Shown: in pieces, positions 1 to 64,000 of the stretch
Numbering within the stretch: position 1 is the first letter of the stretch
Layout of the letters: each line of letters begins with the position of its first letter
Sequence record: KM190144
Source of the DNA: Escherichia phage Av-05
DNA length: 64,000 bases
Direction: 5' to 3' (one strand)
Made by a program: the position numbers and the translations under genes
Notes under the pieces: model-generated
Told to the model about the DNA's origin: nothing
What the model saw: the letters and a program-made list of their open reading frames with translations, nothing else
The model's database searches: none

Positions 1-138
1 AAAAGATAACACAACACGCTTCTTGTGCAAGGTTAAAGATGAAGAGAAGGGTTTTTAACATCCCACACAAAAACCTAACAGTTTTGGATCTTAATGACAA
101 CATTGTTATCTCCAGATACAGAGATAGCCACTGAAAAT

Positions 139-170
139 AAAAAAGGCCAAGAGAAATCTTGGCCTTTTTC
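139..170 (-). terminator. Rho-independent terminator-like hairpin (palindromic, usable on both strands)
   Basis: GGCCAAGA-GAAA-TCTTGGCC stem-loop at 145-164 flanked by A-run and T-run; lies downstream of minus gene 496-1215. Confidence 0.5.
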
Positions 171-495
171 TGGGTAAAAATACCCTTTTACTTTTGGTAG
201 GTACTTAAAATAAATGTCTTACTATAGCACAAAGATATTTTTCAAAATGCTACAACTCGACCTTATCATCGACCTATAGATGCTTGCCTTCAGCACAACA
301 CAAGTGTTAACGAATGTTGCGAGTTGACTACACATCGGTCTTCAGGTGCTTCTTTCGGCTATCTATTACTAGACAAAATCCGTCACCATGAACATCTGGC
401 CTTTAAAATACAAAGCGGAGAGTTCTTATACTTACCAAACATAAATCTTTAATATAAGTATACCATACTCTCTATCATAATGCAACAGCCTATGT

Positions 496-1215
496 TTATT
501 CAAAATCATCAACACCGCTATCGGTAAGGTTTTCTCTGCTCGAGGGTTTTGTTGAAAGAACTTGCTCAAGCAGAGAGGAGAATTTCTGCAAATTGCTTAC
601 AGAAGAAGTTCCTGTTGCCATGGCAAGCATATCCACTTCTTTTTCGGTAGGTTGCGTCCAGTCTAGAAACATCTCTTTCATGTACAACGTTGATGTCCCT
701 ATTGGTGTGGCGTGGTCAACCCTATCAGCATAGACCCAGAAAAGAACTTCTTTCTCTATACATACACACAAAGCAGCACCCAACGAGTATCCTGTAACGA
801 GGATCTCGACATTCAGGTCATCCCAGTGAAATACAACACCCAAACACTTCATACCCACAATGTCTTCCACTGCGGGTTTTAGCTCCTCATGGGAAGAAAG
901 GGAGTCATAGTTAATATTCTTTATGAATTTAAGAACGTCTTGGCTGTTGTAGACGCAATCACTATCTCCTTGCTTCCAGTAACCCCAAAATGAAGTCGAC
1001 AAATTCAACCAAAAACTTGCAGTTGTCCCTAATGTCTCAGCCAGTTTTTCAGCCACATCCTCTGTTACTTCTTCCATGTTATATAGGATAGTTCTTAACT
1101 TATTTACAGGTATACCAGATCTGTCGGCAAGATCATCCACACACCAACCTAATGGATCCAGATATTCGTGGATAATAACCTCACCTGGTGACGCTGGTGC
1201 TCTTTCTTTCTGCAT
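496..1215 (-). CDS. HigA-like HTH (XRE) antitoxin-domain protein fused to unknown C-terminal domain
   Basis: N-terminal PGEVIIHEYLDPLGW...LRTILYN...VAEKLAETLGTTASFWLNL matches HigA/VapI antidote pattern; RBS AAGGGGAAAG before ATG at 1215 (track start 1275 lies upstream of hairpin). Confidence 0.5.
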   Translation of the reverse strand: MQKERAPASPGEVIIHEYLDPLGWCVDDLADRSGIPVNKLRTILYNMEEVTEDVAEKLAETLGTTASFWLNLSTSFWGYWKQGDSDCVYNSQDVLKFIKNINYDSLSSHEELKPAVEDIVGMKCLGVVFHWDDLNVEILVTGYSLGAALCVCIEKEVLFWVYADRVDHATPIGTSTLYMKEMFLDWTQPTEKEVDMLAMATGTSSVSNLQKFSSLLEQVLSTKPSSRENLTDSGVDDFE

Positions 1216-1238
1216 TCTTTCCCCTTTTTCTCTACCAG

Positions 1239-1264
1239 AAAACCCTGCAAAGCAGGGTTTTGTT
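1239..1264 (-). terminator. Terminator-like hairpin between Cys-rich gene and HigA-like gene
   Basis: AACCCTGC-AAA-GCAGGGTT perfect stem at 1241-1259, T-rich flank. Confidence 0.4.
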
Positions 1265-1268
1265 ACTA

Positions 1269-1472
1269 TCAGCATTTAGGCGAGCATTTATCGCACGGGC
1301 ATGAAATGCCGTGGAAACACAAACCTGTTCCGTCTTTCTTGACCCCTGTCCCACCACATTGGGGACAACTATCGTGTAAGCATTTTGTTTTTGTTGTCTC
1401 CTCTTCATCTTTATTAAAGAGGTTTTTCATAATCATTTTCTGTTGTTCAATCGTAAACATTTGCGTCCCCAA
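1269..1472 (-). CDS. Small Cys-rich (zinc-ribbon-like) protein
   Basis: 67 aa with CPQCGG...C...CPCDKCSPKC cysteine cluster. Confidence 0.4.
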   Translation of the reverse strand: MGTQMFTIEQQKMIMKNLFNKDEEETTKTKCLHDSCPQCGGTGVKKDGTGLCFHGISCPCDKCSPKC

Positions 1473-1753
1473 AATCTTTCAAGTGCTTCTGCCTCTTCCA
1501 TGTTTGGGAAGATACCATAGAAACAGAACTTACCTTTAGAGAAGTACGGAATAAATACCTGCCCATCAGATGTTTGAAACATCTTGTCAAAATTTGGTAG
1601 CTTCAGGTGGGATTTTATAGCCTCTTTAATACTTTTATCCCATTGATGCTGCCATTTACAGACTTTTAGGTACTCACTAATATTGTAAGAACCTACTCTC
1701 CCCACAATACTGGAAAGAAACTTTTTATTTTTACGAATAATCTTCTTTTTCAC
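1433..1753 (-). CDS. Hypothetical small basic protein (paralog A)
   Basis: GTG start with GAGG RBS; N-terminus KKKIIRKNKKFLSS resembles the next ORF. Confidence 0.4.
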   Translation of the reverse strand: MKKKIIRKNKKFLSSIVGRVGSYNISEYLKVCKWQHQWDKSIKEAIKSHLKLPNFDKMFQTSDGQVFIPYFSKGKFCFYGIFPNMEEAEALERFWGRKCLRLNNRK

Positions 1754-2036
1754 TCAAAGACCTCGTCTCTTCAAACTGCTCTGGTGTCAATAAACTTGTT
1801 CCTACACGACTGCCATTACCACACATAATGGGCACGGCAATCATGTGGCTATCCTTTTCTGCATTACTTAAATCAAGGTACTGCCCATAACGTTTAATAA
1901 GTCGATGTTTCATTTTTGACTTAGCAAAAGCCCTCTCATTATAGAGATAATCCTCAAGGTACAAATGCATTGCGTTTGCGGATTTTAAGGATTTCGATAA
2001 GAATAATTTATTACGCCGTACCAGTTTTTTCTTCAT
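1731..2036 (-). CDS. Hypothetical small basic protein (paralog B)
   Basis: ATG with GAGGG RBS; N-terminus MKKKLVRRNKLFLSK. Confidence 0.4.
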   Translation of the reverse strand: MKKKLVRRNKLFLSKSLKSANAMHLYLEDYLYNERAFAKSKMKHRLIKRYGQYLDLSNAEKDSHMIAVPIMCGNGSRVGTSLLTPEQFEETRSLSEKEDYS

Positions 2037-2221
2037 GCAACCCTCGCTTGTGCCTGTACATTGCTAAGGGCCATACAGAACTCACTATAAAGCATTTCCA
2101 TGCCCAGCCCCATGCAGTTTTTGGTGCATATACCTGCTCAAGTATTTTACTATTCTCCATCTCTGCGGTATGTACAAACCATACAGCAATATACAATGTA
2201 ACTATAATGTAGATAAAGCCA

Positions 2222-3283
2222 TTAATCATTCATCTTATCCCAGCACATTTGTTGCGCTGTCATCAAAACATCGGCAGCAAAGTTAAGATCTGTTGTCTTC
2301 GGTAAATGCGTGTTCTTGTACAGAGTGTTACGAATATAATCATCCTTCTCTTCTGCCCAAGCCAAGAGCTTCTCCAAAGACCATGCACCATTCCTGATTG
2401 CAAGAAGCTCCTGAGCATCAGGTCTTTTTACTAAGACTTTACCTTCTGCTAAGATCTCCTCAGCCATACGCATCAATCTTACCAAATGGAGGGCATGTTT
2501 GCAATCGTACCCGTACTTTTCTTCTAACTCATGCCGGACCGGATTTCTGTTTTCAACCCATGCCCAGTAGTTCTTATGCTTTTCCTTCGCTTGTTTATGG
2601 TCATCTGCCAGATATTTAACGATTAAAATTGGCTTACGTTTCTTATCCTCGTCAGAGAACTGCTCGTATGGAACTTTACGAATAGAACCATCAGAGTTAA
2701 ACAAACCAGCGTTGTCATGTGTACCAATCACACCATAGATATTATCACCCATCGGCAAAAAGACACACAACTTATTAAGGTCATCCAGCATTTTCTGGAA
2801 GTCTTTATGTTTTGTAAGATTATCATCCATCCACGAGTGTGTCAAGCGCATGAACTCTTTTTGTGTTGGTTGCTCTTTAGGTTGCGGGTTATTAATCCAT
2901 TTATTATGGCCTTTGATACGCTTAAGTTGCGCCATCGCGTACCCAGAAAATGTAAAAGCAACTTTGCTTGATAGAAGTTTTGGCGCTTGCTCGCGTAGGT
3001 ACTCGTAAACATCTGAAGTTTGCAGAATGTCACCTCTATCAACAAACATAAGCTCGATAATGTTTGGGTTCATATCAACGAACAGCTTCATATAGTTTGT
3101 TAGCTCATACAGCTTACCATCCTCTTCATCAATAAGAGTCATCTCCCTGTCAACGAAAAATGGGGTAAGAATGCTTTTAGGCTCTGCACAATAAATTCCG
3201 CGAATATCCACATCGGATGTTGGCAAGTTAGTTCCATAGGCAATACTGCCGGAGTAACAACGCATTAGTTCTAGTTTCTTCAT
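2222..3283 (-). CDS. Pol-beta superfamily nucleotidyltransferase
   Basis: N-terminal GSIAYGTNLPTSDVDIRG (GS...hG[ST]...SDxD minimal NTase motif); 353 aa. Confidence 0.5.
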   Translation of the reverse strand: MKKLELMRCYSGSIAYGTNLPTSDVDIRGIYCAEPKSILTPFFVDREMTLIDEEDGKLYELTNYMKLFVDMNPNIIELMFVDRGDILQTSDVYEYLREQAPKLLSSKVAFTFSGYAMAQLKRIKGHNKWINNPQPKEQPTQKEFMRLTHSWMDDNLTKHKDFQKMLDDLNKLCVFLPMGDNIYGVIGTHDNAGLFNSDGSIRKVPYEQFSDEDKKRKPILIVKYLADDHKQAKEKHKNYWAWVENRNPVRHELEEKYGYDCKHALHLVRLMRMAEEILAEGKVLVKRPDAQELLAIRNGAWSLEKLLAWAEEKDDYIRNTLYKNTHLPKTTDLNFAADVLMTAQQMCWDKMND

Positions 3284-3642
3284 TGTTGTACCTTTTTGTC
3301 TTTTCTTGCATTATCCCAAAAATTAAGGATATTTTGGTAACGGATTTTGTCTTCCATATATTCAGCTTCATCACGAAGACCACATACATGGTCTATTAAG
3401 GCACATACTTCATTATGGTATTCTGTGCCACTCGTGATGTGTTTAATCATACAAGATCCTGCTTTCCATTTCGAGAGGGAGTATCTCAGATTATCATCTT
3501 TTTCTGTGGGGAAAGCATCAACAAGCACCTTTGCTCTATTCCCTTGTATCGTTTGCACTGTTCCTCGGCGCAGTTCGTTATTACCCCAATAGATAAATAC
3601 TGTATCGCCAACAAATAATCTTGTTCCGCTTGCATCCCTCAT
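3280..3642 (-). CDS. Hypothetical protein
   Basis: ORF in track (3280-3660); GGGGG RBS before ATG at 3642. Confidence 0.4.
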   Translation of the reverse strand: MRDASGTRLFVGDTVFIYWGNNELRRGTVQTIQGNRAKVLVDAFPTEKDDNLRYSLSKWKAGSCMIKHITSGTEYHNEVCALIDHVCGLRDEAEYMEDKIRYQNILNFWDNARKDKKVQQ

Positions 3643-3643
3643 T

Positions 3644-3988
3644 TTATGCCCCCAACACAAAGAAATAATGAACTGTTACCGCTGCAAAGTAAAGCGTTTT
3701 GGAAATCAATCGTAGCCAGCAATCTCTGTTTGTATACACTTTTCCTGCTAAGATATTACTCCCTGTTACGATATTTCCCCACAGCCACACAACAAACAAG
3801 AATGCTCCGAGCAAACCACTTGTCGGTGGTGTTAATGTAGTAATCATCGCAATACCTTCGAGGGTGGCGAATATGAAGAAGTATGGAAATGCCTCCCTTA
3901 CACATTTTATTCCTTTGCCAGTAATGCAGGTATTAACTAAACCTATAAGACAAAATATCGTCCAAAGCACATACAATGTATAAACCAT
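3644..3988 (-). CDS. Membrane protein
   Basis: 114 aa, multiple hydrophobic segments. Confidence 0.4.
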   Translation of the reverse strand: MVYTLYVLWTIFCLIGLVNTCITGKGIKCVREAFPYFFIFATLEGIAMITTLTPPTSGLLGAFLFVVWLWGNIVTGSNILAGKVYTNRDCWLRLISKTLYFAAVTVHYFFVLGA

Positions 3989-4053
3989 AATCCACTTAAC
4001 CCCAAAAATGTTAACCTCTCCAAACCTATCAGAGAGGTTTCAAAAATAATCTA

Positions 4054-4551
4054 CTACTCACCTTTTAGCTTAAAACTTTTCAATGTTTTGATAAAGTCTT
4101 TCTCCGCTGGTGTGTAAGTGTGTACGAAACCTGTCTCTTCGCAGGTGTAGGTATCATTAACCTCCATTGCGTGTGGAGGGATAAATGCACCATCAGGAAC
4201 AGACTTATATTCCGGGTTGTAGATAAATTCCGGCAGCACAACAGCTACAGCAGTCATTGCCCCATTCAAGGCTTTCTTTTCTTCACGCCACCAAGCCACA
4301 GGGTAGGTTTGTAAAGACATTGCCTGATCAAGAAAATCTTCAAGCACGGACTGATAACCACCATTCAAAACAATAATGGTCTTATCTTCTTCTTTCCAGC
4401 ATTTCAGCCAATGGTGTGCAGTGATCTGCTCTGGTGTATATGCTTCACCACTATGCAAAACCATAAGCTCTGCAATGGCGTGTGCTGATTGGATACCTGC
4501 ATGGATACCGCAGATATACTGGTTAACAATACAATACATTCTTGTTTTCAT
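4054..4551 (-). CDS. PTH2-like (peptidyl-tRNA hydrolase 2 family) domain protein
   Basis: GIHAGIQSAHAIA and W..W...DKTIIVLNG resemble PTH2 core motifs (GKGKxAAQCSHAA; KVVLK); by-eye only. Confidence 0.35.
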   Translation of the reverse strand: MKTRMYCIVNQYICGIHAGIQSAHAIAELMVLHSGEAYTPEQITAHHWLKCWKEEDKTIIVLNGGYQSVLEDFLDQAMSLQTYPVAWWREEKKALNGAMTAVAVVLPEFIYNPEYKSVPDGAFIPPHAMEVNDTYTCEETGFVHTYTPAEKDFIKTLKSFKLKGE

Positions 4552-4766
4552 TTTTGTTTCTTCCTCAAAATTATCCGTTCAGGACTGAAAAATTCTTTCA
4601 AACACAGGAAGATGGCTAATGCGCCACCCAACCACCAAAAAGGTATCAACAGCAAAGCAGGTATTAAGTCCTCTCCTGTGATACAATCCTGTGTTTTATA
4701 GGTCATGGTAAGAAATACACCTGCTGCTACTATCCCAGCAACCACATACAAGATCAGTTCAATCAT
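4548..4766 (-). CDS. Small membrane protein
   Basis: 72 aa, two hydrophobic helices. Confidence 0.4.
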   Translation of the reverse strand: MIELILYVVAGIVAAGVFLTMTYKTQDCITGEDLIPALLLIPFWWLGGALAIFLCLKEFFSPERIILRKKQK

Positions 4767-5079
4767 TATCCCGTTTCTCCAGAAACGCTTTCACCGCAAG
4801 AGCCGCAGCGTAAATTGCCACAAGACAAATACAAAATGTGAAAATAATAGGTAAAACCATTACCGCAAACATCATAAACAGTGGTCCTGCAACAGTAACG
4901 AATGCTGTTCCAAGCAACAATAGAAATACCACATATTTATCTGCCGTCTCATCCACCTTCTTAAGATACACACCTAAACACACAGAAGACAACAGGAATG
5001 ACAGAATGGACAGCAATAGATACCAATTATCAATAAAGATGATAATTGGACCAGCAACATTTTCTAGCCACCACATCAT
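4759..5079 (-). CDS. Membrane protein
   Basis: 106 aa, strongly hydrophobic. Confidence 0.4.
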   Translation of the reverse strand: MMWWLENVAGPIIIFIDNWYLLLSILSFLLSSVCLGVYLKKVDETADKYVVFLLLLGTAFVTVAGPLFMMFAVMVLPIIFTFCICLVAIYAAALAVKAFLEKRDND

Positions 5080-5093
5080 ATATACTTACCTCT

Positions 5094-6350
5094 TTAGAAT
5101 AACATATCTCTGCTGATTGCTTTACGAATAGCATCAATACGGGCTACTCGCACAGCCTCACCAATCTCTTTACCCTTCTTACCTTTTTCCAGAAGGGGTT
5201 TTGTTATAGCTTTAGAATCAACTTTTGTCATAGCGTCGTAGGCTTCCAACAAAATATGACCCTGAGGATAAGGTTTATGTCTAAAATCACCACCTCTCCC
5301 TTTAGCATCACAATAACACGCATCTGCAAGTGTGTAAACCTTTATTTTCTGATCAGCTTGTCCAGCAGCTTCAAATATTTTCATGATGCTTTTTGGTTTC
5401 AAACCGTTGTTACCATCTTTGGGGGAGATGGCGTGCACTTTTGTGTGATTTTCCGCAACATATTTTGCCGTGTCACGATAGATATTATAAATCTTCAACC
5501 TTTCACACAAGGATTGGATAACATCTACACCAGCTTTTTCATGACCATGAAGATTACCATTGTCCTTATGAGTCACAGCTTTGCCAAAATCATGGCACAG
5601 CACAGCAAACTTGGTCAGTGGATCAGCTCCTAATTCATCAGCAACCCGTAACGCTAGAATTGTATGGGTGTAAGCATCCCCTTCTGGGTGATGTTCTTTA
5701 GGTTGTTGCACACCACGTAGGGCTTCCAGTTCAGGGAGTTCGCCAATACGTCCCATATTGACAGCAAAAGATCTGAAATAACCACTCTTTAAGGCTTTCA
5801 ACATTTCCTTCCATTTACGCTCGGCGCTTATTTCTGCCAAAGAGTGTCGGTTGTCATAAGCCAGTTTAAAAGTTTCTGGATGGATATGCCATTCTTCCCC
5901 AAGCTGGGCTTTAAATCTAAACAGGCGTAGAATACGTAATGGATCTTCAATAAATGCCTGTGATGTATGACGTAATGTTTTAAGTCCTAAGTCAACCTGA
6001 CCACCAAAAGGATCTATAATTTCACCACTCTCAACATCCATCGCCATGGAATTGATGGTTAGGTCTCTACGTGCCAAATCCTCTTCCAGAGTTACATCTG
6101 GACTAAAGCATACCTCAAATCCTTTATGGCCTTCACCTGTTTTTCTTTCTGTGCGTGCAAGAGCGTACTCTTCTCTTGTTTCTGGGTGAAGATAAACTGG
6201 AAAAGATGCGCCAACTTGTGTGAACCCTCTTTTCAACATCTCTTCATGCGTAGCACCAACAACCACATAATCACGGTCTGATATTTCACGACCTAACAAT
6301 TTATCTCTTACTGCGCCACCTACCAAGTATACCTTCATTTCTTCGCCCAC
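5094..6350 (-). CDS. cca: tRNA nucleotidyltransferase (CCA-adding enzyme) with HD domain
   Basis: MKVYLVGGAVRDKLLG...DRD head motif, RRDLTINS, HD motif HHPEGDAYTHT...CHDFGK; probable ATG at 6338 (track GTG 6350). Confidence 0.8.
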   Translation of the reverse strand: MGEEMKVYLVGGAVRDKLLGREISDRDYVVVGATHEEMLKRGFTQVGASFPVYLHPETREEYALARTERKTGEGHKGFEVCFSPDVTLEEDLARRDLTINSMAMDVESGEIIDPFGGQVDLGLKTLRHTSQAFIEDPLRILRLFRFKAQLGEEWHIHPETFKLAYDNRHSLAEISAERKWKEMLKALKSGYFRSFAVNMGRIGELPELEALRGVQQPKEHHPEGDAYTHTILALRVADELGADPLTKFAVLCHDFGKAVTHKDNGNLHGHEKAGVDVIQSLCERLKIYNIYRDTAKYVAENHTKVHAISPKDGNNGLKPKSIMKIFEAAGQADQKIKVYTLADACYCDAKGRGGDFRHKPYPQGHILLEAYDAMTKVDSKAITKPLLEKGKKGKEIGEAVRVARIDAIRKAISRDMLF

Positions 6351-6661
6351 GTATTCATATAATTAACAATATCTTTTACGGCTCTCTTTCCGTCTAGTGG
6401 ATAAACTATGTCATCGCTCATCCCACCGTGTTTTAGCATTGCTACCAGTCTAGTATATACCTCTTTTGGTCTTTTGCAAGTTCTTTTCTTCCATTTATGA
6501 CCGTCTGGGGAGTACTCCTTATCTTCAAGAGAGATATGAAGTATATCCCCTATAAACTCTTTAGCCTGTGTGCTGTAAAGTGGACGGTGGAATATGTAGA
6601 ATTTCATTGCTTGCTCCTTTGTTGTAATAACAATATCAGTGCAAGCCACCTGTGTCAACAC
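6335..6661 (-). CDS. Hypothetical protein
   Basis: ORF in track; overlaps cca start (coupled). Confidence 0.4.
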   Translation of the reverse strand: MLTQVACTDIVITTKEQAMKFYIFHRPLYSTQAKEFIGDILHISLEDKEYSPDGHKWKKRTCKRPKEVYTRLVAMLKHGGMSDDIVYPLDGKRAVKDIVNYMNTWAKK

Positions 6662-6696
6662 ATAAAGAAAAACCCGCTAAAAAGCGGGTTAATCTC

Positions 6697-6978
6697 TTAC
6701 CATGTTACAAATATGTTTATAGATGTGCCTTGTTTTGTTGGTTGATAGCTAATAATATCTACCGTGAAGCCACCACCACGAAGATCGCCAACAATATGAG
6801 GCAGGTAATCACCCATTTCCTCCGGGAACTGTAGTGACATACCCATTCCAAATAGACCTTTCTTTGCACACTGGCTGATCCCGTTTACTATCTGGTCGTA
6901 CAGTTCCACCAGAGATTTTGGGGTGTCCTTTTTCGACTTGTTCGCTATCTCTCTCATTTTGCTGGCGACATTTGCCAT
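6697..6978 (-). CDS. Hypothetical protein
   Basis: 93 aa; AGAGG RBS before ATG 6978; in-frame TAA immediately upstream. Confidence 0.45.
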   Translation of the reverse strand: MANVASKMREIANKSKKDTPKSLVELYDQIVNGISQCAKKGLFGMGMSLQFPEEMGDYLPHIVGDLRGGGFTVDIISYQPTKQGTSINIFVTW

Positions 6979-7489
6979 CTTTACCTCTTAAAAAATAGAA
7001 AGGCTTCAAATTAAGGGTGTTCTTTTTGTCCCACACATACCATGCATACCCGCTTCCATCTGTCTTACCATCATCTGTAAAAGATGGTCTTTGAGAAAGT
7101 ACAAGCAGAGATGTTGGAGGATTATCTTGCCACCACTCCCACCTTTTCATACTTTCAAGAAAACCAAGGCGTAGAAGCATGATAACGACATCAGCGTCAC
7201 GTAGAGCTTTCTCAACAAATTCCTGAGCCAGTGAGTATGGAGGGTTAGAGATTATGATGTCTGTGTGATTATACTCTGTTGCCAGATAATCAACACCTTG
7301 ACGTATTTCTCCCCAAGCACTTCCGATTGGTAGAAAATTATAAATCCTACCGGAAGCCCTGCACGGCTCCATATATTTCTTTTTCATATCTATGGGGATG
7401 ACTTCCAACAGGGCTTCAACAGCCCATACTGGGGTTTCATACGTATCGTATTCTCTCCGCTCACTCTTCCTTTTCAGGGGCGCTACCAT
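6809..7489 (-). CDS. Dam-like DNA N6-adenine methyltransferase (small phage type); 3' end probably artefactually extended
   Basis: DIIISNPPYS catalytic motif; removing one T from the T6 run at 6990-6995 gives a 166-aa protein ending ...KPFYF directly before the RBS of the next gene. Confidence 0.6.
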   Translation of the reverse strand: MVAPLKRKSERREYDTYETPVWAVEALLEVIPIDMKKKYMEPCRASGRIYNFLPIGSAWGEIRQGVDYLATEYNHTDIIISNPPYSLAQEFVEKALRDADVVIMLLRLGFLESMKRWEWWQDNPPTSLLVLSQRPSFTDDGKTDGSGYAWYVWDKKNTLNLKPFYFLRGKDGKCRQQNERDSEQVEKGHPKISGGTVRPDSKRDQPVCKERSIWNGYVTTVPGGNG

Positions 7490-8415
7490 CAGTTATTCAC
7501 CTTTTCCATAGCCTCTTTCAAAAGATCTTCTGAGACACCAAGAATCTGATTTAACAAAACGTCCCGCTTATGTGGTATTGTGCGTGTTTCACTTTCACCA
7601 TATCGTAGGCTATTCAGTTGCACAAGGATTCCTTTTAACTCCTCAACATTAAAACCGTCAAAATCACGTTCATTGAGTGTTAGCATATTGAAACTGAAAT
7701 TTTCACCCCCAATCGCTATATTTAGAGGCACTTCCTGTAGTTCATCTTCAGAAACAATATCTATATTTTGCAGTGCTACACTCTTCGACTTTGCAGGTTT
7801 TGTCGTTTTCGGTCCTGTTATATACTTCAGCCCTTGTTGCTCTCTTCGGATATTCTCTTTATCCAGTAAAGCGGCTTCTGTGCGTACCAAAATATCTTCT
7901 TCTGTCAGCCAAACTTCCCCACCACCTTTAATGGTTTCCATTTCTTCAGGTGTTAGCACATCTTTATAGAAATAATCGAAGACACGATCAAAGTAGTCTT
8001 TTTGGAACACAGCTTGGCGGTAAATATTGGATCCGTCTCCACCTATCCAACCCTGGTAGTTATGGAACATAAAAATTGTCAATGGTGAAACAGTTCTCCG
8101 CTCACATGCCAACCATAATACTGTTCCTGCTGAACACACTTGGCCTTCTGCATGAACAATAACCATGGCCTGACTTTCTCTGATGGCGCTAACGTATGCC
8201 ATAGCAATAGCAACATCCCCACCCAATGTATTTATAATAATGCGTACCGTATCCTCTGGGTTGGCTGCACGAATTGTTTGTAACCGCTCTTGGTGGTCTT
8301 CCAACCAATGCATCTCGTTAACGTACACGACATGATTATTGGCATAGGCACGATATGTGAAAACATTAGAAGTCTCTACACGGTTAATATCAAATCCGTT
8401 ATTCAGTTTTTGCAT
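7489..8415 (-). CDS. ClpP-like (S14 family) serine peptidase
   Basis: INTLGGDV...GQVCSAGTVLWLA...MFHNYQGW matches ClpP core with Ser and His motifs; extra N- and C-terminal extensions. Confidence 0.5.
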   Translation of the reverse strand: MQKLNNGFDINRVETSNVFTYRAYANNHVVYVNEMHWLEDHQERLQTIRAANPEDTVRIIINTLGGDVAIAMAYVSAIRESQAMVIVHAEGQVCSAGTVLWLACERRTVSPLTIFMFHNYQGWIGGDGSNIYRQAVFQKDYFDRVFDYFYKDVLTPEEMETIKGGGEVWLTEEDILVRTEAALLDKENIRREQQGLKYITGPKTTKPAKSKSVALQNIDIVSEDELQEVPLNIAIGGENFSFNMLTLNERDFDGFNVEELKGILVQLNSLRYGESETRTIPHKRDVLLNQILGVSEDLLKEAMEKVNN

Positions 8416-8896
8416 TACAAACCTCTTCGTTTTTAATGAGGATACCCCTCAGAATGTGACTATTGCTCAAAAGCCAATCTATATTTATACCGCACTCCTC
8501 GTCAACAATAACTTTGTCACTATATCTGGAGCACCGGATAACTCTACGCGCATACTCAGCCGCTATAGCTGCTTGATGTATGATTGTAAATATGTCAAGT
8601 TCATCTTTAGTAAGATGAATGAACTTAGATTTACCATTCATGCAGATGAGATGCTCTAGCAGCTCAATTCTGTTAGAGAACATCAATTCGGCATCCTTCT
8701 TAGCAGCACTTTCAGAATAAAACATACTAGCTAAGAGGCTTTTATTAACAACTCTTAAAGAATTAGCTACCGTGGTCATATATCTGTTATAAAGCTCAGT
8801 AGCCATCTCTTCAAACACGTCAGGCTCTACAACACCACAATTCTGTAACTTTACCAAGGTATCGTTTGTTAAGACACTGTAGACAGTATTTTTCAT
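8399..8896 (-). CDS. Hypothetical protein
   Basis: ORF in track, 165 aa. Confidence 0.4.
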   Translation of the reverse strand: MKNTVYSVLTNDTLVKLQNCGVVEPDVFEEMATELYNRYMTTVANSLRVVNKSLLASMFYSESAAKKDAELMFSNRIELLEHLICMNGKSKFIHLTKDELDIFTIIHQAAIAAEYARRVIRCSRYSDKVIVDEECGINIDWLLSNSHILRGILIKNEEVCNAKTE

Positions 8897-8902
8897 TGTC
8901 CC

Positions 8903-9211
8903 CTACCTAGCAATTAGATATTGTATCTTTCCGTCATCTTCCTGATACCCAACATCTACAACATAGTATTCCCCAACATCAGGAATCAACAACTTATCCC
9001 CAACCTCGTACTCTTTTGCGGTATGGTATACCATTGATTCTGTAAAATATTTGTACTTATCCATATCGTTAATGTTGCATGAGATTTCCATTTCTCCGTT
9101 GTTGTTGGGTATGAGAATATCCTCACCATTCTTTTTCCCAACCACATAACCACCTACCAATGTTTTAACTAAGCACAGTGTTTTATTGAGTTTGTCTTGG
9201 AACTTTGGCAA
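8903..9211 (-). CDS. Hypothetical protein
   Basis: ORF in track, 102 aa. Confidence 0.4.
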   Translation of the reverse strand: MPKFQDKLNKTLCLVKTLVGGYVVGKKNGEDILIPNNNGEMEISCNINDMDKYKYFTESMVYHTAKEYEVGDKLLIPDVGEYYVVDVGYQEDDGKIQYLIAR

Positions 9212-9728
9212 AAGAATCCTCCATTTTGTCCAGGAATGTTTCCAGGAGTTTTATTCTTTCTGGTGTGTTAAGATTAAGTGTTTTAATCCCTTTCATCTTA
9301 GCAAGATTGACAGCAGTAGCCGTGCCGCCTCTTGGATTGCCATTCTTATCTTCTTTTGCAAAGTAGAGCACAAAGGAAGATGGCTTTGGGTTGTTAATAT
9401 TCACTCCCAACACTTGATGCACATTCCTAGAATGCAACGCAAATGCTGATCTGTTTCTCAACAATGCTTGTGGGTTTGGATGCACCTTTTGCACCAACTC
9501 ATCTCGATATTCTATTTGGTCGATATATAGATGGTTAATATATTGTAAGGCATAATCCCAGTTATCGTACAAACCCACTTCTTTATCACCAAAACCTTTC
9601 CATGGTATGTAGATTTCTGCGAGTCTGTTACCATACAACATTTTGGTTTTATCGTCAAGGCCATCGAAATATCGCTGCATCCCTCTCTGGAACGCTGCAT
9701 CGGCTCCTTCTGCCTTACCGCTCCGCAA
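9183..9728 (-). CDS. Hypothetical protein
   Basis: TTG start; weak DprA/SLOG-like resemblance (GKAEGADAA, RNRSA) not relied on. Confidence 0.35.
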   Translation of the reverse strand: MRSGKAEGADAAFQRGMQRYFDGLDDKTKMLYGNRLAEIYIPWKGFGDKEVGLYDNWDYALQYINHLYIDQIEYRDELVQKVHPNPQALLRNRSAFALHSRNVHQVLGVNINNPKPSSFVLYFAKEDKNGNPRGGTATAVNLAKMKGIKTLNLNTPERIKLLETFLDKMEDSFAKVPRQTQ

Positions 9729-9762
9729 TGTAAACCCTATTTTTTTTTCAAGGAGTTAAGCA

Positions 9763-11013
9763 ATGACAGCAACAACAGGTGTTGGTGGTTTAATTTATGG
9801 TCGTGCATTGGTTGATCAGAGGACAGGAAAGAAAATAAATTTTGATGAACTGGGCGGCGGGAATATTCCAGAAGACATAACAGATCTTATTGCATCTAAA
9901 GCCCCAATAGAAAGCCCTTCATTTACAGGAAACCCCCAAGCACCAACACCGTTGGATGATGCTATTGGAAAGGAAATAGCTAATGTAGAATATGTGAGGG
10001 GTTTAATTGCAAAATTGGCTGACTCAGCGCCTGAAACATTAGATACTCTCAATGAATTAGCGAAGGCATTAGGTGATGACCCTAACTTTGCGACAACCAT
10101 AACTAACGCTCTTGCTGGTAAACAACCATTGAGTGAAATACTGACATCTTTGTCAGGATTGATTACTGCCGGAAATAAACTAGCTTATTTCAGTGACAAA
10201 AACGTAATGGCTTTGGCAAATCTCTCCGCTGTTGGTCGAGTTATTATAGGGCAAGACTCAAAAACTGGGGTTCTTGATTATCTGGGGATAAAAACCGCCG
10301 CTACAAAAGATGTACAAAACGATATCTATGATGCCACCGATGGGGTAGTATCTTTGCCTGGTGCATTTGGTTTTGGGGCGTTTATCCCTGCCGAGAAAGA
10401 AGTTGTTTTTCAAGAGAAGAATGGGCCAGAGGAATGGGTTTCTTGGTTGAGAAGTGCACAACCTGGTCGTTACCTTGTTCGCCAAGATTTACCTTCAGGT
10501 GGTATACGTATTATTGAAGGGATCACATTTAGAGGTATGGTTGAGGTATTGTCCCTATTTCCAGCGGAGAGTGCGGAACAGGCATCTAAAAATAACAAAT
10601 ATGCTTATTTTTATGGTATAAATGGGGAGTTATACTCTTATCGCTTACTGACTATTTTTGCCAGTGGTGACTGGGTGAATATAAAAGGACAATTCTCTTC
10701 TTTACAGTCTACGGTAGACAATTCATGGGGGAGTCCTGATGTTGGAGGAATAATGTTAGGAGTGTATCTTGGCGCTTCGGACACTGATTCAAACAGAAAA
10801 CTTGTTCGTGGTCAGACTATCCCAGGATCCCGCATAGGGTGTATAACTCTTTACAGCAATGTTTCCGCAACAGGTGCATATCAAAGTACACCAGTTTCTG
10901 TTACACACAGTAATGAAACACAGAGAGGCACGTTTGTAGCCTTATCTGGCTCACCAAGCAACAGCGGTGGTACAGCCACAGGTTACATAGGTCTTTTTAT
11001 GAGGATTGCATAA
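9763..11013 (+). CDS. Tail fibre protein
   Basis: SPSFTGNPQAPTP tail-fibre anchor motif; AAGGAG RBS; N-terminus MTATTGVGGLIYGRALVD. Confidence 0.6.
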   Translation: MTATTGVGGLIYGRALVDQRTGKKINFDELGGGNIPEDITDLIASKAPIESPSFTGNPQAPTPLDDAIGKEIANVEYVRGLIAKLADSAPETLDTLNELAKALGDDPNFATTITNALAGKQPLSEILTSLSGLITAGNKLAYFSDKNVMALANLSAVGRVIIGQDSKTGVLDYLGIKTAATKDVQNDIYDATDGVVSLPGAFGFGAFIPAEKEVVFQEKNGPEEWVSWLRSAQPGRYLVRQDLPSGGIRIIEGITFRGMVEVLSLFPAESAEQASKNNKYAYFYGINGELYSYRLLTIFASGDWVNIKGQFSSLQSTVDNSWGSPDVGGIMLGVYLGASDTDSNRKLVRGQTIPGSRIGCITLYSNVSATGAYQSTPVSVTHSNETQRGTFVALSGSPSNSGGTATGYIGLFMRIA

Positions 11014-11582
11014 TGCTGGATATTAAAGATATTAAGTCCCCGCAGTATCTTCTTAATGGTGACGTTGATTGCCTCGTCCTTTTTGAGGGTTTCTCTGATT
11101 ATCTCCCATACACCGCTTCCAGTAACGACTGTAGCGAAACAGGAAAGGCAGTTTGGGATTCCTTACAATCTGGTAATTTTGGGGAGATTGCCCCGTATGT
11201 AGTAAACCCTCAATTTATCGAGGCATTAAAGCAACAGATGTTATCAGAAATAAAAGAGTGGAGAAAACTGGAAGAAAGCTCTACGGCTATTGTTTCTTAT
11301 AATGGTGCAAGGTATGATGTTGATAATGCAACCCTTGGTCGTATTTATCCAGTATTATTAGCACAAAAAGCATCCCCAGCCAGACAAGCTGTGGTTTGGA
11401 GAGATGTTGATAACAAACCTGTAGAGATGAGTAGCTCTGAATTTGAAAATCTTGTTGTAGCTATGTCTTCCGAGTTGGCAACTAAGAATGATTCAATATA
11501 CATCAAGCAACGAGAAATGAAAGATCAAGTGCTTTCAGCCTCTACGATTGAGGAATTACAAAGGATAAAAATTGGGTGGTAG
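11013..11582 (+). CDS. Putative tail fibre assembly/accessory protein
   Basis: Start overlaps fibre stop (ATGA); position between fibre genes. Confidence 0.3.
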   Translation: MLDIKDIKSPQYLLNGDVDCLVLFEGFSDYLPYTASSNDCSETGKAVWDSLQSGNFGEIAPYVVNPQFIEALKQQMLSEIKEWRKLEESSTAIVSYNGARYDVDNATLGRIYPVLLAQKASPARQAVVWRDVDNKPVEMSSSEFENLVVAMSSELATKNDSIYIKQREMKDQVLSASTIEELQRIKIGW

Positions 11583-13222
11583 CTATGGATTATAAGGATA
11601 AAGTTGTCAATGCTGAAGTCATACTTCCAGATGGGCATAGTATTGGAGGATCAGGACTCCCAAGCCAATCTTTTAAATTATACACAGAAGACACCGCGAC
11701 CATAAAACTTTCAGGTAATGGTGAAAAAGCAACACCACTTAAAGGTGTTGTTGTGGTGGCAGAAGATGAAAATAATGCTCTCCAAGCTGGAGATAATGGG
11801 TTAGCTGTTAAGGTGAGTCCTGCTGCAAATAACCTGCTGGAGTTGAAGCAAGGAGCATTATATGTAACAGCACCAGAGATAAATATTCCAATTTCTCCTA
11901 AAGAAGGAAACGCTTTAACAAATATAACCTCTGAAGGGGAAGAGGGGTTGTATGTTGCGCCTACCAAAGTGCAAGGATGGCTTTATGATTCTGCACCTGG
12001 TGTTGCAGCTTTGCCTGGCGCTTTCGGCTACGGAATGACAGATCCTGGAGCAATTTCACTTATTGCTAACAGTCTTGGCGATGTTGCACGTTCTGCCCAT
12101 AACCTACACCCAGGAAGGTATTATACTTTCACCACACGATCTGAGGAAATGACCGGAATAACAGAAATTATCTGGTTGGATAATGGCTGGGGCAACAAAA
12201 CCAGTCAGACAGCAACAAAGCTGGTTCTGTTTTTTGGAAAAGACGGTCGTATGAAGTATACAATCCGTGGCGACAATCTAAGCGATCCGGCAGTGTGGTA
12301 TGATTTGTTAACTACTAAGCAAACAGATATCTATGATCGTACAGAAGGTGTTGTCGCCATACCTGGCATGTTTGGATTCGGTAGTGATTTCGTCGGTATT
12401 GATACTGTCTATTTTAACAACAAAGCGGAGTTCCTTACTTGGGTGCATAATACTCGTTCTGGTCGTTATCTGGTGAGCCAGATATATGGTAGCGAGCCTA
12501 TCATTAACAGCAATGTTACGTTTAGCGGTATTCTTGAGGTTATCCCAACTGGTAGTGTTGGCGTTGGTTACGAGGAGAATTTACCTAACGTATGGAAAAA
12601 CCTTATTTTTTACGGCGCTAATTACGGCGATATCTGGTACACACGTTTTACCACACAACCGAATAACTTGTCTGGTTGGAGGTGCTTAGATAAGACAACG
12701 GATATAATCAATTTGCAGAACTCGCTTAATAGAAAAGCTCCATTGTACAACCCTAATTTCTCTGGTACACCAACAGTACCTACACCAAGCGATTCAGCAT
12801 CAGGAACCCAGATTGCCAACGTAGATTTTGTTAAAAAACAGGTATCTAATAACACTTACACACTGTCTGCTGGCACGGTTACTGTTTTAGATAGTGGATC
12901 ACAACCTACTATTGAGATAACTGGTCAATCACCATCACAGGTTTTAAATTTGGGAATACCAAAAGCACCTGATGGACAAACAATAAAATCTGTCAATGCT
13001 GTTGTTAAAGAAATAGACAGCGCACAACAGGTTACACTAACTTTTACAATGACAGATGATTCAAGTCAACAGGCGAGCTTTAATATCCCGTTTTCTCCTC
13101 AGCCGACTATGAAGCTGTCAGCAACATCTGGGAATTTCTCTTTCAATTATGGCGATACACCTTCAGCGGAAAAACGCAGCGGGAAGATCTGGGTCTTCTA
13201 TATATTTGAAAACAACAGTTGA
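11576..13222 (+). CDS. Tail fibre protein, N-terminal part (frame-shifted relative to 13149-13553)
   Basis: PNFSGTPTVPTPSDSASGTQIANVDFV fibre motif; stop at 13220 inside overlap with next frame. Confidence 0.55.
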   Translation: MVAMDYKDKVVNAEVILPDGHSIGGSGLPSQSFKLYTEDTATIKLSGNGEKATPLKGVVVVAEDENNALQAGDNGLAVKVSPAANNLLELKQGALYVTAPEINIPISPKEGNALTNITSEGEEGLYVAPTKVQGWLYDSAPGVAALPGAFGYGMTDPGAISLIANSLGDVARSAHNLHPGRYYTFTTRSEEMTGITEIIWLDNGWGNKTSQTATKLVLFFGKDGRMKYTIRGDNLSDPAVWYDLLTTKQTDIYDRTEGVVAIPGMFGFGSDFVGIDTVYFNNKAEFLTWVHNTRSGRYLVSQIYGSEPIINSNVTFSGILEVIPTGSVGVGYEENLPNVWKNLIFYGANYGDIWYTRFTTQPNNLSGWRCLDKTTDIINLQNSLNRKAPLYNPNFSGTPTVPTPSDSASGTQIANVDFVKKQVSNNTYTLSAGTVTVLDSGSQPTIEITGQSPSQVLNLGIPKAPDGQTIKSVNAVVKEIDSAQQVTLTFTMTDDSSQQASFNIPFSPQPTMKLSATSGNFSFNYGDTPSAEKRSGKIWVFYIFENNS

Positions 13223-13553
13223 TCTGAACAGAGCACCTGCTGGCAGTACAGATGTTATGGTGGATGTTCGTTTGACAGAGATACCTTGTACGGAAGACGG
13301 TACGTATCTTGATTATGATATCTATGCAGAATACCCAAGTGTTGTCGGGTCAGGGCAACCCACAGTGGCTGTATGGCTTATTCTGCCAACAGTTCCCACG
13401 CATACCATTGATCCCAAGACGAAGATAATAACTAAACTTCTTCGCGGAGACGGTGGCTTATCAGGACTTAATGGAGTCATTCCTATTGCAGGTGCAGACG
13501 AACAAGTCCACGAGTTTAAATATTTCTTGCAATATTCTTATCTAAACAACTAA
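13149..13553 (+). CDS. Tail fibre C-terminal part (+1 frame continuation, no RBS)
   Basis: No Shine-Dalgarno before ATG 13149; frame is +1 to upstream ORF; A5 run at 13170-13174 in overlap. Confidence 0.4.
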   Translation: MAIHLQRKNAAGRSGSSIYLKTTVDLNRAPAGSTDVMVDVRLTEIPCTEDGTYLDYDIYAEYPSVVGSGQPTVAVWLILPTVPTHTIDPKTKIITKLLRGDGGLSGLNGVIPIAGADEQVHEFKYFLQYSYLNN

Positions 13554-13563
13554 GGGGATAATT

Positions 13564-13821
13564 ATGGCAACAACAGGTGTGGCTGGTAAAGTATATGCAT
13601 CAAGCCTTGTTGATATTAAGACAGGTAAATCTGTTAAAGTTGGAGATATAGTTGCTGGAGGATCCGGTGGCTATGTTCTTCCAGAAGCGACAACATCTAC
13701 ATTAGGAGGTGTAAAGAAAGCAGAGTCCCAATCTGATTCTGTAGCCTCTGAGGTAGCTCAATTAGTAACAGATTTTAATGCTCTGCTTTCCAAGTTAAAA
13801 GCCGCTGGCATCATGGCGTAA
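13564..13821 (+). CDS. Small protein with tail-fibre-like N-terminal module
   Basis: MATTGVAGKVYASSLVDIKTGK parallels N-terminus of fibre 9763-11013; AAGGGGA RBS; followed by terminator. Confidence 0.5.
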   Translation: MATTGVAGKVYASSLVDIKTGKSVKVGDIVAGGSGGYVLPEATTSTLGGVKKAESQSDSVASEVAQLVTDFNALLSKLKAAGIMA

Positions 13822-13825
13822 TATA

Positions 13826-13850
13826 AAGACCCTTCGGGGTCTTTTATTTT
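13826..13850. terminator. Bidirectional Rho-independent terminator between convergent genes
   Basis: GACCC-TTCG-GGGTC hairpin (13828-13841) flanked by A-run and TTTTATTTT. Confidence 0.6.
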
Positions 13851-14248
13851 AGGAAGCTCTGTACTCTTTTGTCCAAATTTGCATTAATATACGGCTCACG
13901 CCCATTTTTGTAGAAAGTACAAATATATTTTCCTGTGTAGGATTGTTTTCCTGAGATAATTGCGACATCATCAAAATATTGATATGCTTCTGCTTGCTCT
14001 GCAATTCTGCCTTCAAAACCTGATGACACAACAATAACGTCCGGTTTAAATGCTTCTCTGAATCTTTTATCGCAAGATAATTGCACAATACGGCTGATCG
14101 CCTCATCTTTTTCTTCTGGCGATAACCAACTTGCCTCGACAGATTTGTAATCGTCAAGATCTGGGTTGTTTTTTATATAGCTGGTAATACCCGCACCAAC
14201 AAGAGCACAAGCACATACTGCAAGCGTAACTTTCAAAATACTTTTCAT
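13844..14248 (-). CDS. Secreted protein / candidate lipoprotein (signal peptide)
   Basis: AAGGAG RBS 6 nt before ATG 14248; MKSILKVTLAVCACALVGAG signal-like N-terminus with Cys near end of h-region; inverted inside tail module. Confidence 0.5.
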   Translation of the reverse strand: MKSILKVTLAVCACALVGAGITSYIKNNPDLDDYKSVEASWLSPEEKDEAISRIVQLSCDKRFREAFKPDVIVVSSGFEGRIAEQAEAYQYFDDVAIISGKQSYTGKYICTFYKNGREPYINANLDKRVQSFLK

Positions 14249-14273
14249 AATATTCTCCTTAGTTGCTAAGGAC

Positions 14274-14302
14274 ATTTTACACATAAGGGTTTTTCGTGTC
14301 AA
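14274..14302 (-). promoter_or_regulatory. Sigma70-like promoter for 13844-14248
   Basis: On minus strand: TTGACA (14297-14302), 17-nt spacer, TAAAAT (14274-14279), about 25 nt upstream of ATG. Confidence 0.5.
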
Positions 14303-14311
14303 GTGTTTTTA

Positions 14312-14340
14312 ATGACAAAAATTGTATTTTGTGATAATAT
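14312..14340 (+). promoter_or_regulatory. Sigma70-like promoter (extended -10) for plus-strand genes from 14375
   Basis: ATGACA (14312-14317), 17-nt spacer, TGaTAATAT (14332-14340); GGAGAG RBS at 14365. Confidence 0.45.
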
Positions 14341-14374
14341 AGTTACTAACAAGTAACATAAAATGGAGAGTTAG

Positions 14375-14893
14375 ATGACAGACCAAGAAATTGTTGATTA
14401 CATCAGGCTCCTGCTTGGGTCAATATCCCCAGAGGCACTACCTGATGAAGTTATCACGGCATTCCTTGAGATGGAGAAAAAAAGAGCAAACTGGCCTAAT
14501 CCGTCATCCACACCGTGTGACATGTGGAGAGTAGTTTATAACACAATGGTAGCTGTATTAAGATGGTTAATTCTTCAAGAGATAAATTCTGGGGAAGCAT
14601 CTATCACAGAAAGACTGGAAAAGATAGGTGATGAGACGATACAGGTAAAAGGGGGATCTTCCTATCAGAACTGGAAAGATTTTCTGGACTGGTTGTTACA
14701 AAACCCTGATTACGTCAATAGCTGCCTGAATGGTGTCTCTGGTTTGGTTATTGTTGGTGGTGTGCGACAGGATGAGTTTTGGCGTGTTAAGAGTAATCCT
14801 AACTCAAGAAGCCCGTTTGATGTTTCCGGTATAGTTCCTCAAACAGGAGTTCCCGGTATTCCTCGGAGATACCCAAAACACAGGTATTGTTGA
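14375..14893 (+). CDS. Hypothetical structural protein (tail/neck module)
   Basis: ORF in track, 172 aa, upstream of sheath gene. Confidence 0.4.
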   Translation: MTDQEIVDYIRLLLGSISPEALPDEVITAFLEMEKKRANWPNPSSTPCDMWRVVYNTMVAVLRWLILQEINSGEASITERLEKIGDETIQVKGGSSYQNWKDFLDWLLQNPDYVNSCLNGVSGLVIVGGVRQDEFWRVKSNPNSRSPFDVSGIVPQTGVPGIPRRYPKHRYC

Positions 14894-14958
14894 CAATCGC
14901 ATTCCTAATTATTGATTTTGCTTGGATAATGTGGTAAAATACCTTAACGGGAGTTCTT

Positions 14959-15435
14959 ATGAGAACAAAATTTAAATCTCATCAAGATTTAAGTGCTGTG
15001 GAGAATTTTTATAATTCTGTACAGCAACTTGATAAAAAACAAGTCTCTTATGGTTATTATGATGATCCACACTATTCAGGACTGAATACTGCAACTCTGG
15101 CAGCTATCCATGAACAAGGCTGGAATAATCTTCCAGCCCGTACATTCATAACTAGCGCGGCTGTATCCTTTCAAAAGGATTTGGAGAAATTACAGAAGGA
15201 GTTATTCGGCACGTTAGCATCTGGAAGTAATAATCCAACCCCGATGCTGAAAAAAATTGGTAAAGCAGGTGCTGAAAAAATTAAGTTTGTGATAGACTCT
15301 GGGCTTTTCCCTCATAATACTGTATCAGATGCATGGGCAGATGTCAAAGGTTTTAGTGCGGCTATGTATCATTATGGGGATTTAAGAGATTCCACGACTT
15401 ATAAAATTTCGAACAGAAGAGGTTCAGGGGCGTAA
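14959..15435 (+). CDS. Hypothetical structural protein
   Basis: ORF in track, 158 aa. Confidence 0.4.
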   Translation: MRTKFKSHQDLSAVENFYNSVQQLDKKQVSYGYYDDPHYSGLNTATLAAIHEQGWNNLPARTFITSAAVSFQKDLEKLQKELFGTLASGSNNPTPMLKKIGKAGAEKIKFVIDSGLFPHNTVSDAWADVKGFSAAMYHYGDLRDSTTYKISNRRGSGA

Positions 15436-15438
15436 ATT

Positions 15439-15873
15439 ATGGCGGGATACAAACTTATAGGCAAGAACAAATTGATACCCAGAGTTACCATGAAAGGTAG
15501 ACACAGGCAGTTCAAAAAGACAGACTTAGATAACCCATTTGAAAATGGTGGGTTGGATATTGAGTATGTTGAATTTGATGTACCTGAATGTGTCGTTCAA
15601 CCTATTAGTGGTAAAGCGGCGAGAGATTACACATCTCAATTAGTTCCTGAAGGTGGTAGGCAGTATGATTCCTTTACTGTGTATTCATCTGTGATGTTGA
15701 AAGGTCCAGTTGAAGGATCTGATAACATGGCTGATCAGATCCTATTAATGAACTCTCGTGGTGAGATGGAGTGGTTCACAGTTATTAAATCTGATTTGTA
15801 TCAGACCACAGGTGTCTCTAGGTTCAGAGCTTATGTGGTGGCAATACCAGAAGGAACAAACGGGGGTATTTAA
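15439..15873 (+). CDS. Hypothetical structural protein
   Basis: ORF in track, 144 aa. Confidence 0.4.
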   Translation: MAGYKLIGKNKLIPRVTMKGRHRQFKKTDLDNPFENGGLDIEYVEFDVPECVVQPISGKAARDYTSQLVPEGGRQYDSFTVYSSVMLKGPVEGSDNMADQILLMNSRGEMEWFTVIKSDLYQTTGVSRFRAYVVAIPEGTNGGI

Positions 15874-16403
15874 TGGCTGATTTTATCAGTACAGATGAGA
15901 TCTTCGATGCCTTGACGAAAACAATAGGTTCTTTTTGTAAAGAGGTTACTGGTCGAAAAGTCGTGCTGGCAGGGGAAGATGAAATACCTAAAGTTGATGG
16001 TGAGTTTATTTTGGTGGATCTTACTGCGGTAGATCAGCTTGACTGGCAATCTGATGATGGATTTACTGATGATGGTCGAGCGATGACAGTCCATAACTAC
16101 GAGGTGGTATATACATTGACTGCTTATCGCGGTAAAGCACCAAATGCCCTAAGTCGTATTTTACAGGCTATGAACTTACCTTTTATATACGATAAGTATT
16201 TCCCAACTAATTCCCCTTTTGCGTATTCCTCTTCTTCAACAATATCTCGGTTAAGAGTTCCTTTGAATGTTCAAAAATATGAAACTCGTGCTGTCGTGTT
16301 GCTAACATTCAATGTTTGCTTTGCAGAAACAGACACTGGAGTTTTCGAAGATTTGGAAACCCTCAATGCGCAACTTTCATATCATTTTCCGAAAGAGGAT
16401 TAA
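15873..16403 (+). CDS. Hypothetical structural protein (possible tail completion/terminator)
   Basis: ORF in track, ATGA overlap with previous gene. Confidence 0.4.
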   Translation: MADFISTDEIFDALTKTIGSFCKEVTGRKVVLAGEDEIPKVDGEFILVDLTAVDQLDWQSDDGFTDDGRAMTVHNYEVVYTLTAYRGKAPNALSRILQAMNLPFIYDKYFPTNSPFAYSSSSTISRLRVPLNVQKYETRAVVLLTFNVCFAETDTGVFEDLETLNAQLSYHFPKED

Positions 16404-16527
16404 AAGAAATATTTTGGTTATTGATAAGCACTGGCTTATTAGTGATCGTAAAGGGCTTTTTGCCCAAAGTACAGCACAAATAAGTGCTGGTCAATAACTG
16501 TACGTACAGAAATAAAAGAGGAAATCG

Positions 16528-17940
16528 ATGGCTTATAATGACAAGGTGGTTGATGTAACAGTCACACTTGGTACTCAACCAATCGACACAAAAGGGTTTG
16601 AAACCCCACTGTTCCTTGCGATCCATAATGTCTTCCCAGAAAGAGTTCGTGCTTATACCGAACTTAGTCAGTTAGTTGATGATGGATTTGCTGTTGGAAC
16701 ACCTGCATACAATTATGCATCTAAGGCATTTTCTGGAACATTCCGTCCACAATATCTGATGATTGGTCGTCAAGGCTTCACCAACACCGTTGTGGATTTT
16801 ACAGGACAAACTAACACAGATCCAGAGACACCTGTTGCATTGAATTTTGTTTCCGGTGCTTACCAGAAAAGCATTATTGTTAACGTTTCAGCTTCCTCTG
16901 AAGCAAATGCGATAGCTACATCTCTGGCAGCTGCGATTAATGCAGACACAACCCTGCAAACAGTACTTACTGCGACAGCAAGTGAAGCCAAAGTAACAAT
17001 TGCTCCAAAAGATGATGGTAAGTTTAGTGTTGGTAAGGACAGTGGCAACATGGTCATCACCAATACCTCTGATGAAACAGTTTCTTCTGTTCTCCCACAG
17101 GTTATGACTGCCAATGAAAACTGGTATTTCGTCAGTACTGAATCCCACACTAAGACATCTATTTTGAGTGCTGCTGCCTTTGCTGCTGCAAATTACAAGA
17201 TGCATGTTTACTCAACTGCTGACGAAAAATCTAAAACTGCCGATACCGATTCTATTGCAGATCAACTCAAAGCATTGCAATACGACACATCTATCGGTAT
17301 GTATGATCCTTTGGCAGACAGTGAGTATCCCGAGGGTGGGATTATCGGAGCGATGGCTTCGAATGACCCTTCCTATGGGGATTCTATCCACCTGAAAACT
17401 ATGGATGGGGTCATTGCTCCAACCTTAAGCGCAACGGAACGTATGACTATCTGGGGTAAGAATCTGAACTTCTACCGCATGATTAATGGTGTGGGATCCT
17501 TCTATGAAGGCAAATGTGCTTCCGGCAATTATGTAGATGTTGTGAGATTTGGTCACTGGCTTAAGTTCCGCACCGAAGAAAGTGTTTTCGGATATATGTC
17601 CCGCAGATCCAACATGGGGCTGTCTGTTAAAATGAGTGATGATGACCTCCCTAACCTGAAGTCTGTCATCATGAATAACCCTATCAACGTAGGTATTTCT
17701 AACGGAGCTATTTTAACAGGTTATGATGAGGTTAACAAGGTCTTCTTCGATCCTGTAATCACAATCCCTCTGCGTGGAAGCATACCCACTAACGATCTGG
17801 CAGCACGTACACTTAACAACGTGAAAGTGGAACTAGTGTACAACACACCACTACATTTTGTCAAGATCCGTATGACTGTCATGCTGGACAAAACAGGTTC
17901 AAATTCTGGCAACGCACAGACAGTAACAGCAGGAGTGTAA
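16528..17940 (+). CDS. Tail sheath protein (putative)
   Basis: 470 aa acidic protein directly upstream of a 157-aa tube-sized gene, chaperones and tape measure; AAGAGG RBS. Confidence 0.5.
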   Translation: MAYNDKVVDVTVTLGTQPIDTKGFETPLFLAIHNVFPERVRAYTELSQLVDDGFAVGTPAYNYASKAFSGTFRPQYLMIGRQGFTNTVVDFTGQTNTDPETPVALNFVSGAYQKSIIVNVSASSEANAIATSLAAAINADTTLQTVLTATASEAKVTIAPKDDGKFSVGKDSGNMVITNTSDETVSSVLPQVMTANENWYFVSTESHTKTSILSAAAFAAANYKMHVYSTADEKSKTADTDSIADQLKALQYDTSIGMYDPLADSEYPEGGIIGAMASNDPSYGDSIHLKTMDGVIAPTLSATERMTIWGKNLNFYRMINGVGSFYEGKCASGNYVDVVRFGHWLKFRTEESVFGYMSRRSNMGLSVKMSDDDLPNLKSVIMNNPINVGISNGAILTGYDEVNKVFFDPVITIPLRGSIPTNDLAARTLNNVKVELVYNTPLHFVKIRMTVMLDKTGSNSGNAQTVTAGV

Positions 17941-17943
17941 TAA

Positions 17944-18417
17944 ATGAATACAGCTATTCTAACGCCGTATGCATATGACCCTAAAAAAGTAAAACTGTAT
18001 CTGATGACTCAAAGAGTAACAGGATTCGCAGCGGACACGAAAATTGTGGTGTCCCGTAATGAAGACAATATCATTCCCCACATGGGGGTTGATGGTGAGC
18101 TATCTGCTGCACTGTCCCGTAACCAATCTGGTGTTATGACGGTTTCTCTTCAGAATACAGCATCATGGAATGGTAATTTAGCAAACTGGCAAAAACAAGC
18201 ATCCGTAACTGGTCTTATTTTCTTCCCTGTTCTTCTGGAAGGTTCTCAAGGTATGGGTTTGAGTACAATTGGATGGATTCAGAAGCAGCCTGACCTTACT
18301 TACGGAACGGAAGTTGGTCAAATGGACTGGGAAATTGGTATTCTGGATGCTTGGTTGAGTCCTGATACTCTGTCCTCTGTTGGCTTCGGCCTCGCTGGAC
18401 TTTCCGGTATCGTTTAA
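17944..18417 (+). CDS. Tail tube protein (putative)
   Basis: 157 aa, follows sheath gene by 3 nt. Confidence 0.5.
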   Translation: MNTAILTPYAYDPKKVKLYLMTQRVTGFAADTKIVVSRNEDNIIPHMGVDGELSAALSRNQSGVMTVSLQNTASWNGNLANWQKQASVTGLIFFPVLLEGSQGMGLSTIGWIQKQPDLTYGTEVGQMDWEIGILDAWLSPDTLSSVGFGLAGLSGIV

Positions 18418-18426
18418 TAATTTCGT

Positions 18427-18960
18427 GTGCCACATGGATGTGGCCTTTATACACGTAAGGATAATTCAACTTTTAAAGACGCAGGAGCGTGCATGAAAAT
18501 TAGACAAACAACTGAAATTGACCTCGCAGGTCACAACTTTGTTATCACACATTGGTCTCCAACAAAAGCATTTAAAAATATTCCTAAGATAGGACGTTAT
18601 ATTGCTGTTCCAATGGCATCCATCTCTGGGGCACTTATGTCTGGTGGGCAGAATCTTTCTGATGCTATCCCAACAGCAGTATTATACCTGTTTGACCAGA
18701 TGGAGCAAGATAATATTGAAGAACTTTTTGCCTTAATTCTGGACGATGTATCTGTTGATGGTATGGCAGGTAAGGTAGACATTGATGATATTTTCCAAGG
18801 GAAGATGATGGACCTTATCAAACTCGTGGCAAAAGTGCTGGAGGTTAATTACGGCTGTTTTTTCACGAAAGACGGTTTCGCAAGCCTTCAGGATCTTCTG
18901 GGACGCCTGGGTCAGACCCATCAACTGAACACGATGGATCAGGCAGAGGAAGCGGAGTAA
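18427..18960 (+). CDS. Tail assembly chaperone (putative)
   Basis: 177 aa acidic protein between tube and tape measure. Confidence 0.4.
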   Translation: MPHGCGLYTRKDNSTFKDAGACMKIRQTTEIDLAGHNFVITHWSPTKAFKNIPKIGRYIAVPMASISGALMSGGQNLSDAIPTAVLYLFDQMEQDNIEELFALILDDVSVDGMAGKVDIDDIFQGKMMDLIKLVAKVLEVNYGCFFTKDGFASLQDLLGRLGQTHQLNTMDQAEEAE

Positions 18961-18995
18961 CACCGTCCAATATTTCGAAAGTTGTCCTGAGAGCT

Positions 18996-19238
18996 ATGAA
19001 TTATGCAAGAAAAAATAGCTCATTGACTTGGTTCGATTATTTGTGGTGTCGTGCTCTGAAGAGTTTTAAAGGTGAGTCTTATTCCTCACTTGAGTCTGCT
19101 GACATGGCCTACCTGCTTAAACTGAACGAATATCTTGATATTGAAGAGTTTATCCAAGACGTACAGGAGAGAGAGGAACAAAGTGCAGCCAATGCTGCCG
19201 CCGCTGCAAATAGGTCGCGCCGAGGTAGAAGAGGTTAA
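18996..19238 (+). CDS. Small tail assembly protein (putative)
   Basis: 80 aa, immediately upstream of tape measure. Confidence 0.35.
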   Translation: MNYARKNSSLTWFDYLWCRALKSFKGESYSSLESADMAYLLKLNEYLDIEEFIQDVQEREEQSAANAAAAANRSRRGRRG

Positions 19239-19243
19239 TCTCA

Positions 19244-19278
19244 AGCCAGGTTCCTTCTCGGAACCTGGCTTTTTTATT
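19244..19278 (+). terminator. Rho-independent terminator
   Basis: AGCCAGGTTCC-TTCTC-GGAACCTGGCT 11-bp perfect stem then TTTTTTATT. Confidence 0.65.
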
Positions 19279-19289
19279 GAGGAAAATCT

Positions 19290-21671
19290 ATGGCGAATAT
19301 CATAGTAACTAAAACCGTAAATACTGTCGAGTGGTCTGTAGATCGCACCAGTTACGGTCGTGCAATGAAAGCTATAAAATCCCTGAAGAAGGAATGGGAA
19401 AAGACTAACAGAGCTTTCACTTCTAATAAAAGTAATCCGGCAGCAATTTATAAACGTTCTGCACAAGAGGCTCGTCTTGTAGCTAAAAGATTACACCAAA
19501 CTGAACGTGCAGAGCAAGCAAAATCTACGGCACATGCTATTGCAATGGCAAAAAAGGAAGCTCGTGCTCGTGAACAAATAGCTAAAGTTGAGAGCGCGAG
19601 AAGAAAGCAAGCAGTAGCCAGACTAACAAACAGAAGAACACCCGAAGAACAAAAAGAATATAATGCATTAAAATCAAAGTTGAAGCAGATGGAAAAAACA
19701 GGTTCTGGGTATGGGACAAATCCAGAAATATCTGCTGCCCGTCAAGCAAGATTGCAGCAAGAACTTGCAGCAAGGAAGTCTTCAGGATCTGCCTCTGGTA
19801 TTGTTGGGGATCCTAATAGTCGCCACGACCCAAGTCTTGTGGCTGCTCAGAACTCTGCTATGGAACGCTATCATAAATCTATCCCGAAAGAAAAAACAGC
19901 GGATGAGATTAAGGCAGAAAAAGATGCTAATAAGAAGAAAGAAAGAGAAGCGTTAAGAGCAGAAAGAATAAAGGCTGCAAAACAATCAACGATTGCTAAT
20001 GCTGCTGTAAGACTTCGTGCTAAGTATGGTGATGATTTCAGATCTAAAATTAAAGGTTATGATGATCTGGAAAAGAGATTTATGCAAAGCCAGACTATGA
20101 GAGCTTCTAATTTCCGTGCTGAATTGGCAGCAATGGAAACAGGACTCCGCAAAGCTAAGGCAAATACACTATCTCTTGATCAAGGATTGAAGAACCTTCG
20201 TAGCACATTAATTAGTGTTTCTGCTGCATACGGGGCTTTTAATGCTGCCGCAAGTGTTGTGAAAACAGGGCAATTCTTTCAAGGCATGGAAGCTACCATG
20301 TTAATGGTTTCTGATGACTCAGAAGAAGCTGCGAAAAGAATGCAGTTTGTTCGGGAGCAATCTTACAGATTGGGTTTGGATTTAAAAACCGCCGCTCAAG
20401 GTTATACCCAAATGGCTATCTCTGCTAACGGTGTTTTGAGCAAGGCGCAAAATGACGAACTGTTCAAAGGCCTCTCAGAATATGCTACTGCACTTCAGGT
20501 TGATCCTGTAAAATACCAGCGTGGTATCACTGCTATCCAACAAATGATGGGTAAAGGTCAGATCATGGCTGAGGAGTTAAAATCACAACTTTCCGAAGGT
20601 ATTCCAGGTTCTCTTAATGTATTCCTTAAAGCCACACAAGAAGCATTCAATGATTCATCTATAGACATTGCAAAATTAATGGATATGATGAAGAATGGAG
20701 AGCTAAAGGCTTCAAAAATTCTTCCTTTGGTTGCTAAGTATTATGCCGAGGCCGCAAGAAAAGGTGGTGCACTTACCAAGGCACAACAAAGCAACCGTGT
20801 TGCTATGCAGCGTTTACAACAAACGTGGATGAACTTTCAGAATCAAATATTTGAAAGTGGTTTTGGTGAAGCCTTGACAGACACGTTTAACAATCTGGCA
20901 AAAGCCTTGGATAGTAATGGGGAATTGGCACGTAACATAGGACAGATAACAAAAGGTTTTGTTGAAGGCTTTATGTGGGTATTCTACCAAATATATAATA
21001 TCTTTATAGATATTGACGGGATTTTGCAGAGATATATCCCAATTTTCAGAAGAAATGGTGATGAATTAGGGAAGGCTTGGGAATGGACAGGAATGGCTAT
21101 AGGAGCTTTGTTCTTCGCCACTTCGCTAGGTAGAGTTTTCACTATCTTATCTAAAATCGCAGGACTTTCGAAGTCTCTCAAATTTTTGAAAACACTTGGT
21201 GGTGGGGTAGCTACGCCAACCGCTCCAAGCAAAGGCCCGTGGGGGGGAGGTGGATCTGGAAAAGGATCATTTCCGTTTTTCTTAAATCCCTATGCTGCTG
21301 CAACAGTTTGGGGTTTGGATTATGCGGTCTCCACTGATAGTGAGAAAGATGATAAAAAGCGGCAGCTTGGTAATGCCTATTCCTATGGTAGTGGTGACTT
21401 CATGGCTGTGGTTGGAGGGATGTTAACAAACTGGTGGTCATCCCTGTGGGCTGGGCATATGCAGGATAAAGCTAACTATCTCCAATCCCATAATCTAATG
21501 CCTGGTGGTTCGACGGGTCAAACTGTAGCCCCTATGGTCATTCCTACCGAGCCTGTCAGTGGTGAAATAACCATTAAAATAGATGCTGGTGAATTACGCA
21601 ATATGATTGATCAGCAAATAGAGACAGCCAATATGGATAACATTAATCTTATTCTCGCTGTCCCTCAATAA
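19290..21671 (+). CDS. Tail tape measure protein
   Basis: 793 aa, long A/K/E/R-rich coiled-coil N-half, hydrophobic and Gly-rich segments (GGGVATPTAPSKGPWGGGGSGKG). Confidence 0.7.
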   Translation: MANIIVTKTVNTVEWSVDRTSYGRAMKAIKSLKKEWEKTNRAFTSNKSNPAAIYKRSAQEARLVAKRLHQTERAEQAKSTAHAIAMAKKEARAREQIAKVESARRKQAVARLTNRRTPEEQKEYNALKSKLKQMEKTGSGYGTNPEISAARQARLQQELAARKSSGSASGIVGDPNSRHDPSLVAAQNSAMERYHKSIPKEKTADEIKAEKDANKKKEREALRAERIKAAKQSTIANAAVRLRAKYGDDFRSKIKGYDDLEKRFMQSQTMRASNFRAELAAMETGLRKAKANTLSLDQGLKNLRSTLISVSAAYGAFNAAASVVKTGQFFQGMEATMLMVSDDSEEAAKRMQFVREQSYRLGLDLKTAAQGYTQMAISANGVLSKAQNDELFKGLSEYATALQVDPVKYQRGITAIQQMMGKGQIMAEELKSQLSEGIPGSLNVFLKATQEAFNDSSIDIAKLMDMMKNGELKASKILPLVAKYYAEAARKGGALTKAQQSNRVAMQRLQQTWMNFQNQIFESGFGEALTDTFNNLAKALDSNGELARNIGQITKGFVEGFMWVFYQIYNIFIDIDGILQRYIPIFRRNGDELGKAWEWTGMAIGALFFATSLGRVFTILSKIAGLSKSLKFLKTLGGGVATPTAPSKGPWGGGGSGKGSFPFFLNPYAAATVWGLDYAVSTDSEKDDKKRQLGNAYSYGSGDFMAVVGGMLTNWWSSLWAGHMQDKANYLQSHNLMPGGSTGQTVAPMVIPTEPVSGEITIKIDAGELRNMIDQQIETANMDNINLILAVPQ

Positions 21672-21675
21672 TTTG

Positions 21676-21700
21676 AAGGGGCTTTTGCCCCTTTTATTGT
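21676..21700 (+). terminator. Rho-independent terminator
   Basis: AAGGGGC-TTTT-GCCCCTT hairpin followed by TTATTGTTTT. Confidence 0.55.
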
Positions 21701-21751
21701 TTTAATAAAAGATTTATGATAAAATCATACAAGAACAAGTGAGGGTTTTTC

Positions 21752-22624
21752 ATGGCTTCAGTTTCTAATAACCAGTCAAAACCACAGCAAGGGAAGGCCA
21801 CGGCAAATGTTGAAAGAAAAGTAAACAATGCGCAGGATACAAGTGCTGGCGTTAAGTATACACTTTTTGCTAGTGGTCTTAATTATGGTGGTCGTAATAT
21901 TGAGTTAAAAGACAAAAATTATACAGATGATCTGGCAATAATTTTCGATGTTGTCGAGGAACACACCTATACAAGAGAAGTGGATAAAACATCTTACGCA
22001 GTTGAAGATAGGGTTAAATTCAGCGACCACGGTGTAATAAAAGATGGGAAATTCTCTTTTAGCGCAAGGGTTAGCTCATCACCACTCTCAATTATTCAGT
22101 TTAACTACATAGATAAAGATACTGATAATAAAAACCCTGCTGCATCAAAAAGACCAGAAAAAGCCCTAGAGATTCTTGAACGTCTTATAGACCAACGACA
22201 AATTGTAACTCTTGTGACAGAGGATAGAATCTTAGATAATTACATCCTCACTTCAATGGAAGCATCACGTAGTAATTCTGATGGTGCGGCATTAGTTTTT
22301 CAATTAGAGTTTACAGAGTTCCGTACATTTACATTGGGAAAGACCATCTTAGCCACCATCTATACAGACGCTAAAAAAACAGGAAAGACAAAGCAAAAAG
22401 GGGCTGTTCAATCTTCGGCTAACCAAGAAGAGTTAGATGTTACAGCTATGAGAACACGGTATATAGGGCCGGATGCTGAGAACAGGCAGAAAATGGCAGA
22501 CGCGAGAGGGTATGGCAATTTTACGAAACATGACACCAAAGTTGGCACATTATCTCCAGATGGGAAATTAAGAGATTTAGAAGGTAATATCACAGATTAT
22601 GATAGCCTAGTGGGGAAAAATTAA
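21752..22624 (+). CDS. Baseplate/tail protein (putative)
   Basis: 290 aa, first gene after tape measure. Confidence 0.35.
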   Translation: MASVSNNQSKPQQGKATANVERKVNNAQDTSAGVKYTLFASGLNYGGRNIELKDKNYTDDLAIIFDVVEEHTYTREVDKTSYAVEDRVKFSDHGVIKDGKFSFSARVSSSPLSIIQFNYIDKDTDNKNPAASKRPEKALEILERLIDQRQIVTLVTEDRILDNYILTSMEASRSNSDGAALVFQLEFTEFRTFTLGKTILATIYTDAKKTGKTKQKGAVQSSANQEELDVTAMRTRYIGPDAENRQKMADARGYGNFTKHDTKVGTLSPDGKLRDLEGNITDYDSLVGKN

Positions 22625-22971
22625 TGAAAGTTACATTTTCGTGGGATATTGATGGATTTGCCGACCAAACAATGAGAGTCGTTTTGGACAGCAGGACTTA
22701 TGAAATGAGATTCCAATGGAATGAGAGAGATGAATCTTGGTTGGTATATTTTGGGGATGTTGGTTCAGAACCTACGGTGTCCTTCAAATTAACAACAATA
22801 TTCGATATACTGGAACCTTTTAAGTATATGGAAAACATTCCTAATGGTGTTTTGAGTGTTTGGTCATTCAGTTCATCTACAAAACGTGTTGGAAGGTACA
22901 ATATCGGATTTCTTGCAGATCTCCAACTTCTTTATTCATCTCCTGATGAGGAGTTAACAGGTGAGGAGTAA
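22624..22971 (+). CDS. Baseplate assembly protein (putative)
   Basis: 115 aa, ATGA-coupled to previous gene. Confidence 0.35.
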   Translation: MKVTFSWDIDGFADQTMRVVLDSRTYEMRFQWNERDESWLVYFGDVGSEPTVSFKLTTIFDILEPFKYMENIPNGVLSVWSFSSSTKRVGRYNIGFLADLQLLYSSPDEELTGEE

Positions 22972-22976
22972 TAATT

Positions 22977-23975
22977 ATGCCATCTTACAGAACAAGAACA
23001 TATAAACTAACAATAGGCAAACCAGTATATATCGGAGAAAAGCCTACAAATATTTCCGATTATACAAATAAAAACAGTAAAGATGCTTATGTTGTAAGTA
23101 ATGAGTACGGTTCTGCAAATATAGAATTTGAAGTTAAAAAAGATAACTCGAAAGACCCCAACAAAGGTTACGTAACAATTTACAATTTGAGTGATGAAAC
23201 AGTTAGCTATTTAGATGCTAACCAGAGAGAATCTATAGCCATAGTGTTGGAGGCTGGGTTTGATGGTGAAAACCAAATGTTATTCTCTGGGACAGTAGAG
23301 TTTGTTCAGGATAAATGGGATGGAAATACCCGCCAAACAAAGATGATCCTTGGTGATGCAACCACAAATATTATGACTGCTAAAACAGCAAGATCATATA
23401 AAAAAGGAACACCTTTAGATACTGTTCTTAATGATTTGATTTCCGATTTAAAATTACCTATCGGAAAAGTTGTTAAATTCGGGAATAGGACTCTTCAACA
23501 ATCAATGGCATTCACAGGGAATGCTGCTAATAATCTTGAGAGATTAGCCAGAAATACAGGTTCCACATTTAGTGTCCAGGATGGCGCTGTGTACTGGACA
23601 ACACAAGGTAAAAGATTTAAGAACGCTGTTTTTGAAATAAGCGCAGAATCTGGGATGCATGATTCTCCAACCCCACAGAATCCAGAACCTGCTAAAAGAA
23701 GACTTGAGAAAGAAAGCAAAAAGAAAAAAAGGAAACCTAAACCTGGCACGGATACAAGACCAAGTAGAGCAAGAATAAAAGAAGACGCTGGGTTGGTTGT
23801 AACCACAGAGCTTAATGGGGCAATTATTCCTGAGAGCACAATTTATTTGAAGAGTCATAAATATACAGGTTTCTATAAAGTAGTATATTTGACACACAAA
23901 GGGCAACTTGAAGGTGGAGATTGGATTTCCGAAATTGGCCTTGCTGAAGCCCGTGGTGGTGTTGTGGAGGAATAA
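22977..23975 (+). CDS. Baseplate hub protein (putative, gpD/late-control-D-like)
   Basis: 332 aa, position upstream of spike; internal Lys-rich linker. Confidence 0.35.
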   Translation: MPSYRTRTYKLTIGKPVYIGEKPTNISDYTNKNSKDAYVVSNEYGSANIEFEVKKDNSKDPNKGYVTIYNLSDETVSYLDANQRESIAIVLEAGFDGENQMLFSGTVEFVQDKWDGNTRQTKMILGDATTNIMTAKTARSYKKGTPLDTVLNDLISDLKLPIGKVVKFGNRTLQQSMAFTGNAANNLERLARNTGSTFSVQDGAVYWTTQGKRFKNAVFEISAESGMHDSPTPQNPEPAKRRLEKESKKKKRKPKPGTDTRPSRARIKEDAGLVVTTELNGAIIPESTIYLKSHKYTGFYKVVYLTHKGQLEGGDWISEIGLAEARGGVVEE

Positions 23976-24676
23976 TGGCAGCAATTCAAAGAATGGACGC
24001 AGCATTGAATCAGTGGTTTGCGAGACAAGCCAGAGACATCCATACAGGATTAAGGGCGAAGGTTGTTGAGGTTGATTATAGCATACCCTCAGCAACTGTA
24101 CAACCTTTAGCATCCACCAATTTCGATGACGGAACAGTAGATGCATATCCTGCTGTTTTCGATGTGCCGCTTTCGATGCCAAGCGCAAACGGCGGTAAGG
24201 CAAGACTTACATTGCCTGTTAAACCCGGTGATATTGTCGGGTTATCTTTTTCAGAGAGAAATGAGTCAGATGCTAATGACTTAACGACACACGGTTTATT
24301 TCCTGGGTGGTCAATCATTGGTGTTCACAGTGATGGGAATGCAATGGTTATCGACCCAAACAATGTGGAATTATGGAACGATCAAGTTCATTTCTCTCTT
24401 GCCCCTGAAGGAGATTTTGTATTAAAAGGCCCAGTGGGAACATTTACTGTTGATAAAGATGGCAAAATGTCTTTTACCAACGGGTCTGCGACATTGACAG
24501 CGAAGCCTGATGGGAATATAGAGATGAATGGGGCGAAGGTGACACCAGATGGGAATATTGTGACAGCTAGAGGTGTGAATTTAAATGATTTCTACGACTG
24601 GTTTGCAAGGCACACACACCACTATGTTTGGACAGACCCATCTGGTGAAAGTGACACAAATGTCCCTAACAAATAA
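23975..24676 (+). CDS. Baseplate central spike (putative)
   Basis: 233 aa; C-terminal HTHHY (HxH-like tip motif). Confidence 0.4.
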   Translation: MAAIQRMDAALNQWFARQARDIHTGLRAKVVEVDYSIPSATVQPLASTNFDDGTVDAYPAVFDVPLSMPSANGGKARLTLPVKPGDIVGLSFSERNESDANDLTTHGLFPGWSIIGVHSDGNAMVIDPNNVELWNDQVHFSLAPEGDFVLKGPVGTFTVDKDGKMSFTNGSATLTAKPDGNIEMNGAKVTPDGNIVTARGVNLNDFYDWFARHTHHYVWTDPSGESDTNVPNK

Positions 24677-24685
24677 GGAGTCTAA

Positions 24686-25213
24686 ATGGCAACTCTCTAT
24701 TCTGATTTATTAATGGATCCTGTTACTGGGGATCTCGATGTCTCAGAAGGTCTTAAACTGATAGAATCAAACCAAGTTAGTCTTCGTCAACGTTTATGGC
24801 TAAGGTTTAATGTCTGGCAAGGAGACTGGTATTTCGATGAGACATTCGGATTCCCATATCGAACATATATTAGCAAGAAGGTTATGAAGACTGTACTTGA
24901 TAATAAGATAAAAGAGGTGACGAGGCAGGAACCGGACGTTTTGGAAATAACTTATTTTCATTCCACAATGGATTCAGGAACAAGAAGCTATCAAGCATAT
25001 TTTGAAGTGACAACCAAAGAACAAGAGGTTGTTAGGATTGCCTTTATAGGGCAGGATGAGTATTATTATCCAGAAGCTGATGCAGGGACAACAATCCTTT
25101 GCGATGATGATGGCTGGATACTTTGGGCTAACAAACTCTATTATCTCATCAATTTCCGTTTGCCTCGTACAGGCGACGCAACTTGGTGGAATAAGTGGGC
25201 AACTAATGAATAA
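24686..25213 (+). CDS. gp25-like baseplate wedge protein
   Basis: VSLRQRLWLRFNVWQGDWYFDETFGFPY resembles GPW/gp25 core. Confidence 0.45.
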   Translation: MATLYSDLLMDPVTGDLDVSEGLKLIESNQVSLRQRLWLRFNVWQGDWYFDETFGFPYRTYISKKVMKTVLDNKIKEVTRQEPDVLEITYFHSTMDSGTRSYQAYFEVTTKEQEVVRIAFIGQDEYYYPEADAGTTILCDDDGWILWANKLYYLINFRLPRTGDATWWNKWATNE

Positions 25214-25216
25214 TGG

Positions 25217-25245
25217 AAAGGGGCATAAGCCCCTTTATTTGTGTT
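25217..25245 (+). terminator. Rho-independent terminator
   Basis: AGGGGC-ATAA-GCCCCT hairpin then TTATTTGTGTTT. Confidence 0.5.
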
Positions 25246-25318
25246 TACTATTTATAATTAAGACATATTGTGGTAAAATAACCACATCTTATAATAATTT
25301 ACAAGAGGAGGCATAATC

Positions 25319-25633
25319 GTGGCTGCTCAATTTGGATTAAATGACTACGGTTTTTCAATTCCGTCCCTTGATGACTTGATAACAGATACCAAGCAATCCC
25401 TTATTAGAGCTTTTGGTGAAAACTTTAACACCCAAACTAACTCCGTTGTTGATAAGATCACTACTATTTTCAACGAAAGGGAATATCAATTAATTCTTTT
25501 GGCTGCATCTATTTATGCAGCACAAACGTTAGCAGGGGCAGAAGGTATATATCTTGACGAGATTCTTGGTCGTCGTGGGATATTCCGTAGAGGAAAAACC
25601 AAAGGGTCCGGTACTGGTTCAAATGGTAATTAA
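25319..25633 (+). CDS. Baseplate J-like protein, N-terminal part (frame-shifted)
   Basis: N-terminus of baseplate J-type protein; stop at 25631 inside overlap with next frame. Confidence 0.45.
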   Translation: MAAQFGLNDYGFSIPSLDDLITDTKQSLIRAFGENFNTQTNSVVDKITTIFNEREYQLILLAASIYAAQTLAGAEGIYLDEILGRRGIFRRGKTKGSGTGSNGN

Positions 25634-26813
25634 TAACACAGTGCCGTATAATATGATTTATGATGCCGCAACATACAGTATTGACGGTGGGAATTTTGTG
25701 TTAACAGAAGATACTGCCGTTGCTGGTAATATCATAGCGCAGCAAATAACCAATCAGGATTGGGTTCTTGGTAACTACACCATCCAGATAGTTAACCAGA
25801 ATGATGGGACAACAAAGACACTGAACCTATCTCTGAAAAACAAAACCCCAAACAGCACCGAATTAAACTCTTTTATGATGGCTATGAAAGAGTTTATAGT
25901 CGATAATACAACTTATCTGAACGAAGATAAGATCTTTATCGAATCTTCTTCAGGAAGTATGTTTATAGGTTATGATCAAAATAAGAAAATGATTGGTCTT
26001 AATGCTCCTGTTGACTTTAGAACATCACCCCTGCTTGGTCAAAGAACAATAACCATGGATGTTATTGCTGTTGAAGCAGGAGAAATATCTAGAGAAGCAG
26101 AGACAGTTACCAACATAAGCCCGACACCAAGTGGTTTTGTTAGCTTGACGAACAGGGAAGCATTTAGTGATGGTACAGATGTTGAGACGGATACAGAATA
26201 TAAGCTGAGGGCTTCGAGCACCACATCAACAGGTGCTGCCGCAACACGGCCAGCTATTGTTTCTGCTGTTTTAAATGTGCCTGGTGTAAGTAAGGTTAAA
26301 ATTTTCTCCAACAATACTGGTGTGACAAACGAGTACGGTGTTCCAGCGTATAAGTTTGAGACAGTAGTCTATGGTGGGGCCACAGAAGATATCAGTAAGG
26401 CACTTTATAATACCATAGCACTCTCTAATGCTACTTATGGTGATGTATTCTATGATGTGACTACAGAAGATGACCAAGTAGAAAGAATTTATCATAGCAA
26501 GGCAAAAGTAAGGCAACTTGAAATTCGTGTCAGATATAAAGGTAAATTACTATCCCTTACAGAACAGAACACGATCAGGGATTCCCTTAAAGCTGTTGTT
26601 GATCCTCTTAACATTGCAGATACGTTGTACAATATCCAACTTGTTTCTGCTGTGGGGTCATCCATCTCATCAGGTAGATTTACTCAACTTTTAGTAGATG
26701 TCAAAAACAAAGGTGAACCAGACAGTACGTATACTAATGATGATATTGTTGCTACTATGACAGAAGTTTTCGCTGTAGAGTTAAATGACATAACTTTCCA
26801 GCAAGTTCTTTAA
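25554..26813 (+). CDS. Baseplate J-like protein, C-terminal part (+1 frame continuation)
   Basis: 419 aa in +1 frame; A5 run at 25594-25598 in the overlap. Confidence 0.45.
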   Translation: MTRFLVVVGYSVEEKPKGPVLVQMVINNTVPYNMIYDAATYSIDGGNFVLTEDTAVAGNIIAQQITNQDWVLGNYTIQIVNQNDGTTKTLNLSLKNKTPNSTELNSFMMAMKEFIVDNTTYLNEDKIFIESSSGSMFIGYDQNKKMIGLNAPVDFRTSPLLGQRTITMDVIAVEAGEISREAETVTNISPTPSGFVSLTNREAFSDGTDVETDTEYKLRASSTTSTGAAATRPAIVSAVLNVPGVSKVKIFSNNTGVTNEYGVPAYKFETVVYGGATEDISKALYNTIALSNATYGDVFYDVTTEDDQVERIYHSKAKVRQLEIRVRYKGKLLSLTEQNTIRDSLKAVVDPLNIADTLYNIQLVSAVGSSISSGRFTQLLVDVKNKGEPDSTYTNDDIVATMTEVFAVELNDITFQQVL

Positions 26814-26823
26814 GGATGTTATT

Positions 26824-27501
26824 ATGGCAGACTATTTAAAAGATGTAAATCATATACACACACTGCCAGATTTCGTTGAGGGAGGTATTGACTATCTCCC
26901 TGGTGATTTTCTGAAAGAGAAAAAGAATCTTGTAAAATTTCTGACAATATACCTTGAAAGATTGAAAGCTGTTGATGAGATGCTTGTAAAGCTATCAGAA
27001 GGTAGATTATTAAGGAATGCCGCAGGGCTGAATCTTGATGAGATAGGTAATCAGGTTGGTATTGAGAGAAACGGGCTTGATGATGCCACCTATAGGGCAA
27101 TAATAATGATCTTGGCTGCTGGATCTGCAAGACACGGTACAAGACCAGAGTTTATTGAAACATTAAATCAACTGTTTGGTGTTGGAAATTTTACAACTTA
27201 CAAAGGGGATAATTACCGTTTTGACGTAAACGTATCGAAAAGCTGTTTCGACTTAGCAGCAGCGATAGATGAGATACTTGACCTATTACCGTTACCAACG
27301 CATCTTAGACTAACAGAGTCTGTGGGTTTGGCGTTTGGTTTTAAGAATGACAAACATGCACTTGGATTCGGATCTGTGACAGAGAAATCAAGAACTGGTG
27401 ATGGTGGTTTAGCCCATCTAGTTTACGTACCGGATCCACCAAGAACATCGGATGACATCCTTATTTATGTTGACAATATTTCTGTAGATGCTACAGAGTA
27501 G
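26824..27501 (+). CDS. Baseplate wedge protein (putative, tail-protein-I-like position)
   Basis: 225 aa directly after J-like gene. Confidence 0.35.
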   Translation: MADYLKDVNHIHTLPDFVEGGIDYLPGDFLKEKKNLVKFLTIYLERLKAVDEMLVKLSEGRLLRNAAGLNLDEIGNQVGIERNGLDDATYRAIIMILAAGSARHGTRPEFIETLNQLFGVGNFTTYKGDNYRFDVNVSKSCFDLAAAIDEILDLLPLPTHLRLTESVGLAFGFKNDKHALGFGSVTEKSRTGDGGLAHLVYVPDPPRTSDDILIYVDNISVDATE

Positions 27502-27513
27502 AGGAGACCACAT

Positions 27514-29577
27514 ATGACAGAGGCTATTTTCACAGCCAGAAGAGAAGATGACTCTGTAGCTGTTAGCTTTGACTATGAAACAATATCAAACACAGCTATT
27601 GCTGGAAGAGATTATACACCCAAAGTAGGTACGGCAACAATTCCTAAAGGGGAAAAGTCTGTACAGATACCTGTGGAGATAAAACAACATCCTAAAAACT
27701 CATTACCAAGAGAATTTACCTTGAAAATGAGTAATCCGTCTTTTGGTGCAAGGCTAGACAGGCTGGCTTCCAGATGTGTTATTAGCACCAAGGAGGATAT
27801 GTCTGAGTTGGGGTGGGGAACAAAAGAAGAGAAAATGTTTCTACCTAAATATTGGACAATTGATTCTCAGCCCACAGAAAGTTGCTCTATAATATCTAAT
27901 GGTAATATACTTACAGCTTATATGACTAATAGAACTGTAAGCGGTTTAGCAGGGGTTATTTGGAGCACAAAAGATAAGTATGATCATAAAGGGATCTCTT
28001 TTCAAGATCACACAGATCTTCGAAACGCTAAACTGTGGTTCGATATAGAGTTGGGCGACGGAATGCCTGATTTTAATAATGAGAAATTGACCCCGACATT
28101 AACTCTTAAACTTTTAGATGGGGCGACCCATTATATCCCTCTGTACGCTTATGCTGAAAATATCGGTGAGGATTATAAAAGAGCCACAATCAAACTTGAT
28201 TTTTCAAATTTAAAATCCGGCCCTGATGTGAACGTGCCAGTGGATACCTCTCAAGTGGATCAGTTTTTCTTTTCTATGATATCTGAGAAGTATGCAGAAG
28301 GAGAAGATGTTGTCCCTAAAGAAAATCAGAACCTTATGTTGAAAATAACTCTTAAAGAGCCTGATACAGGCTATACAATGATGAGAGTTAATAATTTGAC
28401 AATTCCTGCACATGATGTGCGTATGTGTACATCCTATGATGATATGTATAACCTGACACCTGAACGAGTGGTGGACAACTGCTTGAAACTTGGGTACAGG
28501 GATATGATAAACCACTATAATGGTATGTCGCATTATTACGAGTTCTCTTGGGAAAGCTCCGCATGGAAACTGAACAAAGATGTCCCTGTCAATAATGCAA
28601 CCCTACAATGGATGAATAACTATTTCGCACTGACACGAGCAAATGGTTATAAGGTTATCAATTCTATTAGTTTTGAGTTGATGAGTACTGTATGTCCGGC
28701 AGAATGGGTGCAGCATGATTGGAATGATGCATTAGCTGAAACAGGATACACACCACCAAGTTGGGTATTATCTCCTAATATTAATGAGGGTATGCAATAT
28801 ATCCAAAGTGTGATAAATAAAATAGCAGCCACATGCGAACAAGCTAACCAGGTTGTTATCATTCAGATAGGGGAGCCTTGGTGGTGGTATAATACTGCTA
28901 CAAATTTACCTTGTGTGTATGATTATACTACAAAAGCGCGTTTTAATGAAGAGACTGGATTGTATGCTCAAGACATGGGGACAATTTATGACTTTAAGAC
29001 CGGAACACCCTATGATGAGTATGTAGATTTTCTAAGACAGTGCTTAGGGGAGCGAGTGGTAAAATTCGGTGCTGATCTTAAAAAATCTTATCCTAATGCA
29101 AAAATAACACTTTTACCGTTTTTACCATCCATTATTGGTAATGGTATTATGGAAAAGATAAATTTCCCTAGTGGTAGTTATACACCTGAGAATTTTGATC
29201 TCTATTGCTCCGAGTGCTATGACTGGTTACTCCAAGGGAAAATGGAAAAATCATTCCAAGCCATCACCATTCCGCGAGATGTCTTAAAATTTAAAGAAGA
29301 TAAGATACATTATCTGGCAGGATTTGTTCCAGACGAAGGGCTAGCACCATTATACGGATTTGACCCTAATTCTAATTATAGAGAATATCTTTGGAAAATG
29401 ATTATAGGGAACATTGTCCTTAATGAGTTTAAGTTTCCAGGTATTTATCAATACATATGGGCGTATCCACAAGTAATGCATGATTCTATAACAGTGCACA
29501 ACTCTCAATCCGCAGTCTTTCATATGGGGCATACAGCATTGAAAGGGTATTTAAAAGATACCCCACCAGAAGTTTAA
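27514..29577 (+). CDS. Calx-beta domain tail protein (putative receptor-binding or glycan-interacting)
   Basis: N-terminal AVSFDYETISNTAIAGRDYTPKVGTATIPKGEKSVQIPVEI fits Calx-beta pattern; 687 aa W/Y-rich. Confidence 0.4.
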   Translation: MTEAIFTARREDDSVAVSFDYETISNTAIAGRDYTPKVGTATIPKGEKSVQIPVEIKQHPKNSLPREFTLKMSNPSFGARLDRLASRCVISTKEDMSELGWGTKEEKMFLPKYWTIDSQPTESCSIISNGNILTAYMTNRTVSGLAGVIWSTKDKYDHKGISFQDHTDLRNAKLWFDIELGDGMPDFNNEKLTPTLTLKLLDGATHYIPLYAYAENIGEDYKRATIKLDFSNLKSGPDVNVPVDTSQVDQFFFSMISEKYAEGEDVVPKENQNLMLKITLKEPDTGYTMMRVNNLTIPAHDVRMCTSYDDMYNLTPERVVDNCLKLGYRDMINHYNGMSHYYEFSWESSAWKLNKDVPVNNATLQWMNNYFALTRANGYKVINSISFELMSTVCPAEWVQHDWNDALAETGYTPPSWVLSPNINEGMQYIQSVINKIAATCEQANQVVIIQIGEPWWWYNTATNLPCVYDYTTKARFNEETGLYAQDMGTIYDFKTGTPYDEYVDFLRQCLGERVVKFGADLKKSYPNAKITLLPFLPSIIGNGIMEKINFPSGSYTPENFDLYCSECYDWLLQGKMEKSFQAITIPRDVLKFKEDKIHYLAGFVPDEGLAPLYGFDPNSNYREYLWKMIIGNIVLNEFKFPGIYQYIWAYPQVMHDSITVHNSQSAVFHMGHTALKGYLKDTPPEV

Positions 29578-29592
29578 GAAGGAGATACTTTT

Positions 29593-30663
29593 ATGGCTAT
29601 ACCAAGTATACCAATCGAGATTTGGGCAGCGGGAGATGTAATTCTCCCTAATACTCACGGGGAGAACAAAATAAGACCTATTGACGACCTTTGGTTAAAA
29701 GGTTGGGATATGGGAGAAAAACCAGCTTGTGAAGAGTTTAACTATGTTCTTCATATGATGACAAGTTGGATAAAATATGTTACAGGGGATCAAATTCCTG
29801 AATTAGATACAAGATTTTTAAGAAGAAGTGAAAATCTGTCTGATTTAGCGGATAAGGAAACATCCAGAGTCAACCTTGATGTGTGGAGCAGATCAGAGGC
29901 CGACAACCGTTACGTGAATGTAACGGGAGATACAATGACAGGAGCTTTGTCATTGCCGAGATTGAATTTTCAACCTTCTGAGACAGATACTGCGTATATC
30001 ACAACTACAAATCCGGCTTCTGACTGGACGTACTGGGATTTTGTTCTTGGAGATAATCCAGGAACAGCAGGGACAAACGGTGTAGATTCTATACGTTTCC
30101 GATTCTCTCCTTCAGGTAACTCTGGGATGTTCACTATGATGGAGCTTAATGCTATTAGCTCCTCAGCGGCTTTGTGTAAAGTAACAGGAAATGTTGTTGC
30201 CACAGGCACTGTACAAGGAACAAATGTTAATGGCACAAATGCAACATTCACCACAACAAGAACATCCTCTTTGACGGCTACAGGGCAAATTCAAGGTCAA
30301 ACTGTTGTAGCAACAAGCTCATTAACAACACCATATGCAAGGGTTAATGGGGAAGCGAATGTAAATTCACTGGTTGTAAATAATAACTCTGCAAGGGTTG
30401 CGGGGAGAAATATCGTAAGATCTGTTAATGGTGTAGGTGCTGACGGGAATGGTAATGTTAACTTACCAACAGGAAGTGTTCAGCAAATAAGACTTGGTAA
30501 TCGTTTCTCTGCGGGGGTTGTTGAGTCTACGTTTTATCCTGGACATGTAATGACTGGCTGGGCATTTGGTAATAAAAAGGAATTGAGAGGTGGTACGTAT
30601 TACACTGCTCCTTTGCAATATCTTGTGAATGGTCAATGGGTAACAGTAACAAATTTAAACTAA
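29593..30663 (+). CDS. Tail fibre protein
   Basis: T/S/G/N/V-rich beta-repeat region (TGNVVATGTVQGTNVNGTNATFTTTRTSSLTATGQIQGQTVVATSSLTT). Confidence 0.5.
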   Translation: MAIPSIPIEIWAAGDVILPNTHGENKIRPIDDLWLKGWDMGEKPACEEFNYVLHMMTSWIKYVTGDQIPELDTRFLRRSENLSDLADKETSRVNLDVWSRSEADNRYVNVTGDTMTGALSLPRLNFQPSETDTAYITTTNPASDWTYWDFVLGDNPGTAGTNGVDSIRFRFSPSGNSGMFTMMELNAISSSAALCKVTGNVVATGTVQGTNVNGTNATFTTTRTSSLTATGQIQGQTVVATSSLTTPYARVNGEANVNSLVVNNNSARVAGRNIVRSVNGVGADGNGNVNLPTGSVQQIRLGNRFSAGVVESTFYPGHVMTGWAFGNKKELRGGTYYTAPLQYLVNGQWVTVTNLN

Positions 30664-30666
30664 GGG

Positions 30667-31218
30667 GTGCATATGTACAAAATCTATGGTAATTTTCAGC
30701 CTTACACACCTGAAAGAACAGAGTATAATTCGGCCTTCATAGACACAGGGGCAGGTTTCCTTAAAGACAGTGATGGTAGAGATTGGTATGAATTATCAAA
30801 AGAACTAGCTGATAACAAAGCGGAAAACCAAAAATTTTTGCTTCTGACTTCGGATGATATAGTCCTCTGTGTCTCACAAGACCCAACCGCTTATTTTCCT
30901 TATGGAATGAAAATAGTAGTTATTGAGAATCTTACTGTAAACTTAGACCCTAAACTCGGGCATATAAAATTTACAGATGGAGAATTTTTTGATTATAACA
31001 AAGAAGCGGTAGAACAAGCTCAATCAATTATAGAAACAGAAATGATGTGGGCTTCTAATCAAATCTCTACCTTGGAGGATATGATCTCTATGGGATTGGG
31101 TACAGAGAGTAGAAAAAAATATCTGGAAAAATTAAAAGAGTATCGCATAAAACTGTTTTCGTTAGACCCTGAAGAAGATATGAATATTTCTTTACCAGAC
31201 AGACCTTCTAAAAAATAA
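30667..31218 (+). CDS. Tail fibre assembly protein (Tfa-like chaperone)
   Basis: C-terminus LKEYRIKLFSLDPEEDMNISLPDRP resembles Tfa C-terminal signature; follows a fibre gene. Confidence 0.45.
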   Translation: MHMYKIYGNFQPYTPERTEYNSAFIDTGAGFLKDSDGRDWYELSKELADNKAENQKFLLLTSDDIVLCVSQDPTAYFPYGMKIVVIENLTVNLDPKLGHIKFTDGEFFDYNKEAVEQAQSIIETEMMWASNQISTLEDMISMGLGTESRKKYLEKLKEYRIKLFSLDPEEDMNISLPDRPSKK

Positions 31219-31229
31219 GGAGACAAGGA

Positions 31230-31544
31230 ATGTCTATTGACCTATTTGCTATCTTAAAAGCCGTATGGGGTGTATTGACGTTTTTCTTAGTTGGTGTTCT
31301 GAAGTTAACATACTCAGACTATAAAAAGACACAGCAACGTCTTGATGAACTTGATAGGGACATCATAAGAATTAAGGCAGAGATGGTCACTAAAGAGAAA
31401 CTTGATGAGATTCTTGATAAAAAACTGAAAGCTGTCCGCGATGATGTTTCAGATTTTAGAAAAGACTTAAAAGAGGATGTGAGCAGTTTGAGAGTTGATC
31501 TTATAGACCAGCTTAAAATTCTTATAGAGAGTCAAATGAAATGA
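31230..31544 (+). CDS. Membrane-anchored coiled-coil protein
   Basis: N-terminal TM (LFAILKAVWGVLTFFLVGVL) then heptad-rich charged segment. Confidence 0.4.
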   Translation: MSIDLFAILKAVWGVLTFFLVGVLKLTYSDYKKTQQRLDELDRDIIRIKAEMVTKEKLDEILDKKLKAVRDDVSDFRKDLKEDVSSLRVDLIDQLKILIESQMK

Positions 31545-32014
31545 TAAGTTCTGCACTGTACTTTATATGCTTTGCAGTGCTACTTCTTGATAATGACAAA
31601 GGGATCCGAGCCATGTCAGTATTTGGCATGGTTCATATCGTGGCAGAGAATATACTGTACTGGTGGTTCTGTTCCCATATCTACGCATTTGACTTGTCAC
31701 TCTACCTAACCTTTTGTTGGTTCTTGGATATATCTCTGATTTTCTTTACTGCATGTGCTTTGACAGGATGGAGAAAAAAGCTAATGCTTACACTATCTCT
31801 TCCTGTTCTGTTTTGCCAAATTTTAGTTATGCAGTTCCCATTTATTTTACCAATCGCATTAGGCTTCACGATAAATTCATCATATCCAACATTTATGGAA
31901 GTTCTTTTATTATGCGCAGCATACAAAAGCGGCACAATAAAAGAATTGCTTGAGACTTCTGTTGTTGTTGGTTTCATAATTATAGCCAGAATTGTTCCTG
32001 GAGTAAATTATTGA
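31541..32014 (+). CDS. Polytopic membrane protein
   Basis: 157 aa with about four hydrophobic helices; ATGA-coupled to previous gene. Confidence 0.4.
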   Translation: MISSALYFICFAVLLLDNDKGIRAMSVFGMVHIVAENILYWWFCSHIYAFDLSLYLTFCWFLDISLIFFTACALTGWRKKLMLTLSLPVLFCQILVMQFPFILPIALGFTINSSYPTFMEVLLLCAAYKSGTIKELLETSVVVGFIIIARIVPGVNY

Positions 32015-32029
32015 GGATTCTAATGTATT

Positions 32030-32293
32030 ATGCTAAAATCAATATTGAAATTTTTAAAAGACCTTGTCAGATCCCCAGTAAATCCAGAGAAGGCCTCTCA
32101 CACAAAATTTTGGAGTAATATCGGCTTGGCTGCAATGACAGCAGTTTTTTTAGATTGGGGTTTCAAAGGCACATTGACGGAGTGGTATATGTGGGTGTAT
32201 GCCCCCACAGTGGCTGCTCCACAGTTAATAAGTAAGTTAATATCTCTACGTTGGGGTGTAGAAGCACAACGTAGGGAAGAATCAGACCAATAA
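32030..32293 (+). CDS. Small single-TM membrane protein
   Basis: 87 aa, central hydrophobic helix NIGLAAMTAVFLDWGF. Confidence 0.4.
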   Translation: MLKSILKFLKDLVRSPVNPEKASHTKFWSNIGLAAMTAVFLDWGFKGTLTEWYMWVYAPTVAAPQLISKLISLRWGVEAQRREESDQ

Positions 32294-32303
32294 GGAGATT
32301 CTT

Positions 32304-34058
32304 GTGGCAGACATGACTAAATTTGAACAGGCGGTCGATCAGGTTGTAGAAGATTCTGAACGCCTTCATAAAGTTGTCAATGGGGCAGCTACTGAAACTG
32401 TAGTTACAGAGGATGGCAGTCTGATACCTACAGTCAGAAAAGCATTTCTTGACAATTTATTCTTTAAAACACCTCCACTACCGTGGGTTGCTGGACAACA
32501 GGCAACGGTATTTAATCAGTTGTATGCTTATACAGGGGAAAGAGGTGTCCAATGGTGGTATGCACCCGGTGCGACAGAGAGTTCACCTGTAACACTACCT
32601 TCTAATCCAGTCAACAATGTTAACTGGAGATTATACAACGATTCAGAATCTATGTCTCAGCTATTTGCGCCTATTGACAGCCCTATCTTTACAGGGAACC
32701 CTCAAGCACCAACACCATCAGCGGATAGTAACAGTACAACTCTGGCAACAACACAATTCGTTACCAGAGCTATTGCTACCGCTTTGGCTGGAATTGCGGG
32801 TGGAAATGGTACATTCGCAGATCTTACTGTAACAGGTTTAGCTAGTCTTAATACGCTTTCTGTTGGCGGTGTATCAACATTTAATGGGCCTGTTAATGCT
32901 GACAACCAAACAGGAAAATTCCAGAATCTTATCTTAACAAAAGATAATTCAAGCCTATCTTTTGCCTACAGTGATGATTCTAACCCGACGTTTATAAAAA
33001 CAAGGCTTGAAGCATACTCAGCACAGACCCATCAGTTACATACAGATATCATCATAAACGGTGTGCCAGTAGCAGACAATACAACAATGTCTTTCACAGG
33101 TCTTGGTAATAATACCTTCGACTATGTTTATATTACAGGCAACTCTAAAAAAGACCCATCTGAAGCTCGTCTCAAAGTTTCTGGGATGACAGAACTTGAA
33201 AACTTAAAGATCACAGGTACTGTAACAGGACTTTCTTTTTCTGTCAATGGGGAAGACATCTCGCCTAATTCTGTAACAACGGCACAAGGGGTTACTGTAG
33301 GTGGTGATTTACAAGTCAATGGTAACACCAATCTCAACAGTACAACATGTGAGAGCTTAGAAGTTACTAACAACCTTGTTGTTAATGGACAAACCAGCCT
33401 CAAGGATTTCTCCTCTACAACTGGTAATGTCACAGGGCTATTAACTTTAGGGGAGGGATTCACTGCGACTGGTGACGGGTCTGTAGGTGGTGATCTAACT
33501 GTCAACGGAACTTCAACCCTTGGTAAGATAATATCTGATGGTGATGTGACTTTAAATAGATCTTCTGGCACAACAACAGTAAACAATTTGGTTGTTAAGG
33601 GGACTGTATCTGGTATTACGTTTGATTTGACAGGACAAAACGTAAACGTAGCATCTCTTTCTGCTCAAAGCAGTGTAACGACAAATCAGTTATTTGTTAA
33701 CGGCCAGGCACAACTTTCTTCCACCAATGTAAGTTTCCTAACTTTACAATCGGAAGAGGTTGACGATCCAACAGCAACATGGACACCAAGCGGCACATCC
33801 AACATTTATAATATCACAGTGAATAAAAATCTGACAATCGGAGCATGGCCTGATCCACAGCAACCTTTCTCCGCTATGATTTATCTGACGCAGGATGCCA
33901 CAGGTGGACACAGTGTAACTCTGGATCCTAATTATGTTGTCCTTAACAGTGAAACTGTTAATACGGCAGCAAATTCAGTTACCATCCTTCAATTAACCTT
34001 TAATGGTGTTGAAGATGGGGTTGTTGACACCATTATTGTCCGTAGACCACAACCATAA
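32304..34058 (+). CDS. Tail fibre protein
   Basis: SPIFTGNPQAPTPSADSNSTTLATTQFV anchor motif; repeated NGxTxL/VxG beta-repeats. Confidence 0.6.
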   Translation: MADMTKFEQAVDQVVEDSERLHKVVNGAATETVVTEDGSLIPTVRKAFLDNLFFKTPPLPWVAGQQATVFNQLYAYTGERGVQWWYAPGATESSPVTLPSNPVNNVNWRLYNDSESMSQLFAPIDSPIFTGNPQAPTPSADSNSTTLATTQFVTRAIATALAGIAGGNGTFADLTVTGLASLNTLSVGGVSTFNGPVNADNQTGKFQNLILTKDNSSLSFAYSDDSNPTFIKTRLEAYSAQTHQLHTDIIINGVPVADNTTMSFTGLGNNTFDYVYITGNSKKDPSEARLKVSGMTELENLKITGTVTGLSFSVNGEDISPNSVTTAQGVTVGGDLQVNGNTNLNSTTCESLEVTNNLVVNGQTSLKDFSSTTGNVTGLLTLGEGFTATGDGSVGGDLTVNGTSTLGKIISDGDVTLNRSSGTTTVNNLVVKGTVSGITFDLTGQNVNVASLSAQSSVTTNQLFVNGQAQLSSTNVSFLTLQSEEVDDPTATWTPSGTSNIYNITVNKNLTIGAWPDPQQPFSAMIYLTQDATGGHSVTLDPNYVVLNSETVNTAANSVTILQLTFNGVEDGVVDTIIVRRPQP

Positions 34059-34064
34059 TATAAA

Positions 34065-34090
34065 AGGCCACAGCAGTGGCCTTTGTTTTA
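34065..34090 (+). terminator. Rho-independent terminator
   Basis: AGGCCAC-AGCA-GTGGCCT hairpin then TTGTTTTA. Confidence 0.6.
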
Positions 34091-34099
34091 GGAGGATTA

Positions 34100-36043
34100 A
34101 TGTATCCAATCCCTTGTTTTTATATCATAATTTCCAATAACCCTCTAGCCAACTCCATTTCCTTAACCTCCCTCGGTACGTGTCTTAAAGGAGGCAAAGC
34201 ACAATTAATATGGTCTGTTGTGCCAGAAGGTGCAGACTTGCATGATATAACATTTACACCAGACAAACCGACAATTGTATCTGTTGATCCTACGGGGCTA
34301 GTATCTTTTCTTGAAGATGGTGATTTTATCATCACAATGTCTGCAAAGACTGGCAAAGGAGATGAAGAAAAGACCTTAACAGCACAAATCAATGGGCATG
34401 TTGACACATTACGCATTGATGTTGATCCTATAGGCAGCAGAAGCATTAGTGATAGATTCTGGTTTGTCTACAAAGGCGACCCGTCTTTTGACCCAGGCAA
34501 TCCGAATCCGAATATGATTGGCTTTAACATCTCCCCAGCAGAAGTTATGGAGGAGGATGACTTTTATGTCACCGCAGTTTCTGAAACACCTGATATATTA
34601 AGTCTGGCTCCTAGTGGTATCATTACATGTGTTAGTAAAGGTGTTGGGCATTGTGGCATGAAAGGAACCTATAAAGATGTGACAGTAACGACGCTTACCG
34701 ATGTATATGTGGATATAGCACCAGCACTTATAAATCCGACTGCTGTAGCCAACAGTTATGGTGACGTTAAGATAGCGTGGGATGTTCAATTTCCCTCCTC
34801 GGATGATATTTATACCGTAGAGGTTTATGACCCTAAAATGCCAGATGCTGTGTGGAGTAAGAAAACCAAAGACACATTCGTATTCTTTGATGTTACAGAA
34901 TCAGTGCCTATCTTTGGATTCGCCCCTACATATCTTGATGTGGTCATCAAAGGATCAAATCCAGAAACACAACCTATAAGTCCTGATAGGAATATAACTG
35001 TTGACGACTCTTTTGTTAAAGAGGTGCTTGTTTTTGCTGGCGGTGATAACGCAGCAGCGCATTTTAACTCTTTTTCTGGTAGGGATAAAACAACCCAAAG
35101 TGCGACCACAGCACGTAATGAGTATGCTCTCAGCAAAGGGTTTTACCCAGCAGAAGTATTACCAATCAATGCCGCATTCATTACATCTTGTGCAGAAGCA
35201 CAGGCAAACTCCTCTACAGGGTTAGCCACAAATTACTGGTATGACGTTAGTTCCTCCACAGCAGGTCCGTGTCTAACACAGTTCCTTGCGAAGGTTAAAC
35301 CTTATAAGGATAAAATTAAGGCTGTTTTCTGGTCGTTAGGGGAACAAGATGCCATGGTAGCAGCAGCAAAACAAGAGGGAAAACATAGCGATGATGCTCG
35401 TTTTCAGACTGCTATGACCGCCATCTTTGAAAATATCCGATCTGTTATCACAAATCCTGAAGCCAAGATTGTATTGCAGACACTTGGCAGATGCTTTGAT
35501 GATGATGTGGAAGTAGGTGGTGTTGAGTGGTATCGTTATAGAAATATTCAACAACAGTTAGTGGTAGATTCCAAGGGTGGAGTTATAATTGGCTCTTGGG
35601 TTGATGGCGCTGAACACTACGGCAATTATGTTGTTTCAGGGGCAGGGGGTGGTTTAAGAATACACTACCGACCAACAATTTATAAGAATGCCGCAATATC
35701 CTTGGCTAACATGGAGGACTTGTCGAGCACACCTCCTGCTTGGGTGGATATGAAAGTTCCCATGGGAGGAAAGGCAGTAAGGCAAGCAAACCAAGATATT
35801 CTTTTATCATGGGATACCAGAGACTACAGCAAGTTCTCTCTTTTTAACTTTGATGTCCTGACAGGGGCTGTTATATCCCAACAAACATTGACCACCAATA
35901 GTTACACATTTACCTACGCAGATCAAGTAAAACAGTACGGGTATGCTGCGGGTACAGTTTTGTTTGGTGTTGCATATGTTCAAACAACCAGTAAAGGTGA
36001 TATTACATCTCCGTTGGCGAAATTCAATATTAATGTAGCGTGA
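34100..36043 (+). CDS. Tail fibre/spike protein with Ig-like and SGNH/SASA-like esterase domains (putative)
   Basis: GGAGG RBS 4 nt before ATG 34100 (track GTG 34076 is inside terminator hairpin); VLVFAGGDNA and FWSLGEQDA resemble SASA/SGNH esterase motifs. Confidence 0.4.
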   Translation: MYPIPCFYIIISNNPLANSISLTSLGTCLKGGKAQLIWSVVPEGADLHDITFTPDKPTIVSVDPTGLVSFLEDGDFIITMSAKTGKGDEEKTLTAQINGHVDTLRIDVDPIGSRSISDRFWFVYKGDPSFDPGNPNPNMIGFNISPAEVMEEDDFYVTAVSETPDILSLAPSGIITCVSKGVGHCGMKGTYKDVTVTTLTDVYVDIAPALINPTAVANSYGDVKIAWDVQFPSSDDIYTVEVYDPKMPDAVWSKKTKDTFVFFDVTESVPIFGFAPTYLDVVIKGSNPETQPISPDRNITVDDSFVKEVLVFAGGDNAAAHFNSFSGRDKTTQSATTARNEYALSKGFYPAEVLPINAAFITSCAEAQANSSTGLATNYWYDVSSSTAGPCLTQFLAKVKPYKDKIKAVFWSLGEQDAMVAAAKQEGKHSDDARFQTAMTAIFENIRSVITNPEAKIVLQTLGRCFDDDVEVGGVEWYRYRNIQQQLVVDSKGGVIIGSWVDGAEHYGNYVVSGAGGGLRIHYRPTIYKNAAISLANMEDLSSTPPAWVDMKVPMGGKAVRQANQDILLSWDTRDYSKFSLFNFDVLTGAVISQQTLTTNSYTFTYADQVKQYGYAAGTVLFGVAYVQTTSKGDITSPLAKFNINVA

Positions 36044-36052
36044 TAGCAAAAT

Positions 36053-36077
36053 AAAAGGGAGCTAAAAGCTCCCTTTT
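36053..36077. terminator. Bidirectional Rho-independent terminator between convergent blocks
   Basis: GGGAGC-TAAAA-GCTCCC hairpin flanked by AAAA and TTTT. Confidence 0.6.
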
Positions 36078-36096
36078 ATATTAACAAATGCTACTT

Positions 36097-37269
36097 TTAG
36101 AAAGGAATATCTTCATCGTAGTCAAACTCAGGTGCTGGCGACTCCATATTCGGAATATCGCTGTTAGCACTGTTCAAAGGTTCCTTAGCATCCTGTTTGT
36201 TCTCTTGTTGTGTCTTCCCATCACCTTTAGATAAGAACTCGTAAAAAGGCTCTGACAGCGTTAGGTAAACATCTTTAGCGGCATTAAGAATGCCATCTTC
36301 TGTTAGTTTATCGATTTGATGATACAAAGCACAAGCTACTAAGATAGCATTACCCGCACTAGCACCCACCGCATTAGATTCCACATCTTTTCCTGTTCTC
36401 TCTGCCACAAAAGCCTTCATAGCTACTGTAGCGTTGTGAACCATCTTCGCGGCAGAGAGACGATCCTCGATCTTAAAACCAGCTTTAATGAGTTCCTTCA
36501 CACCGTTGATGCCGTGCCCACAAGCAACACCTAAAGCATCATAGCCGCCAGATGACTTCTTAGTCTGCCCAGCAGGACCGTAGGCTTTAAATCCACTTAA
36601 GACCGTACCATCACTTAGGTTAACAATCGCAGTGACACGACCACCTACTGCAACTTGCGACAATTGCTCATCTGTGAGGACAAGGTTTCCTTGACCATTC
36701 TTCTCATCATTAACTGTCACCACATTGCCAACGATTGCAGCAATCTCACCATAAATTTTAGTGCCTTTAACTTGGGCATTTGCAGGTGATTGGGTCGAAG
36801 ATTGCTGGCGAGGAGCACTTTGACCAACTTTGCTTTCATCAAGAATGCTGAAGGTCTTTCCGTTTAAAGTGCCGTTTGTATACGTTTTATCCACACTCTT
36901 AGTAATTTTGAGAGGGAAAGAAACAACCATCCCCGCCACAATATCTTTGTATCCAGAATCAAATTTCACCTGAATTTTGTCTGCATGGCTTGGGTGAAGT
37001 TTTTTCTCACCCATAGAAATCCACTCACCTTGGCTCTGTGGGTCAATAACGTTGTTATTATCGTCAACCTCTTGCATCAGGAAACTGATTGAGTGCGTGG
37101 CCTCAATAACTTTAGCTGGTTGCCCATTGCGAGCAGGGATATGGGTACGCCGGATACCATCTGCGTCAGCGTTTTTCACTGGACGAATATTAACATACTT
37201 GATAAAACCTTTCGCAAAATAATCAACTTTTCCGTTGATTGGGTTTTTAAATTCATTGATTACGCTCAT
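36097..37269 (-). CDS. Putative ssDNA-binding protein with SSB-like acidic C-terminal tail
   Basis: Ends PEFDYDEDIPF (bacterial SSB tails end DDDIPF); AAGGAG RBS before ATG 37269. Confidence 0.4.
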   Translation of the reverse strand: MSVINEFKNPINGKVDYFAKGFIKYVNIRPVKNADADGIRRTHIPARNGQPAKVIEATHSISFLMQEVDDNNNVIDPQSQGEWISMGEKKLHPSHADKIQVKFDSGYKDIVAGMVVSFPLKITKSVDKTYTNGTLNGKTFSILDESKVGQSAPRQQSSTQSPANAQVKGTKIYGEIAAIVGNVVTVNDEKNGQGNLVLTDEQLSQVAVGGRVTAIVNLSDGTVLSGFKAYGPAGQTKKSSGGYDALGVACGHGINGVKELIKAGFKIEDRLSAAKMVHNATVAMKAFVAERTGKDVESNAVGASAGNAILVACALYHQIDKLTEDGILNAAKDVYLTLSEPFYEFLSKGDGKTQQENKQDAKEPLNSANSDIPNMESPAPEFDYDEDIPF

Positions 37270-37282
37270 TCTCTCTCCTTTA

Positions 37283-37624
37283 TTACTTAACGCCTTCAGC
37301 AGTTTCGTTTCCAACGCTCAACATCTTATCTACCACTAAATCTTCAACTTGATTTAGCAGGTTCAATGCAAAAGTGGAAGCAGTATTTAATTTCAACAAA
37401 TTGTTGCGGTGTCCTCGGATCCATGAAATTGCATCCTCTACCGTTTTATAGTTACCACTTTGGATGAGCTTTAGCATCTCTTCTCGAATTTCTTTCGACC
37501 CGATTACTGTTCCCATCTGGTGGCTGGCGCTGGACAAGTATACAATTGTTCCAAACTGCCCTTCATCAAGATCAAGAAAACGGATATCTTCTTTGCTTTC
37601 AGGTGTTTGTTTTTCTTCAGACAT
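37283..37624 (-). CDS. Hypothetical protein
   Basis: ORF in track, 113 aa. Confidence 0.4.
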   Translation of the reverse strand: MSEEKQTPESKEDIRFLDLDEGQFGTIVYLSSASHQMGTVIGSKEIREEMLKLIQSGNYKTVEDAISWIRGHRNNLLKLNTASTFALNLLNQVEDLVVDKMLSVGNETAEGVK

Positions 37625-37680
37625 GTCTATTCCTTACAAGGTTGGTGAGTATTACATCTTACACTATGCGTGTATGTATG

Positions 37681-37872
37681 TCAAGATGATTTTTTGTCTT
37701 TTTCTTGGAGAAAAGACAGGACAAATGCTGTAACCGCTATAATCAAAGGTGGCATGACAACAATTGCCCATGGTAGGTATAGAGGGGCAAGAACTAACCA
37801 CCAAGACCAGTCTATAATCTCACACAACTTCAACGCTATGAAGAGAATGCTTAACGCAGATAAAAATCTCAT
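37681..37872 (-). CDS. Small membrane protein
   Basis: 63 aa, two hydrophobic helices. Confidence 0.4.
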   Translation of the reverse strand: MRFLSALSILFIALKLCEIIDWSWWLVLAPLYLPWAIVVMPPLIIAVTAFVLSFLQEKDKKSS

Positions 37873-37879
37873 AGAGACC

Positions 37880-38161
37880 TCAAGAGAAAAACTCTTCTAT
37901 AACTTCCCAAACCCTTTCCGAATCCCCTCCTGAAAGGATACTCCAAATAACCATATCTTGATAGCCTTTCTTACACACATCCACTTGTCGAAATGCTTTA
38001 TGGAAACCCTCTGGACAACTATATTCCACAGGGAGCATATCCACATTATCTTCGAAATATTTAAGTAGCAATTCCTCTTCTAAAGAGGGATTGTTGCGAA
38101 GTTTCTCTTTGAGATTCTCAACAAGTTGTGCACCTGTTAACTTTTTGTTTGTCATGTCCAA
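37880..38161 (-). CDS. Hypothetical protein
   Basis: ORF in track, 93 aa. Confidence 0.4.
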   Translation of the reverse strand: MDMTNKKLTGAQLVENLKEKLRNNPSLEEELLLKYFEDNVDMLPVEYSCPEGFHKAFRQVDVCKKGYQDMVIWSILSGGDSERVWEVIEEFFS

Positions 38162-38508
38162 TCTCCATTTTTAATTTCTAGTACATCCACGCTCTCTGTT
38201 GGTACAAAACCAACAACAGGCTTCATACATTTCTCTTTTACATTGTCGAAAACATACATTTCATCCAATGCTTTTTGTGTTGTGCACGATTCCCAGTTTT
38301 TTGTGTACTCTTTGTAGCCATCCTCGTAAAGGAGAAAGTAGTTAATAGTTGTTGCCCCAAGAATAACGAACATAACAAAAGAGACAACAACGTGTTTCCA
38401 TGTTCCTTTGTACGATAAAATGAAAGCCCAAATAGAACACAACACATAAAACGATAAAGCAGGGAACCAGTTATTATGCACCTGGACCCACTCTAAAAAA
38501 GACATCAT
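38152..38508 (-). CDS. Membrane protein
   Basis: 118 aa, N-terminal hydrophobic helices. Confidence 0.4.
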   Translation of the reverse strand: MMSFLEWVQVHNNWFPALSFYVLCSIWAFILSYKGTWKHVVVSFVMFVILGATTINYFLLYEDGYKEYTKNWESCTTQKALDEMYVFDNVKEKCMKPVVGFVPTESVDVLEIKNGDWT

Positions 38509-38512
38509 GTTT

Positions 38513-38806
38513 CTATCCTTTATTCATATATCTCTTCCAGTCAGAAACAATGTTAGATGCAAGCTGATAAGTTCCGTTGGCATGCCCATCAGCTTTTGCA
38601 GCCGCTTTTACATATGGTAGGGCTTGTTCGAGAGCATCCACAATCAAGGGACACATTGCAATAGCCAAAGCTAGGTTCCCGTTTTCAGCGGTACAGATTG
38701 GGGAGTAGCTCTCTATTCCGTTTCCGTATTTCTCAAGACTACCTTTAACAATAACTTGGTTTTCACCGAACAAATCCTCGTGATGTTCCCACATTTCTTT
38801 GGTCAT
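38513..38806 (-). CDS. Hypothetical protein
   Basis: ORF in track, 97 aa. Confidence 0.4.
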   Translation of the reverse strand: MTKEMWEHHEDLFGENQVIVKGSLEKYGNGIESYSPICTAENGNLALAIAMCPLIVDALEQALPYVKAAAKADGHANGTYQLASNIVSDWKRYMNKG

Positions 38807-39028
38807 CTAGTTGTTCCTCAATTTTGCCATTGCATTATTAAATATTTTTTCGAGTTTCCTGTATTTAATCTTTTGTTTTATGCTTAACTTTTTTCTCTCT
38901 CCGGCAACCATTGCGCCATAATACTTAAATAAAACAACACGTCTATTGCTTACTTTTAATACTTGGGATTCCCTTTTCCTTGGCAGGAGAAGGATTTTAG
39001 CTTTGCGATTTTTCAACTTTACCTCCAA
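38807..39028 (-). CDS. Small basic protein
   Basis: 73 aa, K/R-rich. Confidence 0.35.
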   Translation of the reverse strand: MEVKLKNRKAKILLLPRKRESQVLKVSNRRVVLFKYYGAMVAGERKKLSIKQKIKYRKLEKIFNNAMAKLRNN

Positions 39029-39539
39029 TCATCTTATCCAGTTTTCGCCACATATCCCACACACCACCATTACCTATTGTGTTTTTCGATGGAGTCACAC
39101 AGGCGATAAATTCCAGATCAGTGCCCTTATTCATAAGATATTCAGATACCAACCCTGAAGCGATCAGTTTTATATTTTCAAGGTCTTCTTCAAGCTCCTG
39201 AATACGAGCCTGTGCTTTTTCAATTTCTTCCTTATGTCTTTTGTATTCTTGAAAAGCGTGCCAAGATTGTCCTTTATGAACACTTTCACAAATGGCCTCT
39301 ACTTGCTCTTTTGAGAGCACAGTGAGTGGTTGAGATGGGAAAATCATTATTTGTCCACTATCCCAATCGAATCCTGCATGTATAGATTGAACATCAACCG
39401 AAGGTGTTGCTCCAACAGTGCCTGGGGAATGAATAACGATTGTTACTTTAGTGTCTGGATCCAGATATTGTTTTCCACGTAGAGATGCTATGTGATTAAC
39501 CAAGTCTGTAAATTTTGAAAATTTCATGTAAAACCTCAA
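38997..39539 (-). CDS. Hypothetical protein
   Basis: ORF in track, 180 aa, C-terminal coiled-coil-like segment. Confidence 0.4.
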   Translation of the reverse strand: MRFYMKFSKFTDLVNHIASLRGKQYLDPDTKVTIVIHSPGTVGATPSVDVQSIHAGFDWDSGQIMIFPSQPLTVLSKEQVEAICESVHKGQSWHAFQEYKRHKEEIEKAQARIQELEEDLENIKLIASGLVSEYLMNKGTDLEFIACVTPSKNTIGNGGVWDMWRKLDKMIGGKVEKSQS

Positions 39540-39946
39540 TATGCAAAATAAACTGTTGCCACGCCGTTATAGTGGTCAAACGATACGGCGTTTACTTCAT
39601 AGCTGGCCGGGAGCTTCGAGCCGAGAACGTATCTGGGCCACGTATTCCATGGAGTTTCTATACCCTTACCATTTTTATATACGACACATCCAAGCGAACC
39701 TACAACCTCCCCAGAACGTTTGCCACATGTTACGAAACCTATATTTTTGTTGCTGTCATTAATAACTATTTGGTCATACCTGACTGATGCATTAGCAGCA
39801 CGCTGTGCCAGTTGAGTTGCGATATTCGTAGAGTTCGCAGCAGCCACAGTAGCCATGGTCGCGGCGGTAGATGCCATAATAGCCGTTGAAGCCTGCACCT
39901 GTTGGGTAATTGTCAGCAATGCCGCTGCAAAAATGATCTTCTTCAC
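39536..39946 (-). CDS. Secreted (signal-peptide) early protein
   Basis: MKKIIFAAALLTITQQVQA signal peptide with AxA-type cleavage site. Confidence 0.45.
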   Translation of the reverse strand: MKKIIFAAALLTITQQVQASTAIMASTAATMATVAAANSTNIATQLAQRAANASVRYDQIVINDSNKNIGFVTCGKRSGEVVGSLGCVVYKNGKGIETPWNTWPRYVLGSKLPASYEVNAVSFDHYNGVATVYFAY

Positions 39947-40011
39947 TTGTTATCTCCTTGATGAAGCTGGGCAACTAACCTATCACAGATATGCCAAATA
40001 TTTGTTAATGT

Positions 40012-40266
40012 TCATGCGGCATCGCTATGGTAGATAAAGTCTTCTTTGAACTGTTTGTATGTTAAGCAGTGCTCTAAATAACCCTCGTTAATTTTAATCA
40101 AAGGGAAGTCAGTAATCAAGACATGATTTAAACCAACGGCAGTAACAAGGTATTTCTGCTCTGGATCCCAAGACAATTTAGACTTGTACAAACAACCTTG
40201 TCTAATTTTAAAATCTTCCATATACCCACCCTTCGCAGTTGTGATCACGACATCCTTCAAAATCAT
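40012..40266 (-). CDS. Hypothetical protein
   Basis: ORF in track, 84 aa. Confidence 0.35.
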   Translation of the reverse strand: MILKDVVITTAKGGYMEDFKIRQGCLYKSKLSWDPEQKYLVTAVGLNHVLITDFPLIKINEGYLEHCLTYKQFKEDFIYHSDAA

Positions 40267-40981
40267 AAGGATTGTACTGCCAGGTTATTTTTCCGCAGTG
40301 CGGACAATTCCAGCGCACCTTCCCGCTTCGCGACTTCTTTCTTCTGTTCTGCTTTTTCAACCAGTCAGGCATGACCAAACCTGCGCCCTGAACCATTGTT
40401 CTGCGGTTAAAGTTATTGATATTGAACGTCAGGCGCTTTGCTGAATCAGCAATGGAAAATGGCAACCAAACTATTCCTGGTTCGTTTTTGTTGGCGACGC
40501 TAAAGATGGTCGCTTTACTGAAGTCATCTGTTGGCAATCCACCGTGTTGAAGCCAGTAAACATCGTTGCCGTTCCAGCTACCTTTTTTGTAGGCCACATA
40601 CGCAGTGCAATCTGGCTCAATCAGGTTTTCTGTAGGGATGTACTGGCAATCAACGTGCCACACAGCCATTGCATCAACGCTATCAGCGCAAACAGGCCGA
40701 TCGATATCTCGACCACAATTCCAGGCTTTTTGGGCTTCTTCCAGCGTGTAAACATGGGCGCGATCGATATCAGAACTGTAACCATTACCGTTATGGCAAT
40801 GGAATGAGGCGTTATTACCTACAGTTTCACGCAAGCACATCATGTAAAAACGATTTTTACACATCTTTAGCAACCACCTGTAGACAAGTGAGTAAACCCA
40901 TGATAAAAGCACCAATATGCCCAGCAAAAAGCAGCCCTTTATGAACAGGTAGCCCCGCCATAACCAACGCCACAGGAACAC
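40208..40981 (-). CDS. Cys-rich hypothetical protein (true start uncertain)
   Basis: C-terminal CPHCGKITWQ...CRDHNCEGW zinc-binding-like cluster; N-terminal part of track ORF may be non-coding. Confidence 0.35.
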   Translation of the reverse strand: MFLWRWLWRGYLFIKGCFLLGILVLLSWVYSLVYRWLLKMCKNRFYMMCLRETVGNNASFHCHNGNGYSSDIDRAHVYTLEEAQKAWNCGRDIDRPVCADSVDAMAVWHVDCQYIPTENLIEPDCTAYVAYKKGSWNGNDVYWLQHGGLPTDDFSKATIFSVANKNEPGIVWLPFSIADSAKRLTFNINNFNRRTMVQGAGLVMPDWLKKQNRRKKSRSGKVRWNCPHCGKITWQYNPYDFEGCRDHNCEGWVYGRF

Positions 40982-41195
40982 TTACAAGTGTGAACAGGAA
41001 TGCCCATAATAATTCTTTCATTATTTTCTCTTATGTTTTGACTTTCTACGTATCTTAGCTGCTCGTCGTGCCGCTGCAATACCTGTACGGCGTTTCGAGG
41101 TTGTGATGCCGTTGCCACCCTTCTCTGGCTCTAGAGTGCCTGTGGCATCCAAAAACGGATCGGATATGGTAATAAACTACATAATGCCACACGCA

Positions 41196-41654
41196 TTACT
41201 CACCTCCTTTGCGAAGCTCTGCGGCGAAATATACGGCTGCGGAAACAATAGCTGCATGTAGGTTTTCACCATCAGAAAATAAAGGATCCCCCTTAAGTGC
41301 ATTGACGATACTCTGATGATTTTTTGCCAACATCTCCACCCCCTGCGCCCGTACTTCAGCCAAGAAAGCATCTGTTGCCGGAGTTTCAGGAATCAGTCTC
41401 CTCATCAGTCCTATTGCATGATTGAACCCGAAATCTTCAGCAAGAGATACGTCATCCATATTGTCATTGTCGTCCTCAATATCCCGTGGTTCTGGAATTG
41501 CAGACTTTATTGCCGCATTCTCCGCAGCCAGCGCCGCAAGATTAGCTTCCAGTTCTGAGATTTTCTTTTTGTCATGGTATTTCTCTTCTAAAAGAGTTGC
41601 ACATTTAGCACCAAGGCGTTTGATTTCATCAATGTACACCGATTTCTCAGTCAT
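41196..41654 (-). CDS. Hypothetical protein
   Basis: ORF in track, 152 aa, coiled-coil-like. Confidence 0.4.
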   Translation of the reverse strand: MTEKSVYIDEIKRLGAKCATLLEEKYHDKKKISELEANLAALAAENAAIKSAIPEPRDIEDDNDNMDDVSLAEDFGFNHAIGLMRRLIPETPATDAFLAEVRAQGVEMLAKNHQSIVNALKGDPLFSDGENLHAAIVSAAVYFAAELRKGGE

Positions 41655-41874
41655 GGCTAATTACCTCTCCCTTCAACAACTTGACATTAATTTTGAGTTC
41701 TGCAATTTGACACATAGCGTCAATATTTGTGTCTTCTAACTTCTTAATTTCATCAAGAAGTGCCAGCACAAGCTGGGGCGTGACCATAGCACGGTAGTCA
41801 GTTATTTCTTGATGAGTACCACCATCTTTTGCTATCTCTGCTAACTTACGTAATTCTTGGTAGTCAATTTTCAT
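41647..41874 (-). CDS. Hypothetical protein
   Basis: Track ORF 41647-41994 trimmed to internal Met MKIDYQELRK to avoid overlap. Confidence 0.35.
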   Translation of the reverse strand: MKIDYQELRKLAEIAKDGGTHQEITDYRAMVTPQLVLALLDEIKKLEDTNIDAMCQIAELKINVKLLKGEVISHD

Positions 41875-42250
41875 AACTTGATAAGTCCTGTGTTGTTTTA
41901 TTGACTGCATTATATGCCTCTTTGAGCACCCAGTCAACAGCATCTTTCCATGCTCCGGTTTCGACGGGTGGATTCTCACGCTTAACCTGCTCATAGAAGC
42001 GCACTGCTTTAATCAATCCTTCTAAGGTTACAGGTGTGGTGTATAACGCCTGAATTTCGTAGTTTGGTCTGTCGTTACAATCTTCTTTTGTTGGGACATA
42101 TTTCCAGTCACCAGTCCACAGATTTCCCTGTTTTACATAACGATAGCGCCAAGCAACTGGTTGTTGGGTTGCTGTTTTAAGGCTTGGTGACGAAGGTGGG
42201 AGCGAAACATTAGCCATTTCCGAGATGACAGGTTGATAACCATTGCTCAT
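41864..42250 (-). CDS. Hypothetical protein
   Basis: ORF in track, 128 aa. Confidence 0.4.
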   Translation of the reverse strand: MSNGYQPVISEMANVSLPPSSPSLKTATQQPVAWRYRYVKQGNLWTGDWKYVPTKEDCNDRPNYEIQALYTTPVTLEGLIKAVRFYEQVKRENPPVETGAWKDAVDWVLKEAYNAVNKTTQDLSSYEN

Positions 42251-42425
42251 CTAAATCTCCTCCTGCCTCATATGCCACTTGTAACCAATACATAAATGTT
42301 TCAATAGAAACACAACCACAATCCACATCAATCTGGTCATGTTGTTGTTCCAACCACTGCTGAAAACGTGATTTTTGAGTGTCATTCTCTGGCTGTTCTT
42401 TTATCATTATCACCCCCATCGGCAA
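42210..42425 (-). CDS. Hypothetical protein
   Basis: ORF in track, 71 aa. Confidence 0.35.
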   Translation of the reverse strand: MPMGVIMIKEQPENDTQKSRFQQWLEQQHDQIDVDCGCVSIETFMYWLQVAYEAGGDLDEQWLSTCHLGNG

Positions 42426-42489
42426 ACTGAGTACACTGCAAAGGCTACAGCCATTACAACCCCTACCGTTGTGAATGCTTCAGGCCAAG

Positions 42490-43152
42490 TCATTGATTCA
42501 TCCCCTTCTTCTTGAGCATGGCGGCACGGCAAGCGTTCCAGCCATCAACATAATCAAACGTATTACTATCGTCTGGCTCGATTTCATCCGGTACTGCCAA
42601 TGTCGGCTGGGCGGCAACATTGGCAAAGGCTGCACGCAACCCTGTCTTAATTTCCTCTACCTCATCAGCGCCTAGCGATGAATCTGACAGTGCATGATGG
42701 AATGCGTATGCCATGTCGTCGTTTACTGTTATCGGTTCCACTTTCTGTACTGTAAGTGTTGGCGGCACATGATACAACGGGATTACACGACGCGGGTCTG
42801 TGCCTTTACCTGGTGGGTACGGCATTATCCAGCCTAAACCAATCTGATCAACATCCCGCAACTCCTCTTCGTCCGTCCATCCCACCGGTTCTGCTCTCAA
42901 CTCCACCTGTGCATTAGGGGAGGTGTAGAGCGGGATTCCTTTCCTCCCACCAGAAAATTCATTGCGAGCGTTATACTCACGACCATCTGCGTCCTCACAC
43001 ATCCATGCTACAGGCTTTGTCTCCAGCACTGCCAAAGCAATCCGTGCCAGTTCTTGCGCTTCTTCTGCTGGCAGTACAACGTTGCTACCAAGTCCGTATG
43101 TTTCACGCCACTGCTTGATTGTCAGAAGGCGTTCTTTGGTAAGAATACTCAT
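42490..43152 (-). CDS. Hypothetical protein
   Basis: ORF in track, 220 aa. Confidence 0.4.
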   Translation of the reverse strand: MSILTKERLLTIKQWRETYGLGSNVVLPAEEAQELARIALAVLETKPVAWMCEDADGREYNARNEFSGGRKGIPLYTSPNAQVELRAEPVGWTDEEELRDVDQIGLGWIMPYPPGKGTDPRRVIPLYHVPPTLTVQKVEPITVNDDMAYAFHHALSDSSLGADEVEEIKTGLRAAFANVAAQPTLAVPDEIEPDDSNTFDYVDGWNACRAAMLKKKGMNQ

Positions 43153-43154
43153 AT

Positions 43155-43418
43155 CTATTTCACCTTAATCTCAACATTTCTCACATCTAGCTCTACGGGG
43201 AGTTCTGCCTTTCCAGTCAGTGCTAATGCAAGATTTTCTGGAGTAATAATGACAGTTATTGTTTTTCCTCTCTCCAGACGAATAGCCATTCTTATCTTGT
43301 CATCATCATCACCTGTGTTAGGTCGAGTAATTGATATTTGTCCGTTCATATATTTATCCTCTGTTATTAACATGCCAATCCTTAACAAATGGTTATGTGA
43401 ATGAAAGAAAGCAGCCAA
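43155..43418 (-). CDS. Hypothetical protein
   Basis: ORF in track, 87 aa. Confidence 0.4.
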   Translation of the reverse strand: MAAFFHSHNHLLRIGMLITEDKYMNGQISITRPNTGDDDDKIRMAIRLERGKTITVIITPENLALALTGKAELPVELDVRNVEIKVK

Positions 43419-43525
43419 AGAATTGACTCAATAGCTGCCCAACCAATAACTGCACAAACAACACCAAGAAACAAGAAAAAACCAGGACCTGGCAAATTAT
43501 TGAACATCCTCACTCCCCTTTGTTA

Positions 43526-43831
43526 TTAGCACGCTGTAAAAGCAAGTGGTGAAGTGTACACTTCAATTTTTCCGTTATCAATAGGCCATTCTCCATCTTT
43601 GATATAGTCGCTTGTACCATCGACTCGCTGCTCTGCGATATGGAAAGCACCAATCGGTTTTGCTTCTAATGCATTTAATGCGATCTTGGCAATCTCCAAA
43701 TCAAGAGATACCATATCAAAAATCTTCTTATACTCATCCCCAGCCTCACCAACACGCTGTTGGAGGTCTTTCAGATGGTCAACATTAGAGCGCACATGCT
43801 TAAGTAGCTTCTCTTTTGTAAATCTTTTCAT
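43526..43831 (-). CDS. Hypothetical protein
   Basis: ORF in track, 101 aa. Confidence 0.4.
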   Translation of the reverse strand: MKRFTKEKLLKHVRSNVDHLKDLQQRVGEAGDEYKKIFDMVSLDLEIAKIALNALEAKPIGAFHIAEQRVDGTSDYIKDGEWPIDNGKIEVYTSPLAFTAC

Positions 43832-43839
43832 AAGTCACC

Positions 43840-44103
43840 TTATCCTGCTGTACTTGCCACTACCGAGGGAAATGTAATACTCTCTTCAAACAAAGCGCCA
43901 AGGTTTTCAACAGCCATGCAAAAATCAAATGCCGTCCCAGAGTCCAGTGCCTTAAAAATTTCATCTTCACGGCGTAAATCGTACAGATAAATATGCCTAT
44001 CCCCTATGGTATAAAAACCTATCCTTTTTGGGGATGGGTAACGATCAATGATGCTTTGAAGGTCTCTTAACCACTTCTTTTCTTCTTTTGTCAGTTTTGG
44101 CAT
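43840..44103 (-). CDS. Hypothetical protein
   Basis: ORF in track, 87 aa. Confidence 0.4.
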   Translation of the reverse strand: MPKLTKEEKKWLRDLQSIIDRYPSPKRIGFYTIGDRHIYLYDLRREDEIFKALDSGTAFDFCMAVENLGALFEESITFPSVVASTAG

Positions 44104-44105
44104 AG

Positions 44106-44597
44106 TTACTCTTCCCTTTTGAATAATACATCCCGTAATACAGGAACGCTTTTATCCATACTTGCTTCAAGTTGCTTACTGTCCGCACTTGCCCATGCAT
44201 ACACAACCATTTTAGCAACGTCGCTCAAAGTTTCATACTTATTTCTTAAAGCTCCTTGCTCCTTCTTGAAAAAATCTATATTGTCTTGTACCCATTGCAA
44301 GCGTTCTTTGTTCTCATGGCAAGTATTTTTAAACATTTCTCTACTATAGGGACTTGTCTGGTTAAAAGGCAATCTTTTATCTAGCCCCGCCTTTTCGAAA
44401 TCATCATGCAGCATGTCTAGTAGGTCATCTCTGTAGCCGGACAAATGATTCACATTACACCAATCATATAAATTAGCACACAAACCGCAGTCACGAGAGA
44501 AAATATCAGAGTCTGGTGCTCCTCTTTTTACCCAAGCATCGTAAGAAAGGTAAAAACTTTGTAATAAGACATGTAGCTTTGTAATATCAAAATTCAT
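44106..44597 (-). CDS. Hypothetical protein
   Basis: ORF in track, 163 aa. Confidence 0.4.
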   Translation of the reverse strand: MNFDITKLHVLLQSFYLSYDAWVKRGAPDSDIFSRDCGLCANLYDWCNVNHLSGYRDDLLDMLHDDFEKAGLDKRLPFNQTSPYSREMFKNTCHENKERLQWVQDNIDFFKKEQGALRNKYETLSDVAKMVVYAWASADSKQLEASMDKSVPVLRDVLFKREE

Positions 44598-45055
44598 TGC
44601 TCGAAATCTCCATTGCGAAGTTGCTCTGCATAAAGAAGGGCTTGTTTTCCCGCATAGATGATGCTTTCTTCTTGCTCCTGCTCTCCGATACGGATTGTGA
44701 GCATACCGTACATATGAACACCTTGAGCCATCATCTCTGTGGAGAACTTCTTTGTGGCTTCCAAACTGGGCATCAAAGGTGACTGATCTGCTGGGGTATA
44801 TGCATCAGAGATATCAGATTGTTCCCCATCAAAAACATAACAACTCTCACGAATGAACTTCTTTAGGAGTGCATTTTCTGATGCTACGTCAATGAACATA
44901 CCCTCCAGTTTCTTGTAGTCATCGTAAGAAACCATGTCTGTACAGAAGGAACTCCCTTGTACAGGGGGTGATAAATAGTCACTTGGTATTGCATGTATCT
45001 TTACATTTCTCATAGAAATTCTCCACAAAGTGTCAGGTAGTGAAATGATACACAA
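44594..45055 (-). CDS. Hypothetical protein
   Basis: ORF in track, 153 aa. Confidence 0.4.
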   Translation of the reverse strand: MCIISLPDTLWRISMRNVKIHAIPSDYLSPPVQGSSFCTDMVSYDDYKKLEGMFIDVASENALLKKFIRESCYVFDGEQSDISDAYTPADQSPLMPSLEATKKFSTEMMAQGVHMYGMLTIRIGEQEQEESIIYAGKQALLYAEQLRNGDFEQ

Positions 45056-45079
45056 ACAGATTGCCTATAGCAAGTGTTC

Positions 45080-45451
45080 TTAATTAGCCAATTCAGCATC
45101 CAACGACATTATATACTCAGGTAGCTTTCGAATGTTCTCATACAGCACAATCTCTCCGTGTGTCAATGGCCTGATTTCTTTATCCACACCAACATTATTA
45201 TGGTAATCCCAATCTGCATCGACATGGACGAAGACCAGCGTTCCTCTATTGCCAGTCTTAGCGGCCTTTCTTACGATAATCTCTCCGTCTATTGAAGGTA
45301 GGCATCTTTTAAAGAACTTGTTTAAAAGTTTTTGTTGAATTGCTTCTGCCAAGATCATTTTGTCTTGGCTATCTATGATTCTTTTAATTTCAGAGTTGTT
45401 TACTTCAACATCAATAAGTTGTGTTGTTGTCTGGGTTCCTTTTACTTTCAT
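45080..45451 (-). CDS. Hypothetical protein
   Basis: Track ORF 45080-45544 trimmed to Met MKVKGTQ (45451) so it does not overlap the HNH gene. Confidence 0.35.
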   Translation of the reverse strand: MKVKGTQTTTQLIDVEVNNSEIKRIIDSQDKMILAEAIQQKLLNKFFKRCLPSIDGEIIVRKAAKTGNRGTLVFVHVDADWDYHNNVGVDKEIRPLTHGEIVLYENIRKLPEYIMSLDAELAN

Positions 45452-45461
45452 TATTTTTACC

Positions 45462-46100
45462 TTACTCTGATATAGGGTCTGTTTTTGATCTTCTTTTCTG
45501 GACTTTCTTGGGTCTTCCTGTGATATGTGACCATGAGTATCCATTATTTAAAGAAGATATTGTATTTCTGGAAACTCCGAATAGTTCCGCAATAGCTTTG
45601 TGTGTTATCCCACAATCAATAAGCCGTACAATCTCTAAAACTTTCTCCTTTGTAAGGACAGATAAATGATAATCATCACCAAATTTTTGGATTCTCCCCA
45701 TACTATAAGCCACTGTATTGTTATGGCTATAGGTACACCACTCAAGATTTTCAACTCTATTATTATGTCTGTTACCATCTATGTGGTTTATAATTGGAAC
45801 TCCTAGCACAGTTTTTCTGCATTCTTTCTGCAATTCTGGAGAAGGAGGCTCTTTAAAAGCCTCCGCTACAAGTCTATGGACTGAAAAACTTTTCCCTGAA
45901 TCTTTACCCCTTTTGTACAAGCACACGCTCGGATAGCATTGTGGAGATAAATTTTCACTTTTAGTTTTTAAATATTTCCACATTCCTGATTTAAAAGATC
46001 TTACATTTCCATAATTACTTACTTGATAATCAGGATACCCTACAATATCCTTCCAAATTTCCTCTACTTCATCAGTGGGAATCTGCCCATGTGTATCCAC
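45462..46100 (-). CDS. Free-standing HNH homing endonuclease (NUMOD4-like N-terminus)
   Basis: GYPDYQVSNYGNVRS motif and NHIDGNRHNNRVENLEW HNH motif; GTG start overlaps 3' end of polymerase exon 3. Confidence 0.65.
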   Translation of the reverse strand: MDTHGQIPTDEVEEIWKDIVGYPDYQVSNYGNVRSFKSGMWKYLKTKSENLSPQCYPSVCLYKRGKDSGKSFSVHRLVAEAFKEPPSPELQKECRKTVLGVPIINHIDGNRHNNRVENLEWCTYSHNNTVAYSMGRIQKFGDDYHLSVLTKEKVLEIVRLIDCGITHKAIAELFGVSRNTISSLNNGYSWSHITGRPKKVQKRRSKTDPISE

Positions 46101-46371
46101 AAAGATATTCTCCTGTAATTAAAACGGGAAGCCCCATTATCTTAGACGCTTTTTCTACACATTTTGTTGCAAGCTCTCCTACTGGGCAATGCAGTATCCT
46201 GTATTTCCCATACACATCAGGTTCAACAATAACTTTACCTGCTTTCACATAATGTCCGTCGAAACGATGGCCTTTTTCAAGCATCATATCTACATAGCTT
46301 TGTGCAGCCTCTAAGTTAGAATGCTCCGTTATTGATTTAAATCTTTCCGGTACTTGTACCTGTATCTCATC
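46072..46371 (-). CDS. DNA polymerase (family A), exon 3
   Basis: Begins DEIQV (completes motif C as ...YYH|DEIQV) and ends GLPVLITGEYLCGYTWADSH, like Pol I/T7 pol C-terminus. Confidence 0.6.
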   Translation of the reverse strand, partial: DEIQVQVPERFKSITEHSNLEAAQSYVDMMLEKGHRFDGHYVKAGKVIVEPDVYGKYRILHCPVGELATKCVEKASKIMGLPVLITGEYLCGYTWADSH

Positions 46372-47214
46372 CACTAGTTCAAGGAGTTCGCTACTCTCCC
46401 CCGCACCGTTACGTGCATAGCCACAAGATTTCTCCTGTGGGTCAGACTATATCATAACCCTTTTTCAAGGGTTCCTCCCGTTTGGACCGCGCTTGCTGGC
46501 CTACTCTACTCGCTTCTTCACATCAGATGAAGCTGATGCTATGCTTTCGATAGTCGTTGAACGTCACTTACCAAGTATAGTCTTTAGAGATATGCACCCA
46601 CAATCTCCGTTGTTTAATTCCTTTTACGGATGGGTAGGGGTATCCGAGATCTCTAATCTCGCATTGCCTTAGCCCTGACTGTAGCAATTCACAAATCTCT
46701 CTCACATCTTTTTCTGTGAGAATGGCATTCGCATTGTTTTCACCAATAGGTATAACACGTAATCCTGTATCGTAAGCATGTTTTATATTGCTGCCATGTG
46801 TCCCCCACTCAAGATTCCACGCTGCGTTATTAAGTTTGTTTCCATCTTTATGATTAACGCTGGTGAATCTTTCTGGATCTGGATTAGGCACAAAACATTC
46901 TGCCACCATCCGATGTATGGCTTTCGTACAGGACTTACCGTCTATCCTTATAATTGTACACAGATATCCCCTCCCATTATCAAATACCTGCAAGGGAAGT
47001 TTATCTCTTTTTGAAAGAGGCGTGGAACCATCTTCAAAAACTGTATACCCATGGTAATCTTTTGCTTTTACCATTTTACTATACCTCTTTAAGTTTTCGC
47101 TGCGGATTGGCATATTGTCCTTATAACACAATACATTATAAGAATCAACTTAGCTTTCCCGACAATTAGAGAGGTTTTCGACATGCATTACTGCATGAAG
47201 CCACAATGTTATTT
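46372..47214 (-). mobile_element. Group-I-intron-like insertion 2 in DNA polymerase gene, with HNH ORF
   Basis: Splits motif C; minus strand has R-like GTTCAACGACTA and S-like ATGATATAGTC elements; 5' exon ends U, insertion ends G. Confidence 0.55.
46568..47131 (-). CDS. Intron-encoded HNH homing endonuclease
   Basis: VNHKDGNKLNNAAWNLEWGTHGSN HNH motif; 187 aa inside insertion 2. Confidence 0.65.
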   Translation of the reverse strand: MCYKDNMPIRSENLKRYSKMVKAKDYHGYTVFEDGSTPLSKRDKLPLQVFDNGRGYLCTIIRIDGKSCTKAIHRMVAECFVPNPDPERFTSVNHKDGNKLNNAAWNLEWGTHGSNIKHAYDTGLRVIPIGENNANAILTEKDVREICELLQSGLRQCEIRDLGYPYPSVKGIKQRRLWVHISKDYTW

Positions 47215-47547
47215 ATGGTAGTAGATAACCCTTCTGACACCCTGGTCGTACCATCCCCGTTTCACCAATTCCCAATGGAACAGGACTCCCATGAGGTCAA
47301 ACAATGAAGCACCACCGTTTTGTTGGTAAGCATTCAGCAGAGAATGTTTAGAACGAGTCCAAATTTTACGCCCATCCATACCTGGAATATAGCGTCTCCC
47401 ATTTGCCTCCCAGAATTTTTCTAACCACTCCCTACGCATTTTCAACCCGAAGTTACTATCCCAGAATGCGTCTATTACAGCCTGTGCTCTATTAAGGGGG
47501 ATACCCAGCATTGCGGCTATCTTAGGAGCTTGTGCTCCATACATGAT
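47215..47547 (-). CDS. DNA polymerase (family A), exon 2
   Basis: IMYGAQAPKIAAMLG...YIPGMDGRKIWTRSKHSLLNAYQQNGGASL parallels T7 gp5 region FLYGAG...IKGLDGRKVHVRSPHAALNTLLQSAG. Confidence 0.6.
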
Positions 47548-48281
47548 CATATTGTTCAACATGGCTCGCTACACCATGCCCGTCCTTTTAGGAACTGCTA
47601 CATATTTCTATGCAGATCAGACTATATCTTCATCCTTTTCAGGATGCCCACCGCTTCGGCAGTCTGAAAGACTGGAGGTTTCCCTCACCGCTTGGCCCTA
47701 CGCCTTTCGGCTAGTCGTTGAAGTTTCGAATGCTTCCCAACATTTATGTTCTATTTGATGGCATTTTTTACAAAGTAATTCAAAATTACTTATTTCGTTA
47801 TTCGTCCTGTCATGGTCAATATGATGAACGCACCATTCATCTTTACCTGCATAAAGAAGATCTTTATTACATCTATTACAGTATCTTCTCTGTTCCTTTA
47901 TGACAGGGGATAACTTACGAAACATCGATATGCCATTTTTATAAAATTTGGACAATTTCCCACGAGGCTGCCCACCACCTTTTCCTATGCCAACTCTGTC
48001 AAGCCTATTTTCTCTTTCGGCCTTTCTGCGTCTATATTCTCTGGTTTTTATCTTTGAATATTCTCTTCTACAACCTTCAGAGAGACATACTTTTTGATTT
48101 TTACCAGTTTTAACACATTGTTCACCGCAGATTATACAACAAAATGTGCCCATATTCTCCCTCCTTTTGTAAGAGGGAAGCATTCGCTTACCTGCTGATT
48201 ATCTTCGACATAACTCGGTCAGATTTCCCAGCAATTCAATGGGTGCACCTTACAAATTACTTTGTAAGGGGGCTATCATTA
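47548..48281 (-). mobile_element. Group-I-intron-like insertion 1 in DNA polymerase gene, with HNH ORF
   Basis: Splits motif B region; R-like CTTCAACGACTA and S-like GAAGATATAGTC on minus strand; TAATGATAG stops in all frames right after exon 1. Confidence 0.55.
47698..48183 (-). CDS. Intron-encoded HNH endonuclease (Cys-rich zinc-finger N-terminus)
   Basis: CVHHIDHDRTNNEISNFELLCKKCHQIEH HNH motif; GGAGGGAG RBS. Confidence 0.65.
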   Translation of the reverse strand: MLPSYKRRENMGTFCCIICGEQCVKTGKNQKVCLSEGCRREYSKIKTREYRRRKAERENRLDRVGIGKGGGQPRGKLSKFYKNGISMFRKLSPVIKEQRRYCNRCNKDLLYAGKDEWCVHHIDHDRTNNEISNFELLCKKCHQIEHKCWEAFETSTTSRKA

Positions 48282-50318
48282 ACCATACGTAATCCCCTTT
48301 CCTCCAGAGCGTGTTACCTCCTTTCCTGCTGCTATTGTGTATGCTCTTGCGTTTCGTTCATGGGCATCCTCTTCCATCATGATACGTAAATACTCACCAC
48401 CATCAAACTCAAAAGCCCCTGCTGCAGCAATCATACCTTCTAAGTTAGACCCGTCACAACCCATCAGGTAGTAGCCTTCAGGGACTGTCCAAAGACCCCG
48501 CATTTCTTTTCCCAACAAAACCTTCGGATCAGGCTTGGGCATGTTTGCGCAAACAGTGTGCTTGCACCTGCCCGTGTTAGTGATTCCAGAAAAACGTGCT
48601 GGAAGTTTTCCGTCAATGTCTAAACGAGGGTGATTTAATAACCCTGTATCCGTCTTGTCCTCATCCATTGGGTCTAAAACAGATCGCCTGTTACGAAGTG
48701 ATAACCACTTAACAATCTGTTTTGCCATATGCACATCAATTTTCTCCAGATTTGGACACAGATGCCCAAAATTATCTTTTAGTTGAGGAGATGTCGGTAA
48801 CTGGCGTGCCTTACGCCGAAATTTCTTAAATATCTCTGAATAACCTCTTTCAGATGCATGTCGATGGTCAAACTTACGCTCTGAAATGTTGAATTTCTCA
48901 TCTGAATCATTAAGGTAGTCAAGAATAAGAGATTTATACTCAGACTCAGCCAACTCTTCTATGTACTTCTTAACTAGTACATCAATTTCAGAATCTTCTC
49001 TGGCCTTTTTAAATTGATCCTTCGTAACGTCCTTTACACGCCACAGTGTAGGTTTCCAACCAGCATCTTTGATCAGATATTTTTTAATGTCATCTTGATT
49101 GGAGATTTTCATTGGAACCATTAAATCTGGCATTTTTCTGTTTCGAAGGTCTTCTTTAGCCTTCTCTAGAAGATCCGGCGGCAAAGGTTCGAGTGTGTTC
49201 TCTTTGGTTCGCTGGGAACGAATGAAATTACCGTATAAAGCCGGATCTTCAATGCCATTCTGGATGCAATATCTCTCCCCTGCTGCACTTACATCCCCAT
49301 TACTCTTAAAAGCTGTTTTTGGTGGGGCTTTAAACTCTAGAGCTTCTCTGTTAACAGGATAACCAAGTTTATATTCCAACCAATTCCACCCATGATAAGA
49401 TATATTACCCGCTGTGTCAAAAGGGTTAGCTGGGAATTTTGGTTGTTGGGATTTCGTCATCTCTTTTTTTGGAAGAAGTGGTTCTACCTCTTCTTCAATC
49501 TCCCGCATCATCTTATCTATGCGGTCTCTTAATTTTTCTGCCTCCTCTCGATTAAAGTATACACCCTGTATTTCTTGCTCTATCATCAAATAGTCTGTGA
49601 GCATTCTCCTACGTAATGCATTTTTCCAATTAATCTGGTGCATCCCGTGAGGTTTATCAGCATACATGAACTGCTTGTCATCAGGCCATCGCGTACCATT
49701 TGACTCGTCAATAAGAGCTTTCCACACAAGTTCGTTAATGATAACGTCTTCCCACACACGGTTTACATATTCCCACAATGGTTGATTACGCCAATCATCA
49801 ATCTGTACTTTCTTGTTTGCCACACGATAACCCCATGCCAATAAGCCGTGTGGCCCAACCCTATCACGTTTTCCTGTTACAGGGTTTAATACAGAGTCTG
49901 GGCAGCCATTAGGCAATGGGCGATCTGGGTAAAGAACACGACTCATTGAAAGAGTGTCGTAAAGATTTACCTGTTTATTACCTATCGTCCCCATACATTT
50001 TGGGTCTTTGAACATATCATATTCAATCCCAGAAAGTTTTTTCCACAGACGTAAATCATAGCCAAACAGGTTATGTATTGCTATCCCTCTTGGTTCGGTC
50101 TGTAACCAAGAGTAAAAATCATCATAAGAAAGGATTCGTAAATTAACACCTTCTTTGCTGCGTGCAAAATTAACTGCACTCTGGTATTCCTTGTGAGCAG
50201 GATCGAGAAACAACACCCAGTTATTTACAGCATATTCTTTAAAAAGTGTGCAGTGATATTTAGTTGCCTCTTCTAATAATCCGTCAGCCTCTGTATCGGC
50301 TAAAAAAAGTCCTTTCAT
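48282..50318 (-). CDS. DNA polymerase (family A, T7-like), exon 1 (3'-5' exo plus N-terminal polymerase part)
   Basis: Exo I motif FLADTEADGL; motif A region CDGSNLE; ends ...RSGGKGITYG; AGGAGG RBS before ATG 50318 (track start 50360 upstream of RBS). Confidence 0.65.
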
Positions 50319-50513
50319 ACTCCTCCTATTCAAGATGGGCTTGACTGTATCGTCGCCCATCTCTTAGTTGGTTATAGATTATGTGGAAAACTACCTATTT
50401 TTGATTTATGTTTCTTTGCCAAAGGGCTTCTCTTGGCGGGAATGTATCCCTCAAGCCCCTTGGCAACACGAATAGCTAACTCATCATATTTTACATGTAT
50501 CCTCTTTTTTCTC

Positions 50514-52514
50514 TCAAAATGGAGAATCGCTATCTAAATCTTCAGGTTGCTCAATCACAACAGCAGGTTCTTGTTGAGGAACAGAAACAGCAATTTTCCC
50601 CACAGGTGTTTCAAGTTCCAGACTTTGAATCATTGATTTAGGTCTTAGCATTACCTCCCCATTAAGTTTAAACATACCATCTTCCCACACCCAACCAGAT
50701 GCATCAGAAAACTGACCATTATCATCCATAATCAGAGTATCCGCTATGCCTAATTTTTTGTGTGGACGGTTTTTCAAAACAACACTACGAATACGCCCAC
50801 GAGATCGGTCAGGGAGTTCTTCAGGCTCGACACCTAAGACAACCCACGATAACTGTTCGAGTGCTGCACTTCCCCTTAAAGATTCTTTTCTCACCGGATA
50901 CCAGAAAGGTAACAAATTACCTTCTTTATCTTTCGGAATTTGTATATCAACACGCTTCATATGACTGATACTGAGGATAAACACGTCATATTTTTTGCAG
51001 AAGGCAGCCAATTCCGTCATGATGTTATCTAAATCTCTTCTCTCGTTATCAGATTTTAATCCTGATATCACCATCGACAAGTGATCTAAAATAATCCACC
51101 TACACCCGTCAAGGAAAACCATCTGTTTCAATTTTTGTAGTAATTGGTCAGTCGGTATTGAACCAAAGTGATCAAAAATTTTAACCTTATCTTCGGCAAT
51201 CCACCGTTGGTGTATAGCTAAGTGCTGCTCATCGGTAAGAAATTGCTCTGGATCTGCAACAAATGCTTTCGGGTCAATTTTTAACTCCTCAGCATATAGA
51301 CTGTTTACAGACTCCTCTTCATCCTCCTCTAGACGGATAATTGCAATTTTCTCGTTCTCTTTCCAACCGTCCAGTCGGGGAATATCCATGTTACGGAGGT
51401 ACTCGATAATTGCATACTCAATCTTTCTTGAGAAAGTTGATTTCCCAGCTCCAGATGGGCCTGTCAGTGTCCACAATTCTCCTGTTCGTGGGCCTCTTGT
51501 TAGTTCATACAAACGAGGAAAGCACGGCAACGGAACGCCATCTTTTTTCTTTTTACGGAGATTTTCAATAGATATTCTCTCCAACCCAATCAATTTGTCT
51601 GGAACATATTTATCCTGCGCTTTAGCAAACATGTTCCAGATATCCATCCACTTACCTTTTTTGTAAATATCCCGGATATCTTTAACACCATTTGGGTCAT
51701 TGCGTTCATTTGGGTATCGTGCAACGTAGATATTGTCAGACAGTAAAAAACCTGCGACATCATCTGTAGCTTCCTTGCCTTTCTTAATTCTGTGTTCTTT
51801 TTCCCTTGCTGTGGCTTCATCATTGTCTAAACCAAGGACAATCTTTTCATATTCCCTGATAAACTTTTCGTTGTGGGCAAATGTATCTACCGCATTGGCT
51901 GTTCCACAGTTCAACCCGATAAAAGGTAATGTCGGGCAATTAGAAACCTCCTCACCATCCTGAATGGCTTTGATACCTTTTAAAGCATTGTTTGCCCACT
52001 CACGTACTGAACGTGACGTATTAGGATTACTATGAAGAAATTTAATATACTCAAACCCAGCTTGCCAGCCAGCCGTTACATCGCCTTCCCCCTCAACAAT
52101 AAAGATCTGTTTTTTACCAGATCCCATAGAGGCCTCATGTTGACCAAAAAATTGAGAGGAAGCCTTTACTGTGCCAACAACAGAGAAATGCCCCTTTTTC
52201 TCTTTCGGAACAGTCCAGTCTCGTTTCTTGTACCCTGTCAATTTCCCATATTTGTCATAATATGGAAGATATGTTGCCACTACTGTAGTACCGTCTTTCA
52301 AATCTGTTGCAGATCTGATCTTGAAGTACTTAGCTGCATCTAAACTAATATCCATTTGGGGGACAGCCAAGATCCTTGTACTATCCAGGACAGACTCTAC
52401 AGTTTCTTCTTCTTTTTTCTGATAATTCACTTTACCACCACTTTTTGTAGGTCGGAATGCTTTTGGGTTCTCACCTTCAAAGTATGCACCAGCCCCCCAT
52501 TTTGTAATCTTCAT
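50514..52514 (-). CDS. Primase-helicase (TOPRIM primase fused to DnaB-like helicase, T7 gp4-like)
   Basis: TOPRIM IFIVEGEGD and LGLDNDEAT; Walker A LTGPSGAGKST; Walker B WIILDHLS; acidic C-terminus ending DSDSPF. Confidence 0.7.
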   Translation of the reverse strand: MKITKWGAGAYFEGENPKAFRPTKSGGKVNYQKKEEETVESVLDSTRILAVPQMDISLDAAKYFKIRSATDLKDGTTVVATYLPYYDKYGKLTGYKKRDWTVPKEKKGHFSVVGTVKASSQFFGQHEASMGSGKKQIFIVEGEGDVTAGWQAGFEYIKFLHSNPNTSRSVREWANNALKGIKAIQDGEEVSNCPTLPFIGLNCGTANAVDTFAHNEKFIREYEKIVLGLDNDEATAREKEHRIKKGKEATDDVAGFLLSDNIYVARYPNERNDPNGVKDIRDIYKKGKWMDIWNMFAKAQDKYVPDKLIGLERISIENLRKKKKDGVPLPCFPRLYELTRGPRTGELWTLTGPSGAGKSTFSRKIEYAIIEYLRNMDIPRLDGWKENEKIAIIRLEEDEEESVNSLYAEELKIDPKAFVADPEQFLTDEQHLAIHQRWIAEDKVKIFDHFGSIPTDQLLQKLKQMVFLDGCRWIILDHLSMVISGLKSDNERRDLDNIMTELAAFCKKYDVFILSISHMKRVDIQIPKDKEGNLLPFWYPVRKESLRGSAALEQLSWVVLGVEPEELPDRSRGRIRSVVLKNRPHKKLGIADTLIMDDNGQFSDASGWVWEDGMFKLNGEVMLRPKSMIQSLELETPVGKIAVSVPQQEPAVVIEQPEDLDSDSPF

Positions 52515-52665
52515 CTCTTCTCCTTAGAAGGGTTTGGCAACTACAGCCATATACCAGCCATTACACACAGATATGCCACCTGAGATACAGTAGCCTTTTC
52601 TAAACCAAGTGTTTAGTTTTGATTCTAATTCTGAAATACTGGTTCCTGTGAGAATCTTGACATTT

Positions 52666-53406
52666 TTATCCACCAACCCTCCTAAAATCATTATATAGGA
52701 ATACAGCTTTGGCAAAACCTCTTGGGGTTAACGATCTTATAACCTTTGTCTTTTTTGATTTGCCACCCAATTTTAGGTGCTGCTCAGAATACCCGTCTAA
52801 CACGGGGACGGGTAATTTCTCAGGCATCTTAAAACCATTGCCTGTCCACAAACAAGTCTTTTTAGGGTAGGCATCTCTGGGTTTTATGTATTCTGGAAAA
52901 AATGGATGAACATCATTCTCTGGTAGATACCCGCCGTACTCATAAGGATGAAATGAATAGTCTGGTTTACGCCACAGAGAAGATAGAACACTAACTGGAT
53001 TTTCTATCATGTAAGGGCAGCCGTATTCATCTGCCAGCCTTGCTGCCACTTTTGCTGTATTTACAGCCTTTATCTGGAATAAAGGGTCTTTTGCAGCTTT
53101 TCTTGCGAAATGCGCTGCGCCACTAACAGCCATATCTGTGCATGGTGGGAATGCGAATATAATACTTGGCGTACATATCCCTATCTCTACTGGGTTAAAC
53201 TGGTCGTCTATCCAAACATTGATATATTCTATATTTTTGTGTTTTATTCTGATACTTTCATAACCACCGTGATCAGCGCCATCATAGTTAAGGCATATTA
53301 CTTTGTACCCATTCTTTGCCCACTCATAACCCATGATGCCGGATCCGTCAAACATGCACAAAACTGTATCACTCAATACACCTCCTATACCAGAAAACAG
53401 GCCCAT
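52666..53406 (-). CDS. DNA (cytosine-5)-methyltransferase-like protein
   Basis: Motif I LFSGIGG, motif IV FPPCTDMAVSG, ENV-like IENPVS; short (246 aa) for this family. Confidence 0.45.
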   Translation of the reverse strand: MGLFSGIGGVLSDTVLCMFDGSGIMGYEWAKNGYKVICLNYDGADHGGYESIRIKHKNIEYINVWIDDQFNPVEIGICTPSIIFAFPPCTDMAVSGAAHFARKAAKDPLFQIKAVNTAKVAARLADEYGCPYMIENPVSVLSSLWRKPDYSFHPYEYGGYLPENDVHPFFPEYIKPRDAYPKKTCLWTGNGFKMPEKLPVPVLDGYSEQHLKLGGKSKKTKVIRSLTPRGFAKAVFLYNDFRRVGG

Positions 53407-53433
53407 AGCTGGGCCTTTTAAGTTACGCTAAAA

Positions 53434-53655
53434 TCAGTGCAATACTGCATGAACAGGGCTTCCATCAGCCCCGTAAGGAATGTCTCGTACCTGGGCCAGC
53501 CTTTTCACTAAAGTATACACCAGCCAACCTTCAGCTTCATGTTGTCCTGCAATATCATAACCATCATCAAGAAGTTCAGCCAGTTTGTTCTCTACTTCTT
53601 CTCTTTTTGTTCTGCTAATTTTGAACTCAATGAGTTTAACAGTGTTTTTAACCAT
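53434..53655 (-). CDS. Hypothetical protein
   Basis: ORF in track, 73 aa. Confidence 0.35.
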   Translation of the reverse strand: MVKNTVKLIEFKISRTKREEVENKLAELLDDGYDIAGQHEAEGWLVYTLVKRLAQVRDIPYGADGSPVHAVLH

Positions 53656-53659
53656 AATT

Positions 53660-53944
53660 CTAGAAACCTTCTTCTCTATTGTAACACCCGTTTATCTCTA
53701 GATCTCTCAGGTATTCTCTTAAATGATGGTATAGCACATCATCTGGAATGTCAAGATAGATTTGCTTACCGTTTTTGAATACAGCGTAATATTCCAGTTC
53801 CTGAAAGCCGTTGTAATCCCAGTCGCTTTCTTTACTGAAGAAGTCAGGTTTTTGAACAGAAAATAGAGCTTCGACAACCACCAATCCGCAATCCTCATGG
53901 TCGTATTCGAACTCAATGTCTACCATAGGGGATTTGCTATTCAT
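53660..53944 (-). CDS. Hypothetical acidic protein
   Basis: ORF in track, 94 aa. Confidence 0.4.
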   Translation of the reverse strand: MNSKSPMVDIEFEYDHEDCGLVVVEALFSVQKPDFFSKESDWDYNGFQELEYYAVFKNGKQIYLDIPDDVLYHHLREYLRDLEINGCYNREEGF

Positions 53945-54410
53945 ACTCCCCCAACTCTTGTTTTAACTCAATATTTTCTTTTAACAGGGCATTCACAAAA
54001 GCTAATATGTGAACAAGAGAACTCTGACAACCATTAGCATATAGTTCAGCTTCTACACGCTTTTTCAATTTCGCACCATAACCGTCTAAGTTGTCGAGAT
54101 GCTCTTTAATTTTATCATAAGCATCTCGTTTTCCTCTTAGCTCATTAATAATGTACAGAACATTATCTGGGCTTGCGGTGGCAATGTAACTGGCATCGTA
54201 GTCATTTTGCCAGTGAGATAAATTCCCAGTTCCCTCATGTCTCTTTGCCGGACCCATTTTAGGATCTGTGATGAAAACAGTTTTTACCTCCTTATCATCC
54301 TGAAAGGATACCATCGAATGTCCATGGCTATCTATCCACCAGTGCCCTCTGGTGGCTTTCTTTGCCAGTTTCTCAATATCTCCGATTAAGATATCAGCTT
54401 TTGTCTGCAT
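53937..54410 (-). CDS. Hypothetical protein
   Basis: ORF in track, 157 aa. Confidence 0.4.
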   Translation of the reverse strand: MQTKADILIGDIEKLAKKATRGHWWIDSHGHSMVSFQDDKEVKTVFITDPKMGPAKRHEGTGNLSHWQNDYDASYIATASPDNVLYIINELRGKRDAYDKIKEHLDNLDGYGAKLKKRVEAELYANGCQSSLVHILAFVNALLKENIELKQELGEYE

Positions 54411-54663
54411 TGATATCCTCCTTCTTCAAGACTAAACTTGCTCTTGAGATCTCAGAAGAAACATACTCTATGTGACTAATCACATATGTCGTTACTTCGC
54501 TTCCATCGCCAAAAATATTATCAAGATCTACGATAACAAGATCACCATTCTCCGGTTTTTCTACATCATCGGATAAGATAATCACAGCTTCTGCAACCTC
54601 CCCAGATTGGTTGAGACGCAGTGTAATATCATGACCATTACCCCTATACTCAGTAAAATCCAA
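54394..54663 (-). CDS. Hypothetical protein
   Basis: ORF in track, 89 aa. Confidence 0.4.
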   Translation of the reverse strand: MDFTEYRGNGHDITLRLNQSGEVAEAVIILSDDVEKPENGDLVIVDLDNIFGDGSEVTTYVISHIEYVSSEISRASLVLKKEDINADKS

Positions 54664-54701
54664 AACCTTTTTCTGCTTTTTGGTGTGGTGGGAAAAACCA
54701 C

Positions 54702-54884
54702 TTAAAGAGCTTCTTCAACATGCATTCGCTCCTTAATTTCATTTAGGATGTCTTCGTATCGCTGCCACGACTCTTCGGCAGACAACTTTGCTTCGAGAAA
54801 GTTGTCTCGTGCAACATCTCGTAATTTCAACAATTTTTCAGTTGAAACTTGACTCAAATCTGTAAAGTCTTCGACTTTAAACAT
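54702..54884 (-). CDS. Small hypothetical protein
   Basis: Track ORF 54702-55100 trimmed to Met MFKVEDF with AAGGA RBS; start overlaps stop of upstream gene. Confidence 0.35.
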   Translation of the reverse strand: MFKVEDFTDLSQVSTEKLLKLRDVARDNFLEAKLSAEESWQRYEDILNEIKERMHVEEAL

Positions 54885-55248
54885 CTTTATTTTCCTTAAA
54901 GTAGTTAAATAAATCAGTGATTTTCTCTTCCACACCTTTATAGAAGAGATACTTTGTGTCTGCCATACGAGAATTATATGCGTCTTGACCTTTTTCCTGC
55001 AACCAGAAGAACGCTTGTGCAAACTCACCCTCTTTGAGGGTCGGGTCATATTCAAAACCAATTCTTTTACAGGCTTGCAAAGACTGATGGATAAGAACAT
55101 CCAAGGAGTTTATTATATGTGCAGCATTCTCAACATCGCACGCCATACGATGCTCACCTTTTGCAGAGAGTTCTTTAGAAATCTCCATAAGTCGACGGAA
55201 AGTTTCTTCTGCCACTGTTCTTGTACCTTTACTTGTAGATATTTTCAT
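54877..55248 (-). CDS. Hypothetical protein
   Basis: ORF in track, 123 aa. Confidence 0.4.
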   Translation of the reverse strand: MKISTSKGTRTVAEETFRRLMEISKELSAKGEHRMACDVENAAHIINSLDVLIHQSLQACKRIGFEYDPTLKEGEFAQAFFWLQEKGQDAYNSRMADTKYLFYKGVEEKITDLFNYFKENKDV

Positions 55249-55250
55249 AA

Positions 55251-55676
55251 TTAGTCCTCGAATTTAATCCAACGCTTCTGGGATTTGATCTGACCTTTCT
55301 CACCTTTACCTTTCAAACGCTGGACAGCCACCTGTTGTACAATTTTACTCCGTAAAGCAAAGCTGATAGCGTCAGGAGCTAAAACACGAGCTTTACAAAC
55401 ACAATTATTATGAAGTGACACAGCATCTTCAAAAGACAGGTTTAAAGGGTGTTTTTCAGAACCCCAAACACGATAATATCCAAAACGACCATCCTTAACA
55501 TCTGGGTAGTTAGGTAGTAAACGAGGTGCATATCCTAATGCAGCCATCATTTCATCAACCGATGCCATCTGGATATGTGTGGTGTCTTTACCATGATGAG
55601 ATTCTTTATTATCCCACCAACCCTTTAATTCAGCTTTAAATTTCTTCAAAAGTTCACTTTTTGAATATGAGGTCAT
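55251..55676 (-). CDS. Hypothetical protein
   Basis: ORF in track, 141 aa. Confidence 0.4.
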   Translation of the reverse strand: MTSYSKSELLKKFKAELKGWWDNKESHHGKDTTHIQMASVDEMMAALGYAPRLLPNYPDVKDGRFGYYRVWGSEKHPLNLSFEDAVSLHNNCVCKARVLAPDAISFALRSKIVQQVAVQRLKGKGEKGQIKSQKRWIKFED

Positions 55677-55686
55677 CAGCTATCTC

Positions 55687-56991
55687 CTACTTACCAGGGA
55701 AAGTCTCTTCATAAAACTTAACAAGACGTTGATCAACGATAATATCTTTATCCCTGATCCTACGTAATAACCTTAATCCTTTTGCACTTGTTGCTCTGCT
55801 AAAAGCCACGTATGCCATGCCCGGTGCAAAAGTCCCATTGCCAAAGTCAACATTAACTTCCGGTAATGTTAATCCTTGTGCTTTGTGTATTGTAACAGCC
55901 CACCCAAGACGAATCGGTAAAGCCCTGTACTCACCAATGATAATCTTCTCAATTTCTTCAGTTATTGTACCATCTGGGTTTTTCACCTTTATGGGGTTAT
56001 ACTCAACATTTTCCCACACATAAGGTTCTACGTCAACAATATCCCCATTTTCAAGACGGACTCTAACACTGTACCTACGTAGTTCAACAATCTCTCCACG
56101 GGAACCATTCACATAGCTTGGTTCATTTAGTCCTTTAGGGTCATTGACAGTAATCATCACCTGCGCCCCCTCTTTCAGATACAACTCTTCCGGTACAGGT
56201 GTCTGGTTAAATTGCCCTGTCTTTTTTGCCTTGTAAACTGTTGGGATTCCAGGTATTGCATCAAAACGTTTTTTGTTTATTTTGTCTGCTGCCGCGTTTG
56301 TTGAGGTTATTGTTATAGCATCCAAGGGTTTTCCCATGTTGTAGCAATAAGTATTCATAAACTCAACAATCTCTGGAATACGCTCTCCCTTGCGAAGGCA
56401 ATTAAGAAGTGTTGAAAAATGAACACTACTTTGCCTGTATATTTTATCAAGAAATACAGGATATGGGTTCAATTCTTTCCATGTTTTAGAAAAGCAACAA
56501 AGTTCTGTGTCGTGGAACTGGTAGTAGATCTCTTTTTCTTCACCTTTCAAAACAGGTGGATTCTGTAAGAAATCCCCGAACATGCACACCTGCAAACCAC
56601 CGAAAGGCTCTTTAGGTTTTTTACGTGCCAGACGACATTTCATGTCCATTTCCCAAAGTTTGTCTGCCCTGAACATACTTATCTCTTCAATAATAAGAAT
56701 CTTCAGTGCTTTACTTTTAAGCAACTTCTTAGCCTTTGCCTTTATCTCTTCTGCATCTTTTTTAGTGGACACGCCTAATGAAAGTCCGAAAGCTCTGTGT
56801 GCCGTCATACCATCCACATTAATGGCAGCAGCCCCTGTAGGGGCCACTGTCAAGACTGAACCTGCGTATAAGGATTGGATAGTTTTTATGGTATGGCTCT
56901 TTCCAGCACCTGCATAACCACTGATAAACACATTTTCACCGGACATTATAGCGCCAAGAGCATCTTCAACGCCAACCCCGTATTGAGACAT
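55687..56991 (-). CDS. Dda/RecD-like SF1 DNA helicase
   Basis: Walker A ISGYAGAGKS, VLTVAPTGAAA, Walker B IIEEISM, TIHKAQGLT and AYVAFSRA motifs. Confidence 0.7.
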   Translation of the reverse strand: MSQYGVGVEDALGAIMSGENVFISGYAGAGKSHTIKTIQSLYAGSVLTVAPTGAAAINVDGMTAHRAFGLSLGVSTKKDAEEIKAKAKKLLKSKALKILIIEEISMFRADKLWEMDMKCRLARKKPKEPFGGLQVCMFGDFLQNPPVLKGEEKEIYYQFHDTELCCFSKTWKELNPYPVFLDKIYRQSSVHFSTLLNCLRKGERIPEIVEFMNTYCYNMGKPLDAITITSTNAAADKINKKRFDAIPGIPTVYKAKKTGQFNQTPVPEELYLKEGAQVMITVNDPKGLNEPSYVNGSRGEIVELRRYSVRVRLENGDIVDVEPYVWENVEYNPIKVKNPDGTITEEIEKIIIGEYRALPIRLGWAVTIHKAQGLTLPEVNVDFGNGTFAPGMAYVAFSRATSAKGLRLLRRIRDKDIIVDQRLVKFYEETFPGK

Positions 56992-58004
56992 CAGTCCTCC
57001 TTAGATTCTTGTAGATAAATCTCTTCAAGAATTTTACCCTGTACACCAATGACAATAATATCTGGCGCACCTGCTGGTTTTGGTGTTCCTGTCAGAACTT
57101 CATAACGACAGCAACGGCATTTTTTCTGGTTATAGTCATAAGGGACACTGACAATATCTGCCGGATCCACAGATACTTCTACAAGTACCCTTGAAGTCTT
57201 CTCAAAGGTAGTGGCATAGTCAATAGATGCAACATGCAAACCTTGGCTACATGTTCTATTGGGATTATCCTCAACCATATTACGTGGCATGGAAATAACT
57301 TGCCCTTTATAATTAGGAACTTTACCTGTATGACAATCTCGTGGGCCATCTACAGTTATCTTAATTTTCTTGTATGCCTTAATATTTCCGTTTTCAAGGA
57401 TCTCAAGATCATTATGTTTTACAAAATCATAAAGCATTTTAACAGAAGCATACGACGGGTTGTGTAGCAACTTCTGCATGAATTTGACATATCGTTCGTC
57501 AAAGCAATCATTCTCAATATCTTTAATGATTCGTTTAGCAATACTGCTTTCCTGTTTTTGCCCGTGCCAATACAAAACACCATCTATCAATACTAAATTA
57601 TCACCAAAATCAATGGTCTTTTTCTTTTCTGCTTCTTTCTCTTCTAAAATACGTTGTACAGCAGCATCTATTCCTCCTGTCCAAAGGATAACACCAACTT
57701 CTTTGAAGATGGGGCTGCTACTATTTAGAGTATATTGTTCACCATTTAACAAAGTGATATGAATATTGTCTTGGGTAACAAGGACAATTGGTTGTGCAAG
57801 AGAATGCACTGGCTTCATAATACCTACAGGATCTTCCTTGGCCTTTTTGGTTGTCGGCATTCCTTTTTTGGGTGCAACTGTCCAGCGTTTAAGAACATTT
57901 AGACCACGATCAACAACCATCATATTATTTTTCTTAGCGTATTCACGAGCTTCACGACGTGACATGAATAAAGGATTACTCACCTTTTCCTCCTTTGCTG
58001 TCAA
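56991..58004 (-). CDS. rIIB: rIIB-like protein
   Basis: Immediately downstream of rIIA-like gene; C-terminal MPRNMVEDNPNRTCSQGLHV...DPADIVSVPYDYNQKKCRCCRYEV resembles rIIB conserved C-terminus as recalled. Confidence 0.45.
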   Translation of the reverse strand: MTAKEEKVSNPLFMSRREAREYAKKNNMMVVDRGLNVLKRWTVAPKKGMPTTKKAKEDPVGIMKPVHSLAQPIVLVTQDNIHITLLNGEQYTLNSSSPIFKEVGVILWTGGIDAAVQRILEEKEAEKKKTIDFGDNLVLIDGVLYWHGQKQESSIAKRIIKDIENDCFDERYVKFMQKLLHNPSYASVKMLYDFVKHNDLEILENGNIKAYKKIKITVDGPRDCHTGKVPNYKGQVISMPRNMVEDNPNRTCSQGLHVASIDYATTFEKTSRVLVEVSVDPADIVSVPYDYNQKKCRCCRYEVLTGTPKPAGAPDIIVIGVQGKILEEIYLQESKED

Positions 58005-59976
58005 TAAATTTACGATACTCTAGCATCTCTGGAGTATTGAAATGCCTAATATTAATGTATTTTAACAATGGGTAGCGATCTTTCTTAATTTGTAGCAGCT
58101 TTTTACCAATTCTCTTCTTGGCCTCTATCATCCATAATGCTTTCTCACGGCTATCTTCGTAGCCAGGAACTGAACAATAACTGGGCATGTTTACCTTCAT
58201 CTCCCATTTTGGGAAACTGGCTACCATCACACCAAAATAGCTAAGCTCTTTAACAATGTTATGATACTCATGATCTTTCCCCACTTCTTGATATAAATGA
58301 TATTCAAGAAGGTTAGTTTTTGCAAGAGCATGAATATCCTCCTCAGTTATAACCCGTGCCTCATCTGGCAGCCAACTTGATCTGTTTAAAGGCACAATGT
58401 ATAACTTACCTGCCACACCAAGATGTTTAAGAAATGTTGGTGGTTGCTTTCTCCAAGTTGTTCTAAGATTGGAAACGTATCCTAACGGGCATAATCCTTT
58501 CACCTGCCCACCCCAGTAGACCATAGCCGCCTCAATATCTTCAAATTGAGCACGGGAAATACGGGTTACATCTACGGAGCCATCTTGGTTGATTATCCAA
58601 ACTTTATGACCCGGTTCGTAATAACCATAGCCACCATACTTTTTATCTGCTTTTTGCACTGGTCGTTTTTCAAGTTCAGATAACTTGAAAATCATCCCTT
58701 CAAAGAATTTATCACTGTATAAGGACAGAGCGTAATCAGCATCGGTTATAAACGATCTCTTACCGAACTTCTCTGCAAGCCAGTTACATTTAGAACGCAC
58801 ATACTTGCGATCATCATTGTAAACCAGTGGATGACCATTCATCAACTCTGCGTATGAATAACGCTCATCCTTACCACGGCGTGAGCCTTCGCCACCATAT
58901 GTTTCACAGTAATCTATGTAAGAACCATCAGTATAATTCTTGAATTTATTTGCAATAAAAGCAGCACCGTATTTTGTGGCGAAGTAACCGCCAATAAACT
59001 TCATATGATCAAGGACTGCTTTTAAAGTTGGCAGATCGCTTAATTCTTTTGTGATTTCTTCTCCGCGAAGTCGGATAGCTTTCGTCACAAAACTTTCAAG
59101 TTTATCACGGAATCCTCCGTCATTCTTTCCTTCTACTGTCCATTCTCGGCCTGGGTCTACATTACAATCCCCAATAGGGATAGATACCGTCATCATGGGC
59201 AGTTCTTTACGAGTCGAGAGATAATCAGAAAGATATGGTTGCTGACCCATGATAACAACACTATCCGCGTTTCTTGAAATGCTACTATACATCTCAAGAA
59301 CCCAGCCAGTCTCCTCATCCTCATAACGATACTGAACAGGATAAGTGCGATCTTCAATCTGAGTTTTAACAAAAGGATCGTTAATGATATATGGAAATTT
59401 AGCATAGCGAAGGCATTTTACAATAGCCAGCCGATAAGCTCCTGTTTCCCAAGTGTTTACGTTAAATTTAACCTCTACACCATTCTCCTCTGTTGTTTCA
59501 CAAGAGAATAAAGGCACAACCTCTGGGATTCCACTGTTTTTATGGACAGAGTATGTTGTTTTCACTCCATCTTTAACAGAAATAACTGTGAACATATCTG
59601 TTACTGCAAGAGGCGCTTTTGACCCAATACCTTTCGCGCCAATCAGATCATTACTGTTTCTTTTTGTGGACTCACCAATCATCATGAATGTACGTGTTAC
59701 CATCTCATGATCCATACCTAACCCTGTATCCTTAACAGAATACCAAGGTTCCAAGTCTGTTGGTGAGTGGATGATGATGGGTTTGTCAGAACACCCTGCC
59801 TCTGTGTGAGCATCTACAGCGTTGAAGAGAGGCTCTCGTACTGCTGCTAAAGGTTTATCTTTATAAATTCCATCGATAAGAATACTGAAAGTCTCAGGAT
59901 TCATTGCAATTGATGCTTGGTATCTTTCTACGTTCCCAGTTACCTGAACTTTGTTGTCAGATCTTTGAATAATCAT
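57976..59976 (-). CDS. rIIA: rIIA-like protein (N-terminal GHKL ATPase-like domain)
   Basis: N-box AVREPLFNAVDAH, G1 VKDTGLGM, G2 GAKGIGSKA. Confidence 0.55.
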   Translation of the reverse strand: MIIQRSDNKVQVTGNVERYQASIAMNPETFSILIDGIYKDKPLAAVREPLFNAVDAHTEAGCSDKPIIIHSPTDLEPWYSVKDTGLGMDHEMVTRTFMMIGESTKRNSNDLIGAKGIGSKAPLAVTDMFTVISVKDGVKTTYSVHKNSGIPEVVPLFSCETTEENGVEVKFNVNTWETGAYRLAIVKCLRYAKFPYIINDPFVKTQIEDRTYPVQYRYEDEETGWVLEMYSSISRNADSVVIMGQQPYLSDYLSTRKELPMMTVSIPIGDCNVDPGREWTVEGKNDGGFRDKLESFVTKAIRLRGEEITKELSDLPTLKAVLDHMKFIGGYFATKYGAAFIANKFKNYTDGSYIDYCETYGGEGSRRGKDERYSYAELMNGHPLVYNDDRKYVRSKCNWLAEKFGKRSFITDADYALSLYSDKFFEGMIFKLSELEKRPVQKADKKYGGYGYYEPGHKVWIINQDGSVDVTRISRAQFEDIEAAMVYWGGQVKGLCPLGYVSNLRTTWRKQPPTFLKHLGVAGKLYIVPLNRSSWLPDEARVITEEDIHALAKTNLLEYHLYQEVGKDHEYHNIVKELSYFGVMVASFPKWEMKVNMPSYCSVPGYEDSREKALWMIEAKKRIGKKLLQIKKDRYPLLKYINIRHFNTPEMLEYRKFIDSKGGKGE

Positions 59977-59996
59977 TCAATACCTCTATGAACTAA

Positions 59997-60515
59997 TTAT
60001 GCGTCAGGATGCTTGTAAAAAATATGATTCCCAACCTTCACTGTTCTCACCATAACTTTTGTCCAAGATGGTCTAACAGTAGTTGCATGATAGTACGTTG
60101 CTGATTTTGTGTAGTCAAGAGCTTTGTATAAACTTTTGTGGTCTTTATGCAATCTCATCAAGATTTTAGCATAAAATTTAGCCCTCAACCATCTATCCTT
60201 TTCATAAACTTTAAAGGATTGCCCACCGAATGTCCAAGAGAATTGCCCTCGCTGATAAACTACTTTCTTGATAGTACGAGGGAAATTTTTGTCATCCTTT
60301 CTGTTCAGCGTGGCAAACGCGACACCCATCATTCCATAATCGCCTTCACCTCTTCCTTCTTTATACATATTACAGGCAAGAATATTAAGCTCTGTATCAT
60401 TCTTCTTGCAAATGTGAAGAACTCTGGGCTTCTTTGCACTTTCTTTGGCTAGAACAGGAGTAATAGACAGAGAAAGTGCACAGCAAACTGCAAATAATAA
60501 AGATCTTATTTTCAA
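59997..60515 (-). CDS. SleB-like cell wall hydrolase (Hydrolase_2 family) with signal peptide
   Basis: LACNMYKEGRGEGDYGMMGVAFATLNR and YQRGQFSW motifs; probable TTG start at 60515 with GGAG RBS gives MKIRSLLFAVCCALSLSITPVLA signal peptide; track ATG 60542 lies in a hairpin. Confidence 0.5.
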   Translation of the reverse strand: MKIRSLLFAVCCALSLSITPVLAKESAKKPRVLHICKKNDTELNILACNMYKEGRGEGDYGMMGVAFATLNRKDDKNFPRTIKKVVYQRGQFSWTFGGQSFKVYEKDRWLRAKFYAKILMRLHKDHKSLYKALDYTKSATYYHATTVRPSWTKVMVRTVKVGNHIFYKHPDA

Positions 60516-60534
60516 AACTAACTCCAGACAAATA

Positions 60535-60551
60535 AGCCCCATGAAGGGGCT
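60535..60551 (-). terminator. Terminator-like hairpin after 60557-60901
   Basis: Minus strand AAGCCCC-TTCAT-GGGGCTT then ATTTGT; weak U-tract. Confidence 0.35.
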
Positions 60552-60556
60552 TCTTG

Positions 60557-60901
60557 TTAACGATGGGTAATATCTCCAGATATTGTGTTCACACTACCAT
60601 GGATCGTATTTGCGCAAACATCACCAGACACCGAAGACACATTGCCTAAAATATCTTTTTCAACATTAATATCCCCAGATGTTGAGATCACACCATTAGA
60701 GACATTTCCATAAACATTGATACCACCTGATGTTGTGCGTACCTCTTTAGCATCACCTTTGATAATAACTGTGATGTTTTTATCGTTTGTGGTGTGAACT
60801 AAATCACCATTGATATATACATTATCACCCTTAGTAGTGATAGAGATACTACCATTGGTATAGTTTCCAGAAATTGTATTGCCGTTAATTGTAATCATTG
60901 T
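60557..60901 (-). CDS. Beta-helical repeat protein (bactofilin-like repeats)
   Basis: Repeats of G(N/D)xxVxGxV/I (ITINGNTISGNYTNGSISITTKGDNVYINGD...); start taken at MITINGN. Confidence 0.35.
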   Translation of the reverse strand, partial: TMITINGNTISGNYTNGSISITTKGDNVYINGDLVHTTNDKNITVIIKGDAKEVRTTSGGINVYGNVSNGVISTSGDINVEKDILGNVSSVSGDVCANTIHGSVNTISGDITHR

Positions 60902-61070
60902 TTTGTTTCTCTTTAACAATATGTGCTTTCTGAACAGAGTATACAAATGTTTTATTGTCTTCAATAAACTCTCTGCCCTGTTCTTCATTCTCAAAAATAA
61001 TTGTGTCACACTTTGCCTTTAACATACCACGTTCTACAGTTGTGTGTGTCGTAGAAACAATTAAAGCCAT
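60885..61070 (-). CDS. Small hypothetical protein
   Basis: ORF in track, 61 aa. Confidence 0.35.
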   Translation of the reverse strand: MALIVSTTHTTVERGMLKAKCDTIIFENEEQGREFIEDNKTFVYSVQKAHIVKEKQNNDYN

Positions 61071-62110
61071 TAAGACACCTCGTTAAGTTGTTCCATGTAC
61101 CAGCTACGGGCTTTATTTGTTGTAAATTTTGCCACGTCTTTCATAGAAAGAGAATTGGCTTCTAGCACATCAGCTTCTTCTTTGTTGATATCTCGGTTAA
61201 CCCATGCGATAAATGCCCCCAGAGATGCGATGTCCAATCCAATCTCTTGCAAACCTTGTTGCAAGCGGTTCTCGGTGACTGCATACTCCACAAAATCTTT
61301 GATAGATTGCAGTTTCACAGGATCAACAAAGGCTAGGGTTTTCACTTTAGAGACAGAATGTTTTTGCCCTTTCACTTTAAACCAAAGTGCAGAAACATGT
61401 GCCAAGTGGCGATCTTTAGGTGTCCATACCACACCCTCACCAACACCAGATACACCAAAATATTTACCTACTGGGCACTCTTTTTCCACACCTTCGGTGA
61501 TCTGTGCAATTTCTGATTGCACTGTCTCTGGCATGTTAAAAGGAATATCCAGTTCCCACTTACCAAAAGTTAAAATATTATAAATGCGTTGTTCTGGTAA
61601 TCCAATGCCAAGAATATCGTCTAAAGCTAACCATTTTCGATGGTCATTCTCTTTTCCTACTGCCACACGGAAAATAGTAAAGAAAGGCATGATTTCAGAT
61701 ACCGCAACACCTTTCTGGATACCTTTTCCTGAAAATTCTCCAGCAATTTCTACTGGGAACTTAAATTCAATACCCCGATCTTCGCAGAGTTGCTTAACTT
61801 GCTCCAACAGGAGCTTATGGTCCTTTTCAACCATAAAGGCCATAAACCCATAATTGTCTTCTTCCAAAGACAAAACGCGTTCTTTGGACTGGTATACAAC
61901 CTCATCTTCAGAATTAAAGACTACACGGCAATTAGTCCCGTGAATTTTAACTGTTCCCACATAAGGAATGAGATATTGGTCTGGAGAGGCAACCTTACGC
62001 TTTATATTGCCATTCTCATCACGACCATCATAGGTTAAACGATCATGAATCGCTCGGATAACATTGCGAAATTGGCTAGTGCTTGGATACTTAGTTACTT
62101 GCATTATCAT
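61070..62110 (-). CDS. RNA ligase (T4 Rnl2-like)
   Basis: Motif I KIHGTN, motif III-like GEFSGKGIQKGV, motif IV EGVVW, motif V WFKVKG. Confidence 0.6.
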   Translation of the reverse strand: MIMQVTKYPSTSQFRNVIRAIHDRLTYDGRDENGNIKRKVASPDQYLIPYVGTVKIHGTNCRVVFNSEDEVVYQSKERVLSLEEDNYGFMAFMVEKDHKLLLEQVKQLCEDRGIEFKFPVEIAGEFSGKGIQKGVAVSEIMPFFTIFRVAVGKENDHRKWLALDDILGIGLPEQRIYNILTFGKWELDIPFNMPETVQSEIAQITEGVEKECPVGKYFGVSGVGEGVVWTPKDRHLAHVSALWFKVKGQKHSVSKVKTLAFVDPVKLQSIKDFVEYAVTENRLQQGLQEIGLDIASLGAFIAWVNRDINKEEADVLEANSLSMKDVAKFTTNKARSWYMEQLNEVS

Positions 62111-62477
62111 CTTCCTTATTAATAAAAGTCACACCAAGAGTTGCCTGGGCAAGAAGTTTCGTGATCTCCTGGCTCCATACAGGACTGGAGATAAAATGTT
62201 GTAATTGGAGGCTACCTAAGCGATAGGCACTGTTCATCGTAATAGCATAGATTTCTCCATCGTGCAGGATCAGACTTTCGACAACAGAAGTCCTGATATT
62301 AGAACCACTAAATCCACGCTTTTTGAGGTCATCTGCTAAGTATCCACAAATGCATCGAACATCTTTTGTATAACCAAAACCGAAATAGGGTTCAGCACCG
62401 AACAGGATACCAGCGTATCTCTTCCCACAGACATAGGTATCTTTAGATATGCCTGTTACAGATTTACTTTCCATCAT
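62091..62477 (-). CDS. Hypothetical protein
   Basis: ORF in track, 128 aa. Confidence 0.4.
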   Translation of the reverse strand: MMESKSVTGISKDTYVCGKRYAGILFGAEPYFGFGYTKDVRCICGYLADDLKKRGFSGSNIRTSVVESLILHDGEIYAITMNSAYRLGSLQLQHFISSPVWSQEITKLLAQATLGVTFINKEDDNASN

Positions 62478-62677
62478 TGGCCCTCCACATCGTCAATATC
62501 TTCCATACCATCTTGCCACAGAACTTCATAGCAAGCGTCATAAATTGCGCTCATAGCATCTTTACGATCTAACACATCTACAATTTTTGGATCAATACTT
62601 TTAATTGCTTCCGCAATTTTATCGTAAGCAATATCAGGATGCATGTTCTTTTTTGCCATCTGGGATCTCCTCTTCAT
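62474..62677 (-). CDS. Small acidic hypothetical protein
   Basis: ORF in track, 67 aa. Confidence 0.35.
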   Translation of the reverse strand: MKRRSQMAKKNMHPDIAYDKIAEAIKSIDPKIVDVLDRKDAMSAIYDACYEVLWQDGMEDIDDVEGQ

Positions 62678-63242
62678 TTAAGACATAAATTGTCACATCA
62701 CAATCATGGAGAACAGATTCTATCATAGTTTCTATGATTTTCCAATCCCCACCTGCTAGTCCAGCACCTATTTTTGGCAGCCCGATCTTATAATCAGACA
62801 TAAAACCATCTGTGTGCCTTTGCAAACAATCTCGCATTGCTGCTAAGGAATCGTAAAGGGCGTTATAATTCAGATCCCTCACACCCATTCTACGCCCATT
62901 ATAACCGTATTGTGTGTACAGATTAAAACCAGCCAGTTTACCTTCGTTCATGACAACCCAAGTATAACTGCCCAGTTTTGTTCGATCACCTTTCTCTGTC
63001 TTTAAATCTTCAGCATACATTTTTGGGAATGCATTCTTTATTTCTTTAGCAATTCCAGACCCCATGGTGCAAAATGTATTACAACCATGAGCTATTACAT
63101 TAACATCCCTTTTAAGTGCTGCCTCTATTAAGCAACCAACTTTATACTTAAGCATTGTCTGATACCTCTTCGCATTCGTATGGATAGATATCCAGTCTTT
63201 TCCCATTCCATTCGCAAGAGTAACACTCAAGAAAACTACCAT
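62634..63242 (-). CDS. Macro-domain-like protein (ADP-ribose binding/processing fold)
   Basis: VNVIAHGCNTFCTMGSGIAKEI and KIGLPKIGAGLAGGDW resemble the two glycine-rich macro domain loops. Confidence 0.45.
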   Translation of the reverse strand: MVVFLSVTLANGMGKDWISIHTNAKRYQTMLKYKVGCLIEAALKRDVNVIAHGCNTFCTMGSGIAKEIKNAFPKMYAEDLKTEKGDRTKLGSYTWVVMNEGKLAGFNLYTQYGYNGRRMGVRDLNYNALYDSLAAMRDCLQRHTDGFMSDYKIGLPKIGAGLAGGDWKIIETMIESVLHDCDVTIYVLNEEEIPDGKKEHAS

Positions 63243-63330
63243 TAAATATTTCTTCTCTTACTTCAAGAATATCTCCTGTTTTTGGATATCCATCAACATC
63301 CGAAAAATCAGAAATCATTTTAACCTTCAT
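63148..63330 (-). CDS. Small hypothetical protein
   Basis: ORF in track; GAAAGGAG RBS. Confidence 0.4.
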   Translation of the reverse strand: MKVKMISDFSDVDGYPKTGDILEVREEIFNGSFLECYSCEWNGKRLDIYPYECEEVSDNA

Positions 63331-63502
63331 TCACAACTCCTTTCAAGGAAGGCATTCATACTTTCCAATGCCTCGCTTTTATTTTTAGCACAAACAACAA
63401 ACACACGCTTATTTTTATAGGTGTATCCTGCCATGACCATATCGGATCTTTCAATCCACCATTTCTCATGTAGCTGGTCTTTCTTAAATTTATGTTTTGC
63501 CA
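63327..63502 (-). CDS. Small hypothetical protein (58 aa, below track cutoff)
   Basis: ATG at 63502 to TGA at 63327 (MAKHKFKKDQ...); stop overlaps next start (ATGA). Confidence 0.3.
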
Positions 63503-63919
63503 TCAACGATTATACCATACCACATGTGTGGCCCAGTCTGGTTTTTTATCCCATACTGAAACGTCAGATTCATAGCTATCGTTAGGACACCAGTATCCGT
63601 TCCCATCTTCAGGGCTGAAAATCGCAGCTAGGACACCAAAATTCCAATCATCAAGATCCATCACCTTAGCCCCAGCGGTCTTAAAATTAGCCTCTGTTTT
63701 AAGATGATCTTTCAGAAAATCACTGATAGATGGAATTGGCATGTAAGCAATAACAGGTTCAAAATCAAAGTAGAAAGACCCATTGATGACATGAATAATA
63801 CAGTTATTGCCTTGATAGGATTCACAAATGCCAATCTTACCATCTGCCAAGACGACAAGCCATCTACCAACATCAAGATCTTCAACACCATTGGGAGTTT
63901 TTATCCACACATCATTCAT
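63503..63919 (-). CDS. Hypothetical protein
   Basis: ORF in track, 138 aa. Confidence 0.4.
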   Translation of the reverse strand: MNDVWIKTPNGVEDLDVGRWLVVLADGKIGICESYQGNNCIIHVINGSFYFDFEPVIAYMPIPSISDFLKDHLKTEANFKTAGAKVMDLDDWNFGVLAAIFSPEDGNGYWCPNDSYESDVSVWDKKPDWATHVVWYNR

Positions 63920-64000
63920 TTAGGTATTCCTAGGAAAAGCAGCCATTAGGCTGCTGCTATTAATTTAAAATTGCATCTACATCTTTTGCAAAGTTCTTGT

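Follow-up and report, generated by a model that had tools for sequence, protein, structure and literature searches.

Positions 25319-26813 of the 64,000-nucleotide window studied here, which belongs to the genome deposited for Escherichia phage Av-05 (GenBank KM190144; Vequintavirinae, genus Avunavirus; assembly dated 2014), constitute one gene, coding for a Baseplate_J-like baseplate wedge 2 protein with a native length of 497 amino acids. Its split into two open reading frames is caused by the insertion of a single G which is specific to Av-05 and which is very probably an artefact of sequencing or assembly. The lesion is found at another site than the one suggested by the homopolymer runs of the region.

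The two reading frames and the wedge 2 gene

The two open reading frames which the original prediction had described are both present on the + strand. ORF A (25319-25633) starts with GTG and encodes 104 residues, namely residues 1-99 of the native protein followed by the out-of-frame tail GSNGN and a stop. ORF B (25554-26813) starts with TTG, encodes 419 residues and lies in the +1 frame relative to ORF A; the part of this frame which forms the remainder of the wedge 2 gene extends from 25618 to 26813 on the + strand and corresponds to native residues 100-497. In the Av-05 annotation ORF A is listed as AII27639.1, “putative baseplate component”, and the 3' part as AII27640.1, a protein of 396 residues which is read from the ATG at 25623. 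In tblastn, residues 1-99 of the orthologous protein of Escherichia phage vB_EcoM_TH18 (TH18) align with 25319-25615 at 100% identity and residues 93-497 align with 25596-26810 at 97.5% protein identity. Both ORFs match the PHROG 6 family “baseplate wedge subunit”, ORF A over profile positions 61-154 (E = 4.6e-15) and ORF B over positions 188-407 (E = 7.5e-28). Since they match successive parts of one family, the split is real in the deposited sequence and the two ORFs do not form a chance pair. ORF B scores 38.9 bits against Pfam PF04865 Baseplate_J and the intact TH18 orthologue 49.4 bits (cut-off 21.1), which, together with the PHROG 6 matches, confirms the earlier assignment to a gene of the baseplate-J type. 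One continuous ORF is not found in the window, as the gene is split after codon 99.

The gene is part of a baseplate module. Its upstream neighbour is a 175-residue gene assigned to PF10934 Sheath_initiator, its downstream neighbour a 225-residue gene named DUF2612 or baseplate protein, and the latter is followed by a 687-residue protein with the tailspike-type Pfam domains PF23844 NCTSP_N and PF23845 TIM-barrel_NCTSP. The intergenic region upstream of the wedge 2 gene (25217-25316) contains a terminator-like hairpin at 25217-25236, followed by a T-rich tail, as well as a promoter-like site at 25251-25279, and a strong predicted ribosome binding site (AAGAGGAGG) precedes the GTG start. An Rfam match to STnc400 which overlaps this region reaches 28 bits, below the gathering score of 80; the terminator hairpin is probably responsible for it.

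The closest structural match is Wedge 2 of phage phiTE (PDB 9CUY chain T; E = 9.2e-172), which aligns over chain residues 1-493 with residues 1-496 of the query. The phiTE protein, whose structure was solved by cryo-EM, is one chain and continuous across the site of the break, its GKTRSTGTVVM corresponding to GKTKGSGTVQM. The repaired 497-residue protein also aligns end to end with phi92 gp145 (E = 3e-59), and weaker matches comprise Pam3 gp22 and other Baseplate_J wedge or triplex proteins. The Av-05 wedge 2 protein is an orthologue of phiTE Wedge 2 and of PVP-SE1 gp047; it belongs to an ordinary kind of baseplate wedge protein which has already been structurally characterised. The trifurcation unit of phiTE, like the helical bundle which contacts the sheath initiator, is built from wedge 1 together with two copies of wedge 2 (PMC11972413), which places wedge 2 among the core structural components of the baseplate wedge. 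In an AlphaFold model (pLDDT 86) helices are predicted for residues 17-32, 43-72 and 77-85 and the first strand of the next beta domain for residues 97-104. The model thus places the break at a domain boundary, just past the N-terminal helical domain and within this first beta strand. A myovirus whose baseplate is devoid of a wedge protein should not form plaques.

Position of the frame break

The original prediction had located the frame break in the A5 run at 25594-25598, which is part of GGAAAAAC (25592-25599, + strand) and is indeed present in the overlap of the two ORFs. Alignment with intact relatives shows that this element is not involved and places the extra base at the GG dinucleotide 25616-25617 (+ strand), where the window contains one G more than its relatives (ACTG[G]TTC; in extended context ACTG[G]TTCAAATGG), 18 nt downstream of A5. 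In a three-way alignment of the window, TH18 and PVP-SE1 the window reads ACTGGTTCAAATGG compared to ACT-GTTCAAATGG, and TH18 does not differ from the window in the A5 of GGAAAAAC. Comparison of the whole window with TH18 reveals the same isolated 1-nt insertion at 25617 with otherwise identical flanks. As a result of it, the frame shifts after Thr99.

Removal of the extra G leads to a protein of 497 residues (...RRGKTKGSGTVQMVINN...) which is collinear with every homologue. The junction supported by the homologues is ...GIFRRGKTKGSGTVQMV..., and the tryptic peptide expected at this junction of an intact wedge 2 protein begins GSGTVQMVINNTVPYNM. In contrast, the fused protein proposed earlier, given as ...GIFRRGKPKGPVLVQMV... 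and ...GKPKGPVLVQMV... with about 510 residues, is wrong over six residues and the true length is 497. Repair by deletion of an A yields ...RRGKPKGPVLVQMV... and thereby changes TKGSGT to PKGPVL. Gly98, which is invariant in an alignment of 51 sequences down to 31% identity, is kept if the G is removed and lost if an A is removed. A5 was discarded as a slippage site since intact relatives carry it and since repair at this position destroys the invariant Gly98. A frame break mended at the nearest homopolymer can hence be wrong, homologue alignment moving the lesion in the present case by 18 nt with a change of six residues.

The suggestion that a heptamer shared between frame breaks leaves slippage open does not hold either. 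GGAAAAAC is the same in 14 close relatives inspected, 13 of which possess an intact gene while one, contig L006, carries a different lesion (see below). The A5 varies in one further relative, L008, which reads GGAAAAGC (AAAAG), GGAAAAGCC replacing GGAAAAACC. GGAAAAAC occurs five times in the window compared to 3.5 expected occurrences, a number reached by 25 of 100 shuffles, and its copy at 13168 is merely a by-product of a G inserted there, as TH18 reads GCGAAAAAC at this site. With no enrichment and one copy thus explained, we rejected the heptamer as a common cause; its occurrence at the frame breaks is a coincidence. Nor do the breaks of the window lie at A/T homopolymers, as had been assumed, for the bases added at 13169 and 25617 are each a G beside a G and the one at 54661 is a C beside a C. 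What stands of the original prediction is its preference for an indel error over biology, not the lesion which it proposed: instead of an extra A in A5 we find an inserted G in ACTG[G]TT.

A quasi-palindrome with an 8-bp stem, CGGTACTG...CAGTGCCG (25609-25646, + strand), carries the extra G in its left arm, at the inner end. PVP-SE1 lacks the complementarity and the hairpin is absent there, for which reason the quasi-palindrome is probably not a functional element; it probably represents an error- or mutation-prone context. In L006 (Logan SRR14663239_1575), a 2.1-kb contig of an independent relative with about 97% identity, taken from an unrelated low-coverage assembly, the 37-nt segment CGGTACTG...CAGTGCCG is exactly inverted at positions 1727-1763. 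The left edge of this inversion coincides with the position of the extra G in Av-05, and the inversion results in an ORF of 105 residues which ends in GSGTVLLITI. We considered the 105-residue protein (P0109) as a second split at the same point and rejected it as the lesion is a different one, an exact inversion of 37 nt; L006 does not reveal any shared, conserved split. A pure canonical-k-mer artefact of de Bruijn assembly was also dismissed, by the reasoning that 31-mers reaching at least 4 nt into the flanks need real inverted reads. Either a genuine template-switch variant or a chimera in the library could account for the inversion. The inversion suggests that the hairpin is fragile, whether in vitro, where library molecules may become chimeric, or in vivo, where template switching may occur.

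Relatives and further interrupted genes

The wedge 2 region is 97% identical to TH18 and three sister records and about 74% identical to PVP-SE1-type phages. In TH18 as well as in PVP-SE1 the gene is a single ORF of 1494 nt encoding 497 residues. Ten independent contigs with an identical upstream gene, taken from ENA and Logan metagenome assemblies and including one NCBI record, all contain the 497-residue ORF and all read ACTGTTC. This motif is present in TH18, in nine further independent ENA, Logan and NCBI contigs and in one metagenome contig, while ACTGGTTC is present in the window only. Three further GenBank relatives match a query of 2001 nt over 2000 nt, and in contig L015, which is 98.1% identical over 8528 nt, the inserted G is the sole gap. 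By exact-sequence look-up the 104-residue and the 396-residue fragment are each found on one contig only, which is that of Av-05. Exact-pattern scans of viral, genome and metagenome contigs which allowed either state did not retrieve a second example of the G insertion, as neither viral nor genome contigs gave any match and the one copy from metagenome contigs is intact.

At the protein level, 104 of the 106 homologues with E<=1e-10 have a length of 486-500 residues. The two short ones are a 274-residue fragment on a 1.5-kb contig and the 396-residue annotation of Salmonella phage SPLA5a. The latter was rejected as a second split since its DNA (OR413583, L005 301-1794) harbours an intact ORF of 497 codons with a GTG start, like that of its relatives; the annotation begins at an internal ATG, a start-codon choice which mimics the split of Av-05. 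Among 15 listed members of the 90% cluster of the larger fragment (71 members) 13 have 497 residues, and the other two are the 396-residue fragment of Av-05 itself and a partial protein of 112 residues on a 338-bp contig. The frame break is thus encountered in none of 14 close contigs or records, one metagenome contig and the 104 homologues of 486-500 residues. Downstream of the break the Av-05 sequence exhibits no further stop or decay, and at 97.5% protein identity to TH18 its constraint is not relaxed. The original prediction had named a confirmed A5 together with homologues split at the same point as the finding which would speak against an error. A5 is the true state, but the homologues are not split, which favours error: the lesion is private to one record, with near-identical independent sequences being intact.

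According to the announcement of the Av-05 genome, the phage most similar to it in DNA sequence (97%) is RB69 (PMC4463512); close matches of the window are confined to Vequintavirinae (TH18 group 97%, PVP-SE1 types 74%). Proteins of this phage group are recorded under WP_ accessions as belonging to “Escherichia coli”, and assemblies of E. coli isolates contain them on contigs of 50-138 kb, dozens to hundreds in number, e.g. JZOQ01000142 (L019). Such contigs imply that Avunavirus-like lytic phages are often co-sequenced with E. coli cultures, through a carrier state or contamination.

When all CDS of TH18 were compared with the window by tblastn, exactly three genes turned out to be interrupted by a frame change. 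All three breaks are 1-nt insertions private to Av-05 which duplicate a neighbouring base and which are absent from the four GenBank relatives, and they lie within about 54 kb of alignable sequence. The second insertion (CAGCG[G]AAAAAC, 13168-13169, + strand) splits the homologue of a 593-residue protein of the tail-fibre region into ORFs at 11576-13222 and 13149-13553; this gene is intact in TH18, OK136180 and the E. coli assembly contig JZOQ01000142. The third insertion, a C on the + strand and accordingly a G on the coding strand (54661-54662, - strand), is accompanied by an adjacent substitution and truncates a protein of 108 residues to 89 (ORF 54394-54663). The 89-residue fragment is named “DNA ligase” in Av-05, and within the 24-member 90% cluster of the 108-residue protein all 14 other listed members have 108 residues. 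The record which contains the split wedge 2 gene hence contains further lesions of the same type, amounting to three 1-nt insertions in all.

Genes annotated in pieces are also seen in TH18 (21354-24484 and 63775-67488), where two CDS are recorded for the DNA polymerase and three for the terminase large subunit, and an HNH homing endonuclease lies between them. This arrangement suggests interruptions of the intron or intein type in this phage group. The HNH protein of TH18 has two weak matches in the window at 45519-46969 (region about 46000-50900).

Origin of the inserted base and comparison with known systems

The published sequence of Av-05, a strongly lytic phage purified from plaques, is a de novo assembly, made in Geneious R7, of 36-base Illumina GAIIx reads with a coverage of about 100x (PMC4463512). 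For the Illumina GA it has been reported that inverted repeats cause lagging-strand dephasing and that, of the miscalls which this produces, 49-64% repeat the base before them (PMC3141275). An error in base calling or in the consensus of such a de novo assembly of 36-nt reads is the most likely origin of a spurious G at 25616/25617. The inverted repeat would trigger lagging dephasing, a lagged read would resemble a duplicated base followed by shifted sequence, and gapped de novo assembly of 36-mers could turn lagged reads into an inserted column. The DNA of the real phage would then not contain the base, and its wedge protein would be an ordinary one of full length. True indels are a rare outcome of Illumina chemistry, and a consensus insertion at about 100x needs a systematic cause; the cause put forward here is only hypothesised. 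When a common sequence cause was sought at the three insertion sites, a clear inverted repeat was found at 25617 only and none at 13169 or 54661, so that dephasing as a mechanism behind every one of the insertions is not established.

The overall shape of the Av-05 record provides further signs of a weak assembly. With 120,938 bp, compared to 131-138 kb for the longest contigs of relatives, the genome is short (about 13 kb shorter than that of TH18), and synteny breaks at about 9735-9765, as 1-9739 of the window corresponds to TH18 98,407-107,833 while the sequence from 9740 onwards corresponds to TH18 58,383 downwards. The first part, comprising a tRNA nucleotidyltransferase and a Dam methylase region, is joined to a tail-fibre gene at about 9740. 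TH18, OK136180 and JZOQ01000142 do not share this break, the capsid module preceding a 416-residue gene in all three of them. The junction may possibly be a misassembly or a real rearrangement. If the insertions are artefacts, the RefSeq proteins YP_009111170 and YP_009111171 of this type phage of Avunavirus are fragments of one 497-residue wedge protein, and at least two other Av-05 genes in the window are also broken by single-base insertions, so that the finding would be of corrective value. Given such fragmentary genes the Av-05 record should not serve as evidence for split genes, recoding or differences in gene content.

We consider it unlikely that the G is genuine and reflects a very recent mutation in the sequenced stock, either in a defective variant which dominated the DNA preparation or in a phage with a working two-piece wedge protein. 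In the latter case ORF A would supply residues 1-99 plus GSNGN, and termination-reinitiation at ATG 25623 would supply residues 102-497. The deposited sequence does carry the G, the break falls, according to the model with a pLDDT of 86, at a domain boundary behind the N-terminal helical domain, and as ATG 25623 still lies within ORF A, 6 nt upstream of its stop, reinitiation could in principle give the 396-residue piece, so that a real split might still express both pieces. In addition, the different lesion of L006, a 37-nt inversion in an independent assembly, affects the same quasi-palindrome; it suggests real instability and could mark the site as a real mutational hot spot, which would count against an artefact. 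However, the G occurs in no other sequence among about 15 close relatives, about 100 homologues and the listed members of the 90% cluster with its 71 proteins, and three independent frameshifts would have to be tolerated by one plaque-purified phage within the same 64 kb, which is improbable. Moreover, ATG 25623 is not preceded by a Shine-Dalgarno sequence, the split would cut a predicted beta strand, and constraint on the downstream sequence is not relaxed.

In its most far-reaching form, that of a real G in a viable myovirus whose wedge 2 consists of an 11-kDa N-terminal helical bundle and a 43-kDa body assembling non-covalently in the baseplate, or of a quasi-palindrome acting as a template-switch hot spot, the proposal is very unlikely. 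In the latter reading the quasi-palindrome at 25609-25646 would be a natural hot spot of template switching which repeatedly damages the wedge 2 gene, and L006 points in the same direction. A real base would make wedge 2 a rare functional split structural protein; no evidence obtained here favours that.

That ACTGGTTC is real and the frame is restored by programmed recoding, namely by a +1 ribosomal frameshift within the overlap 25533-25633 or by slippage of RNA polymerase at A5 with loss of one A, is extremely unlikely, as the frame break is conserved in no relative, even at 98% identity. There is an overlap of 100 nt in which a +1 shift would join both frames, a hairpin can form over the site, and GGAAAAAC recurs at another frame break of the window. 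Yet this latter copy, at 13168, is made by the insertion itself, the hairpin is absent in PVP-SE1, and the fold of 25585-25720 is unexceptional (z = -1.06, 31 of 200 shuffles being as good). An Rfam scan gave no match above the gathering score. +1 sites of the prfB type combine a shift-prone P-site codon with a slow A-site codon, i.e. a stop or a rare one. Unlike prfB with CUU UGA, the codons ACU GGU UCA of Av-05 offer neither +1 re-pairing in the P-site nor a stop or rare codon in the A-site. Efficient transcriptional slippage takes place on homopolymer runs of about 7-9 nt or more, well above A5, and in Av-05 the real break is found 18 nt downstream of the run. The run is present in intact relatives, reads AAAAG in one of them, and loss of an A would turn TKGSGT into PKGPVL, including the invariant Gly98.

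Compared to E. coli prfB-type +1 frameshifting and to transcriptional slippage, Av-05 shares the feature of overlapping 0 and +1 ORFs which encode one protein. It differs from the former in that the break is not conserved and is devoid of a shift-prone codon pair, a stop or a rare codon, and from the latter in that its homopolymer comprises 5 nt and does not coincide with the position at which the Av-05 frames depart from the homologues. The dephasing described by Nakamura et al. 2011 (PMC3141275) concerns the same instrument family, and the Av-05 site resembles it by lying in an inverted repeat and by an extra base which repeats the preceding one, although the published cases are runs of miscalls in reads and not consensus insertions. 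The repaired Av-05 protein, finally, is homologous over its full length to phiTE Wedge 2, phi92 gp145 and PVP-SE1 gp047. The orthologues of TH18 and of the Logan contigs are 97-99% identical to it and those of the PVP-SE1 type about 78%, and its gene is embedded in the same baseplate module, with a sheath initiator upstream and a 225-residue DUF2612/wedge-1-like gene downstream. The difference lies in the extra G which cuts the deposited Av-05 gene after codon 99, whereas, with the exception of L006, the members of the family are elsewhere single ORFs.

Follow-up and report, generated by a model that had tools for sequence, protein, structure and literature searches.

The non-contractile tail sheath of the podovirus N4 is a heterodimer of gp65 and gp64 (PDB 9lc0, 9yf4) placed around the tail tube; the classical receptor-binding data for this phage concern gp65 binding NfrA, and in a recent model it is the gp66 appendages that make the initial contact with the N4 glycan receptor (NGR). 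Among enterobacteria this surface glycan is widely conserved, and it allows some phages to get past the O-antigen barrier; its chemistry is still described as enigmatic. In published work, phi92 gp142 has already been named as the probable NGR binder, and a published genotype-phenotype association ties the gp142-type protein to NGR use; N4 and the gp142-type phages are both associated with this glycan. Demonstrated or predicted dependence on NGR is limited to Vequintavirus, Justusliebigvirus and Enquatrovirus, and a 2026 preprint proposes convergent evolution for N4 gp65/gp64 and the gp142-type proteins. A further point of reference is PgaB, an active GH153 enzyme whose only catalytic acid lies on beta4 (PMC5933820).

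Here we describe a gene of Escherichia phage Av-05 (KM190144), a Vequintavirinae (Avunavirus-like) myovirus, in a window of 64,000 nucleotides, the whole stretch of DNA that was analysed. We consider it rather probable that its product is a peripheral three-domain baseplate protein and a putative NGR binder via its barrel, perhaps also cleaving the glycan. The gene and its surroundings are arranged as follows:

16528..17940, + strand: true contractile tail sheath gene (phrog_205, E 2.9e-113)
25319..26813, + strand: Baseplate_J-like wedge gene, in two ORFs
26824..27501, + strand: baseplate wedge protein (PF11041, DUF2612/Phage_Wedge1), upstream of the gene described here, probable docking partner
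27501..27506, + strand: Shine-Dalgarno sequence GAGGAG, 7 nt before the ATG (direct sequence reading)
27514..29577, + strand: the gene described here, 687 aa, from the ATG at 27514 to the last base of the stop codon at 29577
29593..31218, + strand: short tail fibre (356 aa) and tail-fibre assembly protein (183 aa), downstream
34076..36043, + strand: 655-aa tail protein, with Big_2 and a region homologous to N4 gp65 440-586 and 623-1045

An earlier note on this DNA had proposed the same reading frame and had placed it between baseplate genes and fibre genes, and both statements hold. The ORF is part of a tight operon: the Wedge1 gene before it ends in a stop codon whose final two bases are shared with the Shine-Dalgarno sequence. 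Its alignment with the counterpart in Escherichia phage 24-2-1 spans 2064/2064 nt and contains 0 indels, at 96.6% nucleotide and 98.4% amino acid identity. Relative to the same phage, the Baseplate_J-like gene is split by an extra G at 25616. A further frameshift was suspected in the fibre gene (11576-13553) but rejected, as the sequence there differs from the relative by extensive C-terminal allelic divergence and no simple indel. The contractile sheath, the tube and a full set of baseplate genes are all present in the window, and since the contractile sheath has a gene of its own, the 687-aa protein is not the sheath. A non-contractile sheath role is unlikely as well, the family name describing N4. 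NCBIfam offered no usable naming model for this protein, the Wedge1 protein or the 655-aa protein; the labels found on relatives, 'capsid and scaffold protein' and 'poly-GlcNAc deacetylase', are misnomers, and so is 'non-contractile tail sheath' in a myovirus.

The domain order of the protein is Calx-beta-like, NCTSP_N and TIM-barrel_NCTSP:

27514..27798, + strand: truncated Calx-beta / Ig-like beta-sandwich, residues 1-95, six modelled strands, without the Ca2+-binding acidic cluster
27835..28338, + strand: NCTSP_N beta-sandwich (PF23844), residues 108-275, homologous to N4 gp65 residues ~57-130
28405..29484, + strand: TIM-barrel_NCTSP (PF23845), a contiguous (beta/alpha)8 barrel, residues 298-657
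28435..28443, + strand: Y308-D309-D310, invariant acidic pair right after barrel strand beta1
28522..28536, + strand: GMSHY (G337-M-S-H-Y341), a k-mer published as NGR-predictive
28870..28887, + strand: G453-E454-P-W-W-W458, invariant Glu directly past beta4, candidate catalytic acid
29209..29226, + strand: S566-E567-C-Y-D570-W571, invariant Glu/Asp past beta6, second candidate active-site element

The N-terminal Calx-beta domain suggested in the note was recovered by a profile search, in which residues 9-80 match Pfam PF03160 with an E of 3.8e-7 and 30.6 bits, the gathering cut-off being 27 bits for this family as for NCTSP_N and TIM-barrel_NCTSP. In a PDB sequence search, residues 1-107 match Drosophila CALX CBD1 and the integrin beta4 Calx-beta domain (E 4e-5 to 3e-4), and an exhaustive phmmer search matched residues ~3-97 to giant proteins with 10-33 Calx-beta repeats. 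In the AF2 model the strands of the module span residues 3-9, 17-25, 38-43, 49-56, 66-73 and 85-90 (pLDDT 92-96), and Foldseek pairs the model with CALX CBD12 (3rb7, E 7e-8; 3rb5, E 5e-7). The module therefore shares both the profile and the beta-sandwich fold of Calx-beta domains such as NCX/CALX CBD1-2 and integrin beta4. Unlike the exchanger CBDs, however, it is truncated at the N-terminus, with the match covering positions 30-102 of the 119 in the Pfam profile (the first ~29 being missing) and beginning ~3-9 residues from the start of the protein. It is also without the Ca2+-coordinating cluster: the CALX CBD1 stretch 'IDDDVFEEDE' is aligned opposite 'IKQHPKNSLPRE', and D-D-D-x-x-E-E-D-E becomes KQHPKNSLPRE. 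The orthologs are all without the acidic cluster too, reading V(E/D)V(Q/Y/F)ERP(A/K)NS..., and elsewhere in the family the module is absent or swapped for unrelated ones, e.g. Wedge1. It is thus closer to the non-Ca-binding integrin beta4 type than to the exchanger CBDs, and the calcium binding attributed to it is not supported. It would most likely serve as an adaptor or spacer particular to its lineage, and not as a calcium-dependent lectin.

The rest of the protein had been described as aromatic-rich sequence with no recognizable motif. The composition is indeed aromatic (W+Y+F 13.5% in residues 101-687 vs 8.9% in other structural proteins), but residues 108-657 strongly match two Pfam families, NCTSP_N at 66.6 bits and TIM-barrel_NCTSP at 259.6 bits, both above the cut-off. 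The fold of the barrel is closest to glycoside hydrolase (GH) families, with 7-11% identity to the GH153 C-terminal domain of PgaB/BpsB (6au1) and to GH42, GH29, GH14, GH164, GH5 and GH20. Set against GH153 and other (beta/alpha)8 glycosidases, it has no profile-level sequence match: the GH Pfam families gave none at E up to 10, a PDB search with the family profile returned N4 proteins only and no glycosidase, and hhalign of the family alignment against a single E. coli PgaB sequence gave no meaningful alignment (probability 0.6%).

What the barrel does retain is a set of invariant acids at the C-terminal ends of its strands, namely D309/D310 (beta1), E388 (beta3), E454 (beta4) and E567/D570 (beta6), and the same residues are invariant in coliphage, Acinetobacter and Deinococcus proteins alike. 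An acidic residue after beta7, the site of the clan GH-A nucleophile, was not found in this barrel. By position, E454 would correspond to the beta4 catalytic acid of GH153, GH20 and GH18; as hhalign against PgaB gave nothing, its pairing with BpsB D474 is drawn solely from strand position and spacing. GMSHY, or GMS[KRT]Y, occurs throughout the family, the Deinococcus and Acinetobacter proteins included, and from these alignments it reads as a family-wide signature and not as an NGR-specific determinant. Since chromosomal proteins of Acinetobacter and prophage proteins of Deinococcus carry the conserved pocket and GMSHY too, these two features cannot confer NGR specificity on their own.

The NCTSP_N domain and the TIM barrel are homologous to those of the N4 sheath heterodimer, and the protein is structurally similar to the solved N4 proteins. 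In the case of N4, however, the barrel is split, gp65 374-416 supplying profile positions 4-46 and gp64 109-407 positions 60-347, whereas here it is contiguous. N4 gp65 continues for ~1000 aa of further domains after its barrel part, and these resemble the separate 655-aa protein of the window, which represents the other part of the domain set of the N4 sheath protein. The 655-aa protein also shows a weak SASA esterase signal; as an ortholog of the gene after gp142 in phi92-like phages, an arrangement that would have echoed the domain order of N4 gp65, it was rejected, BLASTP showing no similarity. The N4 proteins have no Calx-beta module, unlike the protein described here, and their phage is a podovirus, whereas Av-05 has a true contractile sheath.

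The closer relatives are found among myoviruses. The protein is 62% identical over 99% of its length to PaulScherrer bas60_0026, the gene of which is 98.2% identical in nucleotides to phi92 gene 142, and it is the ortholog of phi92 gp142 in a different genus (Avunavirus-like). With the phi92- and phAPEC8-like proteins it shares 60-62% of its amino acids, with the rV5-like ones 42.6%. Orthologs from Justusliebigvirus, Phapecoctavirus and Vequintavirus share the Calx-beta-like N-terminus, GMSHY and the invariant barrel residues. The component had been called unusual, which it is not: the three-domain architecture is conserved in >200 sequenced rV5-, phi92- and phAPEC8-like coliphages (245 records at >=80% coverage), and Pfam has a curated family for the NCTSP part.

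Gene order hints at how the protein is mounted. Here and in rV5-like phages the order is Wedge1, then this gene, then the short tail fibre, and in the family members P0011 and P0109 a Wedge1 domain is fused N-terminally to NCTSP_N and the TIM barrel. The Wedge1 part of P0011 gives a marginal BLASTP match to the upstream protein of the window (E 0.04), so the link between the two is drawn from their common PF11041 domain and synteny. In phi92-like genomes, by contrast, the ortholog does not adjoin Wedge1 but sits between large lateral fibre genes, which leaves Wedge1 as only a candidate docking partner.

The note had suggested a receptor-binding or glycan-recognition component, an idea that agrees with our data and with the published orthologs (phi92 gp142), although the Calx-beta reasoning behind it fails, because the module is truncated, has no calcium site and is replaced in homologs. 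That the N-terminal domain confers receptor function, by binding calcium and acting in adhesion or glycan recognition, seems to us very unlikely. The profile and fold match is genuine, and Ig-like domains on phage particles are able to bind carbohydrates weakly, but with the Ca2+ cluster gone here and in all orthologs, the start of the profile missing, and Wedge1 or nothing taking its place, the module behaves as a means of particle attachment and not as a functional core. The likely glycan-handling part is instead the C-terminal GH-like TIM barrel. Still less credible is a polysaccharide deacetylase, as the ortholog labels would have it. The BASEL name, given for example to PaulScherrer bas60_0026, is 'lateral tail fiber with glycosidase and deacetylase domains' and is based on Phyre2, and GenBank labels include 'tail fiber with poly-beta-1,6-N-acetyl-D-glucosamine N-deacetylase'; however, the structural match to PgaB is 6au1, which is the C-terminal GH153 domain only (PMC5933820), no carbohydrate-esterase (CE4) Pfam match appeared at E up to 10, and the esterase-like signal belongs to the protein at 34076-36043.

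A purely structural adaptor or scaffold for other fibres, with no receptor role of its own, would fit the annotation of one ortholog as 'adaptator protein', the structural sheath built by the N4 homologs and the location between large lateral fibre genes in phi92-like genomes. We regard it as unlikely, given the active-site-like conservation of the barrel, the published association of the gp142-type protein with NGR use, and an Acinetobacter homolog that stands alone on the chromosome, apart from any virion genes, and implies an autonomous function. More serious, if still the less probable choice, is a catalytically dead, lectin-like barrel that binds NGR reversibly without cleaving it. The missing beta7 nucleophile and the failure to match any GH family by sequence speak for it, as does the literature covered, in which no activity is reported for N4 gp64/gp65. 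Yet five catalytic-face acids invariant across very distant hosts are more typical of chemistry, and PgaB proved to be an active GH153 with one catalytic acid, on beta4. Because the acids at the strand ends are invariant across such hosts, it is probable that the barrel works as a glycosidase and does more than bind as a lectin, with E454 on beta4 as the likeliest candidate for the catalytic acid; both suggestions are more speculative than NGR binding itself.

Under the reading that we prefer, a peripheral baseplate protein that binds NGR, the protein would sit on the wedge, where the neighbouring Wedge1 protein probably anchors it, and the Calx-beta-like module would serve as an adaptor or spacer specific to the lineage. 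The conserved barrel pocket would bind NGR, the NfrB/NfrA-made, WecB-dependent, ManNAc-containing exopolysaccharide, and this binding may give the phage access to the cell surface through the O-antigen layer. The basic literature picture of gp142-type proteins is unchanged by this, as NGR recognition had been proposed earlier. In practical terms, the protein is predicted to be a soluble, well-folded, single-chain NGR-associated barrel, handier than the split N4 gp65/gp64, and could be developed into a reagent that detects, binds or digests NGR, or into a module for host-range engineering.

A wider scenario can be envisioned, which we put forward only tentatively and think doubtful as a whole, where the NCTSP barrel is a new GH family that cleaves NGR in coliphages, the N4 pair arose from a contiguous gp142-like gene, and the Calx-beta-like module docks on the wedge. 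If true, the new family would use the beta4 Glu as acid together with carboxylates on beta1 and beta6, and strand complementation would be the way in which the strand-deficient module attaches to the wedge. Domain insertion and gene fission would have given rise to the N4 gp65/gp64 pair, i.e. common descent, against the convergence proposed in the preprint, and the members of the NCTSP barrel family would range over Acinetobacter cellular proteins, baseplate proteins of myoviruses and the sheath of N4.

The target lies within a complete myovirus tail module (sheath, tube, chaperones, tape measure, Dit-like protein, hub, spike, wedge and Baseplate_J-like genes), and it sits among peripheral baseplate and fibre genes, between Wedge1 and the short tail fibre; the earlier note had likewise placed it between baseplate genes and fibres.

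Features of the tail module around the target
16528-17940, contractile sheath
25319-26813, Baseplate_J-like wedge gene, split relative to phage 24-2-1 by an extra G at 25616
26824-27501, Wedge1/DUF2612 protein, directly upstream of the target
27514-29577, + strand, target coding sequence, 687 codons

The open reading frame runs, as claimed, from an ATG at 27514 to a stop codon ending at 29577. A ribosome-binding site, GAGGAG, stands 7 nt 5' of the ATG and overlaps the preceding gene's stop codon, and the next gene starts 16 nt past the target stop, the order continuing with the short tail fibre, an assembly protein and further fibres. The closest sequenced relative of the gene, in Escherichia phage 24-2-1 (Vequintavirinae; Avunavirus), aligns over 2064 of 2064 nt with no indels at 96.6% nucleotide and 98.4% amino acid identity, so that the differences are mostly synonymous; judging by this comparison, the target is genuine and evolves under purifying selection. 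Since the window has a contractile sheath gene of its own, the target is not a sheath, despite the name of its family (NCTSP, after the "non-contractile tail sheath" of N4).

Other parts of the module also differ in how they compare with phage 24-2-1. The Baseplate_J-like gene, a single 1494-nt CDS there, is represented in the window by two overlapping reading frames (25319-25633 and 25554-26813), and the extra G responsible may stem from a sequencing or assembly mistake or mark a genuine frameshift, or a pseudogene, at a baseplate locus that is essential. Identity stays at 92-97%, without indels, in the target and across 32304-36043. The fibre gene at 11576-13553, in its C-terminal part, and the short tail fibre, at its tip (30494-30663), are strongly divergent with many indels, as is usual where variable receptor-binding tips lie next to conserved glycan-targeting proteins. 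The closest relatives in the phage database (H1-H3) are 77-80 kb scaffolds classed as Avunavirus, and one further record (H4, ON075799.1) has 133,882 bp; the shorter entries probably cover only part of a phage genome of ~135 kb.

By tblastn, full-length orthologs are present in 245 phage records, with amino acid identities of 60-62% in Justusliebigvirus (phi92-like) and Phapecoctavirus and 42.6% in Vequintavirus (rV5-like). They are labelled "lateral tail fiber protein", "non-contractile tail sheath" or "capsid and scaffold protein", the last of which is clearly wrong. The PaulScherrer ortholog bas60_0026, annotated as a "lateral tail fiber with glycosidase and deacetylase domains", is 98.2% identical in nucleotides to phi92 gene 142, whose product, gp142, is the ortholog of the target. 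The gene is also carried by several "Campylobacter phage" GenBank records (MG0656xx, host C. jejuni; H15, H37, H45, H46, H100-H103), where it is either 97-98% identical in nucleotides to that of PaulScherrer (Justusliebigvirus) or ~42.6% identical in amino acids to the target, like rV5-like coliphages, and these look like misattributed coliphage genomes.

The Calx-beta homology proposed for the N-terminus is genuine, with two qualifications. The Pfam model scores 30.6 bits over residues 9-80 (E 3.8e-7; cut-off 27), and residues 1-107 by themselves match solved structures of Drosophila CALX CBD1 and of the Calx-beta domain of integrin beta4 (E 4e-5 to 3e-4). CALX CBD12 is among the Foldseek matches of the AlphaFold2 model, and an exhaustive phmmer search retrieved giant proteins in which every one of 10-33 Calx-beta repeats aligns with residues ~3-97. 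However, the match is confined to profile positions 30-102 of 119 and starts almost at the N-terminus, so the first strand or strands of the canonical domain are missing; six strands are predicted in the model, and the absent first strand could, speculatively, come from a partner. Moreover, the Ca2+-binding acidic cluster of exchanger CBDs (IDDDVFEEDE in CALX) has IKQHPKNSLPRE opposite it in the target and is absent in every ortholog aligned, which leaves the description of the domain as calcium-binding unsupported.

The remainder of the protein, said to hold no recognisable motif, in fact contains two Pfam matches, NCTSP_N (PF23844; residues 108-275, E 2e-18) and TIM-barrel_NCTSP (PF23845; residues 298-657, E 5.5e-77). 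The aromatic richness remarked on earlier is real (W+Y+F 15.6% in the barrel versus 8.9% in other structural proteins) and fits a carbohydrate-handling barrel. Structurally, the barrel matches GH42 beta-galactosidase, GH29 fucosidase and the GH153 domain of PgaB/BpsB, as well as GH14, Cwp19, GH164, GH5 and GH20. The catalytic face of TIM barrels is formed by positions just past the barrel strands, and it is directly after strands that invariant residues of the target occur: D309 and D310 (beta1), N333-H-Y and GMSHY (beta2), S386 and E388 (beta3), E454 and WWW (beta4), E567 and D570 (beta6) and W649 (beta8). In the family alignment the motifs GMS[HKRT]Y, YDD, NHY, SxE, QIGEPWWW, PCxYD and TExYDW are nearly or fully invariant. 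From this conservation and the fold, the pocket would be a glycan site, probably a catalytic one, with E454 the likeliest catalytic acid. The key residues of BpsB GH153 are D326/D328, H473-D474 (the catalytic acid, on beta4) and E585 (PMC5933820), and their spacing, 148/111, is very similar to the 145/113 of the target, as an analogy rather than a superposition.

The main rival explanation is that the barrel is a non-catalytic lectin, in keeping with the findings that no GH family membership was detected at the sequence level and that the barrel has no beta7 nucleophile. In favor of a catalytic barrel, a 623-aa NCTSP_N and TIM-barrel protein of Acinetobacter baumannii (L006, 8001-9872), with no obvious signal peptide and highly conserved across many Acinetobacter genomes, lies outside any prophage, between genes for catalase and alcohol dehydrogenase and a chaperone-usher fimbrial operon, a setting which argues that the function of the barrel is autonomous and probably enzymatic. 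Its annotation is "phage capsid protein" or "non-contractile tail sheath protein".

The module as a whole is widespread and mobile. The phmmer search gave 1688 cluster representatives (E up to 1e-10), among them proteins matching only in the Calx-beta repeat region, and the NCTSP module occupies N-terminal, internal or C-terminal places in proteins of 392 to >2000 aa. The N-terminal module is variable, being Calx-beta-like in the rV5, phi92 and phAPEC8 group, Wedge1 (PF11041) in the fusion proteins P0011 and P0109, and of other kinds or absent in further members. Both fusions sit in a hub-spike-sheath-initiator-wedge operon; on a metagenomic myovirus contig (L004), a natural Phage_Wedge1 (PF11041)-NCTSP_N-TIM barrel fusion at 3565-6021 directly follows hub, spike, sheath-initiator and a 484-aa wedge gene, an order that mirrors the separate Wedge1 gene and target of the window. 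Because Wedge1 is immediately upstream of the target, the fusions are evidence of the Rosetta-stone type for docking on the wedge with the N-terminus as adaptor, although this is weakened by phi92-like genomes, which place the gene elsewhere. Modularity and fusions together suggest that on the wedge the Calx-beta-like domain serves as an adaptor or spacer particular to this lineage.

Phage N4 gp64 and gp65 were the only solved relatives found by sequence (gp64 at E 9e-33, or at 1e-67 when the family profile was used).

Barrel genes of phage N4 (L002)
1487-5635 and 5668-6921, gp65 and gp64

In N4 the barrel is divided over two chains, with PF23845 positions 4-46 in gp65 (residues 374-416) and 60-347 in gp64 (residues 109-407), whereas in the target it is in one piece; in the gp64:gp65 heterodimer known from cryo-EM, the two chains thus probably complete one barrel between them. 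This myovirus carries the domains of the N4 sheath protein on two separate proteins, the second being the 655-aa product of 34076-36043, which aligns to the middle of gp65 (residues 440-586 and 623-1045, E 6e-16). That protein carries an N-terminal Big_2 Ig-like domain before the gp65-like region, and a weak SASA/SGNH carbohydrate-esterase signal. A 2026 preprint, which named phi92 gp142 the NGR (N4 glycan receptor) receptor-binding protein of these myoviruses with the k-mer GMSHY as predictive feature, cited 59-76 residues of N4 likeness and read GMSHY as convergent evolution. Since the homology covers NCTSP_N and the entire barrel, ~550 residues, it is not limited to that stretch, and the alignments favor common descent, followed in N4 by insertion and gene fission, over convergence. 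GMSHY (residues 337-341 of the target) is not NGR-specific; it is conserved throughout the NCTSP family, the motif and its companions being kept in a Deinococcus prophage protein and in Acinetobacter chromosomal proteins. The conserved pocket alone cannot explain NGR specificity.

The core finding is already known for the orthologs of the target. Infection by N4, Vequintavirinae and phi92-like phages depends on wecB and nfrB and not on the remaining ECA pathway, which indicates a need for the NGR exopolysaccharide (Sellner et al. 2021, PMC8669472), and Maffei et al. linked the shared wecB dependence to the BASEL lateral tail fibre ortholog (PMC8594841). NGR has been proposed to be a ManNAc polymer exported by NfrA (Junkermeier and Hengge, PMC8669469). 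By analogy with these relatives, the target would recognise NGR and help the phage through the O-antigen layer, although N4 models still give NfrA binding to gp65 and the first NGR contact to gp66. The "deacetylase" label on orthologs is a misnomer, the PgaB similarity being to 6au1 (hydrolase domain only), and the Pfam search gave no CE4 signal in the target; if any deacetylase exists in the system, the 34076-36043 protein is the likelier place.

The earlier reading as a glycan-receptor component therefore stands in spirit, while the domain credited and the reasoning do not. The target, from the Avunavirus lineage, belongs to a family that has been described and in which its orthologs were already proposed to bind NGR, and the remaining interest lies in its gene-fission relationship with the N4 sheath and in the barrel as a possible new glycosidase family acting on the NGR polymer.

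Follow-up and report, generated by a model that had tools for sequence, protein, structure and literature searches.

Three small membrane-protein genes in the tail-fibre operon of rV5-like phages include a probable holin

We analyzed 64,000 nucleotides of the genome of Escherichia phage Av-05 (sequence record KM190144; hereafter the window), in which an earlier note, made from the sequence alone, had picked out three small membrane-protein genes among the tail fibre genes. We confirmed the three genes at positions 31230–32293 on the plus strand and refer to them as P1, P2, and P3; they are the three open reading frames (ORFs) that separate the tail-fibre assembly gene of this rV5-like phage from the fibre gene after it (Table 1). 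Each matches a PHROG family over its full length and the set is present in 294 phage records (tblastn), indicating that these are real genes rather than chance ORFs. The set is kept at the same place across the Vequintavirinae and in the Aeromonas genus Plateaulakevirus, and in both groups the trio is contiguous. P1 and P2 share an ATGA overlap, which fits the translational coupling that had been proposed, and a gap of 15 nt separates P2 from P3, whose start is preceded by GAGGA. The only terminator-like site that we found within the cassette was a weak 6-bp stem inside P3, and there is no strong terminator before position 36051; the PVP-SE1 record, too, has a bidirectional terminator annotated at the corresponding point. 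The three genes lie inside the structural fibre operon, which is probably a late one, as had been proposed.

Table 1. Coordinates of the P1–P3 genes and of other features of the window.
Feature	Position	Strand	Match or remark
Short fibre gene	29593–30663		Flanks the Tfa gene
Tfa, tail-fibre assembly chaperone	30667–31218	+	Conserved 5' neighbour of P1; phrog_136, 5e-41; Caudo_TAP, 1.5e-08
Ribosome-binding site of P1 (AAGGAG)	31217–31222	+	7 nt before the ATG
P1, 104 aa	31230–31544	+	phrog_5345, 8.7e-46
P2, 157 aa, polytopic membrane protein	31541–32014	+	phrog_7451, 2.2e-72
P3, 87 aa, candidate holin	32030–32293	+	phrog_1322, 1.5e-30
Tail fibre gene directly 3' of P3	32304–34058	+	phrog_4549, 5.7e-223
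Bidirectional intrinsic terminator-like hairpin, end of late fibre operon	36051–36079		13-bp stem, then a T run
SleB-like cell-wall hydrolase, signal-peptide-like N terminus	59997–60542	-	phrog_938 (endolysin); Hydrolase_2, 2e-19

The products of these genes do not appear as virion components in the available proteomics of phages CB7 and rV5. In the CB7 virion proteome, the three homologues (CB7_33, 34, and 35) went undetected while every flanking structural protein was detected, and there is no mass spectrometry evidence for rV5 gp29 or gp31. Tfa is likewise missing from virions. In the records of two Phapecoctavirus phages, ESCO8 and ESCO25, the P3 homologue is labelled 'structural protein'.

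P3 had been described as a single-TM protein, but a two-helix hairpin describes it better: the AF2 model (pLDDT 81) has helices at residues 24–46 and 51–86. Its hydrophobic segments are weak, which counts against a holin; the second helix is weakly hydrophobic, and hydropathy picks out one segment, at about residues 26–45. Octopus/Phobius assign one transmembrane domain (TMD) to the homologue gp42 of PVP-SE1, and TMHMM and Phobius assign none to the homologue gp29 of rV5. Hydropathy, the AF2 hairpin, and Octopus/Phobius together mark P3 as a small inner-membrane protein with at least one TMD. Its full layout is an N-terminal amphipathic helix, the motif SHTKxWSNxG, the hairpin, and a charged C-terminal tail, RWGVEAQRREESDQ, comprising the last 14 residues (3 basic and 4 acidic). 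Relatives of P3 also have charged or low-complexity C-terminal tails, and in some, one more TMD at the N terminus produces two-TMD and three-TMD forms, both of which have parallels among known holin classes.

Over its full length, P3 belongs to phrog_1322, a family labelled only 'membrane protein', for which PHROGs gives the category 'moron, auxiliary metabolic gene and host takeover'. The matches of the 74 P3-family members are confined to phrog_1322 and two unknown families with one member each. P3 has no match reaching threshold to the Pfam family DUF2644 (PF10841), which is matched weakly by three of the 74, all distant members (best 6.3e-05); weak precomputed DUF2644 matches also occur on P0159, P0147, and P0028. 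Sequence comparison with solved structures returned no relatives of P1, P2, or P3, and a fold search with the P3 model matched only unannotated viral proteins. P3 also has no sequence similarity to T7 gp17.5, to phage P2 Y (E=0.2, leading us to reject it as a homologue of that holin), or to PHROG families annotated as holin. An 'LxEW' stretch seemingly shared with T7 gp17.5 was not significant (E=0.055–0.09, with BLASTP giving 0.09; hhalign probability 1%), and we do not regard P3 as a gp17.5 homologue. The gene is kept in about 300–350 phage records and belongs to the core genes of two subfamilies; a P3-like gene is also present in Mendera.

In the Vequintavirinae, including the window, P3 adjoins neither an endolysin nor a spanin gene. 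A scan of IMG/VR for the wider family gave 80 loci, which formed 32 metagenomic clusters. In 21 of the 32, an i-spanin/o-spanin pair starts a few dozen nucleotides past the stop of the family gene, and the immediate 5' neighbour is a peptidoglycan hydrolase, drawn from seven Pfam families, in 17 of 25 clusters. From relatives in such lysis cassettes alone (17 members), we built a profile that matched full-length P3 with 61.2 bits (E=1.7e-18); the next window ORF scored 7.5 bits, and 1000 shuffles of P3 scored at most 7.3 bits.

The gene orders of individual loci place the P3 relatives within lysis cassettes. At L015, a GH108 endolysin is followed by the P3-like gene, an i-spanin, and an o-spanin with a lipobox, the P3-like protein being the sole protein between endolysin and i-spanin. 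Ralstonia phage RS138 has an endolysin (ORF26), a P3-like 'membrane protein' (ORF27), and an Rz-like spanin (ORF28) in succession. At L010, the P3-like gene overlaps the i-spanin gene, with the o-spanin next. L013, which lies just 5' of Mu gp27, has the order Amidase_2 endolysin, 83-aa ORF, P3-like gene, i-spanin-like protein, and L066, among the 21 spanin-pair clusters, has a 78-aa ORF between the family gene and the spanin pair. At L017, a hydrolase-like protein precedes TM/coiled-coil and lipoprotein genes and then a three-TMD P3-like gene, and in Pseudomonas phage Bise a peptidase ('protease family protein') precedes the P3-like gene, three small genes, and the small terminase. Judged by eye, most endolysins encoded beside these relatives have no obvious N-terminal membrane anchor and look soluble, making a pinholin mode unlikely for P3 and favouring a canonical large-hole holin.

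P3 is thus homologous to proteins in the holin slot, is encoded in the structural fibre operon, which is probably late, and has a holin-like anatomy. Given its relationship to proteins in the holin position of other phages' lysis cassettes, P3 is probably the holin that annotators of this phage group missed. According to the published genome papers, rV5-like, PVP-SE1-like, and Mendera-like phages have no holin that could be identified; those on rV5, SalP219, CB7, and BME3 identified no holin homologue, and no holin was identified in Marzo, a close relative of Mendera. An earlier suggestion that the three genes resemble a holin/antiholin set is supported in its holin half, for P3, through the cassette homology, while an antiholin role for P1 and P2 is suggested only by conserved linkage.

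The features that P3 has in common with class II holins (phage 21 S68 and T7 gp17.5) are its small size, the hairpin of two helices, the charged tail at the C terminus, and, probably, late expression of the gene. These holins have an N-in/C-in topology, which is only probable for P3; P3 differs from them in its extra N-terminal amphipathic helix and conserved SHTKxW motif. In T7, the lysozyme gene lies far from holin gene 17.5, and in T4, holin gene t sits next to tail-fibre genes 37/38, immediately behind a fibre chaperone or adhesin gene and far from the endolysin and the spanins. P3 shares this setting among the late fibre genes. T itself is unlike P3 in sequence and architecture, having 218 aa, one TMD, and a large periplasmic domain, and T4 regulates it via RI and RIII, for which we identified no counterparts in this phage. 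The T7 record places gene 17.5 directly after fibre gene 17, a precedent for a holin gene beside a fibre gene.

From these features we infer hole formation and an N-in/C-in topology for P3. P3 would be produced late, from the tail-fibre operon, as a small hairpin protein of the inner membrane. It would accumulate there and form lesions at a set time, through which a soluble endolysin would gain access to the cell wall, leaving the outer membrane to be broken afterwards by spanins whose genes lie elsewhere. In relatives, an Rz/Rz1 spanin pair is annotated beside the terminase. P1 and P2 may tune lysis timing as antiholin-like or accessory factors. Our best explanation, held with moderate confidence, is therefore that P3 is most likely the holin and that P1 and P2 are conserved membrane companions, with lysis-timing tuners as the best guess for their role.

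The note had named the gene at 59997 as the candidate lysin. Its product is indeed a SleB-like Hydrolase_2 protein, but the literature treats it as a second hydrolase and not the main endolysin, and it is probably a secondary hydrolase here. When we looked for a second endolysin within the window, with ten mid-size ORFs and the cassette hydrolases serving as queries, no candidate emerged.

Synteny cannot tell a hole-former from another obligatory lysis factor, and the P3 family could instead comprise lysis-cassette proteins that do not form the hole (an antiholin, a releasin-like protein, or a modulator), with the true holin encoded elsewhere. The cassette arrangement by itself shows linkage to lysis only; a small membrane protein of the Mu lysis cassette is a releasin and not a holin, and some of the cassettes described above contain other small TM ORFs (the 83-aa ORF of L013 and the 78-aa ORF of L066). 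Moreover, rV5 gp129 and CB7_82 have already been proposed as holins. However, the P3-like protein is the sole small membrane protein between endolysin and spanin in RS138 and apparently in Bise, and it stands alone there in L015, and the apparent solubility of the cassette endolysins means that a real hole is needed. The window does contain a small two-TMD ORF (4548–4766) that agrees in size and topology, the two features compared, with what has been published on rV5 gp129, but it is poorly conserved, occurring in only 23 records at about 31% identity. We regard this reading as unlikely.

We also considered whether P1–P3 are a superinfection-exclusion or host-takeover set, comparable to T4 Imm and Sp, T5 Llp, or cor and lom, whose genes occur close to fibre genes. 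Membrane-protein genes of this sort often adjoin receptor-binding genes, P2 varies in presence, and the PHROG category of phrog_1322 points the same way. Against this, the phage is virulent, and exclusion functions usually appear early, whereas these genes belong to an operon that is probably late; two subfamilies have P3 among their core genes, and its relatives reside within lysis cassettes. P3 also has no similarity to T4 Imm (hhalign probability 1%), which is an early protein, and we rejected it as an Imm homologue. An exclusion or takeover role for the set is, in our judgement, quite improbable, although for P1 and P2 by themselves the evidence speaks neither for nor against exclusion.

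If phrog_1322 is a holin family, the lysis gene set would be complete for several hundred sequenced phages, the database label 'moron / membrane protein' would be corrected, and the control of lysis timing would have a concrete candidate gene. Biocontrol and therapy are fields in which rV5-like, PVP-SE1-like, phi92/phAPEC8-like, and Mendera-like phages are in wide use or have been proposed for use. Beta- and gammaproteobacteria also have many temperate phages, Mu-like and other, for which the family would supply holin candidates that are now annotated as 'hypothetical'. The holin reading of phrog_1322/DUF2644, families without an assigned function, is made in this analysis and is drawn from sequence comparison and gene order.

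P1 had been described as a TM-anchored coiled coil, and its sequence agrees: an N-terminal TMD (approximately residues 5–25) is followed by a highly charged helical domain of 78 residues (18 K/R and 19 D/E). The acidic N-terminal tail and the basic C-terminal flank of the TMD are conserved and predict an N-out/C-in orientation, with the coiled coil in the cytoplasm. Searches of P1 against NCBIfam and Pfam gave only weak coiled-coil noise, and the name 'DUF2746', which one source gives to a P1 homologue, was not reproduced in these searches.

The i-spanin architecture likewise has its TMD at the N terminus and a coiled coil behind it, and the cassette had been likened to a spanin-type one. This likeness did not survive. 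A lipobox is missing from all three proteins, P1 and P3 lacking Cys altogether, and P1 has no lipoprotein partner; its 104 aa are short for an i-spanin, its flank charges predict the opposite orientation, and the relatives have their annotated Rz/Rz1 pair at the terminase. That P1 is an i-spanin is very improbable indeed.

In architecture, P1 is also like the Mu releasin gp25. Both proteins have about 100 aa and begin with a very short tail, placed N-out, which leads into the TMD; basic residues mark the point where the chain leaves the membrane for a charged helical domain in the cytoplasm. Like gp25, P1 is probably encoded by a late gene linked to lysis genes. They differ in setting, gp25 being encoded within a few genes of the endolysin of a transposable phage, whereas the phage encoding P1 is non-transposable and has no endolysin adjacent. 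We rejected homology between the two: hhalign gave a probability of 2%, jackhmmer from gp25 missed P1, and PF10805 (DUF2730, the gp25 family) matched P1 homologues only in P0092, with E=0.12. XhlA was rejected as well, with PF10779 matching only the rV5 homologue (E=0.016 over 20 residues) and the P1 TMD lying at the opposite end from that of XhlA, in which an N-terminal coiled coil precedes a C-terminal TMD.

A family profile search found P1 in the Vequintavirinae, Phapecoctavirus, and Plateaulakevirus only, and in all three lineages its gene is always immediately 3' of the fibre-chaperone gene. The distance to P3 varies: the two genes can be direct neighbours, can have P2 or a fibre gene between them, or can lie about 4 kb apart (ESCO25). 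The Tfa gene is thus a tighter companion of P1 than P3 is, and P1 is absent from the small-phage lysis cassettes that carry P3 relatives. These observations, together with the absence of Tfa, too, from virions, would suit a different role, in which P1 and perhaps P2 are non-virion morphogenesis helpers that tether fibre/Tfa assembly to the inner membrane and only P3 acts in lysis. Yet P1, P2, and P3 are contiguous in two of the lineages, and membrane-tethered coiled coils recur beside holins (XhlA, Mu gp25, and the ORFs of L022 and L023); a fibre assembly factor of P1's form that is tethered to the membrane is, to our knowledge, without precedent. We consider a helper role improbable. Under the preferred reading, with P3 as the holin, P1 is possibly a holin accessory or lysis regulator, to judge from its conserved linkage to P3.

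A more elaborate version, to which we assign a low probability, is that the three proteins form a membrane module tying lysis timing to tail-fibre assembly, with P3 as the holin. In such a module, the tethered coiled coil of P1 would restrain or free P3 according to the state of late morphogenesis, with P2 as a polytopic modulator. Holin regulation of this form would be unlike the lambda dual start, T4 RI/RIII, and the Mu releasin. More generally, P1 and P2 are candidates for an undescribed layer of regulation.

P2 had been described as a four-helix protein. Octopus/Phobius do predict four TMDs in the PVP-SE1 record, but the AF2 model (pLDDT 85) has six helices; a fold search of this model against PDB and BFVD gave no meaningful match. 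The helices contain conserved polar residues (E36, N37, D51, D63, Q93, Q98, and E120). In rV5 and Bas58, a short-fibre gene takes the place of P2, which is thus dispensable, since rV5 does without it. P2 may have a functional analogue in LysA of phage P2, which is likewise polytopic in the membrane. LysA is encoded by a non-essential gene of the lysis cassette that affects lysis timing. The two proteins share no sequence similarity (hhalign E=0.42), and we rejected homology. P2 may be an accessory protein, and perhaps a lysis modulator. Aeromonas phage phiA019 encodes a positional equivalent of P2. Separately, PF26221 appears among the precomputed annotations of P2 homologues.

The window belongs to a myovirus of the Vequintavirinae, and its fibre region shares ~95% nucleotide identity with two Avunavirus phages of Escherichia, 18-1-2 and TH18. 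As the earlier note had recognized, three small membrane-protein ORFs, here P1, P2 and P3, lie among the tail-fibre genes, and several records already annotate the trio as three membrane proteins. All three are real, conserved genes with full-length PHROG matches (8.7e-46, 2.2e-72 and 1.5e-30, respectively). An AAGGAG site lies 7 nt 5' of P1, an ATGA overlap joins P1 to P2, and a gap of 15 nt separates P2 from P3, whose start is preceded by GAGGA. The genes follow a short fibre and its Caudo_TAP chaperone (Tfa) and are followed by two further fibre or tail proteins. Because the first convincing terminator past the cassette is a bidirectional hairpin well downstream, P1–P3 are likely part of the late fibre operon.

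Features of the window (positions and strands within the 64,000-nt stretch)
Feature	Position	Strand	Description
Membrane-protein ORF pair	4548-5079	-	small, overlapping; 72 aa (2 TMDs, basic tail) and 106 aa (3-4 TMDs)
72-aa ORF of the pair	4548-4766	-	
CCA-adding tRNA nucleotidyltransferase	5094-6350		adjoins the pair
Fibre-like	9763-11013	+	~20 kb upstream of cassette
Tfa-like	11013-11582	+	~20 kb upstream of cassette
687-aa protein	27514-29577	+	Calx-beta, NCTSP_N and 'non-contractile tail sheath' TIM-barrel domains
Short fibre	29593-30663		upstream of P1
Fibre chaperone	30667-31218		Caudo_TAP; upstream of P1
P1	31230-31544	+	ORF, 104 aa
P2	31541-32014	+	ORF, 157 aa
P3	32030-32293	+	ORF, 87 aa
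Tail protein	34076-36043	+	Big_2 domain; weak SASA (sialate O-acetylesterase-type) esterase match
Terminator-like hairpin	36051-36079		bidirectional
HNH homing endonucleases	45462-46100, 46568-47131, 47698-48183	-	three clustered ORFs, early region
SleB-like cell-wall hydrolase	59997-60542	-	Hydrolase_2, 2e-19
Macro-domain protein	62634-63242	-	early region; Pfam 5.4e-05

To place P3, we searched 1.84 billion representative proteins with its profile and recovered 182 clusters at E≤0.001. All 74 relatives examined matched phrog_1322, three of them also weakly matching DUF2644, and some carry an extra N-terminal TMD. Loci looked up singly place relatives among lysis genes. One (L015) has the order GH108 endolysin, P3-like gene, i-spanin, o-spanin with lipobox; in another (L013) the P3-like gene is preceded by an Amidase_2 endolysin and a small ORF and followed by an i-spanin-like protein, with Mu gp27 just after. 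The P3-like gene overlaps the i-spanin in L010, with the o-spanin next, and in L017 a probable hydrolase and TM/coiled-coil and lipoprotein genes precede a three-TMD version. This gene order recurs in cultured phages: Ralstonia RS138 encodes an endolysin, a P3-family 'membrane protein' and an Rz-like spanin, and Pseudomonas Bise an M15 peptidase, the P3-family gene, three small genes and the small terminase.

A scan of IMG/VR gave 80 loci in 32 clusters at 75% identity. In 21 of the 32, an i-spanin starts within a few dozen nt of the P3-family stop, and its o-spanin is embedded in it, overlaps it or follows it; one of these, L066, has a 78-aa ORF between the P3-family gene and the spanin pair. 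A peptidoglycan hydrolase lies upstream in 17 of the 25 clusters that have a sizeable upstream ORF. These hydrolases span seven Pfam families (VanY/Peptidase_M15_4, Amidase_2, Phage_lysozyme, Peptidase_M15_3, GH108, GH19 and CHAP), and most, judged by eye, lack an N-terminal membrane anchor (GH19 is ambiguous). A single family of small membrane proteins lodged between endolysins of exchangeable type and the spanins is, by what is established about lysis cassettes, the classical sign of a holin, which makes the P3 family a probable holin family. To guard against profile drift, we trained an HMM on just 17 members from cassettes, leaving out all Vequintavirinae sequences. It matched the window P3 from end to end (61.2 bits, E=1.7e-18); the runner-up among 388 window ORFs reached 7.5 bits, and none of 1000 shuffled versions of P3 exceeded 7.3 bits.

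The three-TMD form stands alone in large phages, the T4-like ones among them, where it has its own terminator and is encoded on the other strand from the replication genes. In Stenotrophomonas phage Mendera (L101 23244-23627) and the locus L009 it lies between DNA polymerase and dUTPase genes. This arrangement is compatible with separate transcription, possibly late, by analogy with T4-type genome organisation.

The P3 model (pLDDT 81) comprises an N-terminal amphipathic helix (residues 2-13), a hairpin (24-46, 51-86) and a charged tail, and the family motif S-H-T-K-x-W-x-N-x-G lies immediately N-terminal of the first hairpin helix. Published TMD predictions are 1, 4 and 1 for the PVP-SE1 trio homologues and 0 for rV5 gp29, so we regard the second helix as weakly hydrophobic. 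Codon 6 of P3 is TTG (32030-32047); in phage 4MG the homologue reads Met at this codon (MLKSIMKF…), and the Certrevirus and rV5 homologues start near this position. A dual start of the holin/antiholin type is speculative.

Many lineages carry the trio at this location: Seunavirus (PVP-SE1 genes 44, 43, 42; GEC_vB_MG), Certrevirus (CB7_33, 34, 35) and relatives from Cronobacter, Klebsiella, Erwinia, Serratia and Pantoea. Nucleotide similarity to Seunavirus sets in precisely with the P1 start codon and tails off within the next fibre gene (query 1731-3217); the cassette is therefore conserved while the fibre region around it varies. Phapecoctavirus has P1 after the fibre chaperone and P3 ~4 kb upstream. 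Aeromonas phage phiA019 (Plateaulakevirus) has a chaperone gene followed by a P1-like gene, an unannotated 146-aa polytopic ORF and a P3-like gene; the polytopic ORF resembles P2 weakly and collinearly (hhalign E=0.0036), which extends the three-gene cassette to Plateaulakevirus. P2-type genes are missing from the annotation of both phiA019 (L006 5466-5906) and Salmonella phage SPLA5a (L001 6312-6785). rV5 proper (BASEL phage Bas58) retains P1 and P3 and has a short-fibre gene in place of P2, which is thus dispensable there. The P2 model has six helices (pLDDT 85) with invariant polar residues inside them, and searches for P2 found no fold relatives and no informative relatives.

In P1, a hydrophobic segment (approximately residues 5-25) precedes a 78-residue helical domain (18 K/R, 19 D/E). 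In all homologues the N-tail is acidic and free of basic residues, which come right after the segment (K25, K32, K33, R37); by the positive-inside rule, the coiled coil would be cytoplasmic. This N-out tethered architecture is that of the Mu gp25 releasin; homology between the two was not supported. Membrane-tethered coiled coils recur next to holins, as XhlA, gp25 and, in the metagenomic lysis cassettes L022 and L023, an ORF that precedes the P3-like gene, and a role for P1 as a holin accessory is plausible by that analogy, if unproven. The ORFs in L022 (1146-1484) and L023 (1228-1563) encode 111-112-aa proteins with an N-terminal coiled coil and C-terminal TMD, an XhlA-like architecture, and lie just 5' of the P3-like gene, overlapping it. 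P1-profile members occur only in three large-myovirus lineages, each directly 3' of a fibre chaperone, and the profile found none in small-phage lysis cassettes; an honest alternative is that P1 is tied to fibre assembly instead. The fibre-like/Tfa-like pair further upstream is followed by no P1-like gene.

Virion proteomics bears on whether the trio is structural. In CB7, MS/MS confirmed all the flanking structural products (CB7_24-31, 36, 37); CB7_32 (Tfa) and the trio (CB7_33-35) were not confirmed, and rV5 gp29 and gp31 are likewise without MS evidence. This favours a non-virion reading without deciding it, since membrane proteins of small size readily escape detection. In two Phapecoctavirus records the P3 homologue is called a 'structural protein', a label whose basis was not traced.

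The earlier note had offered a holin/antiholin or spanin-type lysis cassette, or a superinfection-exclusion set. The observed homology of P3, synteny of its relatives, operon position and anatomy support the holin claim for the third gene. We reject the spanin-type claim for the cassette; superinfection exclusion is a candidate reading for P1 and P2. Holins are a known kind of protein with many unrelated families, and in T4 the holin gene lies beside fibre genes. The T7 record also places the holin gene beside a fibre gene. P3 would be made late along with the fibres, insert as a predicted N-in/C-in hairpin, accumulate and then trigger, permeabilising the inner membrane and giving a soluble endolysin access to murein. 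A modular endolysin of the PVP-SE1 type has been described. Spanins adjoining terminase would complete the outer-membrane step, and the exported SleB-like hydrolase may contribute. Its N terminus resembles a cleavable signal peptide (…SLSITPVLA↓KE), not a SAR anchor, and unlike the Certrevirus CB7_82/83 arrangement as described, no small two-TMD ORF overlaps it in the window.

New here is that this uncharacterised, widespread family is assigned a probable holin role. The authors on rV5, lacking any holin homologue, put forward gp129 as a guess; the CB7 paper found none for Certrevirus, rV5 or PVP-SE1 and proposed CB7_82; the SalP219 and BME3 papers found no membrane protein near the endolysin; and the announcement of Marzo, a close relative of Mendera, found neither holin nor endolysin. 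A P3-family gene occurs in every one of these lineages, as seen in rV5-type, PVP-SE1, CB7, SalP219, Phapecoctavirus/Justusliebigvirus and Mendera records, and none of ~350 records names it a holin. The 72-aa ORF matches the published gp129 description by size and topology alone; found in only 23 records at ~31% identity, it fits an essential function poorly.

Elsewhere in the window, the 687-aa protein is akin to chains of PDB entry 9lc0, the Big_2 tail protein may be a receptor-modifying enzyme, and the early region holds the HNH cluster and the Macro-domain gene.

Follow-up and report, generated by a model that had tools for sequence, protein, structure and literature searches.

The acidic tails of two replication proteins of Escherichia phage Av-05, a coliphage of the rV5 group (Vequintavirinae), namely an SSB-like protein and a primase-helicase, are, as judged from the sequences and their good conservation, probably short linear docking peptides that give the two proteins common partners. 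The stretch analyzed here comprises 64,000 nucleotides (nts) of record KM190144, hereafter the window. The reading we favor, with a probability of roughly 0.55, is that the SSB-like protein is the phage's own non-canonical SSB and that both tails dock replisome partners. The SSB-like reading of this protein family, phrog_4477, is not new, having been given in a 2026 preprint on the Bas52 orthologue (bioRxiv 10.64898/2026.04.29.721553); the helicase tail appears not to have been described previously.

Two proteins with acidic Pro-Phe tips

The features concerned are the following.
36097..37269, minus strand: SSB-like gene, 390 aa, phrog_4477 family, orthologue of Bas52_0087 (ORF and profile match)
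36100..36225, minus strand: disordered acidic tail of the SSB-like protein, residues 349-390, net charge -8 (pLDDT <50 for residues 351-390)
36100-36123, minus strand: SSB-Ct-type tip DYDEDIPF of the SSB-like protein (sequence)
50514..52514, minus strand: T7 gp4-like primase-helicase, 666 aa, TOPRIM region and DnaB/RecA-type helicase (Pfam, phrog_239, PDB)
50517..50642, minus strand: helicase C-terminal linker and acidic tip, ...PQQEPAVVIEQPEDLDSDSPF (sequence and homologue alignment)

The ORF translations end in EFDYDEDIPF (...SPAPEFDYDEDIPF; SSB-like protein, 36097-37269, minus strand) and EDLDSDSPF (...IEQPEDLDSDSPF; primase-helicase, 50514-52514, minus strand), exactly the acidic, Phe-terminal ends that an earlier note on this DNA had given at these positions. 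When the ORFs of at least 60 aa were filtered for a terminal Phe and a last 10 residues with at least four D/E and no K/R, only these two of the 219 window ORFs were retained. In the complete genome of the relative TH18, with 594 ORFs, relaxing the filter to at least three D/E added only NrdB (...EEEIWDF), the small RNR subunit, whose C-terminal tail is itself a docking tail.

The Pro-Phe ending was found in 142 of the 181 SSB-like homologues and in 102 of the 120 helicase homologues. Right-anchored pairwise identity, determined on the homologue subset pre-selected for this ending, was 0.69 (SSB-like) and 0.51 (helicase) over the last 6 residues, and 0.12 and 0.10, respectively, over the preceding 30. 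The helicase tip variants (DSDSPF, DNDTPF, DDDTPF, MDGSPF, DDETPF, DEDCPF, DKDPPF and DGDEPF) span homologues down to approximately 47% identity, with an unalignable linker. This pattern, of tips kept and linkers drifting, indicates that both tails are under selection, and it makes a chance origin of the two very unlikely. That both ends are functionless accidents of composition has the shortness of the motif in its favor and nothing else, and is already contradicted by the rarity in the window and by the retention of the tip at about 10% linker identity, so that we consider it scarcely credible.

Position -3 of the tip separates two sub-classes, I/L/V in the SSB-like family versus T/S/E in the helicases, with T7 gp4 (NDTDF) resembling the latter, and the two tips may therefore use different receptors. 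The receptor would be the phage polymerase or host SSB partners. Another idea is that the tails act in cis, autoinhibiting the DNA-binding surface of their own protein, or that the helicase tail acts on the OB fold of the SSB-like protein, with no contact to the polymerase. The tails of E. coli SSB and T7 gp2.5 fold back as autoinhibitors, and the acidic tails are here paired with a basic first OB fold (OB1); the gp2.5 tail in its own DNA-binding groove is a precedent mentioned in PMC12339929. However, electrostatics alone would not need an invariant terminal Pro-Phe across hundreds of homologues, and we regard action in cis as improbable.

Family and predicted fold of the SSB-like protein

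36820..37269, minus strand: OB fold 1, residues 1-150, basic (pI 9.0, net +3; structure prediction)
36574..36762, minus strand: OB fold 2 (OB2), residues 170-232, minimal five-strand barrel, acidic (pI 4.6; structure prediction)
36226..36540, minus strand: four-helix domain, residues 244-348 (predicted helices 245-262, 270-292, 299-314 and 324-347)
36045..36077, no strand assigned: putative terminator, hairpin and T-run, read from the sequence as AAAAGGGAGC-TTTTA-GCTCCCTTTT followed by ATTTT

The ATG used by the homologues was taken as the start of the gene; the mechanical ORF begins at TTG 37314. The protein matches phrog_4477 over its full length (E 2e-155, profile positions 1-393 of 393), a large uncharacterised family of 196 clusters at 50% identity without a Pfam entry, and 54 homologues of approximately 390 aa were found in phage contigs of 140-150 kb. 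Against Pfam, no family including PF00436 was found at E <= 0.01, and the body had no SSB match in the PDB. A jacalin-like PDB/Pfam match to the body was at chance level only, and cold-shock-protein matches to the OB1 profile were weak (E 0.14-1).

The earlier note had doubted that the body is OB-fold-like. Structure prediction overturned this doubt, giving two OB domains and a helical domain, and the structural neighbors of both confident OB folds are mostly ssDNA binders (RPA, SSB, LEF-3, RecO, PriB and STN1). From the model, OB1, which has conserved K, H, W and Y positions, is likely the ssDNA-binding domain. OB2 is missing from short-form relatives. The four-helix domain, a probable oligomerisation module in the predicted structure, is conserved more widely across the family than any other part, as approximately 100 short-form proteins have their best or sole profile match over this domain and the tail; the gene of one such relative has RNR, Thy1 and ligase genes as neighbors.

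Genome-wide, the search for another SSB was performed on TH18 by phmmer and tblastn, using two canonical phage SSBs as queries; these matched the tail region only, at E >= 0.04. Neither the window nor TH18 yielded an SSB of the E. coli or gp2.5 type, which supports the reading as the phage's own SSB. The same reading is supported by the predominance of ssDNA binders among the OB neighbors, by the combination of a basic OB1 with an acidic tail, and by the position of the gene at the end of a minus-strand replication cluster (RNA ligase, GHKL ATPase, PIF1-like helicase, primase-helicase and polymerase). The putative terminator lies between the gene and a convergent gene of the tail-fibre region. 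Points that count against the favored explanation are the acidic OB2, the differing residues at -3 of the two tips and the post-tip extensions described below; the front basic patch of the T7 polymerase is also not recognisably conserved here, and a gp32-type SSB may be encoded elsewhere in the genome.

A rival proposal is that the product is not an SSB and serves only as a decoy or scaffold on which an SSB tip is shown, with host nucleases or defences as targets that it might disarm, and with OB folds that bind protein or another ligand. It belongs by sequence to no SSB family, OB folds are versatile and OB2 is acidic, and the sole known genetic phenotype is the triggering of a defence. Against this stand the basic OB1 with its conserved K, H, W and Y, the structural neighbors dominated by ssDNA binders, the location within the replication cluster, and the fact that no other SSB was found in the window or TH18, although a T7-like replisome should need one; we consider the decoy or scaffold role unlikely.

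Helicase and polymerase

The primase-helicase matches phrog_239 (primase/helicase) and, in Pfam, DnaB_C (PF03796, E 1e-11) and AAA_25, and in the PDB it is closest to chains of T7 gp4 (E 1e-24, residues 190-591). It is 100% identical to the protein of phage Av-05. Its Walker A, GPSGAGKST, is aligned to GSGMGKST of gp4, and EGEGD and LDNDEA, which we take to be the TOPRIM acidic motifs, align to EGEID and FDMDEA; no Pfam TOPRIM match was obtained for this protein. The Cys4 zinc-binding domain of the gp4 type serves in primase site recognition. An N-terminal Cys4 zinc ribbon is absent, the first Cys being near residue 193 with none in the first ~190 residues, which makes it uncertain whether the protein is active as a primase. 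In relatives the helicase has 975 aa; an extra functional domain was considered for it and rejected, as the 308-aa insertion, at ...LRG/C...N/S, reads as an intein; it is absent from the window.

The polymerase gene is split as follows.
48279..50360, minus strand: DNA polymerase exon 1, family A, T7 gp5-like (phrog_17), ending within motif B (...RSGGKGITYG)
47209..47562, minus strand: exon 2, rest of motif B to ...VIYYH of motif C (phrog_8888 positions 74-185)
46072..46374, minus strand: exon 3, DEIQV... to the C-terminal ...TWADSH (phrog_8888 positions 185-295)
46375..48278, minus strand: two group I introns flanking exon 2 (Rfam RF00028)
47698-48183 and 46568-47131: HNH endonuclease ORFs, one per intron (Pfam HNH)

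RF00028 matched at 47598-47801 (E 5e-10), 46961-47224 (E 4e-8) and 46424-46728 (E 0.004), all three scoring just below the gathering score. The spliced polymerase (903 aa) contains motifs A, B and C of family A (DGSNLE, R..GK...YG..YGA and YYHDE), and its best PDB match is T7 gp5 (E 9e-18; Taq, E 4e-12), in agreement with the T7-type polymerase proposed in the earlier note. Two adjacent Arg residues are general to family A polymerases, as in the Pol I sequence. Of the front basic patch of T7 gp5 that receives the acidic tails (K587, K589, R590 and R591; PMC12339929), only this RR is aligned, with a gap opposite K587 and K589. Since only the generic RR is kept, the alignment is no evidence either way.

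The DRT10-triggering orthologue and possible host partners

According to the accessible text of the preprint, Bas52_0087 (QXV84166.1) is the SSB-like trigger of DRT10/UG17 defence, with two OB folds and an FDDDIPF C-tip predicted; it is described as an infection-phase factor tied to ssDNA and ExoI biology, DRT10 is tuned by ExoI dosage, and over-expression of the protein did not harm E. coli (bioRxiv 10.64898/2026.04.29.721553). The escape substitutions given there, D252V and Y351C, align to D244 and Y343 of the window protein, in the first and last helices of the four-helix domain. Both residues are also present in Bas51_0089 and Bas59_0085, whose full-length identity to the window protein is 38%. 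The accessible text of the preprint gives no ssDNA-binding assay, and it mentions neither the primase-helicase tip match nor the post-tip extension described below, and neither the family size nor the short-form architecture. Retron papers naming Vequintavirinae had no bearing on the SSB-like protein.

The likeness of the DIPF tip to bacterial SSB, also pointed out in the earlier note, is borne out by the family profile, which at E < 0.1 matches nothing in the PDB but the final 26 residues of SSB chains of the E. coli type (1eqq and 7f2n, E 0.007-0.009; E. coli SSB residues 153-178). The family tail consensus is PPMDFDDDIPF, and in most members 9-12 residues reproduce the host SSB tail, (E)PPMDFDDDIPF; canonical phage SSBs end in NEPPMDFDDDIPF. 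Because the tip is identical to that of the host in most members, it could bind partners of the host SSB as well, ExoI/SbcB for example. The tips might even serve mainly to recruit or compete for host SSB-interacting proteins at phage forks (candidates are ExoI/SbcB, RecQ, PriA, the Pol III chi subunit, RNase HI and UDG) and not to bind the phage polymerase. The host-tail copy, the retention of both Pro and Phe, and the triggering of ExoI-tuned DRT10 by the orthologue fit this explanation. However, the helicase tip is polar at -3 and resembles the T7 gp4 tail, which binds gp5; the window tip DYDEDIPF departs from the host tip at two positions; and the non-toxic over-expression reported for Bas52_0087 argues against strong sequestration of essential partners. 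We regard host recruitment as the main role as possible but clearly less probable than the favored reading, with which it overlaps and is not mutually exclusive.

In the favored reading, the basic N-terminal OB fold would bind ssDNA with the small second OB fold as an accessory, the four-helix domain would drive oligomerisation, and the disordered acidic tail of approximately 40 residues would display a tip of the bacterial type, with acidic residues, I-P-F and a free carboxylate. The primase-helicase bears a second, similar tip, acidic-[S/T]-P-F. By analogy to T7, the tails would tether helicase and SSB-like protein to the T7-like polymerase, and this tethering would couple unwinding, ssDNA coating and synthesis.

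If so, the T7 principle of one polymerase site for identical SSB and helicase tails would be extended to the myoviruses of the rV5/phi92/phiTE group, which includes therapeutic and BASEL model phages. Through the host's own SSB-Ct code, one peptide may serve both phage replisome assembly and the capture of host repair and restart factors. The reading also provides a biochemical hypothesis for a large uncharacterised family with an orthologue implicated in DRT10 triggering, and predicts that tip mutations should affect replication and defence sensing alike.

Post-tip extensions and homing endonucleases

In some relatives an in-frame extension of 15 residues, AP[IV]GLQY-x4-[IL]H-x-[ILF] (APIGLQY...), continues beyond the tip Phe. 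Its first seven codons show almost only synonymous differences between loci, indicating purifying selection at the codon level, and for this reason we rejected its interpretation as read-through junk after a lost stop. A string search of the literature for the extension sequence returned nothing relevant.

A gene of a Zn-finger/HNH homing endonuclease family lies directly 3′ of the tip codons of the ssb-like gene in relatives, and the extended primase-helicase genes are followed by a different HNH (HNH_3) gene. Of 10 extension loci, six have an endonuclease gene and two show footprints, and neither was seen in g341c or a Vibrio phage. At two loci the endonuclease is present and the extension absent, and such alleles carry odd tip substitutions. 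The idea of one specific endonuclease tied to every extension holds only in part, with exceptions both ways.

SSB-Ct binding requires a free carboxylate. By capping the Phe, the extension would remove it, which counts against the docking explanation. A more speculative and doubtful reading, to which we give a low probability, is that the acidic-x-Pro-Phe tip acts as an address label which can be passed from one replisome gene to another, unrelated one and is shaped by a selfish element. If the endonuclease homes to DDDIPF-stop DNA, a mobile element would spread, mask and diversify a docking motif of the replisome and of host hijack, and through its tip the phage helicase would reach the host SSB interactome directly. 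The extension with its neighboring endonuclease would make it possible to study how a selfish element affects a linear motif that has a function.

Comparison with known systems

Like bacterial SSB (PF00436), the SSB-like protein combines an OB-fold body, a low-complexity linker and an acidic tip at the extreme C-terminus, DDDIPF in the bacterial protein, from whose host version DYDEDIPF differs at two positions. Pro and Phe are both critical in the E. coli tip (ssb113 is P176S). The bodies share no sequence homology, and bacterial SSB tetramerises via its OB fold, whereas the window chain is predicted to have two OB folds and a separate four-helix domain.

The SSB of phage HK620, a distant SSB homologue with tetramer-like behavior as E. 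coli SSB, has an NDYPPF tip required for function with the phage partner Sak4 (PMC5928155). It is therefore, like the window protein in the favored reading, a phage SSB whose ...PF tip serves a phage-encoded partner, although that partner is a recombinase and not part of a replisome.

The closest comparison is with T7. Docking of T7 tails to the polymerase is documented (PMC12339929), and PDB 6P7E contains a DTDF peptide. The precedent invoked in the earlier note, acidic Phe-terminal tails on both gp2.5 (...EEADEDGDF) and gp4 (...STDWSNDTDF), was confirmed from the T7 sequence. Its description of the window pair as a T7-style signature holds for the acidic, Phe-terminal character, but the tips belong with the bacterial SSB-Ct (acidic-x-Pro-Phe) and not with the Asp-Phe of T7, the penultimate residue being Pro instead of Asp. 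Moreover, gp2.5 is unrelated to the 390-aa protein with its two OB folds and helical domain, neither sequence nor close fold likeness being found between the two; gp4 has a Cys4 zinc ribbon that the window helicase lacks; and the polymerase, unlike gp5, is intron-split and 903 aa long, its front basic patch not being recognisably conserved. Nevertheless, gp4 and gp5 are homologous to the window helicase and polymerase, and in both systems SSB and helicase each carry a disordered acidic tail with a terminal Phe. The gp4 tip WSNDTDF is similar to the helicase tip of relatives, FDNDTPF (also DFDNDTPF), with a polar residue at -3, and on this sequence similarity the window helicase tip seems to correspond to the tail of T7 gp4.

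Genomic setting and the two acidic tails

Over 36000-52600, the nucleotide sequence shares about 95% identity with that of Escherichia phages 24-2-1, 18-1-2 and TH18, and the primase-helicase encoded there is 100% identical to the phage Av-05 counterpart. The region is the minus-strand early/replication cluster of a Vequintavirinae (Avunavirus) myovirus.

Genes of the cluster in the order of transcription
Start of the cluster: RNA ligase, GHKL ATPase and PIF1-like helicase
50514-52514, minus strand: primase-helicase, next after the PIF1-like helicase
48279-50360, 47209-47562 and 46072-46374, minus strand: family A polymerase in three pieces, next after the primase-helicase
Between the polymerase and the SSB-like gene: about 20 small ORFs
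36097-37269, minus strand: SSB-like gene, final gene of the cluster

The SSB-like gene is followed at its 3′ side by a hairpin and T-run terminator and then by a convergent gene of the tail-fibre region. Directly upstream is a gene for a 113-aa protein (37283-37624, minus strand; phrog_7310, no Pfam match), and the same slot holds a gene of 99-132 aa, alike in position and size, in SSE121, Bas51, Bas59, phi92, PsgM04F and the related loci L005, L017 and L018; its product may be a functional partner of the SSB-like protein. The block of small ORFs (about 38000-45000; L001:5154-7824) looks like the result of mosaic exchange with temperate phages, because the annotations in relatives include lambdoid Ea22 and EaA proteins, and megablast also matches Stx-converting prophages.

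The C-termini given in the earlier note, ...EFDYDEDIPF for the SSB-like protein and ...EDLDSDSPF for the primase-helicase, were both found exactly in the sequence (tail peptides PAPEFDYDEDIPF and EQPEDLDSDSPF, respectively). When ORFs of at least 60 aa were scanned for a terminal Phe and a final stretch of ten residues with at least four acidic and no basic ones, only these two of the 219 ORFs in the window were obtained. With a looser filter of at least three acidic residues, the sole addition in the TH18 genome (133.9 kb) was NrdB (...EEEIWDF), and the tail of the small ribonucleotide reductase subunit is itself a docking tail.

Family and predicted fold of the SSB-like protein

Searches with the SSB-like protein found no Pfam domain and no solved relative by sequence, and the only match was phrog_4477, annotated "unknown function". 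In the alignment of 54 close homologues, which are all about 390 aa and lie on phage contigs of 140-150 kb where the contigs are long, the C-terminal PPMDFDDDIPF is nearly invariant. The UniRef name of the SalP219 homologue (P0002) is "Tail fiber protein", probably an annotation transferred from the adjoining tail-fibre genes. A profile search against 1.84 billion representatives gave 196 clusters at E <= 1e-3, and domain mapping indicated that the commoner form of the family is shorter (about 260-300 aa), with an N-terminal beta domain joined straight to the helical domain and an acidic tail ending in [ILV]PF; relative to this form, the Vequintavirinae form has an additional small domain inserted. 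When ten short forms were searched again, phrog_4477 was the sole match and no credible Pfam family was found. The structure was predicted by AlphaFold2 with the homologue alignment as input.

Domains of the SSB-like protein in the AlphaFold2 prediction
Residues 1-145: beta domain, confident
Residues 170-232: five-strand barrel in classic OB order, confident
Residues 245-347: four helices, confident
Residues 351-390: disordered tail

The body of the protein had been described as not obviously OB-fold-like, and the barrel in the predicted structure speaks against this description.

The identification of the 36097-37269 product as the SSB of the phage is supported but not proven. Searches by tblastn and phmmer using two canonical SSBs and T7 gp2.5 as queries found no other SSB of these types in the window or in the complete TH18 genome, and the only match was the tail of the SSB-like protein itself. 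The gene is a member of the replication cluster, and that of a short-form relative sits among the genes of ribonucleotide reductase, Thy1 and DNA ligase.

According to the available part of an April 2026 preprint (bioRxiv 10.64898/2026.04.29.721553), the mutations by which BASEL phage Bas52 escapes the DRT10/UG17 defence lie in Bas52_0087 (D252V and Y351C), the DRT10 defence is modulated by the dosage of ExoI (SbcB), and Bas52_0087 expressed alone is non-toxic and insufficient to trigger DRT10. The Bas51 and Bas59 orthologues, with 38% identity to the window protein, have D252 and Y351 in exactly the reported sequence contexts. D252 aligns with D244 of the window protein, which is invariant in the family and located in the first helix of the helical domain, and Y351 aligns with Y343 in the last helix. 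For an orthologue of the window protein, therefore, an SSB-like identity with a host-type tip has already been published, though only as prediction and genetics; an ssDNA-binding assay was not found in its available part. What appears to be new here is the matching tip of the helicase, how large the family is and how its members are built, and the association of the extension described below with endonucleases.

Primase-helicase and polymerase

The best solved relatives of the primase-helicase are T7 gp4 chains (E 1e-24), with the match spanning the TOPRIM region and the helicase domain. TOPRIM motifs are present, but no Cys4 zinc ribbon was found in its N-terminal 190 or so residues (51945-52514), the first Cys being near residue 193; recognition of the primase site must differ from that of T7 gp4A, or another protein primes. 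PF is the terminus of 102 of the best 120 homologues. Down to about 47% identity, tips such as DNDTPF, DDDTPF, MDGSPF, DDETPF, DEDCPF, DKDPPF and DGDEPF are kept, while remoter homologues finish in -EY or -SF or show no such motif. In right-anchored pairwise comparison, the last six residues have an identity of 0.51 and the thirty in front of them one of 0.10. The searchable literature yielded no account of this tip on the helicase. In 24-2-1, TH18 and others, the protein carries a 308-aa insertion (...LRG/C...N/SAALEQ; L001:14071-16998) between G548 and S549, near 50870 of the window, where the Av-05-like copy is without it; from its junction residues, we read this insertion as a putative intein.

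Once its two group I introns are conceptually spliced out, the polymerase is a 903-aa family A enzyme; among PDB entries it matches T7 gp5 best (E 9e-18, compared with 4e-12 for Taq). The introns (46375-48278) sit in motif B and motif C, match Rfam RF00028 with E-values of 5e-10 and 4e-8, just under the gathering score, and each contains one HNH endonuclease ORF (47698-48183 and 46568-47131). In T7, the front basic patch for the gp2.5 and gp4 tails consists of K587, K589, R590 and R591 (PMC12339929). In the present polymerase, only the RR of this patch aligns and both lysines fall in a gap. To our knowledge, this RR is general to family A polymerases.

Extension after the tip and adjoining endonucleases

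In about 15 of 181 SSB-like homologues (e.g., DFDDDIPF-APIGLQYGRNFIHCI) and in 2 further helicases of the 120 (e.g., NDTPF-APIGLQYANHAIYVL), the terminal PF is followed by an extension of 15 residues with the pattern AP[IV]GLQY-x4-[IL]H-x-[ILF]. Three unrelated bodies bear it, namely the phrog_4477 SSB-like family, the gp4-like helicase and the canonical SSB, the last represented by bona fide OB SSBs of the P22-like phage g341c (...DIPFAPVTLPFPRHAIHAI) and a Vibrio phage (...DIPFAPVGLQFGKKFMHVI). With a 26-aa query, a coverage of at least 80% was reached by 232 phage records in total.

Extension and Zn-finger endonuclease genes in related phage loci
Extension: L002:2527-2581, L003:2034-2081, L004:2034-2081, L012:1528-1575, L013:1525-1572
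Extension: L014:1525-1572, L015:1534-1581, L017, L018, L019
Zn-finger endonuclease gene right after the SSB-like gene: L012:1547-2041, L013:1544-2167, L016:2602-3027
Zn-finger endonuclease gene right after the SSB-like gene: L017:2732-3175, L018:2663-3091, L009:2736-3314

Most pairs of ten loci differ in the seven AP[IV]GLQY codons by 2-6 synonymous and 0-1 non-synonymous changes, the exceptions being the divergent g341c and Vibrio copies. Since the codon differences are nearly all synonymous, the peptide looks selected. The extension would bury the carboxylate of the Phe, and string searches of the literature for it gave nothing relevant.

At four SSB-like loci, three of them with an HNH motif, the Zn-finger endonuclease ORF begins within the extension in the +1 frame; the motif HH.DY..WLC..HH was seen in L012, L016, L017 and L018. 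At both extended helicase loci, an HNH_3 gene lies 57 nt downstream. In SSE121 and phi92, just the first 9-11 codons of the +1 endonuclease ORF are left as a footprint. The window copy of the SSB-like gene has neither extension nor footprint, 36040-36099 being the stretch without them. Alleles with an endonuclease and no extension have odd tips (DFDDQIPF in K54_rec3 and EFDDSIPF in Bas51), and the tip of the endonuclease-free Bas59 is AFDDDIPF. The position of the endonuclease next to the tip, together with these odd tips, suggests that its homing target is the conserved DNA that codes for the tip. The tip encoded by this putative target reads ...GATGATGATATTCCNTTTTAA.

A further homing-endonuclease ORF (NUMOD4/HNH_3/HTH, 45462-46100) shares 29 nt with the 3′ end of polymerase exon 3. 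An overlap of this length is also seen for the endonuclease ORFs behind the extended SSB-like genes of I29, PsgM04F and L017. In the window, the next ORF (45080-45544) repeats the MDTHG start.

Proposed tail docking and comparison with known systems

These results show homologues of two T7 replisome proteins, a predicted OB-fold protein, and two tips that are under selection and alike in kind. We propose, with a probability of about 0.55, that the SSB-like protein would coat ssDNA via OB1, its basic N-terminal OB fold, and oligomerise through the helical domain, and that its tail and that of the helicase would act as docking peptides, with the polymerase as receptor by analogy with T7. ExoI and other host SSB partners are further plausible receptors, because the SSB-like tip matches that of the host's own SSB, and the link between DRT10 and SbcB fits receptors of this kind. 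That host proteins would be the main receptors, a reading overlapping with the combined proposal, we consider less likely. The two tails described in the earlier note are confirmed, and the reading given there has partial support; overall, the system would be a variant of the T7-style tail-docking replisome.

The acidic T7 tails with terminal Phe cited in that note were confirmed on the T7 sequence (gp2.5, ...EEADEDGDF; gp4, ...STDWSNDTDF), and the canonical, E. coli-type SSBs of phages terminate in NEPPMDFDDDIPF. Position -3 is T, S or E in the helicases, whereas it is I, L or V in the SSB-like family. The commonest tip among the helicase relatives, FDNDTPF, resembles WSNDTDF of T7 gp4. We read the helicase tail as a gp4 tail in which Pro has taken the place of Asp at -2, and the SSB-like tail as an SSB-Ct of the bacterial type; both would have arrived at acidic-x-Pro-Phe by convergence.
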